From Cyanophora paradoxa CCMP329 (lineage: Eukaryota; Plantae; Glaucophyta), in NCBI GenBank assembly GCA_004431415.1, contig QPMI01000097.1, positions 1 through 64,000 on the forward strand: a stretch of DNA of 64,000 bases, given 5' to 3'. Both the position numbers and the translations under genes were made by a program. How positions within the stretch are numbered: the first letter of the stretch is position 1; each line of letters begins with the position of its first letter. A model generated the notes under the pieces. It saw only the letters and a list, made by a program, of their open reading frames with translations. It was not told where the DNA came from and did no database searches. Of this stretch, positions 1 through 64,000 are shown piece after piece.

Positions 1-954
1 GCGGAGGCGGAGGCCCCGGAGGCGGGGCCCCCCTTCGTTGTCGGAGTCTGACTCGATCATTTCGTCTCTGGTTCCTTGGATGGCAGGGCCTTCTGAATGA
101 GGGCCTCGCGCGCGCCTTGCCCGCCTTGATTGCTCTGCCCATGGCCGCCTCCGGGAAACTGGCCTCGATGGCCTCGTTGTCCCCGTCCGTGATGCGCACC
201 TTCTGCTCGCGGCGGGCCTTGATGTACTGTTCCTTGTCCATCCGCTTCTTCGCCCGCCTTTTCTCCCTGGGTACGTCGCGCTGGCGGCTCTCGTCCGGCC
301 CCGGCCCCTCGCTGTCCGAGCTCGAGGGCGGCTCGGCCTGGGCGAAGGGCTGGCGCGTGTTGCGGTTCGTCCAGTCGGGGTCGTTACTTCCCTCCGATCA
401 GCTCCTCGGGCTTCTTGTTCTCGCGCGCTTAGATGCTCGTGGGCTTGAACTCCTCGCCGTTGATGATGTACTTGTAGTAGTAGTACGCGTCCTCGAGGTT
501 CATCGGGCCCAGCGTCTCGAGGCGCTTCTTGCGCTTCGGAATTCGGTGATCTGATCCTCCTTCGACTTGCAGAACTCCCGCACGCCCGCAGCACCGTCAG
601 GTTCTTGCCGTCCACGTCGCAGGCGCCCGCTCCCTTGGCCTTCAGTTCGCGGTGAAGGCCGACTGGCCCATCAGCCAGGCGCGGAAGCCCTCCTCGTACT
701 CCTGTCGAGGCTCGACTCCATCTGCTGGAACTTGTTGATGTAGTACGCGTTGGCGATGCCTGCGCCTCCACCTCGCGAGCTTGTCCGATTGATCGCGCTC
801 CTCGACCGAATTTCCGCGTGGCCCTCGCCAGCGCCGTCTTCATCAGCTGCTGAAAGTGCGCGTACTTGTCGCTCTCGAAGGGCTGATGTGCGAGTCCCCG
901 CCCCCGGATCGCGAGCACGTTGCGCGGCGCGAAACGCGAGGCGAGCCCCCTCAT
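1..954 (-). pseudogene. Frameshifted viral hypothetical protein(s)
   Basis: Protein-like segments across frames: MRGLASRF..., GIANAYYINKFQQMESSLD, EYEEGFRAWLMGQS, LETLGPMNLEDAYYYYKYIINGEEF. ATG at 954 is preceded by an AAAATTTCA-type motif. Confidence 0.5.
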
Positions 955-1097
955 TTGCACTTCTTAGGCGGCTTTGAAATTTTATCGGTCTTGCCTTGTC
1001 TTCCTTCCGTCCTTCTTCTCGCCCCTTCTTCCCTGCTTCGTCGGCGCATCGCACGAATATTCGCCGGCGAGACGTCCTCGTACAGCGGCTTCGTCCC

Positions 1098-1538
1098 TTA
1101 GGAAATTCGGCGGCCCTTCAGCTTCTCCTTCGCCTCCTTCACCTCCGCCTTGGTGGCCGCTCCTGCCCGTTCGTGGGCGCCTTTTTCGCGGGCTCTTCTG
1201 CGCCTCCGCATGTTACCCATCACCAGAAAATATGGGTTGGCGCCCCCGTACGTCTCGGGAACTGCCTCTCCCACCTGCGCTCGGCCGCGTCCTCTGTCGG
1301 CGAAGCTACGGTAGCGCGGCCCTCGCCCCATCACGATTTGCCAGAGCCGTGCACGACCTCGTCCTGCAGTCTGTACACCCAATCGCGAATGTTCTCGACG
1401 ATATCCGTCGCAGCGTGGCCAACCCCGCCTTGATCTCGGGTACATCCGTGGATCCTCTTCGAGCGTAAGCTTCTGCATGCGAGCGCGCAGCATCTCAATT
1501 GCGTATCGATGGGGCCCAATAAGGATAGATCGAGACAT
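1098..1538 (-). CDS. Viral hypothetical protein (probably internally frameshifted)
   Basis: ORF MSRSILIGPHRYAIEMLRARMQ...; AATTTCT motif 16 nt upstream of the ATG. Confidence 0.5.
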   Translation of the reverse strand: MSRSILIGPHRYAIEMLRARMQKLTLEEDPRMYPRSRRGWPRCDGYRREHSRLGVQTAGRGRARLWQIVMGRGPRYRSFADRGRGRAQVGEAVPETYGGANPYFLVMGNMRRRRRAREKGAHERAGAATKAEVKEAKEKLKGRRIS

Positions 1539-1559
1539 CGGGTACGGGTCACTGAGAAA

Positions 1560-1796
1560 TTACACTGGGTCGGAAGAGGAGTACCCCACCAGGATCCCGC
1601 TATAATCCAGAGGCGACCAGTCGCGCTCCGCCGGCGCGCCCCGGCTCACATCAGCTGCCCCGCCCGGCCTGCGCAGGCCGTGCGTGCGGTGGTCCGCCAG
1701 TGCGGCGCGGAACTGCTCCTGCGCATGCGCTCGGGTAGATGCCGTCGAATCGGTTCTGCATTTGTACATGTCCCTATCGAACAGCAGGGAGGCCAT
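1560..1796 (-). CDS. Small viral hypothetical protein
   Basis: ORF MASLLFDRDMYKCRTD...; ATTTCT motif ~20 nt upstream. Confidence 0.4.
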   Translation of the reverse strand: MASLLFDRDMYKCRTDSTASTRAHAQEQFRAALADHRTHGLRRPGGAADVSRGAPAERDWSPLDYSGILVGYSSSDPV

Positions 1797-1798
1797 TC

Positions 1799-2365
1799 TC
1801 AATTTGGGGAGGACTTAGAAATACTGCCCGTGAGCTCCCTGTCGCGGATCCTGCGAAAATCCGCGAAGAGCCCGCGCGCGCAGCGCCTGCAGACGAGCGG
1901 CCCGCCGCCACGCGCGCCACGAATCTCGTGCCGAACTGCAGGTGCCCGGAAGCAGGTGGGGGTAGTCGCAGACGAAGCAGTGCAGGCAGTTGCCGCCGAA
2001 TCACTGCTGAAGAATCGCAGGCTCGCTCGCCGCCTTCCTCGCGCGCGCTGCGCTTGGCTGGCCTCGAGCGGCTCGGTCGCCCTCCGCGGGCCGCCTTGGC
2101 CTTCTGCCGGGCGCCGCGGGGCTCGGGCCGTAGGGCTGCCGGTGCCTGGCTCGAGCCGGCGCCGGCCAGCGCGTCGGTCACCTGCGGCGCTGCGGCGGAG
2201 GCTGGTCTCCGGCCCCTCCTCGAGACCGGCGCATGAAGCGCGAGACGCGGCCGCTGCATTGCGTGCAGGAGCCGACGGCCACTGCGGTTGTTCTTGCTGG
2301 TACGCACCTCGACGTTGGCGAGCTTGGTGTTGAGCGGCACTTGAAGCAGTAGTGGCGTGCTCCAT
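1799..2365 (-). pseudogene. Frameshifted Zn-ribbon protein(s): DUF5679-like N-part plus a second Cys cluster
   Basis: Joined frames give HYCFKCR..TKLANVEVRTSKNNR..VGSCTQCSGRVSRF (DUF5679-like pattern), then CLHCFVCDYP...GPLVCRRCARG. Confidence 0.45.
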
Positions 2366-2539
2366 GGATCTAGCTACGGTGTAGACAGCCTTCAGAAAAA
2401 GTGCTAGTAGCGGACGGCGCACCGGGGCAGCAGACGTAGACGCCCGCCTTGAGCACCAGCCGCGCTTGGTCTGGGCAGGCGGCAGATTTCGCAGCAGAGG
2501 ACCTGGCTTGCGGCACGAGGATCCCATCTGCGGCGGCCT

Positions 2540-3012
2540 AGAAATCACAATGGATCACAACGATTGAGCGCGGCGTAGAGGCGATTAAGTAGCGTCGCAG
2601 AGGTCGTCGAGCTTGCCGTTCGATCCGCGATGTCGGCGAGCTCGGCGGTACGAGTCGCGCACTTGTCCACGGCGCCCGCTTGCGCTCCTTGTAGCTCGGT
2701 TCGAGATCTTGAAGAAGTGCTTGATGGCGCGCGGGCTCACGATCCGCGCACGCCCGTACAGCAGGGCGTGAGCGTGCACTCGATGCAGCGATTGATTCCC
2801 GTCCTCTGGCCCTCGATCGCGATCTGGTCGGGAAGCCGAAGGCGCTATGGCGCGAGTAACCTCCACCAGGCGCGCAACCAGCGCCACAGCAGCGCGCAGA
2901 CGGAAGAGGCGATCTTCTGCCAGTCGAGAATCTGGATTCCTTTGTCTGCGGATCGAATTCGATGAGCACCATGCGAAATTGATGACCCCCACATCCACGC
3001 CGAGATCTTCAT
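2540..3012 (-). CDS. RuvC-like Holliday junction resolvase (poxvirus A22 type), frameshifted
   Basis: MKI-LGVDVGVINFA (catalytic D1), DQIAIEGQ (catalytic E), RIVSPRAIKHFF, YKERKRA, KLDDLCDA (C-terminal DD..D). Confidence 0.8.
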
Positions 3013-3263
3013 CCCAGGTCGCAAGAAAATCTGAATGAAGGGGATGGCAGAGCCTGGCGGAAAAATTCATCCGGATGTGCATCGACATTACCGAGATGAG
3101 TTCTTCAGCTCAGACTACAGCCAAAGCGTTCCAGACATTCTGAGCGATTTCGAAAGCTGCATTAGAGAGGGCTGCGCGCTGCTAGTATCGACTACGAGAC
3201 CTGGAGCTAGGTATCGACTACGAGACCTGGAGCACCCTCGAAAAATCTGAATGAAGGGGTAAA

Positions 3264-4276
3264 ATGGCCAAGGACCCCAAGAAGCCGAAGAAGCCGAAGG
3301 CGCCAAGCCCCAGCCCGCCCAGCCCGCAGCGCAGCGCCCGCGCCCCGCCCCCGCCGGCCAGGCCACCGCACGGCTCGGGCACGGCCCCGCCGCCGGCGCC
3401 AGCTGCGCCATGGCATGACAGAGACGGCCAGCAGCTCACGCCCGAGCAGGTCAACGCCTTCCTCGACAACTCGAAGACGGAGCATCGAGCGCATGGCCTG
3501 CCTGCCCGAGCTCAAGTGGTTCGACGTGAACACCGTCAAGTCCGACGCCACGGTCGTCTGCGTCGGCAAGCGGCGCACGGGCAAGTCCTTCTTCCTCCGC
3601 GATCTCATGTTCAACCTCTCCGGCACCTTCCCGGGGTATCGTGATCAGCCAGACCGATCGCCTGAACGGCTACTGGAAGCAGTACATCCCGCAGCGCTTC
3701 ATCTGGCCCAAGTACAACCCGGCGTGCTCTTCCATTTATTCAGGAGGCAGCAGCGATCATGCAGCACAACAAGTCCGAAGACGTGCTCGCGGAAAGAGGA
3801 TCCGTCGACCCGCGATTTTCGTGCTGCTCGACGACGTGATTTCCGACGCTCGCTGCGTACGACGAGGCCTCAACGAGCTCTTCGTGCGGGCGCCACTACA
3901 AAATCATGACCCTTATCACGACGCAGTATGCCAAGGCATCAATCCCGTCCTGCGCTCCAATACTGATCTGGCTGTCATTTTCAAGTGCTCGCAGGCGATG
4001 CAGCGCGAGGCCCTCGCAAAGGAGTGGGCGACATCATCTCCCAGCGCGCCTTCTACTACCTGCTCGATAAGTACACGCAGGATAACCACTGCCTTATCAT
4101 CGATTCTTCCAACAACTCTACGAACCCTCTGGACGTTTTGTACGTCTACAAGGCGAGGAGCCGCCCCCTTCCGCATCGGATCCAAGGAGTACTGGAGGCG
4201 AAACCGTCAACGGAGAAAATCTCGTGGGTCCGGACGACGGCACGGTGGACAAGACGCTCCTCGGCATGATAGATAA
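3264..4276 (+). CDS. A32-like virion DNA packaging ATPase (FtsK-HerA superfamily), frameshifted
   Basis: Walker A VCVGKRRTGKSFFL, Walker B IFVLLDDVI, A32 motifs GRHYKI..LITTQYAKGINPVLRSNTD, C-terminal FRIGSKEYW. Confidence 0.9.
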
Positions 4277-4328
4277 TTTCAGGAAGCACCGCGCCTCGCC
4301 TGATTTTTCTGAGGCTTCGTGCGTAAGC

Positions 4329-4680
4329 ATGTCGCCCAGCGCCCACATCGCCTCCGTCTTCCGCGTCGAGTCCATCGCTTACGACTGCCTCCTGGAGGCG
4401 AGCCTCGACCCTCCTCGCCCTTTAACGACGGCGAGGTCAGCAGCGCCCTGGAGAGGATCTGCGACGCGCTGGGAATTAACTGGAGCGCCTGACCGCGGAG
4501 CGGCGGACGAGGCCGCGGCCGAGTCGCTGGCAGTGAGGACACCAGCTCGGAGGAGATGACAGACGAAGAGGAGACAGGTGATTACGTGCGCGACCCGGAC
4601 GATTTGCGACCTCGGAATCGGGCTCGGAGGAGAGGCAGAGGAGACGAGGACGAGGACTCCGACGCCTAGGCGCCCCTTAA
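4329..4680 (+). CDS. Viral hypothetical protein (frameshifted)
   Basis: MSPSAHIASVFRVESIAYDCLLEA...; GATTTTTCT motif 18 nt upstream. Confidence 0.4.
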
Positions 4681-4700
4681 AATTTCCGAGCGCTAGGAAA

Positions 4701-5036
4701 ATGTCAAAGGTGCTCCTAGGCTCTCCAGGCTATCGTGCAGTACGCCCTCGGCCTGGCATCCGGCTCCCTCATCGACGCCGCCTTCTCTCGCACGAAGGCG
4801 AAAACAGGCGGGCCACGCAGCCGAGCTCGCCGCGCAAGTCGCCGTCAACGCCTCTCCTCGGCCTGCTCTCGAAATACGTGCTCACCCTCAAGTTCTTCGA
4901 CGACGACCCACCGGCGGAATTATGTTCATCCTCGATTCACACACGGCAGACGAACATGCTAATCAAGGCTACCAGCGCCAGCTTCGGAATCAAGCAGGCG
5001 CTCGAGCGGAAGGCCGCCGCGATCACTAAAGAGTAG
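4701..5036 (+). CDS. Small viral membrane protein (frameshifted)
   Basis: Hydrophobic segments VQYALGLASGSLIDAAF, LLGLLSKYVLTLKFFDDDP, GGIMFIL; upstream motif present. Confidence 0.5.
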   Translation: MSKVLLGSPGYRAVRPRPGIRLPHRRRLLSHEGENRRATQPSSPRKSPSTPLLGLLSKYVLTLKFFDDDPPAELCSSSIHTRQTNMLIKATSASFGIKQALERKAAAITKE

Positions 5037-5843
5037 CTAAAGAGTAGAAAGAAATGCCAGTCGTGTACTCGCAGATCCTGTTCCAAATCGAATCTAACTC
5101 CGAGAGTTTCTGCCTGCTCTTGAGCAAGGGAAAAAGGGAGGTGCTGGGCAAATCCAGCAGCACGAAAATCTGCCTGAAAACGTAATTGTAGTTGAGCATG
5201 TTCTTCCTGCCCTGCGACTTGAACATGCTGAAGGGACCTCCACCAGGCGAACATCTCCTGCACCCGTCCATGTCCTCCGCGCTCATCGGAGGCGGCGCTC
5301 GCCCGTGATGCGCCACTTGATCTGCGCCCAGCGCTCGATGTACTTCTGCTGCTTCAGAGCCCGGAGAACTTGCGGATATTGTCTTTGCTCCACTCCTTCC
5401 CGCCATGCGCCTCGCAATAGCTGCCAGCACGTCCTCGGTACCGGAGAATCCTCCAGGCAGTGCTGCTTAAGTCGCTCGGAAACGTGGTACTTGCGCAGGT
5501 AGTTGCTGTGGAGCTCGCTGACAGCCAGGGTTGATGGTCCGGATAATAAAGATCCAGACCAGACCGCAGCCTTGGCAAACCAGATCCCCATCCAGGTGAA
5601 CACCAACGAGGCGGTAGAGCTGCAATTTCCGCAGGGACAGCGCTTCGCCTTGGGGCCTTGGGTGCGGCGGTTGCGCTTGCGGGGCGCTCTCCGGCCCCGA
5701 GTAGGAGTTGGCGATGGCGCGGCGGCGGCGGGTACGTGCCGGAGTGTCGAAGTCTGGGTCCCCTCGTCGTGAAGGATGGCGCCGTAGCGCTGGATCTGCT
5801 CGAAGTTTCGGAGGAGGAGATCGATTTCGTTAGAGTCTGCCAT
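5030..5843 (-). CDS. Viral late transcription factor 3 (VLTF3, poxvirus A2L family), frameshifted
   Basis: Zn finger CPCGNC...DGDLVCQGCGLV; SNYLRKYHVSERLKQ; LRALKQQKYIERWAQIKWRITG; RKNMLNYNYVFRQIFVLL; FPLLKSRQKLSELDSIWNRICE. Confidence 0.9.
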
Positions 5844-6067
5844 TCCTCTGAGTCCTCGTACTGCAGCTGAGCTATTCCCTGCAGAACCAACAGGTTGCTT
5901 CTCAGAGGAGAGTGGTCCCACTTGCAAGTGAGGAAGCACTTGTTGCAGAAGGCGTTGCTCAGGTGATTCATGTGAGGCTCAGGTGATGCTCAGGTGAGTG
6001 CGGACGTACCCCGGGCCCACGTGGAAGCTCACCCAGCCTCGGAAAATTTTCTAGGCCTTGGTCTGAC

Positions 6068-6880
6068 ATGCTCAACCTCATCGCGAGGGCGTGGCAGCAA
6101 ACAGGCAAGCCCGGCACCGAACCCTCACCTCCGCATGGACGCCTCCGGCCGCTCCCGGGTAGAGACGCACATCGTGGTGGCAACATCAACGACAAGGTGC
6201 TGGCGCCCGACAAGACGTGGTTCCAGAAGTGCTGGACGCGGCGCCCGTGAGGAAACTGAACGGGAGGATCGGCCGCAGCGCGAGTCGAATTTCATGATCA
6301 CCATCCAGACCAACTACAAGCCGCGGAGCAGGGAGAGGCTCCAAGGTGCAGGACGCGTTTCACAGGGGCTGGAGGCCCTCTTCTACGACGACAGGCAGCT
6401 GGCGCGGTGCATAAAGATGGGGTGTACCCCGACAAGGCGAACCCCAAGGGCTTCGATTTCAAGTCCGACCAGTACGACACGCACGTGGAGAAGGGCAACG
6501 CGAACATCGGCATCGAGTACGGCCGCGGTCGGGCGGCTCCACGCGCACATCCTGCTCACGCTGGTGCACTACTCGCGCGTGCAATTCGACGGCAAGAAGG
6601 CGTCGGATTTCCTCATCAAGTTCATGCAAACGGAGGGCAGGCGGCCTGCCGAATTTCTACAAGGACGACTGGTTCGGGAGGAGTACCAGAAGACGCGGTG
6701 CGGCCGATACGGAGAAAGGACGCCCTCGCATGCAGTGGACGGGCAAGAGACGGCTACAGGAAGCGAGAAACCGCCAGGCAGATGCACGTAGACGTAAAAT
6801 TGCTGCCGCAGAGCAACCTTAAGGATCTGCTGCAGCTGTACATTACGAAGACGGTAGAGGCCCTCGAGACGGCGCTGTAA
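6068..6880 (+). CDS. HUH-superfamily (rolling-circle Rep-like) endonuclease, frameshifted
   Basis: Motif I SNFMITIQTN, motif II RLHAHILLTLVH, motif III LQLYITK (YxxK). Confidence 0.85.
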
Positions 6881-6911
6881 AGCTCGTGTAAATTTTTCTC
6901 GTGTCCAATAA

Positions 6912-8901
6912 ATGCCTCCGAAGCGCCGAGCCGCAAGAAGAAGCCAGAGAGCTCGAGCGAGTCAGAGGAAGAGGAGCCCACGTCCCGTCCTCCGAGTCGA
7001 GGAAGAAGAGAGAAGAGGAAGAGGAGCCGGAGCCTAAGCCGAAGGGCAAGGGCAAGGGAAGGAAAGGAAAGGCAAAGGGAAACGCGCCCGATACCGCGTG
7101 GACGAGCTCGAGACGCCCGTCGTTGAGATTCCGAAGCGATACGTGCTGGTTCAGGCGAGGACGGCATATTCCAGCAGCAGAAGAGCATATCCGATTACAT
7201 CAAGCTCTCGGCCACCAAAGAAGTTCAGATGCTCCATCGCTGCTCGATAAATCATACCACGAGCCCGCGACCCTCTGGAGCATCCACAGCGAAATCGAGT
7301 ACGATAAACTCCCGAGGAGCGACTGCGCGCCATACCGCGCACGTACCAGAGCGCGCAGAAATCGCCGCCAATCTGCTACCGCTGCCTTCGCCTCATGTAC
7401 GAAGCCACGCCCGTGCCGAGCGCCAAGGGGCCAACACGCCAGAGAAAATCGCCGCGAGGAGGCAGCGCAGGCGAGGAAGGATGCCGTGTACGAAGAGTAC
7501 GTCGCGGTCATAGAGAAGGCAAACGCGTGGGCGGCCAAGCAAAACGGCAAGGAAAGAAAAAGGCCAGGAGCCGTACCCCCTCATCAAGGACAAGAAGCCG
7601 GCGCAGGTGCCCACGGTGTCGCCCAGAAACTCGTGGCTCTGCCAGAAGTGCGTCACGCTGCTCGCAACAAGGCCTGCTCGTGATCTTGGCCTGCAGAGGC
7701 GAAAGAGGGCGACACGGCCACCGTCTCCAAGCAGACGCGCGACCACATGTCGAGAGCGTGCTCGGCGGCCGAAGCCAAAGACCACGAAAAAGGCAAAGGA
7801 TACGGCCGCTGACTTCGGATCGTCCGTCATCGAGCCCAACTCTGCGCAGTCGAAAATCAGAAAGGCGAAAATCGTGGCGCCGAGCATGGAAGATTTAATG
7901 GCAACCTTCGCGGACGCGCAAGAGGTAAAGCAGAACATAGAGAAGGCGAAAACGGGACTGCAGCGGCGCAGGCAAACGGGCTGGAGGCGCTCGAGAAGGT
8001 GATCACGGAAATCAGCGAGACGGGCGGTCGGTCTTCATCCTCAACAAAAAGAATCCCGACGGAAGCACGCGGTACGACATACGACAGGCGCGCCAGTCGC
8101 GCTACTGGGTGCTCTTCAACACCCACAAGCGCCTGGAGAGGCGCGAGAATTCGAGGCGCGCGCTGCGCGACAGCCTCGCAGAGGTGCTCTCGGATGCAGA
8201 ATTCTACAAGTTCATACGCTTCAATATGAAGGAAGAGAACGGCAAGTACAAGGACGACACGTACGCCAACGCAATCATCGGAATTCGCGTGCAAGGGGCG
8301 TGGAGGTGGGCCGACGGACGGCGCGCTGCACGCCCACGTGCTGGTGACGATCGATCACATATCGAATTTGCAGGTGCTGTGGGCGAATTACGACTGGGTG
8401 GTGCTGCTGAAGGAGAAGGAGCCGAGCACCACGACGTGTACGAGCGGCTGCACCAAATTCTGTCCGCGAAATTCACGGCGGCGGGCAGCGCCTCGTAGAC
8501 CAGAAGAGGCAGAGGCAGGCCTCAACCGAGCATCGATACGATGGTGGAAATCGCAGAGCTCGAGCGCATGCTGACGGAAGAGAAGATAGGCATGGGAAAG
8601 ATCCGCCCACCGTCCTTGCGTCGCTGATCCCAGAGGAAAATTACGCGAGCAAGCTGCAGGAGTACCTCTCAAAGACGCTGCCCGACAAGCAGAGGCGCGA
8701 TTTACTGAAAGAGTGGTCGCACGCGCGAAACACGAACAACACCGACAACAACACGGACGGGTACCTCTTCACGATTTTCCAGCGGACGCCGGCCAGGCGG
8801 ACGATCCCCGCTTCGCGCCGCAGGCCGCGGAAATCGGCGACCTGAGGCCAGGGCCGAGGCGCGGCAAAGGCAAGGGCGCGGAAGGGAAGGGTAGCGGATA
8901 A
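6912..8901 (+). CDS. Long HUH endonuclease paralog with charged N-terminal extension, frameshifted
   Basis: Motif I SRYWVLFNTHKR (~8095-8130), motif II LHAHVLVTIDH (~8326-8358), motif III KLQEYLSK (~8651-8675); long K/E-rich N-terminus with WLCQKC. Confidence 0.75.
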
Positions 8902-8923
8902 TAAATCTGACGGGCCCGCGAAA

Positions 8924-9160
8924 ATGTTCCAGGGGAATGCACCCACTCGGACATCATCACCGTCGTCTGCGGCGCGCTCTTCCTGGTCTCGGAGCTGCTG
9001 GCGGCACGGAGCGCGTCGGCCCCAACACAGTGCTGGGCGCCCTGAAGCGGCGGCCCTTAGGGTCGTCCGCCGCGGACAGCCCGAGCCCGAACCCCACCGG
9101 AGCAGCAGAGGCGCGAGAGCACGCAGAACATAGGCCGCACCACGTCGACATTCAGATGAC
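8924..9160 (+). CDS. Small viral membrane protein (frameshifted)
   Basis: DIITVVCGALFLVSELLAA hydrophobic segment; AATAAATCT motif upstream of ATG 8924. Confidence 0.4.
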
Positions 9161-9189
9161 GCAAACCGTACCCGTTTTTTCTAGAGAAC

Positions 9190-9543
9190 ATGGGAAATGG
9201 AGACTCCCGCGACACCAGCCCCAGCGCAGAGGCTCCAGCGCCCAGCAACTCCAGCAGCAGCACCGCGGCCTACCCTTGGCTTCTTAGGACTTACGCGCGA
9301 AAGAAGCAGCAGCAGCCGAAGGCACCGGCGGAAATGGCGGCTGACCTGGATCGGTGCACCCGCCGCGCCATCGCGAGCTACGCCAAGCGCGTCGAGCAGT
9401 ACCACCCCCAGATGCAGAGGACGCCCGGCGTACGCGAAGAACCCCGCCGCGAGCCCGCCCGTGATGGCCGCCGTCATCGACCGGCTGCAGTGGGCGCTGC
9501 ACGAGGAGGAGAGCGCGTCAGGAATTTCTTCATGCCCAAGTAA
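9190..9543 (+). CDS. Viral protein with putative N-myristoylation signal
   Basis: Starts MGNGDS (MGxxxS); TTTTTTCT upstream. Confidence 0.45.
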   Translation: MGNGDSRDTSPSAEAPAPSNSSSSTAAYPWLLRTYARKKQQQPKAPAEMAADLDRCTRRAIASYAKRVEQYHPQMQRTPGVREEPRREPARDGRRHRPAAVGAARGGERVRNFFMPK

Positions 9544-9565
9544 ATTTCTGAATGGGCCCTTAACA

Positions 9566-9752
9566 ATGTCGTCCATGCTCCCGAGCCTCGATGATATCAC
9601 CAGCGATTCCCGCTACCTGGGCAGCCTGCTGACCCTCGGCGCGGTCGCCTACATGTCGCCCGCGCGCTACTACCTCGTGCGGATCCTCGCCGCGCAGTTC
9701 GCGGCTACTACTTCGTGGGCCCTACCTCCTCAACGGCCTGAGGAAGGCATAA
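9566..9752 (+). CDS. Small viral membrane protein
   Basis: MSSMLPSLDDITSDSRYLGSLLTLGAVAYM...YYLVRILAAQF; AAATTTCT 16 nt upstream. Confidence 0.45.
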
Positions 9753-9774
9753 TTTCTCAGCCCCTTCCTAAATA

Positions 9775-10222
9775 ATGTCCTGCGTCAACCTCTACGTCCA
9801 GTCGAACGGAGAGACGCAGGATTCCGAGGCTTCTGGCGCCTCAGGCTGAACCAGATCCCCGCCGACATCGACACGCTGCAGATCAAGGGCGTCTACCTGG
9901 AGCTGGACACGACCGCGATTCCGGACCCCACCGCCGCGAAAACCGTCAACGTTCTGCTGATGGACGTGCCCGACTTGAACGTCACGACCATCTCGAACGT
10001 CAACACGTGCATCAACAAGGTCGTGATCCCGACGTGGGCCACGACGGCCTCGAGAACACCATCCTCTACTGGTTCGAGGTGCCCATGGCCGTGCGCCCGA
10101 ACTACGTCGCGTACGACAAGTTCCAGGAGCTGCGCGTGCGCTTCACCGACATCACGGCGCCACCAAGAAGAACAACGCCTTCATCGTCAAGAACTTCGGC
10201 CTCTGGCCTTTGCGAAATAGAT
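9775..10222 (+). CDS. Candidate single jelly-roll minor capsid (penton-like) protein, frameshifted
   Basis: ~150 aa, beta-rich: MSCVNLYVQS..FWRLRLNQIPADIDTLQIKGVYLEL..VLLMDVPDL..ILYWFEVP..FQELRVRFTD. Resembles minor capsid proteins of PLV/NCLDV-type viruses by pattern only. Confidence 0.5.
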
Positions 10223-10730
10223 TTTCGCAGGCCCCCCTTAAATGCGCCTGATCATATTCCCGCGAAAGGCTCGGCGTCAAGACGCGCACCTTTACGGGCG
10301 TGCCTGGCTACCCCTCGCCCCTCACTTACAGAGTCGATCTTGTAACCGCCTCTGGTCCAATTAAATACGGGCTGCTGCACAGCCTCAGTCACATCCGTCT
10401 CGGCGAGAGCGCATGCAGGACTTGGCCTTAATCGTAGAATTCGAGTACAGGGGTAGACACGCTAACGGGCGAGCACGTTTACAGGTACGGGTAGCAAGGA
10501 GGGTACTCGCTGCCGAACGGCACGGCGGGAATACTGGGAGCCGAAAATACGCGACGCCTCCGAGGCCTACCGCTGGCTGCGTGACGAGCAGATCACTATC
10601 AGGCCCGATTACCCTACGCCGACGTTTTCTGGCAGTGCCCGTGGCCGTTGGACAACGGGCGAGGTGAGCGGCAAGCTGAAGTGGACGTGGGACGCGGAGC
10701 ATTAGTTAATTTTTCTCTCTCGCGGATAAA

Positions 10731-13700
10731 ATGTCGATGCTCGACGACCCTGGCGCATGGCCATCCGAATCCGGACGAGGTGCTGAACGGCGCCTTCGCG
10801 ATAGACGGAGCCTGAGCGTGAGGGGAATTTACGCGGACGAGATAAGGCTGCGCAAGGGCGCGACCTACAGCGATTCCTGACGTCCGTCGGTACCTTGGAC
10901 GATTACGGTGACCTCACCGCAATTATCAAGGGCTCTGGGGCGTCACGACCGAGACGGGCGTGGACTGGAACATTATTAAGAGGGCGGCCGACGTGAAAAT
11001 CGCAAACTCCGTTACAGCGAAAGACGCCACCCTGAACCTCGTGAAACTGACTCTAAAGGGCGCAGAGGGGACGTGAGGCCCGGTACAACGCACTCGAGCG
11101 CATCGCGGGCCCCTGCGCCACATCTACTGGAGCCGCCAGCGCTGCCGAGCATGGAGCCCGAGCAGTACAGGCGCGACAGGGAGGAGTTTTTCGCGTGGTT
11201 CGACCACTTCAAGGTGAACATCCGCGCCCTGAGCGCCGACAGGACGGGCGAGACGCCGGAGACGACGGCGGGGCCGCATCCCAACGGCACCCGACGTGCT
11301 CCCGATCGCTCAGACTGGCGAAGACGCAGAACTGGGCGCTGAAGGACCACTTCCACGACGAGAGGTACGCCCTCGTCAAGCACCCGCATGTGAAGGCCGA
11401 CATCACGGACTGGGCGCACCGCCACCTGTACGACGACATCATCGGCGGCCCAAGTGCCGGCGCGATTCGGGTGGGGTACGGGCGCGGAAGCACGGAGGTG
11501 GGGTACAGCACCGGGGTGGGGTACAGGCACCGGGGTGGGGTACAGGCACGGGGGCGGAGGGGCTCCAGTGGCACGCCCGTGGAGGGGCGGGGTAGCAGCG
11601 GCTCGGGTGCGGCGGCTCGGGCGGAGAGAGCGGCGGAGGGGTACGCTCGTGCCGATCCTTGGTACAACAACGGGAATCTTCGGCGCGGCCCTGATTGCAG
11701 GCGGTGCAAAGTACTACAGGGATCGGAAGGCGTACGAAAGGACATTGCAGAGCTGCAGAAAGATAACAAAACGATCGTTTACTCAGACGAGCAGGTGAGA
11801 ATACTGGCAGAGGAGCTGAAGACAAGGGAGCGGCAATTTAACGAAATGAGGACAGCGGCCGAGAAAAAGATAGCGGACGATTTGAAAGAGGCGAGCGATA
11901 GAATTGAGAAATCCCTGGAGGCCGAGGAGAAAGCCGAGATCCGGAAGAGAGAGGCCGATAGGATCGTGGAAAACGCGATAAGGAGGCAAAGGAGCAGGCA
12001 AGGACCGAGCTGGAGAAACTGGACATGGAAATAGCAAACAAGGTCAACATAGCAAACGAGGTCGAAGAGGGCACAAAGATGCTGGACGATGAGCGAAAGG
12101 CAGCGGAGGAGCAAGCCAGAAAAGCAAAGGAGGATTTAAGGCAGCTCGAACTGCGAGAACAGGAGAGCAGAAGGCAGAGGGCTCGCATCCACCATACGAT
12201 TCAACCTAGAGCAGCAAGTGAAAACGCTGACGGCCGAGCTGCAGAGGATAGGGACGGCTGTGCCAAGGGCACAATGGAGACGCAGACGACGCCAAGGCCC
12301 GATCCAAGGCCGGCCGCCGAGAGGCTGCCCTTCGCGCGGCTGGTAGGAGCGACCAGGTGGAAGAGCTCATTGGCCTCACGCTCGAGATCAGAGGCCCTCT
12401 TCGACGCGTTAGAGCAGCGGCGCAGGGCGACGAGGAGGCAGCTGCCAAGACAGAAGAGGAACGACTGAAGGCAATGCAAACTGCATCAGACGAGGAATTT
12501 GCACGGCTGGAGGAGCCGAAGGTAGCGGAGCGTAAGCGACGACTGGAGACGTTCAGGGGGCGCAGATGGATTTTTACCGCTCGGAGCTCAAAAGACTGAA
12601 AGAAGGAAATGCATCGGGGACAGGCTCCGCGCCATGGAAGAGAACATGCGCGACTTTAGCTACGTTATGGATCAGCTGACGGGAAGGGTCAGAAAGACGC
12701 CGAAGAACTGAGGAGAAAGATGGCCGATGAGAAGTGGAAAAACTTTGAGCGTCAGGCTGTTCAGAGGCCCATCAGCGATGCCATCTGGATAGCATACGGC
12801 GACGTGGAGGAGATGCACAGAGAACTGCGGACGGAAGCGAGCCTGTGGCGGGAGCCCTCGAATGGTCACTGTACCGGATACAAAAGGGGAGTTTTTGGCA
12901 GAGCTGCGAGCCAATCCGAAAACGGTGAGCGCGGCGCACAGAGCGCGTACCTCTCCATGGTCGATTACGTGGGCAAGCTGAGCAAATTTTGGAAATGCGA
13001 AGAGCCATCATTCCAGCGGAGGGCTCGCGCAGTACGATGCCATGGTGCGCGATCTGGAGGCCTTCAAACGTGAGCACCCACCCGCCAAATACAAGATTCA
13101 CATAGATACGACGGCATTCATGGCGATCTAAGGAAGAGAGGAGACGAGGCCAAGAGTCAGATCGAGGAGCGCTACAGAAAGGCCCAAGCGGACAAGGAGT
13201 ACGCAAACAGGGTGATCGAAGAGCGGAAGCAGCAAGCCAAGGAGAACGCGGCGAGACGCAACGCCGAGATAGAAGAGCAGAGGCGGAAGATCGCAGAGCG
13301 CAAGGCGGCAGAGGAAGAGGCAAGAAAGACCAAGGTAGAGACAGAGTACCAAGCATTGAAACGGGAGGCCAATCAACTGTTAAAAAGGAGGGAAGGGCCT
13401 ACGCCGACGAGGGCGCGGGCGTGGGCTCGGCCAGCCCGGACGACATCACCCTCGCGGAAAGGGACGACGTTTCCGTAGAGGAAATGCGCCCGGGCACGGC
13501 TCGCCTGCCCTCCGAGGGCGTATTTCAGACGCTCGACAGGCGCGTGATGGGCGACTCGGACGTTATTCTGCGCAACGCCCTCATGCCCTACGGCGACTGG
13601 AACCGCGCCACCGCCGACGCCCTTGCCGATTTCGACCTCGAGCGATTCACCACCAAAGAGCAGCGCGACGCCTTCCTGGGCGCCCGAGGGCCAGGCGGCC

Positions 13701-15777
13701 CGGGTGGCCAAGGAGGCCTTCAGCGCAGAGACCCTCTTCTCCGCGATGGGTACGGCGAACAACGACGGCATGTCTTTCGGGGCAGCCGATTTATTTCAGG
13801 GGCGGGCATCGACTTGGTGGGCGCCGGGCTGGGGGTACGGGCTCGCGGGCCATGCGGCGGCGGGCGCGGCGGCGGCCGGCCTTGGGCTGGCGACGGCGGG
13901 CGGCCTGCTCTCGGCCTACCAGGCGCTCTCGCAGGGCAAGATAGGGAGGCCGAGTTCTTCGATACGTTCCGCGATCAGATGATCATGACGGTCGGCTCTT
14001 TTGGCCTTCAGACGGGCATGTCGTCCGCCCTGAGCGCCCTCACGAAAATGAGGATCGGCACGGTGGGCGGACTTGGCCTGTCCATCCTCGCGGGCGCCAT
14101 CGCGCAGGTGATCGTGGATATCATCAACGGGCGCAGCGCGGAAGAAATCGTGAAGAACTTTTTCAAGTACCCCGTCGACTGGGCGACCGACACCATACAG
14201 TTCATCGCGGAGCTCTCGCAACAGATCTACGACTGGGGCGTCGAGACGTGGGGCGACGAGGCGAGCCAGCTGCGCAACCGAATTAATCGGCTGGAGGGCG
14301 AGCTGGGCTCCGGATTTTTGGGTGTGTACGACCCTCGGAGGCGCGCGAAATGGCCTCGCTCTTGGCCCAGGAGCTGCGGTTAAACGAAATCAAGGAGCCG
14401 AAGGAGCTGCAGGCCTTCATTCGCGCGCTCGACAACAGCATCAACGATTACCGTACCCCCAAGGACCAGAAGACCCTGCTCGAAATCGATCGCGCGACCG
14501 TGCTCTTCCTCTCCCAGCTCACCGTTAAAATGCAGGAGGGCTTCGGGTCGACTTCGCTCGCCCTGAGTCGACTTATGCGCGACCTGAAGCAGATGATAAA
14601 GGAGGAGACCAAGGGGCGGAAGCGCGTCTTAATTGCCGTCTACCAGGAGGGCCTCAACAGGATCAATCACATCGAAGCCCTAAGGCGCGAATTCGGCTCG
14701 GCCATCCGTCACTCGGGCGTCTCGTCGAACGGAGGGCGCAGGTGGCCCGCCTGGCGGACGCCAACTCGCGCCTCGAGATTCCCGGGACCTTCCGCATGCA
14801 GGATTGGTGGAGGCCGAGGCCTTCAGGAATTACGGGCCTTCATAGACAACGGATCAATTCGCAGAGCCCCAAGGCAAACTGGCTGGTACCCAAGGCCTAC
14901 GTCGATAAATTGGTTGACAGGCCTGCAGCACCATACACCAAGAAGATCGCCAAAGGCATCGAGTACTGGGCGCCCGAGCCAGGCCAGCCCGTGTTTGCAT
15001 CGCAGAACTACGAGTGGCACATGGCGCCGGGGCGAGCCAGGCCGTGAGCACCGTGGGCGTTGCCGTGCCGCAGCTGGCGACGGTGGCACACACGGGGGCG
15101 TATGCAGATCTCAGCGGGAGGCCGACGATACCCGTGATACCAACAACGTGGGCGTGGGATAGCATCACGGGGAAGCCGAGTACGTATCCCCACGCAGACC
15201 ACCAGCACACCATCTCTCAGATCAGCGACTGGACGGCCCCGGACTTGACGAACATCTCCGTGGATTGGGACAACGTAACGGGCAAGCCACTTACCTTCCC
15301 CCCCTCTACACACAGTCACAATGTGTACTGGATAATGTCATCGACCGACCCACTTCCTTCCCACCCTCTACGCACAGTCACACAGAGTACTCGCTCACCA
15401 GCCACGGGCACAGAAACGTGAACATGGATGCGTACATAACGCACGGCACGTCCTTCCACTCCTACGCTGCGTACACGGAGTTTAACATCAATTCAACATA
15501 CACGGTGACGTTCAACATTACATTCGGACAGGCGTACGACACTGGAGGCGGACTGGGGACCCCAGCAAACCCAACGCCGGTTATTAACGTAACCCCCTCG
15601 TTCGACATCAATCCCGGCGGCAGCACGGATGTCGATTTCTACGGGGCCAACGTCACGGCGGTGAGTCACACTGGCTTTACAGTTAAAGTGAGATTCCAAC
15701 CCAGAATGACGGTCACGCCCACCCAAATTGTCCAGCTTTTTATTCATTGGACCGCGATCGGCAAGCTGCTTATGTAA
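10731..15777 (+). CDS. Giant frameshifted virion protein: coiled-coil/hydrophobic (tape-measure-like) body, phage tail-fibre repeats and C-terminal gp53/H-lectin-like domain; may be two genes
   Basis: Successive overlapping ORFs with long E/K/R coiled coils (11.7-13.4 kb) and Gly/Ala hydrophobic helices (13.8-14.1 kb). Repeats LATVAHTGAYADLSGRPTIP, WDSITGKPSTYPHADHQH, WDNVTGKPLTFPPSTHSH. C-terminus ...TAVSHTGFTVKV...FIHWTAIG. Confidence 0.6.
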
Positions 15778-15801
15778 TCGATTTTCTGATGCAATCCAAA
15801 A

Positions 15802-16840
15802 ATGTCGGTCGCTGTCCCTCTATTTACCTATGCTGCCAGCGTGAATCACAAGGGCGATCACACGATTAAGGAGACCACCCTCGGAAACCAGGCCACCGAG
15901 GCCCCTACAACGCCACGGCCGTCCCCTTTTCCGAGGCCGACCTCGTCCGCGTCGGCGAGCTGCGCTGCGACAAGATGCGCACGCGGAGGGCGGGTCGGCC
16001 GTGCCGGGGCGCGTGAGGACGCAGAGGCTCACCGTCACGAACGGGGCCTGGGACGGGAGCGGGTACACCACGAATCAGGTGACCTTTAATGGGACTGTGA
16101 ACGGGGAGGGGAATGCGGCTCTGTATGTGCAAGGAGGCGGAGCAAACGTGGTGGGGGGCTTAGGGTGAGCGGGGCTTCAAACTTGGCGGCATCGTTACAT
16201 TGGACGATAAGCTGCAAATTACCGGAACGTCACCGTACATAAATGGCGGTGGTTCAGGCGTAGCTATAAAGTACAACGAAAACGATAGACTCCTCTGTGG
16301 GACTCTTGGCGTTGGTGTTACAGGTACTCTATTTACCTCGGCAATCGAAGGCCCTACTAATGGCCTAAGCATAGCAAACACTTCAATCGTTGATAGCGGA
16401 AGCGTCAGCTCTGGTCTATCCTTGAGAAACAACGGCACCGAACGACTGCTGTGCGGAACCGTCGGCGTTGGCATCACGGGTCGGCTCATCGTCTCGACGC
16501 TCACGGGCGATGGAAACCGAGCCGTTTATTCGGATGCTCAAGGATACCTGACAAACTCGTCGAGCGATAGCCGCCTGAAAGAAAATGTCGCGAGCATGTC
16601 GGGCATTCTCCCTCTTCTGCTGCAGCTGAATCCCGTGTCGTTCACCTGGAAGAACACATCCTCGGGGGTTCGAAAACGGATTACGGTCTCATCGCACAGG
16701 AAGTCCAAGGCGTCTTCCCGAGTCTCGTTTTCGAGAACGCGGATGGATTTCTCGGGGTAAACTACGACAGGCTCATTTCCCTGTCGTTGAAGGCAATTCA
16801 GGAACTTTCACAAGAAGTTCAAACTCTCAAAGACCAGTAG
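15802..16840 (+). CDS. Tail-fibre-like protein with C-terminal intramolecular chaperone (peptidase S74) domain, frameshifted
   Basis: SSDSRLKENV...LLQLNPVSFTWK..DYGLIAQEVQGVFPSLV...GVNYDRLISLSLKAIQELSQEV; internal repeat NDRLLCGTLGVGVTG / TERLLCGTVGVGITG. Confidence 0.85.
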
Positions 16841-16877
16841 CGGCACTGGCGAGCTGATCTGGAACAACTAGGAATAA

Positions 16878-19011
16878 CTACACCGCGAGTATCACAATTC
16901 GACCGTTGCCACCGTCGCTGAAAGACGAGCCACCGTTGCCGCCCCTACCAATGCCTGCTGCGTAGTGAGCGTCTCCGCTATTTCCTGCCACCTGGCCGGA
17001 CCCAGGATACACCGTAGCATCCGTCAAGTTTCCTATGTAGCTCGAGCCACCGCCACCTCCAAACATTCTTGCTATTGGTTCTCTGACACTCCGCTCCTGC
17101 TGGACCCAGAGCCTCCACCGAAGTAACCACCACCACCACCACCACCGAACCTGTAGCCGCTTGAATCAGGCCCAGTCTCTCCACCTTGGCGCAAAGTTCC
17201 CGGGTTGCTGGGCCTGGCCCCTGAGGCCACAACACCGGCTCCGCCAGCGGTTTGGGTGCCTCCTTGAGCCGGTATCTCTCCGGTTACTCCAACCAACCCA
17301 GCCGCACCACCGGTCAACCCCCGCCTACTCCCCGCCGCCATTCGAATCACATGTACCCCCACCTCCGGCCCCTGCAACAACCAAGTCGGTCCCTGCAACG
17401 CGCTGAATTGCAGAACGACCACCACCGGCGCCGTTTTTGTACTCCGGATCGACGCTATGGCTCCAGCCCCTTCCACCACCTCCGTAGACGGTAGCAGTGG
17501 CAGTCCCCGATACACCCTTTGGGCCGCCGCATCCAACAACAAGGATGAGCGTCTCCCCGAGGACACAGCCAATGTACCAACTACGCAAGCACCCGCGCCT
17601 CCACGGACCCCCGTACCTGCGCGTTCTCCGCCTCCACCCCGGCCGCCCATACGATGACACGCACAGCCACAGTCCCCGTTGGTACTACGAAAGTCTGGTC
17701 GGCCCCGGTGTAGGAGAATGTACCCAAAACAGGAGCGTTTGCAGTTGTTGCACTGGCAGACGAGGACTGAGGGCCTTCCTCGCCGATCTGGTTGACGCCC
17801 TTGATGGTGTAAGTGTAAGTGGTTCCGTAAACGGTCGTTGTGTCCGAAAAGGGCTGCTCGTGTCGCTGGCAAGGAACACGCCACCCCTGTAGATGTTGTA
17901 GGAGACGGTGACGCCCGTCACCGGCACCGACCACTCGAGCACAACAGGCTGTGCTGCCCCCGCCGCGGGGTTGCAGTGAGCCCAGTGGGCGCCCCGGGTC
18001 CGTGGTGACGTACGCCGCAATACTCTTCGGCCCCTCCCCTCCCGTGTTCGTCGCGGAGATCTGGTACTCGTACCCTGTACCCCAGACGGTGGTCGTGTCG
18101 CTGTAGGAGTTGGTCGCGGAGTCTGTGAGGTAGGCCCCGTCTCTGTAAATCTTGTATCCCGTCGCTCCCGTGGACGCAGTCCAGCTGAGGCTGACAGGCT
18201 GCTGCTGGTCGTTGGGTGCTGATGCCGTCACGTTCGTGGGGGCGTTTGGCATAGTCCAGACCAGGAGCGGATCGGACTTGTCGTATTCGACACCGCCCAC
18301 GATGCCGGCCACCTGGTAAGAGTATTCCGTGCCCCACGTAAGAGCAGTGCTATCGTCAATGTACGAGGTAGACAGGGCACTGCTCGCAAATCCGATTGGC
18401 GTACCGTTCCTGTAAATTCGAATCGAGTCCGCGCCCTCCATGGCCACCCAGTTGATTGTGACGACTATGGCGGGTTTCGGGAAGCCCGAAGACGCGGGGC
18501 CGCCCCCGGCAATAAAATCGCCGTAGGTCTGGGCCGTGGCGGTCGTGAGCGTGGTGTAGGCTTCGATCTGCGGGCTGAAGCCGCCTATGCCTTGGAAGAG
18601 AATGTAATTGCTCATGGCACCCTCGTGGGTGTAGAGAAGCGACTGTGCGTAGGTTGTGGGCGGGGCTTTGCCATCAGAGCCCGTGCTGCTGCTGCCCTGT
18701 TCGCGAACCGCCGCCACGCGGTAGAGTCGCTGGGCCCCCAAACTAAAGGGAGAGTCCGTGTAGGTGACGGTTGGCGCATTCACCGTGGCCACGAGATCCC
18801 AGGGGCCGTTGATGCTGGTCGCCCTGTACACCTTGTACTTGACGGCGTTGGTGACCGCGACCCAGTTCAGCTGAAAGCCGTACGTACTGTTCCCGTTGTT
18901 GAGCACGGAGCCCGATCGCACCTGGGGCCTGCCCACAGTCAGCGAGATCGGCTCCACGCCATACTGCGGAGCCTGCACCACCTGCTTTTTCACGAATACG
19001 AAGCGGGGCAT
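16878..19011 (-). CDS. Fibronectin type III repeat protein with C-terminal glycine-rich domain (putative adhesin), frameshifted
   Basis: About four FN3-like units (LNWVAV..YKVYR; VSLSWTASTGATGYKIYRDG..SYSDTT..YEYQISATN.GGEGPKS), then TFSYTGADQTFVVPTG..GGGGG domain ending GGNGRIVIL. Confidence 0.8.
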
Positions 19012-19049
19012 TTTCCTCTACGATCCGAAAAAATATCTGCCCGGGGTAA

Positions 19050-19728
19050 ATGACTTCCAACTGGTACCAGACCCTCAGCGGCTCACTTGACGTTGGCAAC
19101 AACACCAAGGATTTCGCACGCATACCCTCCGGCAGTTACGTCGACGTCTTTCTGCAGAATCCCGTCGTGATTCAGGTCGTTCAGAACGCCTACGCCACGC
19201 CCAAGATTTATTCCTACCAGCTCTTCTTCGACCCTCTGAGCCTCAGCGCAGAGGTTATCGAGCTGCTGCACGAATCAGGACTCGTGAAAAAGGTGGCACC
19301 TGCCACGGCCACTGCCAACGTCTTGCGCTGTCTCGAGGTCAAGTTCAGGGAGACGGGGTACGGCCCCACCGTGAACCGGTACCCCAGTTCTTCGAATCTT
19401 CCGGGTACGGGAACTTACCAGATGAGGGGTACGCTCAAGGGCGACGTGCTCTTCACGAAATTCAATCCAAGTCCCGCGACCCTGGGGCCCTCTACACGGG
19501 CGGCAACCCACGCGGCTCGACTCTACCCCGCTTCCCCTTCACCTTTTTCAGGTTCCAGGTCTTCCCCTCTCCTACGCCGCCGACCAGCCCCACTTCAGCA
19601 CGGGCGCCAGCCTCTGCGCGGAGCTGCGTGAGTGCTCGATTTCCTACGCGTACGGCACCGACGCTGACTCTGTGCCTGGGGCCCGCGTCATGAACATCGG
19701 TGGCGACATCACCCTCTTTCACGGATAA
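19050..19728 (+). CDS. Viral hypothetical protein, paralog A
   Basis: ORF 19050-19631 plus frameshifted tail; shares QNPV/SGL.KK/LE.KF/LFTKF motifs with the next gene. Confidence 0.65.
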
Positions 19729-19751
19729 TCTTTCTCATTTGAGGTCGCAAA

Positions 19752-20563
19752 ATGCCGACCACCTCGGCCACCATCGTGAAGACCGTGTCTGCCGGCTCGA
19801 TCGTCCCCGATTTCTACGGCAACGCTGGGAACGTGGCCAACGCAGGGACGGACAAGGTGGAGTGGGACGGAAACTACGCCACCCCGCTCACCGTGAGGGT
19901 CCAGAATCCCGTCATGTTGCGCGTCACCTCCAACGATTTCGAGAATCCCGCCTCCTGCTCCGTGTACGTGTACTTTGACATCGACTCGGGCGTGAGCGCG
20001 GATGAGGCGGAGGCGCTCTGGCTCTCGGGCCTCCTGAAAAGATAGAGCCCTCTGTGCCTGATCGGCCCGCCATTCGCGTGCTCGAACTCAAGTTCACCGC
20101 TAACACCGCCCTCACTCGCAAATTCGGGAATGGTGCGAATCCGAACATCAAAACGCATTTAGATGGCGCCCTCATCGATGCCACACACAAGACCACGCAG
20201 GCCGTTCCCTTTGAGATGTACAACCTCTGGAAGATGACCGCAAAGGAGATGATGACGAATGCCACCACGGGCGGCGCCTCGGGTACCGATTATTCATACG
20301 GCGCCTCGAATCCCCGTACCCAGGTCTGGCCCCGGCTCCTCTTCACGAAATTCACTTTCAAATTGTACAACAACATCGCCGGAATGCCTACCTCTGGAAT
20401 GGTCGTGGGCTCTACCCTCATGGCCGAACTAATTGAGGCAGAGGCGGACTACACGACTGCGACTACCAACTCGACAGCGCCAGGCGCCGGAGCCGAAGTT
20501 TACGTGGCCTGGGAAACGGTCGGTCGCGAGTACGACACCAAGATTCACACCACTAGCGTCTAG
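19752..20563 (+). CDS. Viral hypothetical protein, paralog B (one frameshift near 20040)
   Basis: ORFs 19752-20045 and 20054-20563 join at the AAAA run near 20037-20040; motif similarity to paralog A. Confidence 0.7.
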
Positions 20564-20917
20564 ACTGGCTAAGCTGCATTAGCACCTGTGTCGCCTCCAT
20601 CATCTCCCGAATCTCCTCGCTCTTCTCCTGTAAATTGGCGTACCCCCTCCTCTTCTTGCGAATCTCCGACATTGATGCCCAGCGCAGGTTCTCCCTCCTG
20701 TAGTCCAGCGGGTTGCCGTTGATGTGTTCCACGTAGCGTCCACGTGGCGACTTCCCGAGGATCAGCTGGGAGAGGTAGTGCTTGCGCCCTCCAAACGTCT
20801 TGCTCACCCTGTCCCTGTCCACTCTCCAGGGAAACTCCAAGGCACTCGGGGTACGTCCGAGTTGACCAGGACGTTGTAGGCGACGTCTTGCGAGTCGGTG
20901 CACCGGAGCAGGGCCAT
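20553..20917 (-). CDS. HNH (HNH_3-type) domain protein, probably catalytically degenerate
   Basis: HYLSQLILG...YVEHINGNPLDYRRENLRWASMSEI; ATG at 20917 with TTTTTCT 14 nt upstream; one frameshift near 20845. Confidence 0.75.
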
Positions 20918-20941
20918 TTTGCCCTAGGTTCAGAAAAACCT

Positions 20942-21030
20942 GGGACTTGGGACTTGGGACTTGGACTTGGGACTTGGGACTTGGGACTTGGGACTTGGGA
21001 CTTGGGACTTGGGACTTGGACTTGGGACTT
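20942..21030 (+). repeat. (GGGACTT)13 tandem array (two units lack one G)
   Basis: Read directly from the sequence. Confidence 0.97.
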
Positions 21031-21479
21031 GGGAAGAGTTGAAACCCAGGTCCCGGCCCAGACTTTCTCCAGGATCAGAAATTTGTCAGACAAGTCAGGT
21101 GAGTTTTTCTACCGACTTTTTTACTCCTACCACTCCTCATACTCTTTTTTACTCGTAGTCTTTTTTACTCGTAGTCTTTTTTACTCGTATCCCATCTCGT
21201 ACCCTCCTTCTCTCGACATCTCACACGAAAACTCCTACCCCTCTTCACATCCGTTTTCGGTTGCATACTCTCGTGAGCTTTCATGTCCAGTATCATGCTA
21301 CAAGTCGTACACCAGTTCAGACTCTACCTCGCTTGAAATCTCACCTGGAATGTCACCAGAAACGTCATATGCAGATTTCCGTACCCCTCTACATGTCTGC
21401 CCGGTGGTTAGGGACTTGGCGCGGCAAACTCTCAGATCCAGAGAGATTCTGGGCCCAGACCCTGAGTCTAACTCTTCCC

Positions 21480-21528
21480 AAGTCCCAAGTCCCAAGTCCC
21501 AAGTCCCAAGTCCCAAGTCCCAAGTCCC
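21480..21528 (-). repeat. (AAGTCCC)7 array, inverted relative to 20942-21030
   Basis: Read directly; flanking AACTCTTCCC...AGG also mirrors the first array. Confidence 0.97.
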
Positions 21529-21602
21529 AGGATCGCGCCAAGTCGTAACTGAATAGTCGGCCAATTTTTACAAGTATGTACAATGGAATGACGCAATACT
21601 AT

Positions 21603-22671
21603 TTACAGCATCTCAAAGTCAGAGTCATCGTCATCGGAAACCAACTCAATGAGGCCCTCGGGCGCCGACTTAAGGGGAATGCGGGGAAGGGACTGCGCTG
21701 CCTGCACCAAGTCCTGCCGCTCGCGCTCGCGCTGCGCCGCCAAGGCCGCTGCCGCCTCTGCCTCGCGCTGCTGCTGAGCCTCGATGCGCGCCTTGAGCTC
21801 GGCCGCCTCCTTCTGCTTGCGCTCGGCGATCCGCGCCTTGTTGATCTGGTACTGGACAAGGCGCTCGTGGCGCCGCTTGCGCTCCAACTCCTTGCGGAGC
21901 TCGTTGCAGAGGACGCGCTTCTCAATGGTCTTGACGTGCTGAGTCAGGCGCTCGCTGTAGTGTGACGTCACGCGAGAACGGGCAATGCCGGCGCCGAGCT
22001 TCAAGTCCTTCTCGTGTGCCTTGGCGGGGTCCTTGACGCGCTCGGAGTTGTCGGTGAATGACGTAGTCTCCATGAACTTCTTCTTGACGATTGACTTGGT
22101 CTTGATAATGCGGCGCTTGCGAGTCGGGTTTTCGTTGTCGCCTTCAGAGTCAGAAGACGACTCAGAGTCGTATGGAATCGGCACGTCAAAGTCGATGAAG
22201 TCGTTGATGTCAGACTCGACGTCAGAGGCCTCGGACTTGGCGTCATCGGCGGGCTCGGGGGCGGGCTCGGCGACGGGCTGAGGGGCAGATGACGACGATG
22301 ACGGAGGGGGTAATTCGTGAAGACTTGAGGGGGTAGGCCCAGGCGAGCGTCTCGGCAGCAGACTCGGCGAAAAGCTTGGGGTCGCCCCAGCCGTTGGCGG
22401 TCTTGACCCAGCCGGGGACGGGGGGCACGTCGACGGGGGGCTCGGGCTTGGGTTGCTTGGACTTGGATTTCTTGGCCTTGGACGTGAAGGCGGACTTGGG
22501 GAGAAGTTGCACTTCGGGGCCAGTGGCGCGTAAGATGGCATAATTGTAGATGTACCCCAGAGCGTCGGCGCGCTGCTCCATCTCAGGGGTAGCCCCTTGA
22601 GTGCCACCGGAGTTAGCCCACGTTGCTTGGACAAAGGCGAAGTCCTCGGCAAGCTCAGCGGGAATCGACAT
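21603..22671 (-). CDS. Viral hypothetical protein: acidic region, coiled coil, C-terminal SIM-like motif (one frameshift near 22320)
   Basis: MSIPAELAEDFAF... joined to ...SDVESDINDFIDFD...LIELVSDDDDSDFEML; GATTTCT 15 nt upstream of the ATG. Confidence 0.65.
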
Positions 22672-23009
22672 CTGCGCAAAGGGAAAAGAAATCAGCAAAG
22701 GCAAAACGTGAGGTGACTGTGAGGGCGGACTTGTGAAAATTCGGAGAGGCGGGGTTTCCTTGGGCTGAGAGAAGGCGGCGAACCCGTTTCAAGAGTGAGC
22801 CAAAATGGCGGCGGACCGCGGTTTTGTGGGCGATTTTTTTCGCGGTCTAGTTCGCAACGGAAAACGTTGCCAACTGGCCTGAAAAAAGCCAAATTTAGCG
22901 TTGGACCGAAGGCAGAAAAAGGGAGCCGGCCTGACGGAAATCGCCCGAGTGCGTCCGCCGAAGGTCGAGTCTCGGGCCGGGGTACACCCTCAGGGGCCCC
23001 CCTGGCCCC

Positions 23010-23479
23010 TCACCCTGGTAGTGCCCTCTCAAAGGGATTTTCGAAGCCGTACAATTCTTGGTAAGTCTCGTAATCCGGGCTGTACCCCCTCACAATCTGC
23101 GGGAGCCCCATTGAAAGCCTCCGTCTATCCTCTCTCAATTCCCTGCGGAAAAGTCTACGGTCTTCTCGAGCTTCGCGTGTCACGCCAGCTGGGCGTGGTC
23201 TATGATTGTTAGGGTTGTCGTAGCCTGGTCCCACCAGCCTCACGAAATTTTCGCGTATGGCCTCGGGAGGCTCTGGAAACGGCTCGTCGCGTGGAACTCA
23301 ATCCATTCATTGAATCGACGCGGATATTGACGGATGACTTCAAGCACGCCCTGTGTGTTGGGCTCTGGTGTTACGTCGGGGATGTCATGTCCCGTGAGGT
23401 GCCAACGCCAGAACTCGCGCAACCTCTCGAATGCCATATTCAACTCAAAGGGAAAATCGTAATAGAGATTGCCTGACAT
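23010..23479 (-). CDS. Last viral gene, hypothetical (frameshift near 23245)
   Basis: MSGNLYYDFPFELNMAFERLREFWRWH... then RLVGPGYDNP...YETYQELYGFENPF; AAATTTTCG upstream. Confidence 0.55.
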
Positions 23480-23539
23480 TTTCTCCCCGTCCGAAAATTT
23501 CCCCGCTTTTGGGTCCAGACTCTGATTCCAACTCTTCCC

Positions 23540-23588
23540 AAGTCCCAAGTCCCAAGTCCCAAGTCCCAAGTCCCAAGTCCCAAGTCCC
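23540..23588 (-). repeat. (AAGTCCC)7 array, direct copy of 21480-21528
   Basis: Read directly; preceded by a similar GGG.CCAGAC.CTGA.TC.AACTCTTCCC flank. Confidence 0.97.
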
Positions 23589-23967
23589 AGGTCACATTTT
23601 TCTCCCATTTTGACTCGAGATTCTGACCAAGTCCAAATCCGGGCCCGGGATTCGAACCCTCGTTTTCGATCGATTTCACGCGTGAAAACGGCACTTTTCG
23701 GCCTTTTCCGATTTTTCCTTTCTCGCGATCGCATTAATGTCCCCGATCTCGAAATCGCGATCGAAAAGGGTCGCGATCGGGAGAAAATCGCGATCGCCAG
23801 GGTCGTGATCGCCGCGATCGCCAGCCTCGGAGGGGGTACCCCCACAGCTGTTGCGGCGGTTATAAGAACCTCCGCAATCCAAGCGTCACTTCCGAGTCTC
23901 GAGCTCTCGGAGTTGACTTTTCGCGTTTGGCCCATTGATGGCCCTCCTATATAGGGCCCGCGGCCGT

Positions 23968-24374
23968 AGGGCCCGTAGGGGCTCCCGCCACCGCCCCGAG
24001 ACGAACCCCGCCGCCACACTGTGACAAGACGCAATGCAGCACCACGCCGTGCGGGCACGTACGCGTGTCACAGTGTAGCTCTACTAGGCGCGCGCCGGCT
24101 AGCTCGAGCTCGAGTGTCCGCGCGCGGGGACTGCGGGAGCTCGAGGCGCATTACTCTCAGAGTCTCCTTAGGCCTAGGGGGCTTCGAATTCGCCGCGGCG
24201 CAGGCCTGAGGGCCCGGCCCGGCCGGCCGCGGCCAGCCGCTGAGCTCGCTGGTGGGCTGGGCCCGGCCCGCCGCGCGGCCACGGCGGCCCCAGCCAGCTG
24301 CAGTGTACATTCCCACACTTGTAGCCCGGACCTGCGTTTTGAGTACGTACGTATACGTACGCGTGTCCAAATGC
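23968..24374 (-). repeat. Dispersed host repeat family A (conserved terminus ...GTGTCCAAATGC), copy abutting the viral element
   Basis: Matches copies at 28064-28340, 41311-41620, 46919-47183, 48545-48856 and 54833-55030. Confidence 0.9.
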
Positions 24375-24709
24375 GCAGCGCTAGCCTCCGGAGCCTCGCG
24401 GAGGCTCAGCGGCTTGAAGCTAGCGCGCTAGCTTGACTGTGACTTGAAGCTTGAAGCTTGACGGCTTGCAGCTTGAAGTTAGCTCGCGCTTGAAGTTATA
24501 GCTATAGCTAGCGCTGCTCGCGCACGCAGTGCTGCGCGCACTCCGAGAACCGCTTTTCGAGAGAAGTGCTGGCGCGAGCAGCTGCAGCCTCGTCCTTACC
24601 GTCGACGGCGCTCACGTTCGTAGAGAAAGCGCTCACGCCGCCATCTCACCAGCTCGCAGTCGAGGATACGTGTACTGCACGTACTTGCCAGACGCGTACA
24701 GCTGTGTCG

Positions 24710-27667
24710 ATGAGCCGCGTACGCATCCGCGGGGTAGCGCTTGCGTTGCTCCCAACGTTCCTAGTCGTGGGACTCCTCGTGACACATGCGTGGCTGAGCG
24801 TCACAAGTTTCAAGGACTGGTCACTCACATTCGATGAAACCGGCCAGGTGCGTGGCTGTGCGGGGTCTCCCCTCTGTCCTCCTCTAATTCCGTACAACAG
24901 TTGACGGCGGGCATTAGCTACTTGCAGACCAGAGGGGACTTCCGTGTCAACTCGGAGCAAGGGCTTCTTCCGTCTGTCCTTATGGCTCTGCCAGTCTACA
25001 TGACCGTCAACTACACTTGGGTTGATCAGATGTCCGAGGACTGGATTTACTCGCAGACGTTCCCCCTTGCGGATCAGTTCTTGTTTCGACAGGGAAATGA
25101 TTTTAGGATTATGGCGTTCAGAGCTCGTCTTGCCATGTTGATTCAACCGCTGCTTCTGATCGTCTGGGTAAGAATCTTCTGTGCCGGTTATGTCTGAAAA
25201 AGATATCGATCCGATCAGTACTTGCTACAGATATACAAGTGGTCTGCAGAACTCGGAGGGACTTCAGCTGGGATCCTGTCAGCCTCTATGGCAGCTTTCT
25301 CTCCCGCTCTGCTTGCACATGGAGCGCTGTGTACCTCGGACATGGCTGTCACACTGTGGATCACAGTAGCCTTGAAATGTCTCTGGCGATCATTTCATTC
25401 AATAAACCTTCGTAGCTTCCTTGTGGTGCACAAGCTTTCTCCTTCCTGTGGCATATTATTATTCATATTTCTCCAGAGCTGTGTTGCTCTTGCAGCTGCA
25501 TTTCTATCGAAAATGTCTGCTCTTGTTCTGGGCCCTGTCACGATTTGTCTTGTGGTGGTGCGCGTGCTGGCTGGCACCCCGCTTGCGATCGAGCTCTGCT
25601 TCCTTGAGAGACGCTTCGTGAAAACCAGGTGGATTGCTGGCCGGCCTGGGGCTTGACACTGTGGCTAACATTCGTTGCAGGGCACGAATGTTTTTGTCGC
25701 TTATATGCCTGCTTCTGGCAAAAGTGGCCGTCATGGCGTTTTTGTTTTGGGCGGCATACCTCTTCAAGTATGACGCAATTATGGAGAAATCTCCGGATGG
25801 CCGTGGATCTTTTCCAGTAGATTGGGACACGATGTACAACTCGACTTTTCCTCCACTGGCGGTCGCAACGGATTTCGCACGGAAGTACAAGTGAGTGATT
25901 GTCCTGATTTTTGATGCACTGGGACGCGATCTTGCAACCAGACTTCTTCCCGAGGCGTTTCTCTATGACTTCATTCACAACATGTACATGGTGAGCAACC
26001 GGCGAGCGTTCTTCAGGGGAAAGTACTCGAGAACAGGTGACAGTATTTTTCATCGTCGTGCGAAGTGTGTGGAACCAGAAAAATGGCTCACTGTGCCATG
26101 TCAGGGTTCCCTGAATACTTCATTTTCTGCCTAGTCACCAAAACCCCGATTGCCCTTCTGGCTGTGCTGTCTCTGGCTGCGATCTGGTCGTTGTGGGGCT
26201 GCGGTAGACGAGTTCTACAGGTGCCTGCAGCCACACATATGTTTCTTCATTTCAGTCTTTCTCATTGTACCCGGCTTGAAGCGGCCGTCCATGGCTTCCA
26301 AGAACATCAGCAACGGGACAAGAGAACGACAAAACAAAACTCCAGAAGCTAAACATGCGGAAGATCAGCCAGTGATTCCGTTGAAAAAGAGCCCAGGCCT
26401 GGAAACGGGGACATCCGTCCTGAGGAAGCGCTTTCTTCAAGGGAGAGAGCCCGTTCCAGAATGTCCGAAAGAATCTGGAACATCTAGAGTCAATCTCAAT
26501 CGAGAGGTAGCTTCCATCTCAGGAGAGTACGCTGATGAAGGAGGCTCCTCATATGCACCACTTCTTGTACACATTACTCTGTTCTGGACTATAGCACTTC
26601 GAAGCAAGGTATCTATCTATCACTGAAGAATTCGGAAGGCTAGCTAGACCGAATCCATTGCACAGGTTACAATTGGCGAGCGATATGTTCTTCCGTCCTA
26701 CCCTGCCATGTATATTGCATGTGGATCGTTCCTCAAGCAACAGCACGGAAGGGAAAGGTCATGGCAAGTGCGAACATGGCTTGCCCTGGTGCTGATGATA
26801 TACACTGCCCACGAGGTACGCATTGCATTTGGTCAGCTTTCTTCCAATCGTCACAGCCCCTGTCTCCAGGTTGCGCGGTACAGACCAAACTACCTTGCAT
26901 ACTTCAACGGGCTCGTGCATCCTGATGAGGCCTGGAAGTATGTTGTGGACTCCTCACTGGATTGGGGTCAGGTGCGCTTCTATATTTTGAGAAGTGGACC
27001 GTGCATGCAGAAATCTGTTTCAGGATTTGCCCCGGCTGCAAACATTCTTCGAGGAGAAACAGCGCGAGGACCCTTCACAGGCTTTCTACATTTCGTACTT
27101 CGGAACAAGCAGCCCAAGGCAGTATGGAATTGAGGCACACGCCCTCCCATCATTCCCAGATCTGTACGCAAGCGATTTTGCGTGCAGTGCACTGCAATCC
27201 TGATGTATGCAAAGGTGGCGACGACAGCTCCCCCTGCGTCTGACCCTGGACTACTACCCAGGCTACTACGCCATATCTGCAACAATGCTCTGGAACTTGT
27301 ACTCCATGTTTGAATTCGTCGGTGAGTGGACTATTCAGCTTGAAGAGTACTATTGGGAGATCTTCCAAGCCGTGGCGCATGGATCACGGTTAGTTGTTCG
27401 GATGGCGTGTTTTCAAGCTGATTCGTCCTGTTTCACTCCGGCCGCAGGGATTCTGAGGTGCTTTTCAAAGCAGACACTGGTGTGTTCAAGCGTTTGTGCT
27501 CCTACCTGCAAACAGAGCGGCCCCCAGACTACACTATTGGTTATTCAATCCTCGTGTACAAGTTGAACAACACGGAGCTTGATCGGTTCTGCTACAAGCG
27601 TGAAAGTCGGCCCTCCTTACCGGACAATCCGAAACTCATCTTCACACCACTGCGACCAATTGCGTGA
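24710..27667 (+). CDS. Multi-exon GT-C membrane glycosyltransferase (ArnT/PMT_2-like)
   Basis: SLTFDE..(intron)..TAGISYLQTRGDFRVNSEQ, FSPALLAHGALCTSD, AFLSKMSA, KTPIALL, PNYLAYFN, DSSLDWGQ, IGYSILVY; short GT-AG introns. Confidence 0.8.
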
Positions 27668-27692
27668 TGTTGAGCTGGGATGATAATGATGA

Positions 27693-28340
27693 GCATTTGG
27701 ACATGAACTAAAAATGTAAGTCCGGGCTACAAGTGTGGGCGTACACTGTGGCCGCCGCGATTATGGGCCCAGCCCAGGTTTTTTTGCAGGATGCCGTGGC
27801 GAATTCTTAGCTTTTGATCTGCGATTACGATTACTAAATTAGCCAGGGCGTCCTTGATCTGCGATTACGATTACTAAGTTAGCCAGGGCGTCCTTGATCT
27901 GCGATTACGATCGTAATTAGGACGTCTTAGCTTTTGATCTGCGATTACGATTACTAAGTTAGCCAGGGCGTCCTTGATCTGCGATTACGATTACTAAGTT
28001 AGCCAGGGCGTCCGACGGTCCTTGATCTGCGATTACGATTACTACGATTACGATTACCCCTCCAGGGCCCGTAGGGGCTCCCACCACCGCCCCGAGACGA
28101 CCCCCGCCGCCACAAGACGCGATGCAGCACCACGCCGCGCATGCGGGCACATGTAGCTCTAGCCGCTGAGCTAGCCAGAGTGTCCGCGGGGAGGCGCATT
28201 TCTCTCCTTAGGGGGCCACTGCGGCCACCCAGGGCCCCGCTGGCCAGTTCGCTGGTGGGCTGGGCCCGCGGCCGTGGCGGCCGCAGTGTACATTCCCACA
28301 CTTGTAGCCCGGACCTGCGTTTTAGTACGTGTCCAAATGC
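27693..28340. mobile_element. Foldback-like composite: two inverted family-A ends enclosing ~40-bp tandem repeats
   Basis: GCATTTGGAC at 27693 and GTCCAAATGC ending at 28340; internal (GATCTGCGATTACGATTACTAAGTTAGCCAGGGCGTCCTT)n at 27816-28056; no TSD seen. Confidence 0.7.
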
Positions 28341-28625
28341 GGATCCATCGCATGCGCAACAGGATTTCGGAGAGGGGGTGATAGCGCCCGGCCCGTGGCT
28401 AGTTTTCACATGAGGGGATCCGGACAGGGACCCGGCAGTTAGTTTTGGGATGTGTTTACCCGAATATATTCAAGACTACCAACTGGATTCCTTAGCTTTC
28501 AAATACAAATCAAAGCCCGGCCCCTCAGCTGCAGAGCGCCAGATCTAAGGCCACTCCAATAGAAGTCCACCCAACTGGTATGGTTCGACAGTTTTAATTG
28601 CTTATATTCTGAATCAACAGCTAAT

Positions 28626-30747
<2,122 letters not shown>

Positions 30748-31349
30748 TGCCGCGACGGCTCTTCGAGGCTGCTGAGCGAAGGGGGGGATGGAAGCGGGGT
30801 ACGTTCGTTCGGAACCGAACCAACCGGCTTCTTCGAATTTAATTCTAGAAATTAAATTTTTTTTTTTAAAGATCTACGGCGGGCGTACCCACTCGTAGTA
30901 CACAACGAGGATACAAGTCACGGTATCAGGAATCACGGGGATTCGAAGTACAACGAAGCGGAAACAGCAGGAACCGAACCCGGAAATCCGGGAGGTCGTA
31001 GCACGACCTTGTACCACTGCGCTTCTTAATTCGACAGTGCGCAGACCGCAAGCTTCTTAATTCGACAGTGCGCAGACCGCTAGCAAACATTGGCAACATA
31101 CGTACACTTGCCCCCAAACCGCCTTGGGCACAGCCGCCTCGAGAACGACACGGAACTTTTTCGGAAGCGCCCCAATGCAGCCACGACCACGGATCAAATC
31201 CCAAACTCGAGCTCAAACCCGAGCTCCAGGGCCCGGACAACCGGCGCCCCCGCAGCCCCGCAAACACTAACTGTGGCTAACAACGATCGCGACCGTGAAA
31301 GAACCGAAGCACAGCCGCAGGGCGCAATGGCGCCGGCGCATGCAATTCA

Positions 31350-31697
31350 ATGATTAATATTACGAATCCCGAAATCGAAGCTGTGCAGGCACTTTTGCAG
31401 CTATCGGGCTCGACCGCGACTGCAGCCAGTGCTAGCTCTAGTACTAGTCATAATGAACAGGCCAATGAAGTTGCAAGTGGATCACGGGCACGCCGGAGCG
31501 TCATTTCACAACGGAAACGAGCACTGGAGGAGGCTAAGGAGCTCAAAAATAACAGTGGTCACTCGCGATGCAGGATATGCAGGGGGAAACTGACGACGAA
31601 TGATGACGAGCAAGCACACGTGTGCTGGAACAACCCACCCCCAGATACAGCCCTCTGCCAGGCTGGAACGCACACATTGCAGTGGAAAGGCTGCTGA
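31350..31697 (+). CDS. Possible small Cys/His zinc-finger protein or gene fragment
   Basis: EAVQALLQLS motif and CRIC..x11..HVC; intronless, ends close to a family-A terminus. Confidence 0.3.
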   Translation: MINITNPEIEAVQALLQLSGSTATAASASSSTSHNEQANEVASGSRARRSVISQRKRALEEAKELKNNSGHSRCRICRGKLTTNDDEQAHVCWNNPPPDTALCQAGTHTLQWKGC

Positions 31698-31894
31698 AAA
31701 CAGGAGAGCTACCAGTGCTTATGCCCCACATGTAAAGGTAACCGTGTCCTGCGTTTTAGTACGTGTCCAAATGCAAGCTATAGGGGACCGGTACGCTTTG
31801 ATTACGCTACTAGCTATAGGCCAGCCAGGAGCCGGGCTTCGATATCGATATCGATTTAAATATGAGCTCTGCAGCCGAGGGGCAGGATCCCTGA

Positions 31895-32468
31895 CGAAGC
31901 GGATCTCTCACCTCCAGCCTGGCAGGAGCTGCTCTCGCCGCCCCAATTCGATCCGGCGTCCGAAGAGACTCCGGAGCCGATATCGATGCAGAAGAAGGTC
32001 CAGATCAGTGACGCGTCGACGAGCAGAGGCAGAGGGCCGAGGAGAATCGCCTCAAAGCACGAGAGGCGCTGCTGGCACGGTTGGCGACGATCCCTGTTCT
32101 ACTGGATGCCGCTATCACGGACATCGGCTGGAGAAGCGCGCTGTCTGACGAATTCGATAAGCCGTACTTCAAGATTCTCGCGGAGTTCCTCCGATCGGAA
32201 GTGGCAGCAGGAAAGAAAGTTTTCCCGCGACCGTCAGCTCTCATTTTCAATGTGATTCACGCCATCCGCCTTTCATAACTTCGCCCTTAATTTTGATGGC
32301 AGGCGTTAAATCTGTGTCCATTGGAGAAAGTGAAAGTCGTAATAATCGGCCAAGATCCGTGTGCTTCTTTTACTTTGTCATCCCCCTTGTCCTTATTTAC
32401 CACGGTGCATATACCACGGGGATGGCCAAGCGCATGGGCTCTGCTTCTCTGTACCAGCTGGAATCAGT
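31895..32468 (+). pseudogene. Partial, intron-retaining duplicate of the UNG gene
   Basis: Near-identical to 45760-46341 with small indels; stops after [19 protein letters not shown]. Confidence 0.9.
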
Positions 32469-32725
32469 ACCCGAATTGCCGAATTGCACCCGCTGCACCC
32501 ACTGTCTGCACGCGCTGTCTGGCGAATTCTTAGCTTTTGATCTGCGATTACGATTACTAAGTTAGCCAGGGCGTCCTTGATCTGGATTTTAGTACGTGTC
32601 CAAATGCGGATCCCTGACTCAGCTGCTAGAAATGCTCAACTTCAAATCACGTGCGAAGTCCGGGATCCGGCCCCTTGGCTGCAGCGCTCAAATCCAAATC
32701 AAAGCCTGGCCCCTATCTTTCGCTG

Positions 32726-35700
32726 CTACTTGTGCTCGAGGGCCGCGATTTTGGCAGTGAGTTCGTTGATCTGATCTCGATAGATGGCCTTCAATTCAAG
32801 CATGTCCGATCGCAGCTCCTCAAGGGCTTCTTCTCGCTCACCCGCCAGCTCCAACGCAGCGGCATACCGCCTCTCGAGATCTGCAGTTGAGCTGCAAGTT
32901 TCGCGAAGCTGTTGGAGCTCGTCCTGAAGCAGTTTGTTCTGTGCAGTAAGTGTTGAGAGTTCTTCGACCAGGCAATCTGACCGGAGTGGTGCACGTGAGA
33001 AAAGGGGAGGTATGACAGCAACCCAGAAAGGGGTATGAAGTACCTCGCGTTGTGACCAAAGATGTCAGTTGGGTCTGAAGTCCAGCTATCTCACCTTCAC
33101 GTTGACGCTGGATTGCATTCAGAAGAGGCCAGCAGAATGGCAGAAAAAAGGTGCTCACCAGGTTGGCGCTGAGACGTTCGTACGCAGCAGCGGATGGGAG
33201 GCCACTGGGGAGCGAAACAGGAAAGGGGACCGCTGCACAAAGGTCACTTGCAGGACTGCCCGCAAGGGACCGCTGCAGAAGGCATTAATGACTAAAAGAA
33301 GGAGCCTCTTGGGCCCCATGCACCTGGAGAATGTGATCTGCGCTTGCACCACTGACGGTTGCAAGTCCTGCCCCAGCTGGCCGCACAGCAGCAAATGCAG
33401 ATGCCCCACTGGTGGCAGACGCTCCAATAGGCACAGGGCGAAAGAAGGCAGTAGTCCCGGAACCAATCTCAGGTGTTTGGGAGACATGCCCTGTTGTGGG
33501 AGATGACGAGACTGGGTTCGGGGATGGTAAGGCGGTCCGAGCCTCCTCGACAGCCTTCTTAAGACCAGCTATCTCCTCAGCAGCAGAACTGCTTTGCTCT
33601 TCGAGCTGCGAAACGTTTTCAGAGAGAAATCGATCCTGGAGGTGAGTAACTGAACTTGCCTGTCTCGTCAAGGTCTCTACACGTGCCTGGGAGTCAACAA
33701 GAGCTGCACGCATTCGTGTCTCACTTTCAGCCGCCTGCTGCTGTGCACGCAACAGCTGTGCGCGTGCTGCAGAAAGGTTTTCGTTGGAGGTGGACTGTTC
33801 TCGCATAATTGCATCGAGTCGGCCTCGGAGACTGTCAATTTCAGCAGAGATTCGTCTCTGCCAGAACTGAGCCACGAGTATCATGTTGGAGCTATCATCG
33901 CAGTACCTTCTCGTTTGTGCTCGTTGCAATGTTCGCCTCGAGGGCAGCGACCTTGAGAAGAAGATCCTGCACTCTTCCATTCGCCGCCCTTTCTCGCTCT
34001 GCAGCAACAGCGCAGCTCGCCTCCGCTTCCTAGCAATCGGTTCAGCTGGCATGAAGAGCATGATGCGTGATTCATAGGGTGCATGGGACCTGGAGTCGGG
34101 CAGTGAGGGAGCGTTCAACAGCGTCAGCAGCCCCTTTTTGTGCAGCCAACTGGGCATGCATCGTCTCGATCTGCATCGATTTCTCGACTGCAGATATTCA
34201 TGTACAAGCGACATAGCACACCTGCCGAAGGAGCGGCCGTGTCGCATCAGGCACCGTTCCCTTGAGCTCCTCCAATCGACCCTCAGCGGCCTCACAGGAA
34301 GCTCGCAGTTCCTGTGTAGATTAGCACCTCGCGCAGACTTCTTCAATGCATGAAAAACCTCTATCTCTTTTCGAAGCCGATCCTCGCGATGCCCAGCCTG
34401 CATTGCTTGTTGCGCAAGGTTTGCTCGCAGCTCCCCAACGGTTGCTGAGAGAGCCGATTCCCTTTCCCCCGCTTCGCGAAGCTTGACAGCCAACAACGCC
34501 TGTCCAGCTTCGCGAGCCCTCTCCTCTGCGTCCTTGATTTGCAGCTCTGCGCTCGTCTGCAGCGCCACGAGGCGCTGCCTTGCAAGCTCCAAATCTGCTT
34601 TAGTAGACTCCAGCTCCCCCCGAATGCCATCGTAGTCCCGAACAGCACCAAGGCTCCCTGCACGATTTTGGCTGCGAAGGCAGGCATGCTCTCAAAAGTG
34701 TTCTGTTCACCCTCGAGCAATTGTCTTTCTTGTTCCAACTGCGTGTTTGTCGTTTGCAGGACATCGACCCGTGCCTCTGCATCTTCCGCGCGTTTTTTGA
34801 GCCGCTCTATGGTGGTCTGCAAGATCCGCTCAATGTGGTGTGCAGCCTAGATATTGCCGAAGGGGGTTTGAATGCCAAAGTGAGTTACAAACCTCTGCAT
34901 CCTTCATACTCGCCCTGAGCTTCTTCAATGTAGCTTCCAGGTCCCCGACCTTCTTGCTCAAAGCCGTGCCTGTATGGCCCCAGTGAGCGCAGGGGAACAT
35001 AGTGCGCCGCAAAGTAAAGCAAGAATCCACACCCTCGGAAACGAGGCCCTCAATCTGTTGATCCTTCTCGCGCAACCGCTCTTGAATGTCGCTGTCATTA
35101 CCTTTCATCGCGCTGAGTTTTCGCAATGCATCTCGTTCCTACGTTCCAGCGATTGCAGTTAATCGAAATCGTGATCAAAGCACGAGAATACCTTCTGCAA
35201 AGCGGCTGTTTTTTTCTGCTCGGCTTGCAAACGTGTGGCAAATTCCGAGCGAAGGCTCTCCAACTAAACAAGAAAATAAGCATGGAACGGGACAGAAGAA
35301 GCAATCGAAAGTGTCACCTCCGCGCTGAGCTGGGCAGCTCGATTTTCTGACTCCTTGCTCCTAGCGCAGAAATCAAGAGAGTCAGCATCGATCAAACACG
35401 AAACTCACGTTTGAGACACATTCGCCGATTCCTGTAGTACGGCTAGCTGGAGCGCCTGCGCCTCGATTTGCCGTTCCCGGGCCGAGAGCTGCTGTTTCAG
35501 GCGCTCACATTCGTCATCCATTTTTTCGATCTGCAGCTTGAGCTTCGAGGCGAGGGCTTTCCATCCATCATCGGTTTCCGCGGTAGCATTGCTTTGCGAG
35601 GTGTCCCGTTCAGGACACGGGTGTGAAGATTCGGCAGGCGGCTGCGTGAGAGTTGCTGGGTCCGTCGCTAATTGAGAAGATTCTGCAGGCGGCTCCGTGG

Positions 35701-36061
35701 GAGTAGCTGGGTCCGAGTCCGGCCTGGAGTGGGGCACGGCGGCATCCGCCACAGCCACATTCGCAGGCAGCACCGCAGCGCTAGCTACAAGCGCGCCGCC
35801 AGCTGCTAGTGCGCCTCCGCCTCCGCCGTCGCGCTCGATTGTTCCGGCATGTGCCTCCGCTGCCGACTCCGCAGCGTTGCCCCTGCCGACGCGCGTAAGA
35901 TTGCGCGTACGCGAGTGAGCGGTGGCTGACCGCGACTCAGAGGCTGGCGCGGCATCGCGCGGCGCTTGTTGGAGCGGCGCCGGTTTCGTAGCTGTAGGCG
36001 GTGGCGGCGACGGGGCGGGAGCAGGTTCAGTTCCGAACTCTTCCCATTCGTCTTCGCTCAT
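32726..36061 (-). CDS. TMF1: TATA element modulatory factor 1-like golgin (multi-exon coiled-coil protein)
   Basis: LREKDQQIEGLVSEG|ALSKK; C-terminal TMF-type LERRYAAALELAGEREEALEELRSDMLELKAIYRDQI. Confidence 0.8.
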
Positions 36062-36309
36062 CCTGCTCGCGCTCCCGCGGCCGTGCGCTCCGTGTACGTA
36101 AGCGCTGCTTTCGCTGCTTTCGCACCCCCCCCCCCCCCCCCCCCCCCCCCTCTAGATCTCCGATCCCGCCCCCCCCAACGTGGGCGGAGGGGGGAGGGGG
36201 GAGGGTGGGGGGGTACCGGTGGGGGGGTGGACCGTGGGGGAGAGAGATCTCGAGATCTATATTCTAGAGACCCGCCGGCCGCGGGCCGGCCTGGCGGGCG
36301 ATATATATA

Positions 36310-39300
36310 CACAGCGGTACGCTCCCATACAAAAGAACTCCAGGGCAACTTACCTAAAAGTACTCCAAAACCTCCGCAAGTACCGCCCAAAAAAACCACC
36401 AAGAACCGCCGCAAGGACCTCGAAAGGTACGACCAGGGTACGGGTGGTTGAGGTACCGAGTCACTTCCGGCGCGGGGGCTCATACAAGCCCAGAATCGGA
36501 CACTAAACCCTGGTCGGCGTTCCGGGCCGTAGCTAGGCGCCCCAGCTGCAGAAATGGCATCCTATCGATCAATACTGGTGTCTCTGATGCCAAGCGCGCG
36601 CCCCCGAAGCGATTCAGGTGCCCTCCGTGCGAACTGCTTCGCCCCACTGGTCTGACGCGGTCCGAGCTGCAGCTAGGTGGCCGGAAAGCGCAGGCAGTCA
36701 ACCTTTGAGCTGACGGCTATCGGGCAGCGCAGGCAGGTGCGGCTTTTCAAGGTCGCCGCTAACGGTCACATTGCACTGAGCGCAATCTGCCCGCAGACAT
36801 GCGCTCTCGCTGGCTAAGACGCATTTAAAGAGTCTGTAGAGCGGGCCAGAGTGCTTCGCCGCTACCGCCGCCGTCGATTAGGTGTGGTGCCGCCGCCGCC
36901 GCTGCTGCCCCTCTCCATTGACGACGCGCAGACCGTGTAGATCAGCCATAGTGCAAGCCGTGTCGTCGGTAGAAGCAGATGCTGTCTCTTAGGCCGCCCT
37001 CATTTACGGTTCGCCGCCCGCTTGCATGCTCTCGACCGCCCGACCGACGTACGGCCCGCACCGCTTGCAGCGCGCTCGGCTGGCGGCGGCATGATACAGC
37101 AGAGCTTTCTGAGCTGAGCAGCAATGCCGCGGTCCGTCCGGTTTCCTTTTTCCGGTTGTCCGATCCGTCGCCGCCTGCTGATTCGGGTTGCAGACGGTGC
37201 TGCGCTAGTGCTGCTCTGATGAAAACGAAGCGATAGTGCTGTTTCGGCGGAGCTGCTGCATCGACGATCAGATTCCTCGCTCCGTCGGCCGGCCGGCGCT
37301 CCCTCGAACCCTGCCGCTTCTAGCTGCGCTGCCTGGCTCGCGCTGCTAGAGCTAGACAGTTTTGCTTTCAGTATGACTGGAGCGCAACTCCCGCCGCCAG
37401 GCCGGTCTAGATCTGCTGCCGGCTGGCGGACCGCGCCCGGCTTCCAAACACCGCTGTCTGTGTGGCCGCTCTCCAGCCTAGCCTAGGATTCTGTTATCTA
37501 TTTGTGTTTTATTGAAGAACACGCTCTCGCACCCACTGGGCCAGGCTCGGCGCGGATCTTGGGGCTTTGTTAGTTCTTGGCCGCGGTGCTTGAATGGCCA
37601 TGGCGCAGTGGGCCGCATGATGTGTGTCGGCACCCCTCGAAAGCGTACTGCAGCAGATCTAGATCTGAGCGTGTACGCTTGCACGGCCCGTCTGAGTACG
37701 CCGACGCCTTGCACGCCGAGGCAACTGGTCCGCCAGGCCGACACCCCCTCGGCTGCGCACGCCGTCATTCGGTGGCTGGTCCGCCCCGAGCCCTCCGAGG
37801 GCTCGCATTGAGAAGAAAGCTCAATTTGACACCGCACGAATGCTTCGGGGATGAGCCGCGCGACGTTTACTTGACGCGCGACGCGCTGATTCTGTGAGTG
37901 ATCATGATCAGTGACATGAGGTGCGGGGTAAGCGAGTTCGCGACGTAGAAGCTGCAGGCGAGCTGTATATGGCCTTATTTAATATTATCATGCTTAGTTG
38001 TAACTGCCGCCGCAGTTTCCAAGTTGCCAATTTCATGACCTCCTTCAATCCTGAAATGTGGGATCAGTTTTATGCTGGTCGTTTAGGCTTTTTGAAGTAG
38101 TAATGATGCGGTTTTTTGGCAAATCGTCGGAGGCTGCCGCAGTGCGCGCGCGCTTTTGCCTGCAGTTTCTATCAGTAATAGTACATAACTGATACATTTT
38201 GGAGCATTAGAGGCTGCAGGGGCCGCGCGCGCGCGGCTCTTGGTCTCCGGCCTGCCACTGGTACTGTCACTGGGCCTCTGAGCCAGAACTGTTTTCAGAG
38301 CCAAACACACACATACAGCGCGTGCGCTGCAAATCACATCATATTTTCACTAAACTAAACCTTTAAAAAGCCCTGAAGAGCACAGCGCCGCCCCGTCCGC
38401 CCGGGCGGCGCGGGGCCGCTCGGGCGGCCGCCAGCGCCGCCCCACGCCGCCCTGCGCCGCCCGGGCGGCCACCAGCGCCGCTCAGCGCCGCCCCGCGCCG
38501 CCCGGGCGGCCACCAGCGCCGCCTCGCACTGTCACCCGCCGCCTCCCGCCGCCCGGGCAGCCGCCGCCGCCCCGCGCCGCCCGCGTCGCCCCGCGCCGCC
38601 CCCGCCGCCCGGGCGGCCGCCAGCGCCGCCCCGCGCCGCCCCGCGCCGCCCGCGTCGCCCCGCGCCGCCCCCGCCGCCCGGGCGGCCGCCAGCGCCGCCC
38701 CGCGCTGTCACCCGCCGCACCCCGCCGCCTGGGCGGCCGCCGCCCGCCGCCCGGACGGCCGCCAGCGCCGCCCCGCGTCGCCCCGCGCCGCCCCGCGTCG
38801 CCCCCGCCGCCCGGGCGGCCGCCAGCGCCGCCCCGCGCTGTCACCCGCCGCACCCCGCCGCCTGGGCGGCCGCCGCCCGCCGCCCGGACGGCCGCCAGCG
38901 CCGCCCCGCGTCGCCCGCGCCGCCCCCGCCGCCCCGCGCCGCCCCGCGTCGCCCGCGCCGCCCCCCGCCGCCCGGGCGGCCGCCAGCGCCGCCCCACGCC
39001 GCCCTGCGCCGCCCGGGCGGCCACCAGCGCCGCCCGCGCTGTCACCTGCTGCCCAGCGCCGCCGCGGCGCCCGGGCGGCCGCCAGCGCCGCCCCGCGCCG
39101 CCCCGCGCCGCTCTGCGCCGCCCCGCGTCGCCCCGCGCCGCCCCGCGCCGCCCCGCGCCGCCCCGTGTCGCCCCGCGCCGCCCGCGCCGCCCGGGCGGCC
39201 GCCATGTCCAGCGCCGCCCCGCGCCGCCCGTGCGGCGATCCTCGCCGCCGCCCGCCGCCTCGCGCCGCCCGGGCGGCCGCCAGCGCCGCGCCGCGCCATC

Positions 39301-40215
39301 CCGTCCCCACTGGGGCCGCGCCGCTCTGCAGATGCGGCATGAGCGCGATGCGCGCGTGAACGCGGCGGCGGGACAGCCTGGCAGGGCGAGGCGAGTCGAG
39401 GCCGGTGTGTGCGCTGCTCGTTGTTAGGCGCACTATGTCGTTGATCATGTCTAATCGCCGAGAACGAGACGAACGAGGGCGAGCGCCCCCCGCCGCTTCT
39501 GCCGCTCCTGGCCGCCACGGCTTCTTGGATCTTGTCCACTTGCTTCGAGCGACGGGCTTGCTTCTTGCAAACGGGCTTCTTGCCGACGGGCTTCTTCAAG
39601 CTGAAGGCGCCCGAAGCGCCCTTCCTGCGACGCGACGGCCACGGCCGCTCGCTTGCTGCTGCTAACTAGGCTAGTAGGCGAGTCTGCTGCTGCCTCATGC
39701 AGTGCGGCGGCAGCGCGCGCCGCCCCGAGCGGCCTCCCTGCAGCTGGGCGGCGCTGATCAACGTTCTGATCAACTCGACCAAGTCCAATTTTTTTTCGGG
39801 GTTCGCGATCGCGTCGCGAGCGATTTTGGTTGGCTGAGCGTCGCGATCGATCCCGTAGATTCGCAAACGCTCCCGTAGGGAGGCTCTGCTTCCGACGCTC
39901 TTAACGATGATTATAAGCGCTTGTGGGGCAAACCGCCAGGCGCCGGGGCGTTTCAATTCTTCTGTTTGCCGGCTTCGCTGCGGCGATTTCATCCCCGGGG
40001 TCGAAGCTGGGGGTTGAAAGCGGGATACACCAAATTTGTTTTTGACTCGAGGTCTTGGGACTTGACGTCAATTTGACGGTTCGACGGTTACGATGTCGTG
40101 ACTCGGAGGTTTTTTGGGCTCTAAGTTGACGTGACACGGAGGTTGTCTGGCTCCTAGACTCGGCTCCTTTTGCAAGTTGCCCTGGAGTTCTTTACTATGG
40201 GAGCGTACCGCTGTG
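36310..40215. mobile_element. 3.9-kb non-autonomous TIR DNA transposon with CAC...GTG ends (Transib/RAG-like or CMC type)
   Basis: 42-bp TIRs, 40/42 identical: CACAGCGGTACGCTCCCATA(CA/GT)AAAGAACTCCAGGGCAACTT; ATATA on both flanks (36305-36309, 40216-40220). Confidence 0.8.
38385..39300. repeat. Extremely GC-rich degenerate minisatellite (GCCGCCCCGC / GCCGCCCGGGCGGCCGCCAGC units)
   Basis: Read directly; lies inside the TIR element. Confidence 0.9.
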
Positions 40216-40474
40216 ATATACAGATTACGGCATGCGCAGGGAGCGACGGGGCAAGGATCGGGTCCTGCCAGGCTGGTCGGGTATACGTAGGGGTGGCCAT
40301 GCATATGGGCCGGGGTGCCCCCGGCCTGGCACGGATAAGGTGTGTGCATTATATTTTGGCGTGAAACGCGGTACTACGGTATCTAGCAAAGCTAGGGTCC
40401 GTGGCCACGGCCCGGCGGTCTGCGACACGTGATCATGAGGCCGGGACGACGCCACGGCACAGTTTTCGTAGGCA

Positions 40475-40653
40475 ATTCGAAATCGAAGTGCTCTACTATA
40501 GCTAGTACTAGCTATAGGTCGAGGTGCAGGCCTTGCCCGGAGGCTTGCCCGTTCCCTCCACGGCCCTGAGGGAATGGAATGCTAACCGATCGAAATCGAG
40601 CCCCGAAGGCCTCCCCCGCTCAAACGAGCAAAAAGAAAAAGATGGAGCCGCAT
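40475..40653 (+). repeat. Dispersed repeat family C
   Basis: AATGCTA...CCCCGCTC.A.CGAGCAA..AAGATGGAGCC.CAT shared with 45247-45337 and 53797-54085. Confidence 0.7.
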
Positions 40654-41310
40654 AGTGTCAGAAGAGGCGGCAGGCACTGGGTCGTCTCGCGGTGGGGCGC
40701 CCCGACACCCAGCGTTCAGGGCTCGTAATTATAATATAATATTTCAAGTAGCAAGCTGAGACGCCATTGCTGCGCCGGACTGCACGAACGGTGAAGCTCA
40801 GCTCGCACACTGGGGTACAGTCAGCCCTTCGCCGGCACCCGCCTTCCGCGTACCCCTTAACCGTGGCCGCAGCCAGGCGGCTGCCGCTCCTATACGATGG
40901 CTGCTCCGGGACAATGGAGCAGCTGGTGCGTTGTTGCCCCCACATGTACAGGTGTAGTTCACAGATGAAGCTAGCTAGCCGCTAGCTCATGTGTCTACGC
41001 TTCACGCAAACACTAACCCTAGAGAAAGAGTTGCTGCCTCGAAATCGGCCGAAAATTGGCTGAAATCGAACCATGAAATCGCAGAGTCGAATTCGAAGTT
41101 CGCCCCCTCTCACATGAACCCCCACAGGAACGTCTTCCGGAGCCCGGATGAGCTCAGGCATTGACACAGCACGCAGGCTGCCTCCTGTGTAGAAGGGCCT
41201 CGCAGATGGGAGTAGTTGGCCTGTCGCCGTGGGTGAGCTGGGCGTTGTTTTCGGTTTCCAGCACATAGCTATGTTGTCCATATATATATATATGCATTGA
41301 CGGCTATTTC

Positions 41311-41620
41311 GCATTTGGACACGTACTCAAAACGCAGGTCCCGGCTACAAGTGTGGGATGTACACTGCGGCCGCCGCGGCCGCGGGCCCAGCCCACCAGC
41401 GAACTGGCCGGCCGGGCCCTGTGTGGCCCCCTAAGGAGAGTAATGCGCCTCCCCGCGGACACTCTGGCTAGCTAGAGCTACATGTATGTGCCCGCACGGC
41501 GTGGTGCTGCATCGTCTTGTACATGTGGCGGCGGGGGTCGTCTCGGGGCGGTGGCGGGAGCCCCTACGGGCCCTGGCCTCTGGGGGGTCCGACATGGAGT
41601 CAGCCTGCGGTGGGCGCCGG
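41311..41620 (+). repeat. Family A repeat copy
   Basis: Begins GCATTTGGACACGTACTCAAAACGCAGG; reverse complement of 48545-48856. Confidence 0.92.
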
Positions 41621-41622
41621 GG

Positions 41623-42288
41623 CTATTTCGTTTTCTTGCTTTCCCTCTGCTTCTCTTTTCGCCCTGCTGGGTGCTGTGGTGTAGACGATCGTCCCAAGAG
41701 AAAGCGGCCCACAGGCCATGCGATGAGGCCCACCAGAGTGGCAATGACGCTTGACGCGAACGCCACTGTTTTGAGAGCTGTGAGGACGCCGGCTGCATGC
41801 CCGACGAGCTGGAGAGGGCCCTGCCCCGGATACTTGAAAAGCAGGAACATGATGCAAATGTTCTCCGCGAAGTCTACCAAAGCAGAGAAGAGCGGTAGGA
41901 GGTTCAGCATCGCCAGTGCCGGGAACGGCCGATAGAGCGCGGTGACCGCCATAGCGAGCCCAAGTCCGTAGCCAGGGGTCAACAGGAAGTCGAGGAAACA
42001 GACGACGAAGGCTACGCGGCGCCCGTCTATACCGAAGCTTTCAAGCGTGCGGTTCGCCCCGGCAGCCGAGTAGAATACTTGTGAGTCCAGAATGGGTTCA
42101 GCGTCCTTGGCGACGCGATGTAGCTGTGAGCGCATGTCGTGCTGCGACCACGCCACGGCGCTCACTTGCGCGCGCGTCAACCGAGAATCGTGCCGTGCGG
42201 CGGCGCGCGCGTACCGAGCAATGCGCACGATGCGAACAATGTCCATGTGTGCATGCCGGACACGGCGGCCGAAATCCGCCTGAGACAC
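41623..42288 (-). CDS. Uncharacterised multi-pass membrane protein
   Basis: Hydrophobic helices with FLDFLLTPGY, LVDFAENICI, GVLTALK; start uncertain. Confidence 0.6.
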   Translation of the reverse strand: MSQADFGRRVRHAHMDIVRIVRIARYARAAARHDSRLTRAQVSAVAWSQHDMRSQLHRVAKDAEPILDSQVFYSAAGANRTLESFGIDGRRVAFVVCFLDFLLTPGYGLGLAMAVTALYRPFPALAMLNLLPLFSALVDFAENICIMFLLFKYPGQGPLQLVGHAAGVLTALKTVAFASSVIATLVGLIAWPVGRFLLGRSSTPQHPAGRKEKQRESKKTK

Positions 42289-42503
42289 GGCATCGCGGCG
42301 CTCGTGTACCCCACACGCCGCGGTTACGGCGCGGTACTGTAGTAGCGGCGGTACTTACGGCTGCGACGGCTGCAGCCTGCACCGGCTGTGGGCTGCGGCG
42401 CTGCTTCGGCGCACGGGCCGCTCGGCGCTGGGCTCAGCAGTTGCTGGGCATTATCTGGCTGGTTACGCGTACGCCATTCCCCCAGGACTTGTAGCGACTC
42501 CAG

Positions 42504-44521
42504 ATGGAAGTCTCCGAAGCCGAGCCGCCCGAGGTGCCTGCGGCCTCCGGTCCCCGGGACACGAGCTTCGAGAGTATATCGAGTCTGTTTCATCTGCCGA
42601 TCAACGAGGCCTCCAAGCGGTGCCTGATCGCTGAGAATCGTTCTGCGCAATTTTGACGGGTTGTTTGGCGCAGGCTTGGAATCTGCGTCACCTTGTTGAA
42701 GAAGCTATGCAGGAGACACGGGTTGTCGCGGTGGCCGTACAGGAAGCTGAAGTCGCTCGAACGCATCAACGTTACAACGACGGCGCGTTCCTCAGTTCGC
42801 CCGAACCCGTACGCGCGTCCGATATAGGGTCGCTCGCAATTGTCAGCATCAGCGCGCCGTCTGGCATCCAGAGCCGGTCTAGTGGGCCGAACCTGCGACT
42901 AAACAGTATATATCATATCTCGCTTGACGCTGACCTTGTATCTTGGCAGGCATTGAAGTTGGGAAGCGAAGATCAGATCTCTGAACTCGATCGACTGGTC
43001 CACCAGGCCGGGCGTCCGAGTTTGAAGCGCCGGGCCTCCTCCGAAGACATCAACGGCGTGAAACGGGAGCGCGTGGAGCGCATGGTTGTGCCGAACGTGA
43101 CGAGGGAAGAGACAAGCGAGGGAGAGGGCGAAGGAGGGGAGGACGAGCGGAGCGATGGGTCGGGGCCAGCGAGGAGCCCCGGAACGGAGGCAGCCGGGCT
43201 GCTGCTCCTCGCAGGGTCCAGCGCGAACCCGTTGGCTGACCGCCGGTCACCGCTCGAAATCGGACGGCCTCCATCGCCGCGCAGACGCACTGTCACCGCG
43301 GGGCCACCAGGTCCAACCAGGCTGCCCCCGCTGGCATCGCTTCTCGAGCCCCGTCCGGGTCCGCACTCTCCGAGGGATGGATCCTCGAGCTCTGGCCCCG
43401 GCCGATCGCCCGCTGGGCTCTCGCCTCTCGTCCTTCCGCCCGATGTCCAGGCCTGCCCTGCCCTTGTCGAAATGGCAAACGCCTTCTGCGCCACGCACGT
43501 GGCCTCGCGGGTGAGCCCCTCCTGCCCCCGGCCGCGCGATCAGCCCCTTCAGCCCGCTGCCCGGTCGGCCCCGCCGGCTCACGGCGTCTTCAGGCAGGGG
43601 CTCTTCTTTTGACGGCTGCGGGAGACGTCCTCTACTGTAACCGCAGTGTGTGCATGCAGCTCGCGACTGGGGAGCGCGAGCTCCGCGAACGGGTGCTCCA
43701 CGCGCTGCCCTGCTGTTCGCAAGCTGCATCTCACGTGCAGGCGGGGCCAGGGCGCCGTGTACCATGCGCACCTGGACGACAGAGGGGCCCTGCAGGCGGC
43801 CTTGAGCGAGTTCTCGACGGGGACCCTCACGCACAGCTCCCTCAAGATCCGCTGCTTACGCGGCGGCGGTGCACATTCCGGGCGTGTCTGTCTGGGTCGC
43901 GCTGATCGATGCTGCGTACAGGCTCGCCGTGGCCGTTCGTTGTGCACCTCACAAAGCTGCAGGCGGGGGCTGGAGGGCCAATAGGACCGGGGCAGGCCCC
44001 CCTCTCCCCCTCTCTAGTGGCGGTCACCCTCGAATCCGTCTACTCTCTCTTGGGGGACGATGCAGGTAGCCCGCTCCAGCAGACCCTCCTGGAGAACGAG
44101 GGGGCCATTCACTCGGCCCTTGCTGCCTCGCCACATGGAATTGCGCTCATGGGAACCGACACGGGCTTCCTCTCTGTCAATACCCGCCTCGTCACCCTCC
44201 TTGGCTACACTCGTGAGGAGCTGACCAGTGGACGCCCCGAGTGCGGTCTTCTCCGGCCCCTGATCGCCCCGGCTGACCGCAAACGCTGGGATGTGCGTGG
44301 TCCCGTGCAGCCTGCTCCAGTGATCCTTCTGTCTGACTCTACAGCATTAGATCATGTGGGGCGAGCTACTCTCCGGCGGTGTGCGTTTTGTACAGCTGGA
44401 GCGCAAGCTTTTGCACCGCAGTGGAGCTGTGATTCCGGCGCTCCTGGCGCTGCACACCCTCAGCGATCGCCAGCGCATTCCACAAGCATTCCTCGTAGAG
44501 TTCCAGCACCAGCACTCTTAG
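42504..44521 (+). CDS. RWP-RK transcription factor with C-terminal PAS/PAC domain(s) (multi-exon)
   Basis: Splicing 42620-42673 gives FHLPINEASKRLGICVTLLKKLCRRHGLSRWPYRKLKSL; PAS-like GLFFLTAAGDVLYCNR and SPHGIALMGTDTGFLSVNTRLVTLLGYTREEL; PAC-like ERKLLHRSGAVIP. Confidence 0.85.
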
Positions 44522-45632
44522 CTTATTTCAGCAGAAAGTTTTCGTGTACAGAATAGCTTATTCCGCTGATTCTGACCCTCCCATTGCATTTTGGCGTGAT
44601 AGTCGTGGTATCTAGAAAAGCCAGGCCCCCGCGGTCAAGCGACCGCAAGGCCGGGACTAACAAAGCCAGGGTCCGCGGTCAGCCTGGCAGCCATACGTGA
44701 GGCCGGAACGACGCCGCGCGCCATGGCACAGTTAACATTCACGGTCTTGCCGGGCTCCGTTTTCGTAGGCAAAGGCTTAAGATCAGAGATCGACTCGGCG
44801 AAGAGCGGGCCTTCAAGGCTTGCAATTGCCTGGAGGCTCGCCCGTTCAACGGTTCCCACCAGGGCGCCCCCACCCTGGCACCACAAACTCGAAACAAGAA
44901 AGCAAACTCTCCCCTGATCACACAAACCTTTGCGTGTCTTCCTGCCACAACCTGCCAGCTCCTGCCAACCGGCTTGGGCGTGTCTTATACATACTCTTCT
45001 TTCTTCTTCTTTGATACTGACACGGACTTGATTCGGAACGGATACATCCGCCCTGTAGGTGCTCTAGCGCTAGCCAAACGGATCGAGATTAAGTACGGTA
45101 GCTAAGGCCTGGGGAAAGAAGAAGAAGAAGAAGAGTATGTACATGTATAAGACACGCCCAAGCCGGTTGTGCGGTTTTGACGAAAGGCGAAGGACCCGAA
45201 GGCCCGAAGCCCGGTTGTGCGGTTTTGACGAAAGGCCTGGGGAAAGGAATGCTACTCGATCGAATACGAGCCCCGAATTCGGGGGCCTCCCCCGCTCAAA
45301 CGAGCAACTTGGCAAAAAAATAAAGATGGAGCCGCATCGCGTCATGTCCAATCTCCCCGCCCAACCTTCCCGTGGAACCCAGCTTCCCGTCCAACCTCCA
45401 ATCGTACTCGAAATCAATCACTATGCATGACAGCGTTGCCTTGCTAGCTATAGCTCGTACTAGCCCCGCAGCTAGCTAGCGCTAGCGCGTGTGCTCCGCA
45501 AAATGGGGAAAGGAGGGGGGGGGGGGGGGGGGGGGGGGGTGGGGGGGGGGGGGGTGGGGTCAGGGTTGAATTTGAATTCGAACTCCGCGGGAGCCCAGCT
45601 GCAGTGCACGAGTTAAAGCACGTGCTTGTTCG

Positions 45633-46914
45633 ATGGGCCCACCACAGGTAGACCGCCCAGCTGGCCAGAAAATGATCACGGCGTTCTTTGGGGAGAAACA
45701 AGCAATCGAGAAACAAAAAAAGCGGCAGCTTGCAAGCGCCGAAGTTGCCGAGACACCGGCGAAGCGGATGTCTCACCTCCAGGAGCTGCTCTCGCCGCCC
45801 CAATTCGATCCGGCGTCCGAAGAGACTCCGGAGCCGATGCGGAAGCCGATGCGGAGAGACTCCGGAGCCGAAGAGAAGGTCCAGATCAGTGACGAGCAGA
45901 GGCGGAGGGCCGAGGAGAATCGCCTCAAAGCACGAGAGGCGCTGCTGGCACGGTTGGCGATGATCCCTGTTCTACTGGATGCCGCCATCACGGACATCGG
46001 CTGGAGAAGCGCGCTGTCTGGCGAATTCGATAAGCCGTACTTCAAAACCCTCGCGGAGTTTTTGCGATCGGAAGTGGCAGCAGGAAAGAAAGTTTTCCCG
46101 CGACCGTCAGCTCTCATTTTCAATGTGATTCACGCCATCCGCCTTTCATAACTTCGCCCTTAATTTTGATGGCAGGCGTTAAATCTGTGTCCATTGGGGA
46201 AAGTGAAAGTCGTAATAATCGGCCAAGATCCGTGTGCTTCTTTTACTTTGTCATCCCCCTTGTCCTTATTTACCATGGTGCAGATACCACGGGGATGGCC
46301 AAGCGCATGGGCTCTGCTTCTCTGTACCAGCTGGAATCAGTCCGCCTCCAAGTCTCGTGAATATCTTCCAGGAGCTTGAGAGCGACATCCCTGGCTTCAC
46401 ACGACCCAAACACGGAAATTTGGAGGCCTGGGCTTCTCAAGGAGTTCTGCTTCTCAACACTTGCTTGACAGTCGAAGCACACAAAGCTAATTCACACAGT
46501 ACGTGTGTCTGAGCACACATCTTTGATTCCCTTCATTTTTTGGCAGATGGGAAGGGGTGGGAGAAGCTCACCGACAAAATCGTTGAAATCGTCAATTCGA
46601 ACCGGTACAGTGTCTCCACTATGTCGCCCTGATTTTGAACGCTCGCCAACAGCCTGGCAGACGAGACTGCATTTTCCTCTGCTGGGGGAACCCAGCGTCA
46701 ATGAAGGCCAAAAATGTCGATTCCAAGCGGCATCTGCTGCTTAAATGCCCTCATCCGAGCCCCCTCTCCGCATACCGTGGCTTTTTGGGATCGAAACATT
46801 GTTCGTCTTGCAGTTGGCCTTTCTCCTGCCCCGTGCTGATTCACAGCTGCAGTCTCGCAGGCGAATGCTTACCTTGTAGCCAAGGGACTGGCCCCCATCG
46901 AATGGAGACTCTAG
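45633..46914 (+). CDS. UNG: Uracil-DNA glycosylase, family 1 (multi-exon)
   Basis: PIP-box-like QKMITAFF; KVVIIGQDP|[14 protein letters not shown]; [11 protein letters not shown]; [10 protein letters not shown]; HPSPLS. Confidence 0.95.
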
Positions 46915-47349
46915 TGCCCATTTGGACACGTACTCAAAACGCAGGTCCGGGCTACCAAGTGTGGGAATGTACACTGCGGCCTCCGCGGCTGCGGGCCCAG
47001 CCCACCAAGCTCACGCTCGGCCAGCCGGGCCCTGCGTGGCCCCCTAAGGAGAGTAATGCGCCTCCCCACGGACACTCTGGCTAGCTAATATAAATAGCTA
47101 CATGTGCCCGCACGGCGTGGTGCTGCATCGCGTCTTGTGGCGGCGGGGGTCACCTCGGGGCGGTGGCGGGAGCCCCTACGGCCAGGGGCAGGAGGAGCTC
47201 ACCCGCGAGGCCACGTGTGTGGCGCAGAAGGCGTTCGCCATTTCGACAAGGGCAGGACAGGGGGGGGGGGGGGGGGGGCGCGAGGTGGCGAGCGGGGGGG
47301 GGGGGGGGGGGGGCGCGAGGTGGCGAGGGGGGGGGGGGGGGCGGCCTCG

Positions 47350-47772
47350 GCGGGCAGGTTGTCGATCACTGCGAAGAGGAACTCTTGCGCGTCCTGCTGC
47401 GACCTGCCCCTGAACACGCTCGTGCTTCTCGCGACCGCTGCCTTGAGACGGTCGCCCGAGAGCTCGCGTTCCTCCGACGCCCTGAGCAGCTGCGCGGGGA
47501 GGCTTTCATCGCCTCCCCCCCGGCGGGGGCGCGCGCGGGGGCGCGGGGCCCGGGGCGGCGCGCACCTGAGGGATCAGTCGCTTGAGCTCGCGGTGGATCT
47601 CGCCGAAGGGGCCTTCGGCGGGGTCCAGGGCGAGGACGGCTCCGGCGAACTGCGGGAGGCTCGCGATGCACTGCACTGCGGCACGGGCGCGTTGATGTAG
47701 CACATGTTCGCCCCGGGCGGGTTCGGCAGCCCGCGGCGAACGCCGTACTGGTCGCCCCCGCGCGTTTCCATC
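47350..47772 (-). pseudogene. Ubiquitin-specific protease (peptidase C19) N-terminal fragment
   Basis: Cys box GLPNPPGANMCYINA and FRGRSQQDAQEFL; truncated at a poly-G tract, no His box. Confidence 0.8.
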
Positions 47773-47796
47773 AGCAAAGGTGGAAAACGCAAACGG

Positions 47797-48095
47797 TAGA
47801 GCGATAGCGAGCCGCGCTTGAGGGTGCAAAAGAACGAGTGCTAGCAAAAAGTGGGTCGTGAGAACCGCGGGGGGCTAGCAAAAGAGTGCCAGCAAGCGAC
47901 GAGGCGGTACACGGAATGCAAACGCGCTCGGTGACCGAAGCGTACGCGCGCATATCGCACGGCCGCACCGAGGGAGTGTTCATCGTCGCGTCCGTAGTCT
48001 GGCGCGCGCGTCAGTGCTGTACAGTAACAGCAACGCGTATGGTAACAGTAACTCAGACGTATGTGGCTGGTCGACGTGGCGGCTAGCGCTAGTCT
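47797..48095. repeat. Dispersed repeat family B (inverted copy at 54510-54811)
   Basis: ~300-bp reverse-complement match; both copies give the spurious ORF MNTPSVRPC.MRAYA.VTERVCIPC. Confidence 0.9.
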
Positions 48096-49115
48096 GTTGC
48101 GTGCGGGGGTACGCATGAAGACGCCCTAATCGTTTGTGGAAATGTACATTGCGGCCGAGCCCACCAGCCCAGCCCAGCACGGGCCCAGCCCACCAGCAAG
48201 CTGGCCAGGCGGGCCCTAGGCCTACGTTAACGTTGCCCCCAATCTTAAATTTAAACTTGGCCAACCCCCGCCCAACCTCAAATATTAATTGTAGATACTT
48301 GTCAAAATCGAAATCGAACCTTCAGCTCATATTCGAAATCGAAATCGAAGTCTGCTGTCCCGCCCAAGACGCGCAGGTGCACCGCGCGCGTGCAGGTGCC
48401 CTGGGGCGTCGGTCTGCTCGGCGGCTGATCGTCCTCCGCCCGCGCAGGCGCTCCTCTGGGTGGGAGGCTCGTCGATCGAGTGCGCCCCCGGCCCGTTTGC
48501 TTTGATTTGGATCTCAAGACCTTTCGATTTCAATCTGACCCCTTTTCGCGCCCCCCGGCGTCCACCGCAGGCTGACTCCATGTCGGGCCCCTCCGTGGGC
48601 CTGCAGGGGCTCCCGCCACCGCCCCGAGACGACCCCCGCCGCCACAAGACGCGATGCAGCACCACGCCGCGCATGCGGGCACCTGTAGCTATTTAGCTAG
48701 CCAGAGTGTCCGCGGGGAGGCGCATTACTCTCCTTAGGGGGCCACGCAGGGCCCGGCCGGCCAGCTCGCTGGTGGGCTGGGCCCGCGGCCGCGGCGGCCG
48801 CAGTGTACATCCCACACTTGTAGCCCGGACCTGCGTTTTAGTACGTGTCCAAATGCGTCCAAGTGCTGTCTAGATCTGGGTGAGATCACGAACTGTGCGG
48901 AGGCGTTGCCCGGCCTTGGGGTCGCTGACCCCGGACCCTAGCTAGTCAGAACAGTTAGCTATATAGCTAGATACCACGTGTCACGTCAAAATGCGAGGGC
49001 AGACACTCCAAAAACCTCCAATCGTAGTTGAAATCGAAATGAAAGTCCACTGGGCCAACCTGGTCCAATCCAATCGCTACCATGGTACCGGCCGCGCGCG
49101 GCGCATCATGATCAA

Positions 49116-49150
<35 letters not shown>

Positions 49151-49256
49151 TTCTACTCTACTCTAGCTCTGTTCTTTCTATTCGTGGAAAAAAGCGCTTC
49201 AGTGTCCTGCCTGCATCTCCCCATGCATCCTGCATCGGGCTGTCCTTCAAAAGATT

Positions 49257-50322
49257 TTAATGGGCTGTATCTTGTGAGTGCTTGAGAATAAAGTCATACA
49301 CACGGTTGCCTATTTTTGCCTCCACTCGGTTCACTGGCAGTCCCACAGACCCGGCTTCAGCAGGTGCTTCCAGCTGCAGCTTCCCGAGGGATGCCCCCAG
49401 CGCCCACGCGACTGTAACGTGTGGTCGCGGTTCCTGCACCGGAATCGGATCTGCGCTATGAATGGAAGAAACGTTGCCCAATGCACGCACAGGGTAGAAG
49501 GGCCTCAGTTCGTAGGCTTGCATGACCTCGTCCACCGCCTTGATTATTGAACATGTCTGGTGGAAATGAGAACGAATATCGACCATCGGGTGGCGTGGGG
49601 TCGTGCACCTCGACAAGACCCTTCCGGATGGGGATAGACACGAAAGAGCGTGTTTGCTCCTCGTTCGTGAAGAACTCGACGCCACTAAGGGCTGCCTTGT
49701 ACCTGCCCAGACACAGATTCATCACAGGAGCCGAGCAACTGCGCTGCAGAGGAGCCGAGCACCTGGCCGTGTTTCTCATGGCCTTCCGCAGCGACGCGAC
49801 GAAGGGTGCAATTTGCTCCCGCCGGAGCACAAACGTGCGTGATACGCTAACGTGATATTCTGCGGAAGTATTCTCCTTCACCTCCGGGGGGCCAGAACCA
49901 TCGGCTGCCCCCGCCGACAGAGCGGCTCGCACGCGGTCCAGCGCCGAGTGCACGAGCCGCACGAGCTCATCCGAGACGCGCACTGAGCGTAGAACGAAGC
50001 GCTCAATTTACTCGGGACTGGCTGCGCGTCCAGAGCGCGTACCTGGGATGTACACGTAAGAAGGATAGTTACCCACGACGTGGGGGAAAGTTCTAACGCG
50101 CCCGTCGTGCGCTGCAGGAAGGGGGGCTGCGCAAGGCGACCAGAGTGAGCGGTTGACGTGGAACTGCGCGCGCAGGGCCGAACCTGGAGGGTCGATCGGA
50201 GGCGCGCGACTCTCGAGCTGCGGCGACGGGAGCGCCGGGGAGCTTCGCGACCGCTTAACGGGTCGGGGCACCTCCTCCTCCTCGTCAGAGCATGTGTAAG
50301 GCACGAGGGAGGCCACGGCCAT
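49257..50322 (-). CDS. USB1: U6 snRNA phosphodiesterase (2H family, multi-exon)
   Basis: HDGRVRTFPHVVGNYPSYVY, YHVSVSRT, FTNEEQTRSF, PHVTVAW, AKIGNRVY. Confidence 0.9.
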
Positions 50323-50863
50323 GAAGCGTCGCGGCAAGAAATTTAAAGCGTACCCAGCTCTAGCCAGCCCAGTGGCCCAGGCCCGGTGGAACCAGTGACC
50401 CAGTGCCTCGTACGCACGACCCCGTGCCACGCTTGCCCGTACGCCGGGATCTAGCTCGCATGGGTGGCAAGCAGAAGGACTTCACTGCTTACCGCGGTGC
50501 GAACGCCCTGCTGGATGCCATCGATCTGCGTTTTACACGCGTTTTACACGCGCTGCAGACGCCCTGCTAAATGCCATCAGGACGTTCTCCGCGTGGTCCG
50601 TGGCCTCGAAAAATTTCAACCGCGGCTACACGACATCTTCATACAGCGATACAATCCTCTCTGCAACACCCTCCGAAGAGAACGGAGCTCGCATCGTCGA
50701 GGTGCGATTGTTTACTGGCGGCTGAGGCTTTTTTGATCTGCTTTTTTTAAGATACGACTTTACAACAACCTGGTGGCAAAAGTATATTGCGAGGAGCTCA
50801 AGGTATGTTTGTCTGTGCCTGCTTGAACGTTTTTAGGCAGAGATCTGGCACTAGCTCTCGCAG

Positions 50864-51015
50864 ACCCAAATCACAATCTCAAATCCAAATCAAAGCCTGC
50901 ACCCAAATCCAAATCAAAGCCTGCACCCAAATCCAAATCAAAATCCGGAACCCAAATCCAAATCAAAGCGTGCACCCAAATCCAAATCAACGTCTGCACC
51001 CAAATCCAAATCAAC
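50864..51015 (+). repeat. ~24-bp tandem repeat (CACCCAAATCCAAATCAAAGCCTG)x~6
   Basis: Read directly; single units also at ~28500, ~32690 and ~54220. Confidence 0.9.
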
Positions 51016-51123
51016 GTATGTTTTCGGCCTCCATTTCTGCAGATTTTTGATGGAGGCTGGAGAACGAGTTCAACGGCTACGATTTTAACTCAGCTTCTGG
51101 ACATTCTTAATTTCAAATCACGG

Positions 51124-51878
51124 GTGATTAGTCGGAGGCAAGATCTAGTCGTGCTCAAGCCTGACCGCAGTGAGATCGCCTTTGAAAATGGTGAATCAAC
51201 CATTAATTGGAGGCACACAATCTTACGCTTCTCCGTAGGCATGCGCTTTAGCTTCCAGGTTCCCTTGTGGGAGAAAGCAGATGCGCCTTGTTCACACCCC
51301 AGTGCTGTTTCTACCAGCTCCTCTACCAGCACCAGCACCTGTGGCGGCGGTGCCCACCCTCGTGTTGCAACGCCATCGATCCCCGATGGCATTTCAACGA
51401 CAGCACAACCACCACGAAAGGCTGAGCCATTGCATGTTGTCCTTCTCAAGACAGAGGAGCAAGCAATTCCATCTGTCCCGATATTGGAACCGGCCACTCT
51501 TCCACTGATTTCGGAACCGATTTGGCTCTACAGGGTGCAGAGCCCGCACTGGTGTTGCTAAAGCCGCGCTAATGGGCAGCTCAGGACCCGCAAGGGCTTG
51601 TACAGGGACCTTTCGCGGCAAGTCAAATAAAATTGTGGAATGAGAAAGAGATGCTGCCTCCCGACCTCGAGGTTTATGCCAAGGGTCACGCCCCAAGACA
51701 ACTCTCTCAACTTCTTGCCTGCTACAATGCCCAACAAAACCGCGATGAACGCGTGTGGTTTTTTGAAGACCCCAGGGGCGGACTTCACGGAGCTTACACA
51801 CTTGGAGAAATCGAGACCTGGCTCAAGTCTTTGCCCATACACCGGTTTGGCTCAAGTCCCTGCCTGCGGTCAGCATAG
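51124..51878 (+). CDS. Possible GYF-like domain gene or fragment
   Basis: ERVWFFEDPRGGLHGAYTLGEIETW resembles the GYF W.Y.DP.G..QGPF....M..W pattern; gene structure unclear. Confidence 0.4.
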
Positions 51879-52274
51879 ACACTCGATGTACACTAGAAGC
51901 TAGCTTCGATTCGATTACACTAGCGGCTAGCGGCTAGCCTAGTAGCTTCGATTCTCGATCTGACCTCATTTCGCGCGTGCGGGGCCCCCTACAGGCTTCC
52001 GACGGTTTCTGGCCCCCATCAGACCGGGCCTGCAGGAACTCCCACGGCCCACTGACAACGCGATGCTTCACCCGTCATGCGCGTGGTTTAGGCCGTGCAG
52101 GGGTGGAGCTTTCCTCCCTTTTAGGGCCTCCGGGGGAACGGCCTCAGTGAATGAATCGTAGCAGCCGTTAGGAAATGTTACTATTTCTAACAACACCCTC
52201 AACACGAGAGGGGCAACTCTTTAAACGAAGGACCCTGTCTCTCTTGACCGCGCACGCTGCTTGTCTATATATTA

Positions 52275-53468
52275 TCACCAGCGCTGCTGCTGCTGCTGCA
52301 AGCGCGGTACATCTGGCGCCCCTGGGGCATCGGAACGCACAATCCGGTTGTGCCCTTCAAAATTTCCGCTCCTAGTTGCACCACCATAGCTCCTGCAGGG
52401 TGGTTTGAGTGTGTGTGTGCGTGTGTGAAATATGAACGTACAAGCCACGCACCCCTTCGAGATAAAGGTAGGCTGATGGTTTTTGAATAAACCGATTTTA
52501 CGGGAGAACGTGGAGCCGCGTAAGAGGATGGCGCAGGCGCAGCAAGGGGGAGGCCAGGGCAGGGGCGGCACCTCCATGCGAGCCTTCAAAAGCTGCTCCT
52601 CGCTGAACTGCCTTGGGTTGCGAGCAGCCATCTTCACGCCAAGTACGGGGCCAGTCCAGCCGGGCAGCTTCTGACAAGCCCTGACAGCGATTGAATTCGG
52701 GATTTCGTTCTATCTTCCACCTGAGTTGATTTCATCTAGCTCTGATATGAGCTAGCTCTAGCGCTCTTATCTAGAACTTGCAAACTATTATGAGACACAA
52801 TTTCAAATATTTGTGGGGCGCCAGCACGGACCGGCCAAGAGAGTGAACGTTGCGAACGACAGCATCCATCTGGAGAATCGTCAGGGCGGCTAGCAGTTCG
52901 GAACTTCAAAGCTAAGCCTCATCACATTTTTGTTCTCGTACAGGTCGACCGTCTGCGGCAGCATCAGATCGATCCGCCTCGAACCATAGCTATGTCGGGC
53001 AACTCACCATGAAAAGTTCGAAGTCAGGGATGCCGATATCTCGGCACGCATTTAGATATCTCTCGACGTTCTCCTGCACATGCGATCAAGCGCTGTCGCA
53101 CTCAATGCGGCGGATATGCTCGCACCATCTGCGGTCAAGTGAGCGGGCGGCGCGCCAGATGAACGAGGTGGCAGGCGAGGCCACCTGTTTGAAGGGCATG
53201 GTGCCCTGATAGATGGTTCGGATGTATCCTGGTCGGATATGATTGATGAGGCTGCAGGTGCGGTCAGCCAATCTGGTTCCTAGCCCCGAAGAGTGGGCAG
53301 CGCGGAACAGCTGCAGCGTAGCAGTGAACAGAACAGGGCCCTGGGCAGCACGTACTTGCAGAGTACGGCGCCGTTCTTTAGAGACTCGTACAGCGATTCG
53401 GAATGCAAGCCTTCCCCTATCATCTGTTCAATCCACTCCCGTGCCTCAATCTCCGCCTTTCTTGACAT
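52275..53468 (-). CDS. Calponin/transgelin-like CH-domain protein (multi-exon)
   Basis: EAREWIEQMIG..LYESLKNGAVLC, LINHIRPG, MPFKQ|ENVERYLNAC, TVDLYENKN, GPVLGVKMAARNPRQFSEEQL. Confidence 0.88.
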
Positions 53469-54832
53469 CGCCGGCTGGCCCTCGTCGCTCACTAACGCGC
53501 TGCTGAGCGAGGAGCGCTTCGGGACGGTGGCGCTGGACGGCGTACCCCCCAGGTGGGAGCCGTTGTCCAGTACTAGTGTGCGGACCACAGCCAGCGACCA
53601 CGATCGAGTCCGGGCTACGCTAGCTATATATAGCGCTACAGCACGGTTCATGCATGTGATCGATATCACGCGTACGGTCTCGCGCGCCCGCCGGCCGCCG
53701 GGCTCAGCCTGGCAGCTGCAGTACTACTAGGCTAGTACTAGTTGCAATTGCTATTGCATATATATATATATACAGCTATATGTAGGCAAATCATTTTGAA
53801 TCGAAATCGAAGTGCTATACTAGTACTATGATGATACTAGAATTCGAAGGCTTAAGATCAAAGATCAGAGGTGCGGGCCTTGCCAAGTTGCCCAGATCTA
53901 GAGGCTCGCCTGCTCCCGCCAGGGCCCCCGCCCACTAGTACTGGTACGTATACCAGACCCGGTGACCAGTACCAGATCCGATTCCGGGTCATTACAACTT
54001 CTGAGCAACGCAATGCTACTAGTACTCAATCAAAATCGAGTCCGGAGAGCCTGCCCCGCTCTACGAGCAAAAAGATGGAGCCACATCTCGCCGCGGGTCG
54101 TCTCGCCGCGGGTTGTCTCGCCGCGCTGCAGCTGGAGTCGAGTTGGAGTTCGTTCATTCGTTCTCACATACCCTATATATATATGTCCCCCACTTCAATC
54201 CAAAACCAAAGCCCGGCCTAAAATCCAAATCAAGGCCCGAATCGCAACACTCTTCACACTTACTGCTCTTGCCCTTGCTGCCTCAGAGAACGGCTGTGCC
54301 TCCCCTCCTGTTGTTCCACTTCAGGCAGCACAGCCACCACAGCCCGGCCTAAAGTTGGACGAAAGTTGGACGAAAGTACCAATACGAAATTTGAAAATTG
54401 GACGAAAGTACGTACCATGCAATTGAACGGAAGTTGGAAGAAAGTTGGACGATTTCGAAGTCGCGCACGTTGGTCTTCATGCGTACCCCTGCACGCTAAC
54501 AACAGACCAGCGCTAGCCGCGCCGACCAGACACATACCTCTGAGGCCGAGGTAGTTTACAATACCATACGCGTTGCTGTTGCTGTACAGCACACTGACGC
54601 GCGCACCAGACTACGGACACGACGATGAACACTCCCTCGGTGCGGCCGTGCGGCATGCGCGCGTACGCTACGGTCACCGAGCGCGTTTGCATTCCGTGTT
54701 CCGAGCGCCGGCACTCTTTTGCTAGCCCCCCGCGGTTCTCACCACCCACTTTTTGCCAAGTTGCTAGCACTCGTTCTCTGGCACCCTCAAGCGCGGCTCG
54801 CTATCGCTATCGCGGACTCTACGTATGCCAAT

Positions 54833-55030
54833 ATGCAGCACCACGCCGTGCGGGCACATGTAGCTCTATCTAGCCAGGGTGTCCGCGGGGAGGCGCATGA
54901 CTCTCCTTAGGGGGCCACGCAGGGCCCGGCCGGCCAGCTCGCTGGTGGGCTGGGCCCTGCGCCGCGGCAGCCGCAGTGTACATTCCCACACTTGTAGCCC
55001 GGACCTGCGTTTTAGTACGTGTCCAAATGC
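54833..55030 (-). repeat. Family A repeat copy fused to family B copy (54510-54811)
   Basis: Ends TTTTAGTACGTGTCCAAATGC. Confidence 0.9.
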
Positions 55031-55098
55031 GAGCCAGTATCTGTTTTCCTTCGACAGAAGAACAAGCAATCCCCTCTGCCCCGATATCAAAACTCCCC

Positions 55099-58000
55099 TC
55101 AAAGCCGTTTGAAGGCAGTCGCTGCTGGGAAAGCTGCTGCGCATGCTTTCCTGAATTCCACACGGGCCTGCATCACAGCCTCAACATCTGCATCACATCC
55201 GAGTAAAGTCTTACTGACCTTGGAAACCTCGGTGATGACAGCCACCGTAGCAATCTCAGAGCTGCAACAGGCAGGTTAGAGGCGCCAGGTGGACAACATT
55301 GAAGAGATCACCTTTCCCACTTGCCGTTCAAGGGCCCGGATGTGTCCAAAACAGCTGACAAGGTCTTCTGTGCTCGGGCTCGTCAGACTGATTTGCAGAA
55401 CTGTCGACGGCTGGCTCACTCTCGTGAGCTCGGAGCCCGTCACATCAGCCATGAGGGCATCTACTGCAAGGCATTCCTCAAGCGTCCATCCATCGGAGCC
55501 TATCGGCCCTGGCCCGATCTGGCAGTAAAGGTGAGCCACACAACCATTCAATACCCGAAAAAAAATGGGCACTGCAGCAGCAGCTTCGGTGGCTGGCGTG
55601 TCCTTCCACTGGCCATCTTCCGTAGGCACTGGGTCTGAAGAGCCAGATCGAGGGGCGAGGGGTTCAATCTTGGAGACAGGTGGTGGGCGAGGGGCGAGGG
55701 ACATCGCCTTCGCGAGCTCAGCAGAAGATCGCGCAGTCAAAGCCGAAGCGAGAGCAGCGGCCCAACGGCGGCTGCACTCCGTCCACTGCCACCTCCGACA
55801 GGCACGGCCCGGGCCTTTGCCACCACGCCAAGATTCCCGATCTGCTGTCGTGATCGGCTCAAAAGAGGATGTAGGCAGCTGCTGAGCGTAGTCTGTTGAT
55901 GCGCTGGAGGCCAACGAAGAGAGCCACTCGTGAAGACGCATCACTGTGGGAGATCCACCTTGCACTTCTGCAGAGCATTCCAAGTCCACCAAAGAGAGCA
56001 CTCGGAGGAGGTCAAGAGGACAGTCGGTGCCCCTGGCTTTGGCCCGTGCGGCATTCAAGGCACTCAAGAAACGAACAGCAGCGAGATGCACTTCCGGGTG
56101 TGAAGGGCCACCTTGGCTGTAGGCTGCCATGCGCTTCAGTGCTGCAAGACTCAGGAGGATCCTGCTCATTTGTCAATGAGCAGGGTGAACCGATAACGCA
56201 AAAGAGCAGACCTGTCCTTCCTCATTGCCACTTCAAAGGCAGCTGCGTGTGTTTCGAACTGATGGGGGGCGTGTTGGCAAAGAAGCTTCGTGAAGCGGGA
56301 AGCCTCTTGCAGAGGATTCTCGATCTGCGAAGCAAGGCAAAGGTGAGAAGACGCTTTGAAAAAAGCACAGTTTTGCAATGGCGACCTGCGTGAGTTGAGC
56401 CCCAAGAGGATCCGGATCCACGGGAATTGCTGCACGCTTCTTCTGGTTGCCCTTGCCGGTCTTCGACGAAGCAGAAGTCTGGGTGCTGGTTCCTGAGGCC
56501 TGGGCCGTCTGGGCTGCAGCTGGAGTGCTTCCATTTGGTGCAGAAGTTGCAGGTGCATCATCCGTCTTGCGCTCTGCAATGCGAGCAGCTTCTCTCCGCT
56601 TCTTACTTAGCAGCTTCTTCTTCTCGGATTCTGTGATGCGAATTCAGAGACCAGGGTGAGCCAATGCGATGTAAAGAAAAGGCGAGATCGACCTGAAAGG
56701 CCAGCGAACTCAGCATCATTCTCATCTGCCTCGCCCTTGGCGGGGCGATCATGAAGAGCCAAGTAACAACGGACGAGTCCAAGAGCAGCCCGCACAAAGA
56801 AACTGCCGGATTGTCACCCCCTGAAGAGGCCGAAGATTTGCAGAAGGAAATTACCGGTGAGAACGCAGATTGTCCTCCACACGCAGCATGCGTACATATG
56901 CACGCAGAGTCATCTTTCGAAGGCAGTATGTGTGGAAGTCGAACTGGTCCTCGATGATGTCAGTGAAATGCTGTGCACGTGTTGGTCAGTGCAAACGATC
57001 CCCACACTCGGCAACGGTCCCTGCCCTCACCGTGTCCACTGCACGGAAGGCTTTAAGTGAGCGTCCCAGGGACTGAATCCAGTTCGCATTGCCCCCAGGC
57101 TGCTGACTGGCAAGCAACGATGCACGCTCAAAGCATTCTGCAACCTCCAATTCGTACCACATGCACTGAACGAGAGCATCAGAAATGCTGAGAGCGGGGC
57201 ACCGTGAGTGGCTGGACTTCCTCACCTGCATCTCGAACAAATGGTGAGCTGTCGTGGATCCTTCACCCTCCTTGGTGAACAGTGCAACTGTGCGCTCTGC
57301 GACTTCATTCTGCAACTAGTTCAGCAACCGGGACAATTGCAATTTCAAGAAAAGGCGGGTGAAAGTACCAAGCCAGCACGAAGGGCATAAAGAGTCGCCT
57401 TCGTGTTGAGGAAACGGTCCGCAAGATCCAATGTGCGGGCACGGTCTGCCCAGACATGGGCGCTAACTAGGTCGCCCGCATGCTTGTAGATCCGGGCCTT
57501 TGCCAAGTAGAAGTCGGGAACTGTCGGCGTGTGCTGCAGGGCAAGGTCCGTGTACCACAATGCGCGCGCTGTGTTCCGCACACGGTCTGCATGCTGCAGC
57601 GGGACTCGGATTCGGGGCACTGCAAGATTCGGGGCAATCTGGCAGTGCAGTAGAGATGAAACCACACACCTGCGCAAGGAAGTACCAGACCCACAGAATT
57701 GAAGAGCGAGGTTCTTCGTCTCCAGGGGATGAGTCGAACCGGCCACAGTCGCGAAGCGAGCGCTCAAAACCCAGGAAAAGATCCTCAATCACGGTGACCT
57801 TGACATAGAACGATTTGAGATCCTGCATTGAACACAAAGCGGGGCAGACTCACTTTCGCGGAATCCTTGTACAGCGACTTGAGATCGTTGAACAGAGACG
57901 GCACTCCCTTTCGAAGGAACCCGCGAACGTAAGCATCTGGAAGATCTCGTCAGGGCTGCCTCTGGGTTACGCAAAGGAACTTCGCACCAAGCCGGGAAGC

Positions 58001-59349
58001 AAACCGGGGACCACTGGCGACGTCAAGGGCAAGGCGACGGCATGTATTTGCCTGCGGGAACTGCTGCTGCATGCTATCGTAAAACTCTAGGAGCCGCTCT
58101 TCATTATCCGCTGCTGATACATGGAGACACTTCTGCACTGACCTCGGTCAGACGATTTCTCACCGAAAGCAAACCAGAAGAGCACCTCGATGCCAGCGTA
58201 ATACGCCTTATGCTCCGGGTTCAAGCGAAGGAGGTCAGTATATATTGCCCGGGCCTCCTCTGATCGAGGAGGAGAGGCTGAAAGGAGCAGCTGTGCCTTG
58301 GTTTCCAAGAAAGCAAGGCGATCCAGAATGAGCTTCTCGCTCCGCAACAGTTCTGCCAACGCGCCCGCGGCGTCGCCCTCTTCTATCTGGACGCTTATCT
58401 TGTACAGGAGCATTTCACTGTGCTCAAAATCAGGCTTTGTGATCTGCAAGCGATGCGTTAATGCAGAACAATACGAAGATAAGTTCTGCAAGATGCACCT
58501 CATCCAAAGTGCCTTCGTACGCCTGAAGGACTCGCAAAGCACTGGAAGGCTTCCCTGCAAGGTGCAAGGCAACGGCGAACCCTGCAATGCAGTTGACCGG
58601 CAGAGCTCGAGCGCGCGGCGCAATGTAGCAACATACGCACCAATCCAGTGATTTCGGTTGTTGGATTTCAACGACAGCAAAGAGCGCTTCGTTTCAACGA
58701 AGCCTTTGATATCGCGCATCTGAATCTGTTTGGAGAGCGCGTAAGCGCGTAAGCTCTCAGTGGCAATGTCGCACGCGCAGTACACCTGCAGGAGACCAAG
58801 ATCGCGAAGGATCTGCAGATTCTCCTTGTCCAACTTGAGCGCATTGCGATAGCACTTGATCGCTTCGTTGTAGTCCCGGTCGGAGCGGTACAGGAGGCCG
58901 TAAACGTGCCAGCAAACGTGGCTTTTCAGGTCGTACTTGAGGCCCTTGCGGACGCACTCGTATCCCTGCGCCGCGTTCGATCAGCCATCGCGGTGCGACT
59001 GAGCGCGAGGCTTCGCGCTGCGTCCGCGGCGTGCGACACGCGCGAACCTCAGCTTTGCGATTGAGGCAGTTGAGGATGAGGCCCTTCATGGCCAGCGTTT
59101 CGCCATGCTCCGCGAACTTCTTCAAGATGGTGTCGGCCGCCTTCAGCCCTTTCTTGTACTGCTTCGTCTCATAGAACTTCACGATGCTCTTGAAAAGCGC
59201 TGCGGCCGCGCGCGCGCATTAGCGAACTACGTCGAATGGCGGCGTGATGGGGGCGCCGGACGGCGCGCAGCGCTCGGCGAGGCTCGCAAGATAAGCGCAC
59301 CGTTCTCCTTGCTCGGAAGCACTTTACCCGGCGGCCCGGCCTCCGCCAT
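55099..59349 (-). CDS. NAA15: N-alpha-acetyltransferase 15/16, NatA auxiliary subunit (multi-exon)
   Basis: [107 protein letters not shown]. Confidence 0.95.
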
Positions 59350-60287
59350 CTTTCGACGAGGCCGTCGCGCGCGGGGGTATGCGTTTTAGACAATTTGACC
59401 CAAAGAGTGCTAAGCCTCGGAGCATGTGCGTGCAGCGCTAGCTATGTTACTTATTCGCAGTTCTTATACGTTAGCCGCAAGGTAGGCTAAGTATACGGCC
59501 CGGCGGTATACGCACTTTCGACGGCGATCGAATTCGCAGTTCGATTTCGCAGTTCGATTTCGATTTCGATCGATTTCAAGGCGATCGCGCTTCGATTTCA
59601 AGGCGCTTTTTGAAATCTGGCTGTCCCGCCCTTCAAGCTTTGCGCGTGCCGCACTGCGCCGCCCCCGCTGCGCATGCGCAGGCTTCCGACGGGCACCGGC
59701 CCCGCCCACCGCCCACCGCCCACGTACCGACAACGCAATGCTGCACCCGTACGCGGCGCGTCACATGCATACGTACACGCATGCGCATGCGCAGGTCCTC
59801 GAGCTCGAGCTCGGCTGAGGGGGGGCGGAGCTCGAGCGTGCAGCCGCTAGGTATAGCGCACCGGCGACACGTACCGTAATACGTACAGGCCCACACAGGC
59901 GACGTCGAACTTGGTGACGTCGACTCGGCGCAGCTGCAGCTGGCCCAGTGCACGGTGGCCCAGTGCACGTGGGTGTGCAGGGCCGGGTTACCGTAGTAGA
60001 ACTTCGTTCGTAGTACTTCGCTGGCTCTTATTCGTGCGATCAGAACAGCTAGCTATAGTCCGACTCGCCGAGTCGGCGAGTCAGACATCACGAGTCACGC
60101 CACTGAGAGTCAAAATGCACACAGAATCGTGGTATCATCATTGTTAGGTTCAAATCATCATCATTAAATAGTATCATCAGCACGCGGACATTGGTTCACC
60201 TGGATGGTGGCGTTTCGCTGCAGATGTGGAGCCTCGCGTGCCGGTGTGTGTGTGTACATGTGTGTGGTGGTGGTGTGTGTGTGTGTT

Positions 60288-60319
<32 letters not shown>

Positions 60320-60444
60320 AGGGAGGGAGGAGTGTCGCGGGGGAGGTCAAAGGTGCTGTGGTCGCGAGGGCGGGGTGACGTGGGGCGACGAAAGGTTCAA
60401 GGACAGGAGGATCATTATCAGACCTGGAGGCAGTTGAGCCGGGA

Positions 60445-62515
60445 TCAGGAGGCCTTAAGAACCTTGATCTCGGATGTCTGGCGGCGGAGGAGCGAGAGGA
60501 GGAGGGTGGAGGCAACAGCTGCGAAGAGAAGGGAGCCGATGGTGCTGTAAGGCTGTGGAAGCACGGAGAGGGGCCCCAGAGGGAAGGTTGGGAGCTGGCC
60601 AGGCGCCTCAGCCGATGGGGAGGATGAAAAAGCTTCAGTAGCGGTTTCCTCAAGGCGGGCAATCTCGGTAAAGAGAGCGCCGAGGGCCCAGCCGAGCTCG
60701 ACCCCTCGCACCTACTGCAGCGCTCGCGACATCGTGCGCAGGCCAGCGGGGCAGCGCGCCTGGGCGGCGAGGTGAAGGACGGGGGCGTCGCGGCGGACGC
60801 CGAAGCCGTCTGTGAGAAGCGTCGCGAAGTATGCGCCCGCGAAGCAGAGCTCCGAGGCGTACTGCGCCCCGGCCCGCCCTGACACCTCCGCCTGCCCCGC
60901 CTCAGCGCCCCCATAGTGCGGCTGTGTGATGACGTGCGTGCCTGGAGGTCCTCCCAAGGGGTGGAGCAAGCGGCACGCCCCGCCTCCTCGAAATGGGCGG
61001 GAGAGACATTGCCTGGTGCGCGTGAGTGGCGCGAGTGGGTGCGGGCGGGGCGCGGACCCGAGAGGCCGAGGGTAGTCCCCCGGTCGTAGTAGTACGCAAA
61101 GGTCACAAAACGAGTGACAGCGACGGCGGAACCCTGCTCTTGACGCGCCCACGCCCCGACACCGCCCTCTAGGAGGCCTCGGACCATCTGAGTTCCTGTT
61201 CAGGAAGGCCGCGGCAGCGGCCTCTGCGCCAGGCTGCGCACGTCGGCACACTGTCCGTAGTCGCCGGCGCCCTCCGCCACGTACGACTGGCCGTCCGCAA
61301 GCTTCCGCTCCTCCCGCAGTCTGCAGCCTGTCATGCCGCGGCCACTCGCATGCGCGCAACGTACCCGCTCGGGAGGCAGGGGTCCGCGATGGCGGCGGGC
61401 GAGGCGGGGACTGGTGCTTCCGCGGGGACAGGCTCGAGGGTGGCGGACGACGCTGCGGCGAGGTCCAAAAGCCTGGAGCTATGTCGCGCGATCGCCTGAT
61501 ACAGTCCGAAGCCCAGGTGGCTCCTCGAGTACCTGGCCGATTTCAGTGCAGGTGTCGCGCACTGCGGTGCATCGCGCACAGATTCTCCACGGCGCGGGCG
61601 ACGGATGCACCAGCCTCAGCGGCCGCGACAGGCGGCAGGAAGGCGATCTGCGTTGATGCTGGCACCACAGGGTCAGCCGCGCGGCGAACAGGGGGTCGAG
61701 ACGCGCACCCCCGCCCATGTCCAAAATGCCGTACGTCTCCTCTCCTTTTCCCAGCGTCCTCATCAGGTAATTAGCCTGCGTTGGCGGGCGGGTAGGCGCG
61801 CCGTCGGTTTAGCTAGCAAGTGGCCCGCTTACTAGCAAGAGGCCCGCTTACCTGCACCCACGCGAAGACACCTGTGCCGGCTCAGATCGCGAATAGCGCG
61901 GGGTGGAGTATGTTGCGCACCTTCTTGCTGGCCTGTGATGACGGCCGCCCAGGGTCGCTTGAAGAGGAACGGCGACTGGTTCGACAAAAAGTCGCGTATG
62001 CTTTCCAGCAGGCGGTCTTGAGTTGCCTCGGGCAGGAGGCGCATGCTGGATACACGTCAGCCCGTCGGCCCGACTGCGTCCCGACGCGGACTGCAAGCGC
62101 GGACCCTGCTGTTGCTTTGAAGAAGACTGGGGAGGAAGCATGCAGGTGGGCGGGAACTTTGGACATCGCAAAGTGAATCAGAGGGAGCAGCGCTGCTCCC
62201 GCAGCCTCCGGATCGCCTGCGTAAGACGAGACCCCTGCAAGCGAGACATGAGCGCCGGTCCCGGCGGGGCGTGTCGCTCCGAGCTGCACCGGGCTTGGTG
62301 GAGGTGGTCCAGCTCTCCACCATCTCCAGGCCGTCGTCACTGGAAGTGCGGAGCTGATACACGTTGATGCGCGTCCCCGTGCTCCCCGCATCGACCACGC
62401 AGCCGAAGCGCTCATGCCGCGCCCCGCCGCCAGCATCCACAACTGCAGCGCACGATGAGGAGTACAGTGCGAGCGCTGCCAGCAGCGACGCTGCTGCCGG
62501 CAAGAAGCCGCGCAT
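60445..62515 (-). CDS. Apyrase / NTPDase (GDA1/CD39 family, multi-exon)
   Basis: ACR1 VVDAGSTGTRINVY, KATAG, ITGQQEG, GILDMGG, LCFAGAY, LGWALGA; N-terminal signal and C-terminal TM segment. Confidence 0.92.
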
Positions 62516-62696
62516 TGGTTTGCCGTACCCCGCGGTCCCGACGCCAGGGACGCCTCGGACGCCGGGCGCCCGGACGCCGGACGATTGACGGCGACGGCTG
62601 GCAGAGGGGGCGCTGCCTAGGCTAGTTCAATTGCAATCCGAAGCGGCAGCTCAGCTGCGCCTGCAGCTATTGAGCGCCTCCGAGCGTTACCGCGCC

Positions 62697-64000
62697 ATGG
62701 AAGACGAAAGACCGAGCTCAGGGGCGCCCGACTTCGCGGAGACCGAGCGCGAGCTCTACGCGTCGCTGCAGTCCGCTAGTGAGCTCGAACATTCGTGCTA
62801 CAACTTAGTAGGCAAGCATGCTCAGCAGGACCATGGTCTCGTGCGTCTGCTGGGCCTGAACAGCGCTATAACCGCTTTCATCCTCGTGTTGTACCTTCTC
62901 CTGCGCCGCTTCGCCCCGAGCTTTTACTGCAGGCGCCAAAGGTACGTGCTTGCCCTGCTGCATTTTTGACGTGACACAATCGCGTAGGTTACCTTTGAAG
63001 ACATGGATCGCATCCGTTTGGACGGCTGGCTTCGATGAGGTCGTCCAGTTTTGCGGAAAGGAGGCGGTGCGCCCCACTCAAACTGCCCAACAGTTGCTGT
63101 CTTCAGAAATGCTTCTGAATGAGAACCAGGCTTTCTACCTGGCGTTCCAACGCATGTTGCTTTGCCTGACGACATCCATGCTCGTTGTTGCGCTCCCTTC
63201 GACACTCCCGAGTGCGATTTCACGACCAGCGATTTCAGGCAATTTTTCTGACGGCCCCGCAGTTAACCTTTCCGGCGGCCGCTGCGACGGGTTCGTAGCT
63301 ACAACTTCGAGCAACCTTCCCCTGGGTCCGTCGGTCAAGCTCTGGGCGCATGCTGGGACGGCCATTGCACAGTCGATACTTGCATGGTTTACGATCTACC
63401 ATTTTTCGCGGTGGTTCGACGAGACCCGAGGCGTCTTCAACCCTGCCGCCGCGGCTGGCCAGTTCGGCGACGTTGCGCGGCGCTCGGTAATGATGCGCCA
63501 TGTGGGTCGATCGGTGACAGAAGACGAGATTCGGGAGACCCTCGACCAAGCGTATCCCGTGCGTAGCCCTCTCCGATCCCGAAGTATAACTGACGACCAG
63601 TTCAGGGCTTCGTGCTCAATGTGAAGCGCACGTACCATCTGAGGCACCTCACGGACCTTCTTGCCGGTGCCCCTCGCCGCGCCCGCCTCCTCTCCCCTCC
63701 CTCACGGCCCCATGATGCAGAGCGGGAGGAACTGGTGCAGCTCGCCCTTATTTCGCTGCGCCCGCTCCGCTTGAGCGGGACGTAGGTCAAGGCGCTGGGT
63801 CGGGCGACGGCTGTGGGGCGGGCGCAGCAGGGCAGCATGGTGGCGCTCGAGTCGACCGGGTTCGACAGCGGCGGCCGCTGGCCCGGCGGGGCGGCTCACT
63901 AAGGGGCTGGTTGCGCAGTGAGGCGCCTCCGGAGCGGCTGCTCTCCTCGACGGCCCCGGCGCCCGTCCGCGCGGACACCGTCTTCATCCACTCGCCGCAG
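62697..64000 (+). CDS. OSCA/CSC1/TMEM63-like membrane channel, 5' part
   Basis: LGLNSAITAFILVLYLLLRRFAPSFY, DEVVQFCGKEA..FYLAFQRML, KLWAH, RRSVMMRHV; runs off the window. Confidence 0.7.

Follow-up and report, generated by a model that had tools for sequence, protein, structure and literature searches.

A probable gamadvirus-related provirus, one of tens of near-identical copies, in the glaucophyte Cyanophora paradoxa

The first 24 kb of the 64-kb window (the whole stretch of C. paradoxa DNA that was analysed) are probably the right half of a gamadvirus-related provirus, one of tens of near-identical, likely recent copies in this alga, and the frameshifts in its genes are likely errors. A sequence-only reading had proposed an endogenised virus. 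In the assembly the element does adjoin host DNA, but it is not a lone insertion, since it is one of tens of copies.

Results

Core viral genes

Every gene named in the sequence-only reading (VLTF3, A32 ATPase, RuvC and two HUH endonucleases) was found by profile, Pfam and motif evidence within about the first 9 kb (Table 1), and the set was extended by two more gamadvirus core homologues, a Mriya_1-like gene and a ~114-aa gene. Seven window genes match gamadvirus-like loci, including the short and long HUH pair. The gene at 60..1010 has phmmer matches in 27 of the 56 gamadvirus-like loci, and its putative identity as Mriya_1 is taken from its position in the PEV2 gene order. The ~114-aa gene family is present in 49 of the 56 loci, in the same place between ATPase and VLTF3. 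The RuvC profile score compares with 3.5 bits for the best of 200 shuffles, and the intact ATPase sibling P0011 matches Pox_A32 above the cut-off. The block had been called intronless, which holds on the basis of read-throughs and colinear sibling proteins rather than of RNA.

Motifs I-III occur in order in both HUH proteins. The short HUH, a predicted rolling-circle initiator, agrees motif for motif with the 266-aa HUH of locus L118, in which the short-then-long HUH order is also present. What the sequence-only reading counted as a second HUH forms the C-terminal part of a larger protein of 676 aa, a point absent from that reading; this protein has an acidic/basic N-terminus, two CxxC pairs and a C-terminal HUH domain with an insert, and it scores 0.92 to Rep clusters in the Atlas. 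Confidence in the HUH fold model is low (pLDDT 48.7), and its VIA-align Z scores to HUH proteins (4.2-5.1) lie below those to unrelated ferredoxin folds, the best Z of 6.5 also belonging to unrelated folds. Foldseek with this model gave no match at E<=0.001, and a PDB sequence search with the long HUH gave chance rows only.

Table 1. Features of the element and its host flank
Position	Strand	Feature	Evidence
60..1010	-	Mriya_1-like homologue of conserved gamadvirus protein	20.0 bits vs best shuffle 2.7; frameshifted
1000..2370	-	One or two ORFs	Codon-model read-through; 0/56 loci matched
~2590..3090	-	RuvC/A22-like Holliday junction resolvase	25.8 bits vs gamadvirus-like-loci profile; motif 2975-2998; frameshifted
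3264..4300	+	A32-like DNA packaging ATPase	Walker A 3565-3588; 356 aa in intact siblings
4330..4680	+	Small acidic ORF	0/56 loci matched
4701..5036	+	Homologue of ~114-aa gene	18.3 bits vs shuffle 4.0
5032..5853	-	VLTF3 late transcription factor	PF04947 E 1.7e-8 on one frame piece; profile 95.6 bits; frameshifted
6135..6877	+	Short HUH endonuclease	Motifs I 6291-6317, II 6537-6557, III 6830-6850; 59.6 bits, best shuffle 4.6
6912..8898	+	Long HUH protein, 676 aa in siblings	Motifs 8103-8129, 8326-8346, 8654-8674; 58.0 bits, best shuffle 6.9
8935..9770	+	Three small ORFs, two hydrophobic	ORF reading
9775..10702	+	Two ~150-aa ORFs	ORF reading; no match to gamadvirus profile; Atlas search uninformative
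10732..15045	+	Large charged protein, ~1,450 aa, hydrophobic segment	Read-through; no family match
15050..16840	+	Two fibre-like ORFs, second ending in Peptidase_S74 chaperone domain	PF13884 E 4.8e-6
17075..19011	-	Fibronectin type III repeat protein, glycine-rich tail	PF00041 E 4.2e-7
19050..20560	+	Three ORFs	ORF reading
20585..20920	-	HNH endonuclease	PF13392 E 2.8e-7
20941..23593		Three arrays of one 7-bp unit, about 14, 8 and 8 copies	Repeat analysis
21606..22675	-	~350-aa ORF between arrays	Read-through
23605..23954		High-copy terminal segment	About 20-45x single-copy contig depth, 3/3 DNA runs
23955..24375		Right arm of abundant host repeat, MITE-like	Alignment with 5 other copies; left side cut by element
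24483..27600	+	Host PMT-like glycosyltransferase gene, short GT-AG introns	PMT_2 E 0.003; single-copy DNA depth

Right part of the element

The right 14 kb have no gamadvirus homologue in the profile search, and compared with Gamadviridae the structural cassette is lineage-specific. From its sequence, the ~1,450-aa protein is likely a coiled-coil structural protein. The two ~150-aa ORFs are tentative candidates for minor capsid proteins, judged by resemblance seen by eye. The 7-bp arrays are confined to their stretch of the 64-kb window, each is preceded by a shared ~30-bp leader, and the first has the opposite orientation to the second and third; we would guess that these arrays near the end are candidate HUH binding sites. 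The high-copy segment that follows is likely the right end of the element.

Searches of the window turned up no homologue of a capsid protein, helicase, SSB, PDDEXK, VLTF2 or integrase. The window ORFs gave no Pfam match to an SF3/SF2 helicase, the visible part of the element being 24 kb, and Pfam on the frameshifted pieces of this part gave no DNA polymerase, RNA polymerase, or RVE or tyrosine integrase. Mriya_48, 50 and 51, PDDEXK and VLTF2, as well as the PEV_22 minor capsid, the PEV_26 SSB and PEV_27, 34 and 35, were not detected in the visible half. A capsid search with the gamadvirus-type N-terminal region yielded 340 matches, and among the best 120 of these no row came from EukProt.

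Phylogenetic position

The proposed affinity to Mriyaviricetes is upheld, and the trees and seven shared homologues narrow it to a sister lineage of Gamadviridae. As had been suggested as a check, the ATPase and VLTF3 were placed in trees, and both cluster with metagenomic loci of the gamadvirus-like type, separately from giant viruses. In the 42-row ATPase tree, the element clade (100/100) is sister (97/90) to the gamadvirus-like clade (99/96), and the 17 giant-virus rows separate at 100/100; a quick 96-row ATPase tree gives the same placement. The VLTF3 tree shows the same grouping with an SH-aLRT of 99, the element row standing on a long branch (2.44). The trees contain no named Yaravirus or PEV sequences, and the reference loci were chosen by ATPase likeness; the genes of these loci run in the order that Yutin's table lists for PEV2 (genes 23-35; PMC11253617).

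The element has four traits of Mriyaviricetes, namely an A32 ATPase outside the giant-virus clades, VLTF3, a RuvC-like resolvase and HUH with motifs I-III, as well as the duplication into short and long HUH that marks Gamadviridae. It falls outside the sampled gamadvirus-like clade, as its sister, and on these sequences it can be narrowed to a deep sister lineage, gamadvirus-related rather than a member of Gamadviridae. Scanning metagenomes with ATPase alignment A1 gave no close environmental locus among 245 candidates, and two scans of viral contigs with the long HUH likewise gave none (0 of 602; 0 of 421).

Copy number and frameshifts

Near-identical ATPase or long-HUH genes lie on at least 37 contigs of the C. 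paradoxa EukProt proteome, of which 35 form the union of the two contig listings and 2 come from a further search. The ATPase has 24 records in this set (at least 21 contigs among those listed) and the long HUH has 28 records on 27 contigs, and the two genes occur together on 13 contigs, 3-5 gene numbers apart. Eight ATPases of 356 aa are 96-99% identical to one another, and the long HUH exists as two alleles that are 66-69% identical. In DNA runs dating from 2012 and 2024, the depth of terminal versus single-copy contigs is 3341 versus 74.6 (X1), 1733 versus 76.3 (X3) and 154.6 versus ~4 (X6, 2012), contig depth not being equal to true copy number.

Frameshifts interrupt all of the core genes in the assembly, which the sequence-only reading had not mentioned. 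The ATPase shares 330 of 356 residues with P0011 and has 23 deletion breaks and no stops, and the long HUH shares 632 residues with P0040 and has 28 deletion breaks and no stops. All 51 breaks over the two genes are deletions of 1-2 bases, with no insertions and no stops; there are 16 substitutions in 1,032 codons, and ~2% of the coding bases are missing. Because the breaks are deletions only, stops are absent and intact sibling copies exist (at least eight are full-length), the frameshifts are very likely long-read sequencing errors and not decay, a reading that rests on the sibling proteins, the short-read contig alignment having covered 23605-26600 only. The CpG of the element (1.07-1.14 versus 0.96-0.99 in the host) shows no depletion. 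The copies are, as far as their sequences indicate, likely intact, and they are likely recently integrated.

Host flank and junction

The right end of the block lies at ~23,954, in agreement with the 23,955 given before. The adjoining host gene had been described as intron-rich, and one RNA-type contig (run X17) indeed has seven GT-AG introns spliced out, all within 24483-26600; the end of the PMT-like gene beyond 26600 is read from sequence. Short-read contigs match the host flank 24029-26600 exactly at single-copy depth. The host repeat arm carries many short palindromic insertions. The garbled junction stretch is not a consensus artefact, as 24029-24324 is matched exactly at single-copy depth in 3/3 DNA runs, and it is not a scar of viral insertion, since the zone 53401-54200 is equally rich in palindromes (45 versus 43 six-base palindromes per 400 bp in the comparison of the two zones; window median 8).

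Another contig of single-copy depth departs from the terminal sequence at 23954 and continues into different host-repeat DNA, with a short side of only 29 letters, which is flagged as often repeat-caused. Because of this short side and because the host repeat has about 8 copies per 40 kb, we do not claim targeting of the repeat. Among the contigs listed, none bridges 23888-24028. The 14 DNA-type runs contain 0.76-0.82 of the words of 17000-24900, and six presumed-RNA runs contain 0.29-0.35, above the host share of ~0.12; run X17 has zero cover over 23605-23904. The direct link to a host is thus supported at the level of the family, by the many contigs, the DNA-run words and the flank contigs.

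Discussion

Replication and integration

Following the model of Yutin et al. (PMC11253617), the virus would replicate in the nucleus using host DNA polymerase. The short HUH is predicted to introduce a nick at the origin, from which rolling-circle synthesis would begin. Resolution of concatemers would fall to RuvC and late gene expression to VLTF3, while the A32 ATPase would package the DNA into a double jelly-roll capsid whose gene would lie in the left half. Integrated copies would likely be silenced by CpG methylation, and methylation of viral genes in C. paradoxa has been reported (PMC12344493). Of three routes considered for integration, the likeliest, though at somewhat less than even chances, is that an HUH protein nicks and joins the end of the viral genome to host DNA, here within the abundant host repeat. 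An integrase encoded in the left half and host end-joining are each somewhat less likely.

The chances are evenly balanced that the same virus family integrates by a conventional left-half integrase or by host double-strand-break repair, with the HUH proteins serving replication only. About 24 of the expected 35-45 kb are visible, related PLV-sized HUH groups often have RVE or tyrosine recombinases according to the available text of a preprint (10.64898/2026.06.19.733378), and a preprint regards integrase-free Nucleocytoviricota insertions as mostly accidental; however, mriyaviruses are described as lacking integration genes (10.64898/2026.06.19.733378), and tens of near-identical copies with a common end point fit a repeatable process better than accidents. 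The most far-reaching interpretation seems doubtful to us: an integrase-free dwarf relative of giant viruses with a duplicated HUH as integration enzyme, spreading like a transposon and kept in a model glaucophyte as tens of intact, recombining, methylation-silenced proviruses that can be re-awakened. It would then represent a new lineage at family level next to Gamadviridae and provide the first system of mriyavirus latency.

It is improbable that the element is a giant-virus fragment or a PLV of mosaic make-up resembling Zora or Zephyr. No capsid gene was seen in the window, the right 14 kb lack gamadvirus homologues, and the C. paradoxa assembly contains 366 capsid matches of PLV-screen groups, one sharing a contig with an ATPase copy; on the other hand, the two trees and the seven homologues, with the paired HUH genes and the ATPase-small gene-VLTF3 order, favour gamadviruses, and glaucophyte capsids stand in a preprint's Mriyaviricetes tree, as worded in its legend. 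Error-rich viral genes beside an exact host gene, and the lack of a contig across this junction among those listed, could also reflect an episomal virus persisting in the culture, whose sequence was wrongly joined to host contigs when the long reads were assembled, so that the many contigs would be chimeras. This is highly improbable: poor polishing is expected for any multi-copy repeat, runs separated by 12 years give similar depth ratios (about 20-45), one short-read contig of single-copy depth passes from the terminal sequence into other host DNA, and the copies differ mutually, with two long-HUH alleles. Old decayed relics with real frameshift mutations, to which the missing coding bases of the two genes measured and several broken sibling gene models might point, are the least probable, as decay predicts substitutions and stops instead of the deletion-only breaks, full-length siblings and undepleted CpG observed.

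Comparison with known systems

The probable provirus resembles Gamadviridae (Pleurochrysis sp. endemic viruses, Phaglo-G; PMC11253617) in its ATPase, VLTF3, RuvC and Mriya_1-like gene, its short and long HUH pair, its ATPase-small gene-VLTF3 arrangement and its high GC, and Phaglo-G is likewise a host scaffold with short tandem repeats on its flanks. It differs in lying outside the gamadvirus-like clade (ATPase 40-54% identical), in lacking the SSB-PDDEXK-capsid block between RuvC and ATPase, in a long HUH of 676 aa versus more than 1,500 aa in PEV2, and in having tens of integrated copies in a host that is not a haptophyte. Yaraviridae (Yaravirus) share ATPase, VLTF3, RuvC, one HUH and the absence of DNA polymerase, but the long HUH scored 0 in all rows listed in the part of the source available, and Yaravirus is a lytic amoeba virus. 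The Zoravirus, VC218 and Zephyr groups have an NCLDV-like ATPase and in some cases HUH or VLTF3, but they are 20-30 kb and usually carry an RVE or tyrosine integrase, and the available preprint text describes no HUH duplication in them (10.64898/2026.06.19.733378). The earlier statement that PLVs lack VLTF3 together with HUH is broadly fair, although in that text HUH (Zora, VC218) or VLTF3 (VC123/126) occurs separately in PLV-sized groups.

The lineage had been thought probably undescribed, which holds only in part. Embedded Mriyaviricetes-related regions in a Glaucocystophyceae assembly have already been presented (10.1101/2025.04.19.649669, Fig. 5f), and on what this preprint's text conveys they very likely represent the family of the present element, in the same group of hosts; a preprint legend also places glaucophyte capsids in the Mriyaviricetes tree. 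The host link is thus already known, briefly, from 10.1101/2025.04.19.649669, whose text, figures and supplements aside, is silent on how many copies there are, which genes they carry, where they end, whether they are intact and to which family they belong. We found no detailed paper on the element family, although preprint supplements and figures may contain more; 'Cyanophora' is absent from two supplements of the mriyavirus paper and from the main text of PMC5294986. Copy number, intactness, the two long-HUH alleles, the terminal arrays and the sister position were not found in the literature searched. Methylated 'giant virus endogenous elements' of C. paradoxa, silent gene clusters with Nucleocytoviricota matches, have been described as giant-virus remnants, and mriyaviruses are unmentioned in the main text (PMC12344493).

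Significance

Mriyaviruses are proposed to be the closest living relatives of the giant-virus ancestor, and their rolling-circle replication is only predicted (PMC11253617). With tens of seemingly intact copies, an alga that grows in culture offers many independent junctions for reading the integration route, and a system for testing induction, replication intermediates and virions. In practical terms, the viral genes very likely appear as pseudogenes in the assembly only through uncorrected deletions. The results suggest that some of the 'giant virus' insertions reported for C. paradoxa may be dwarf viruses. Glaucophytes, which diverged early in the plant lineage and hold a key place in it, would gain a virus through this element.

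Results

VLTF3, an A32 ATPase, RuvC and two HUH genes, which the sequence-only reading had placed in the block, are all present there. The first 24 kb of the window have a GC content of about 0.60 and a high gene density, and the frame switches every 100-300 bases along them. Among 273 ORF pieces, clear Pfam matches were obtained only to VLTF3, Peptidase_S74, fn3, and HNH, and RuvC, the ATPase, and both HUH genes were confirmed via intact sibling proteins and profiles built from related loci. The RuvC profile scores 25.8 bits (3.5 for the best among 200 shuffles), and the profiles from related loci score 59.6 bits for the short HUH and 58.0 bits for the HUH domain of the long HUH, with motifs I-III correctly ordered in both. 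Two further homologues are listed in the table. Homologue searches detected no capsid, SSB, PDDEXK, gamadvirus minor capsid, or VLTF2 within the window, and the right 14 kb of the block have no homologues among the 56 reference loci. A 7-bp unit forms three arrays that have a common leader and, within the window, are confined to the last 3 kb of the element; short tandem repeats are likewise described at the flanks of the gamadvirus Phaglo-G (10.1101/2022.07.28.501842).

Positions of features in the window
Feature	Position	Strand	Observation
Mriya_1-like gene	60-1010		further homologue
A32 ATPase	3264-4300	+	Walker A at 3565-3588
Small gene	between ATPase and VLTF3		further homologue
VLTF3	5032-5853	-	
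Short HUH	6135-6877	+	
Long HUH	6912-8898	+	676 aa in siblings
Palindrome-rich zones	23955-24750, 53401-54200		short palindromic insertions; each upstream of host genes
MITE-like host repeat copies	27696-28345, 41304-41576, 46911-47181, 48597-48864, 54867-55038		
40-bp tandem array	27814-28013		within one MITE-like copy
Direct repeat, 300 bp	32018-32317, 45891-46190		97% identity, 13.9 kb spacing
GC-rich satellite, ~880 bp	38354-39424		10-bp unit; higher-order periods 41/69/133 bp
24-bp tandem array	50861-51030		related short dispersed copies at 28494, 32683, 54196

Aligned with intact siblings, the ATPase has 330 identities, 23 breaks, and 3 substitutions, and the long HUH has 632 identities, 28 breaks, 13 substitutions, and 3 missing codons, with no stop in either. 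All 51 breaks are deletions of 1-2 bases, affecting ~2% of bases. Neutral decay is expected to leave mainly substitutions, plus some stops, and deletion-only noise is typical for an unpolished long-read consensus within repeats. Because the breaks are deletion-only and stops are absent, unlike neutral decay, the comparison with sibling proteins strongly indicates that the frameshifts are long-read sequencing errors and not decay.

The closest loci in the viral and metagenome collections have ATPase identities of 40-54% and the gene order RuvC, capsid, Mriya_1, PDDEXK, SSB, ATPase, small gene, VLTF3, and minor capsid; they were treated as gamadvirus-like because this order matches that of genes 23-35 of PEV2, as listed in the supplement of the mriyavirus study. 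In an ATPase tree of 42 chosen rows, the element and two relatives form a clade (100/100) that is sister (97/90) to the gamadvirus-like group (99/96), which includes a Pavlovales protein, and 17 giant-virus rows fall apart from the element. The sister placement is agreed by a quick 96-row tree and by a 30-row VLTF3 tree in which the query branch is long; the trees contain no named Yaravirus or PEV sequence. The proposed mriyavirus affinity is supported by both markers, with the element lying outside the sampled gamadvirus-like clade. In the gamadvirus-like metagenomic locus L118, a short HUH precedes a long one, and their motifs are those of the pair in the element; HUH duplication is described as a Gamadviridae character (10.1101/2024.02.29.582850). 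L118 (1114-16994) also has a rearranged gene order and a split ATPase, capsid, and long HUH, and may be another decayed endogenous copy. The ATPase matches of L119-L127 are also interrupted or partial.

Contigs from four sequencing runs were aligned to 23605-26600. Host-gene depth is flat in the DNA runs (74.6 in X1, 76.3 in X3, and about 4 in X6), and contig depth over the terminal segment 23679-23887 is 3341 and 1570 in X1, 1733 in X3, and 154.6 in X6, about 20-45 times the host-gene depth, which is a rough guide only to copy number. At least two sequence variants of this segment occur at high depth, and they could be left versus right ends, or subfamilies. The host side matches contigs exactly starting at 24029, and from 24.5 kb onward the window carries typical eukaryotic genes, among them a PMT-like gene, a V-ATPase subunit, and a NatA subunit; seven GT-AG introns of the first of these, the PMT-like gene, are removed in one RNA-type contig. 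Aligned against five of its other copies, an abundant host repeat is seen to be cut by the element at ~23,954. A different single-copy contig, found in two runs, has the terminal sequence up to 23954 and then the end of the host repeat, with only 29 letters on its short side. No contig among those listed bridges 23888-24028. As for the claim that the block is joined to intron-rich host genes, integration has good support for the element family and is plausible, not proven, at the window's own junction.

The host part of the window also carries repeats. The palindrome-rich zone next to the element is real DNA, since it is exact in short-read contigs. A MITE-like repeat, abundant in the host DNA, has inverted arms at its termini and a middle that varies between copies; about 8 whole or partial copies lie in 40 kb.

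An ATPase fragment used as query found 24 near-identical records in the Cyanophora paradoxa EukProt proteome (7 clusters, at least 21 contigs), and the search with the long HUH gave 28, spread over 27 contigs. On 13 contigs both genes are present, with gene numbers that differ by 3-5, in keeping with their spacing in the window, and the union comprises at least 35 contigs, or at least 37 counting two ATPase fragments. Eight full-length ATPases are 96-99% identical, and beside them the long HUH has two alleles that are only 66-69% identical (the P0025 and P0027 clusters), which suggests recombination or module exchange between co-resident lineages. Two ATPases from outside the copy-bearing proteome, P0004 and P0005, are 76% and 88% identical to that of the element; judging from these proteins, the lineage is present elsewhere too. 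Fourteen DNA-type runs, dated 2012 and 2024 and belonging to one organism, contain a fraction of 0.76-0.82 of the words of 17000-24900. The EukProt copies and these shared words make C. paradoxa, or a species very close to it, the likely host.

Discussion

The element is a genuine endogenous virus, present in many copies and likely intact; it is related to Gamadviridae but lies outside the sampled clade. The mriyavirus model of Yutin et al. proposes nuclear replication with the host polymerase (10.1101/2024.02.29.582850). Under this model, HUH is predicted to initiate rolling-circle synthesis, with RuvC resolving the concatemers and A32 packaging the DNA. Integration could proceed by HUH-mediated nick-and-join. 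HUH enzymes of other elements catalyse strand transfer. Mriyaviruses are said to be without integrases (10.64898/2026.06.19.733378), and the copies are many with an apparently common end. For these reasons nick-and-join is the route we favour, tentatively and at somewhat under even chances, and an integrase in the unseen half or host end-joining would jointly account for the rest. The integrated copies are likely silenced by CpG methylation, because viral genes of C. paradoxa are described as methylated and silent (PMC12344493). The block shows no CpG depletion, which fits a recent arrival.

The sequence-only reading also proposed a probably undescribed lineage with a linked host. The host link of such viruses has already been noted, in one sentence on regions related to Mriyaviricetes that lie embedded in an assembly from Glaucocystophyceae (10.1101/2025.04.19.649669), and endogenous mriyavirus-like elements are known from other algae (10.64898/2026.06.19.733378). 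'Giant virus' insertions have been reported in C. paradoxa, in an account whose main text does not name mriyaviruses (PMC12344493), and 366 capsid hits are given for its genome (PMC10120064), one of which shares a contig with an ATPase copy. As to the lineage, no detailed description of the element family was found in the literature searched. With tens of copies in a cultured host, the way mriyaviruses replicate and integrate can be put to experimental test.

Follow-up and report, generated by a model that had tools for sequence, protein, structure and literature searches.

The window, that is, the whole 64-kb stretch of Cyanophora paradoxa DNA analysed here, falls into two parts. Positions 1 to about 23950 are taken up by a gene-dense, frameshift-rich viral element, after which host genes with short introns follow. 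Towards the right end of the element lie three arrays of the heptamer GGGACTT (A1, A2 and A3), each accompanied by an inner flank, and A1 and A2 face each other across a unique spacer. Coordinates of the features are collected in Table 1.

Table 1. Features of the provirus and of the adjoining host DNA (positions in the window)
Feature	Position	Strand	Basis or remark
RuvC-like resolvase, weak	2585..3109	-	Ydc2-catalyt E 0.02, below cut-off; GVDVG motif
A32-type packaging ATPase (presumed), in pieces	3261..4276	+	Walker A GKRRTGKS, Walker B VLLDD
VLTF3, frameshifted	5026..5507	-	Pfam PF04947 E 1.7e-8, above cut-off
HUH endonuclease, mriyavirus-type, frameshifted	6135..6880	+	motifs I-III in two frames
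Gene X, frameshifted here (intact relatives ~260 aa)	19752..20563	+	EukProt relatives
HNH_3-domain gene, frameshifted here (intact relatives 121 aa)	20553..20918	-	~20 bp outside A1
Array A1: CCT + 13 GGGACTT units	20939..21030	G-strand on +	sequence, Tandem Repeats Finder
Inner flank of A1, begins GGGAAGAGTT, ends CAAGTC	21031..21096	+	related to A2 and A3 flanks
Unique 313-bp spacer between A1 and A2 flanks	21097..21409		sequence
Inner flank of A2	21410..21479	-	holds 12-bp palindrome TCTGGGCCCAGA at 21448-21459
Array A2, mirror of A1: CCT + 7 units	21480..21531	G-strand on -
Gene Y, between A2 and A3, frameshifted here (intact relatives ~356 aa)	21603..22671	-
Third copy A3: array CCT + 7 units at 23540-23591, plus inner flank	23465..23591	-
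High-copy terminal segment; inferred right end ~23954 (...CCTATATAG)	23592..23954		contig mapping
~290-bp host repeat	23968-24348, 28057-28341, 41310-41622, 46919-47181, 48553-48857, 54833-55031; partial 27693-27776

Results

Gene content of the viral element

The HUH endonuclease carries motifs I (NFMIT), II (RLHAHI) and III (YITK), all of which are kept in its relatives (9 matches). Its profile gave a 99.9% match to the HUH protein of a gamadvirus-like IMG/VR contig, L002, and no sequence match in the PDB. When an HUH alignment was used to scan for related loci, one distant locus was returned, again L002, and scans with the HUH frame, the gene X alignment and the ATPase frame returned no relative. 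In 20.5 kb of L002, only HUH, VLTF3 (tblastn E 6e-17) and one stretch of the FN3 region matched at E < 0.001. Walker A and Walker B of the ATPase lie in separate frames, for which Pfam offered only AAA_25 (E 0.01), and we take the enzyme to be of the A32 type from these motifs. No DNA polymerase was detected among the viral frames scanned with Pfam in the 24-kb part of the element. A sequence-only reading of this DNA had named both HUH and RuvC as encoded; the former is confirmed by its three motifs, whereas the RuvC-like frame is weak. According to the available text of PMC11253617, the combination of HUH, VLTF3, A32-type ATPase and RuvC-like resolvase is part of the Mriyaviricetes core set. 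The element is mriyavirus-like and, as judged from the 24 kb of it that the window holds, likely belongs to this class.

In the region 14918-19017, fibre-like genes encode Peptidase_S74 and (weak) H-lectin domains, and an FN3-repeat gene runs in the opposite orientation. Most viral genes in 1-23950 are broken by frameshifts, the breaks differ between the EukProt copies, and intact genes are present in some of those copies; many of the frameshifts may be long-read errors.

Three genes surround the arrays. Gene X has a tandem paralogue at 19050-19631 (38% over 73 aa), and relatives of this pair were met also on one Logan and one ENA contig. A structure atlas gave for protein X a weak, sub-threshold lead to a CRESS-type single jelly-roll capsid-like fold, the protein model being poor (pLDDT 39). 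The HNH protein, for which the PDB held no sequence match, has Tyr at the position where HNH_3 proteins usually carry Asn, and is devoid of the usual downstream Asn, in all three subfamily representatives; the positions of these Asn residues are those that we assume for the motif. Because of both changes, it may bind DNA without cutting it. Protein Y matched no family, no atlas entry and no PDB or BFVD fold at E ≤ 0.001. Its model consists of a confident 60-residue N-terminal domain, an acidic linker and a 110-residue helix, and the N-terminal domain varies strongly between copies.

Copies in the host genome

Near-identical relatives of the three genes were present in EukProt, which supplied 12 of the 14 clusters matched by gene X, all 28 of those matched by gene Y (55 members) and 3 for the HNH gene (13 members). 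All EukProt members of the clusters examined, 36 of the 55 in the case of gene Y, were Cyanophora paradoxa accessions, which points to this glaucophyte as the probable host. Gene Y is named on 54 contigs and, except for one split gene, only once on each. Of 25 named contigs, 23 have it within two gene numbers of gene X, and for 12 of the 13 named HNH genes a neighbouring number belongs to a Y gene. Because Y adjoins X and HNH in this manner, the order X, HNH, (A1-A2), Y is, by gene numbering, common to many copies, the arrays themselves being invisible in protein records. As matches to gene Y were about twice as many as those to gene X, we considered that Y might lie inside an inverted terminal repeat; this was rejected because Y occurs once per contig on 54 contigs.

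At the DNA level, the view beyond this copy is limited to six letters of the A3 end, and to none of A1 or A2. In 14 DNA runs from a single organism, one of which may have been the source of the window, 82-86% of the words sampled from 17500-27400 were present. The corresponding fraction in six presumed-RNA runs was 0.36-0.39, a value which says nothing on expression of the viral part; the spliced host gene and the host repeat account for about 0.25 of these words, and one presumed-RNA run gave no cover at 23600-23873.

Three arrays with a common inner flank

Two arrays, (GGGACTT)13 and its mirror, had been described in the sequence-only reading, together with an imperfectly mirrored flank of about 60 bp. 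Both arrays are present, and the flanks bear out the mirroring, as 54 of 75 columns are identical between the inner flanks of A1 and A2, a score reached by none of 500 shuffles; the arrays, however, number three, A3 having been overlooked. Both Tandem Repeats Finder and a pattern search place A3 in the same orientation as A2. Eleven units of A1 are 7 nt long and two are 6 nt. Common to all three copies are the start at CCT and a related flank of about 65 bp located 3' of the G-strand, and the opening of this flank, GGGAAGAGTT, is seen beside each array. The flanks of A2 and A3 are identical in 43 of 80 columns (no shuffle of 500 was as good), and those of A1 and A3 show a weak likeness (44 of 81 columns, reached by 13 of 500 shuffles). 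A segment of 20 letters aligns across the three flanks without gaps. A flank profile revealed no fourth copy across the 64-kb window.

The outer edge of the copies is sharp in every case (CCTGGG...CCCAGG) and similarity fades inwards. The arrays are pure and sharply bounded and the flanks differ by 25-45%; the outer flanks are unalike, except for a short AGAAAAA near A1 and A3. An 11-bp inverted pair, GACTTGGCGCG / CGCGCCAAGTC, brackets the A2 block (21411-21423 and 21534-21544). The motif GTTnRANNC occurs in all three inner flanks and is one letter off the B-box consensus in the form in which we assume it.

All arrays are found at gene borders, A2 being 72 bp behind the stop of gene Y and A1 about 20 bp before the start of the HNH gene, and neither array nor flank was found at the other gene borders of the 24-kb viral part. 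A two-unit pattern matched 24 times in the window, against a shuffle mean of 0.4. No array was found in the 40 kb of host DNA within the window, where one isolated match with two mismatches was met. These observations support the assignment of the arrays to the HUH-encoding virus, and not to a scattered host microsatellite. The expected G-quadruplex pattern (G3-N1-7) is indeed fitted by all three arrays, but also by 5 further sites in the first 25 kb, and the G4Hunter-type score of the GGGACTT unit is 1.14, as compared with 1.5 for TTAGGG.

Spacer and folding of the arms

The previously noted spacer of about 320 bp with iterations proved to be 313 bp long. At 21143-21189 it contains 2.9 copies of a 16-bp unit, and it has four TTTTACTC iterons (21119, 21147, 21163 and 21179), which read as A-runs on the sense strand of gene Y. 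Its core (21100-21259) contains 58% AT, as against 40% for the viral part, and 75% pyrimidine on the plus strand. The AT value of 58% was reached by 3 of 1173 windows, all three overlapping the spacer core; nowhere else is the 24-kb viral part richer in AT.

When folded as DNA, the arms of A1 and A2 gave 91-95 pairs and -119 to -124 kcal/mol, a strength that any such inverted repeat would be expected to show. The flanks alone folded no better than shuffles (z 1.31, -0.06 and -0.43), and in a consensus fold of the flanks the covariation term was only -0.33. Rfam gave no match in 21031-24600, and no sigma-70 or intrinsic-terminator site was predicted in the spacer by models which are not meant for eukaryotes.

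Right end of the provirus and adjoining host DNA

Contigs of three DNA runs and one presumed-RNA run were mapped on 23600-27690. Host DNA had a depth of 75, 76 and 112 in the three DNA runs, and a contig at 23741-23887 reached a depth of 3341 in the first of them, about 45-fold; although depth is no copy number, this ratio agrees with the presence of gene Y on 54 contigs. Among the contigs listed, each of the three DNA runs has a single-copy contig that agrees over 29 letters up to 23954 and diverges beyond, and an 8-kb single-copy contig of one run matches as far as 23953. Since this is the pattern of an element end with many flanks in a unitig graph, we infer that the right end of the provirus lies at about 23954. 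A variant contig seen in two of the four runs contained the outermost letters of A3, CCCAGG, together with an outer flank related to that of A3. The distance to the inferred right end is 363 bp from A3, 2.4 kb from A2 and 3.0 kb from A1; the arrays are accordingly subterminal and do not form the virus-host junction.

Two hairpins, at 23885-23917 and 23940-23958, are predicted for the last 80 bases (z about -2.2; 6 and 3 of 200 shuffles were as good), and the right arm of the second falls past 23954, in the start of the host repeat. They are a candidate HUH nick or termination site, and a right end bearing hairpins is, we presume, loosely like the 3' end of a Helitron. A palindrome, CTATATAG, closes the provirus end within this hairpin region (23885-23958). 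Elsewhere in the terminal segment, near A3, a 13-mer at 23647-23659 (minus strand) is similar to a tRNA T-loop or B-box, by a consensus that we take as given; tRNA calling found no tRNA.

The provirus end abuts one copy of a ~290-bp interspersed host repeat, and at another locus a viral end and part of this repeat share one contig; such a neighbourhood possibly reflects either a target preference or chance. The repeat is devoid of terminal inverted repeats, occurs in six or seven copies in the 40 kb of host DNA, and has high depth in one presumed-RNA run. Beside one of its copies lies a 40-bp unit repeated five times (27814-28013), to which a related single copy was found 4.5 kb away (32520-32588). 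Host DNA also contains a 580-bp duplication (90%; 31895-32468 and 45760-46341), which includes the 5' part of a gene that we take, from its motifs, to be uracil-DNA-glycosylase-like.

Discussion

The head-to-head arrays had been read as an end-to-end fusion of host-type telomeres, or as telomere mimics serving integration in the manner of HHV-6 and Marek's disease virus. A G-rich 7-mer with a GGG tract speaks for this, and so does the order of G-strand and then C-strand, which was given correctly. However, the G-strand of a telomere runs towards the end with the conserved DNA behind it, and in a fusion the shared DNA would lie outside the arrays. Here the conserved flank is located inside, ahead of the G-strand, and the arrays are kept apart by 313 bp of unique DNA, which argues against a fusion, as does the existence of A3. 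Integration through telomeric arrays is contradicted by the virus-host junction, which lies 363 bp from A3, is free of arrays and is followed by spliced host genes. TTAGGG is the unit listed for C. paradoxa in supplement file 2 of PMC3622300 and, in the available part of the same paper, the one made by Glaucocystis telomerase. No TTAGGG dimer occurs in the 64-kb window. The telomere reading is largely refuted and we regard it as extremely improbable. The module is probably a cis element borne by the virus, as opposed to host telomere.

What this element does is a separate problem. Rolling-circle replication with the host polymerase has been inferred for Mriyaviricetes, which have no DNA polymerase of their own and mostly no active primase (PMC11253617, in the text available). 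An HUH replicon of this kind would need a site at which the host starts the second strand, and this need favours an origin-type module; the AT-rich iteron core, the fold-back arms, the HUH gene and the gene order kept around the module in many copies count in the same direction, although what the first three amount to is a resemblance to rolling-circle origins. Our best guess, which we put forward tentatively, is that A1, A2 and A3 could form an origin-type control region for rolling-circle replication. The cruciform that had been proposed for such an origin is unlikely to be extruded from duplex DNA across a spacer of 313 bp. Instead, nicking by the HUH protein, at the hairpins of the element's end or close to them, would displace one strand, on which the arms of A1 and A2 could pair as a stem of about 90 bp or form G-quadruplexes, exposing the AT-rich iteron loop. 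The folded structure might then load host priming and replication proteins, as the single-strand origins of rolling-circle plasmids do, and A3 would offer one more such binding site close to the end. On the other hand, should the nick site lie at the end of the element, the arrays would be 0.4-3 kb away from it and accessory at most. Against an origin it also counts that the minus-strand A-runs downstream of gene Y would suit a transcript-end signal just as well, that the flanks have no special fold, that those of A1 and A3 are weakly alike, and that no GGGACTT-type array is present in the distant, free mriyavirus-like locus L002, of which 20.5 of 32 kb was covered.

The main rival, although in our opinion unlikely, would assign the arrays to transcription, which they could pause or terminate, or they could insulate the terminal genes from silencing by the host. 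The minus-strand GAGTAAAAAA repeats would then act as 3'-end signals, which agrees with the reading of the iterons as A-runs on the sense strand of gene Y, and in any read-through RNA A2 would fold onto A1 into a long double-stranded stem. The placement of the arrays fits this well: all are at gene borders, A3 and A2 bracket gene Y in one orientation, A1 is just upstream of the HNH gene, and the 13-mer near A3 is B-box-like by the presumed consensus. Nevertheless, arrays and flanks are missing from all other gene borders of the 24-kb viral part, and the lack of an Rfam match in 21031-24600 does not favour a role in RNA either. The sharp common outer edge, the similarity fading inwards, the largely unalike outer flanks and the terminal inverted repeats that A1 and A2 form with their flanks could instead be the mark of an old miniature transposon, spanning A1 to A2 and captured by an ancestor of the virus, with A3 as a solo or alternative end and the whole module as a passenger. 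No exact target-site duplication of 2-12 bp was found for either A1/A2 or A1/A3, the window's 40 kb of host DNA contained no copy, and such an origin appears slightly more doubtful than a transcriptional role.

Two further explanations seem quite improbable, and about equally so. One is a joint of virion ends, in which A1 and A2 with their flanks would be inverted terminal repeats and the spacer a packaging or RuvC resolution site, integration taking place at a separate site as with cos and att of temperate phages. Inverted arms around a unique core are consistent with it, and so is the element's coding content, a weak RuvC-like gene and a presumed packaging ATPase; working terminal repeats, however, are usually near-identical, and here the flanks agree to only about 72%, A1 has 13 units against 7 in A2, and A3 is left unexplained. 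In its favour, PMC11253617 mentions, in the text available, direct terminal repeats on several free mriyavirus contigs, and an endogenous relative in Phaeocystis has short tandem repeats at its flanks according to the accessible part of 10.1101/2022.07.28.501842. The other explanation is neutral slippage, that is, expansion of a functionless 7-bp unit in a short segment which was duplicated twice. A four-unit pattern found one locus in IMG/VR, on an unrelated tailed-phage contig (L001), where an array lies beside a portal gene, so the GGGACTT unit can expand elsewhere. This hit is to a nine-unit array at 2997-3062, upstream of the gene, and several other heptamer runs are present on that contig. 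Slippage accounts poorly for the contrast between pure arrays with sharp boundaries and flanks that differ by 25-45%, or for an AT-rich iteron core placed exactly between A1 and A2. The array with its flank gave no match in IMG/VR or in JGI metagenomes, and a degenerate flank pattern none in IMG/VR.

The located end bears on how these viruses integrate. Mriyaviruses are predicted to replicate by the rolling circle and are found integrated, though integration genes are said to be absent (10.64898/2026.06.19.733378, in the part available). It is conceivable, if unlikely, that rolling-circle insertion of a Helitron-like kind, driven by HUH, took a mriyavirus with no known integrase to some 55 sites in a glaucophyte, the end at about 23954 being the nick or termination site and the G-rich panhandle the second-strand origin. 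Were this true, Mriyaviricetes, a class thought closest to the ancestor of giant viruses, would have an origin and an integration end mapped for the first time. With about 55 near-identical copies in a cultured alga, one located end and a cis module, both the question of the origin and that of integration are testable.

The literature consulted on mriyaviruses gives neither an origin nor an integration end. In the main text of PMC11253617 the strings 'telomer' and 'integrat' do not occur, and its available text describes no origin, repeat module or integration site; nothing on such arrays stands in the accessible part of 10.64898/2026.10.09.758095, and PMC10120064 gave no match to the terms sought. 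Our search, whose scope excluded most subscription journals and bioRxiv supplements, found no description of the module or of a provirus end, and the literal GGGACTT repeat led, by titles, only to mouse and human studies. The sequence-only reading knew of no such arrays in this virus group, which agrees with this literature. Endogenous relatives are on record, as Yaravirus-like elements in Phaeocystis (PMC12480563) and as mriyavirus-related regions embedded in a Glaucocystophyceae assembly and also in Pavlovophyceae (10.1101/2025.04.19.649669), and PLVs of Cyanophora are mentioned only for a fibre gene (PMC12220804), as far as the available portions of these papers go.

Comparison with known systems

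The module is similar to single-strand and iteron origins of plasmids in its long imperfect inverted repeat, predicted to fold on a displaced strand, its AT-rich iteron core and the presence of an HUH initiator in the replicon. It differs in belonging to a eukaryotic virus, in arms made mostly of tandem G-rich units and in a third, unpaired arm; the likeness is one of resemblance only. With HHV-6 and Marek's disease virus it shares G-rich tandem arrays near the end of an integrating virus; in those viruses, however, the arrays consist of the host telomere unit and stand at the junction, whereas in the Cyanophora provirus the unit differs from TTAGGG and the junction has no array. Subterminal repeat blocks split by unique DNA in a RuvC-encoding nucleocytovirus are also known from the inverted terminal repeats of poxviruses, but here the unit is 7 bp, blocks in both orientations occur at one end, and there is no sign of a terminal repeat that would include gene Y, which is found once per contig.

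The closest likeness is to Mriyaviricetes (Yaraviridae, 'Gamadviridae' and NCLDV-like dwarf viruses), with which the element shares HUH and VLTF3 and, less certainly, an A32-type ATPase and a weak RuvC-like gene, no DNA polymerase having been seen among the frames scanned in the 24 kb within the window; the capsid gene and the left end lie beyond it. The class is further marked by a double jelly-roll major capsid protein, a helicase, genomes of 35-45 kb, VLTF2, a PDDEXK nuclease and Mriya_48/50/51. Like the endogenous mriyavirus regions reported before, the element is integrated in an algal genome, and it probably belongs to the same glaucophyte family as that of 10.1101/2025.04.19.649669, though the accessible parts of such reports give no repeat unit, end sequence or copy structure. 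Phaglo-G of Phaeocystis is said to be flanked by short tandem repeats, with the unit not stated in the available part of 10.1101/2022.07.28.501842, whereas the Cyanophora arrays lie inside the element, 0.4-3 kb from its end. Endogenous mriyaviruses, including those of a glaucophyte, had thus already been reported; to these, the present case adds a three-part module as candidate origin and a located provirus end, within a family of some 55 copies.
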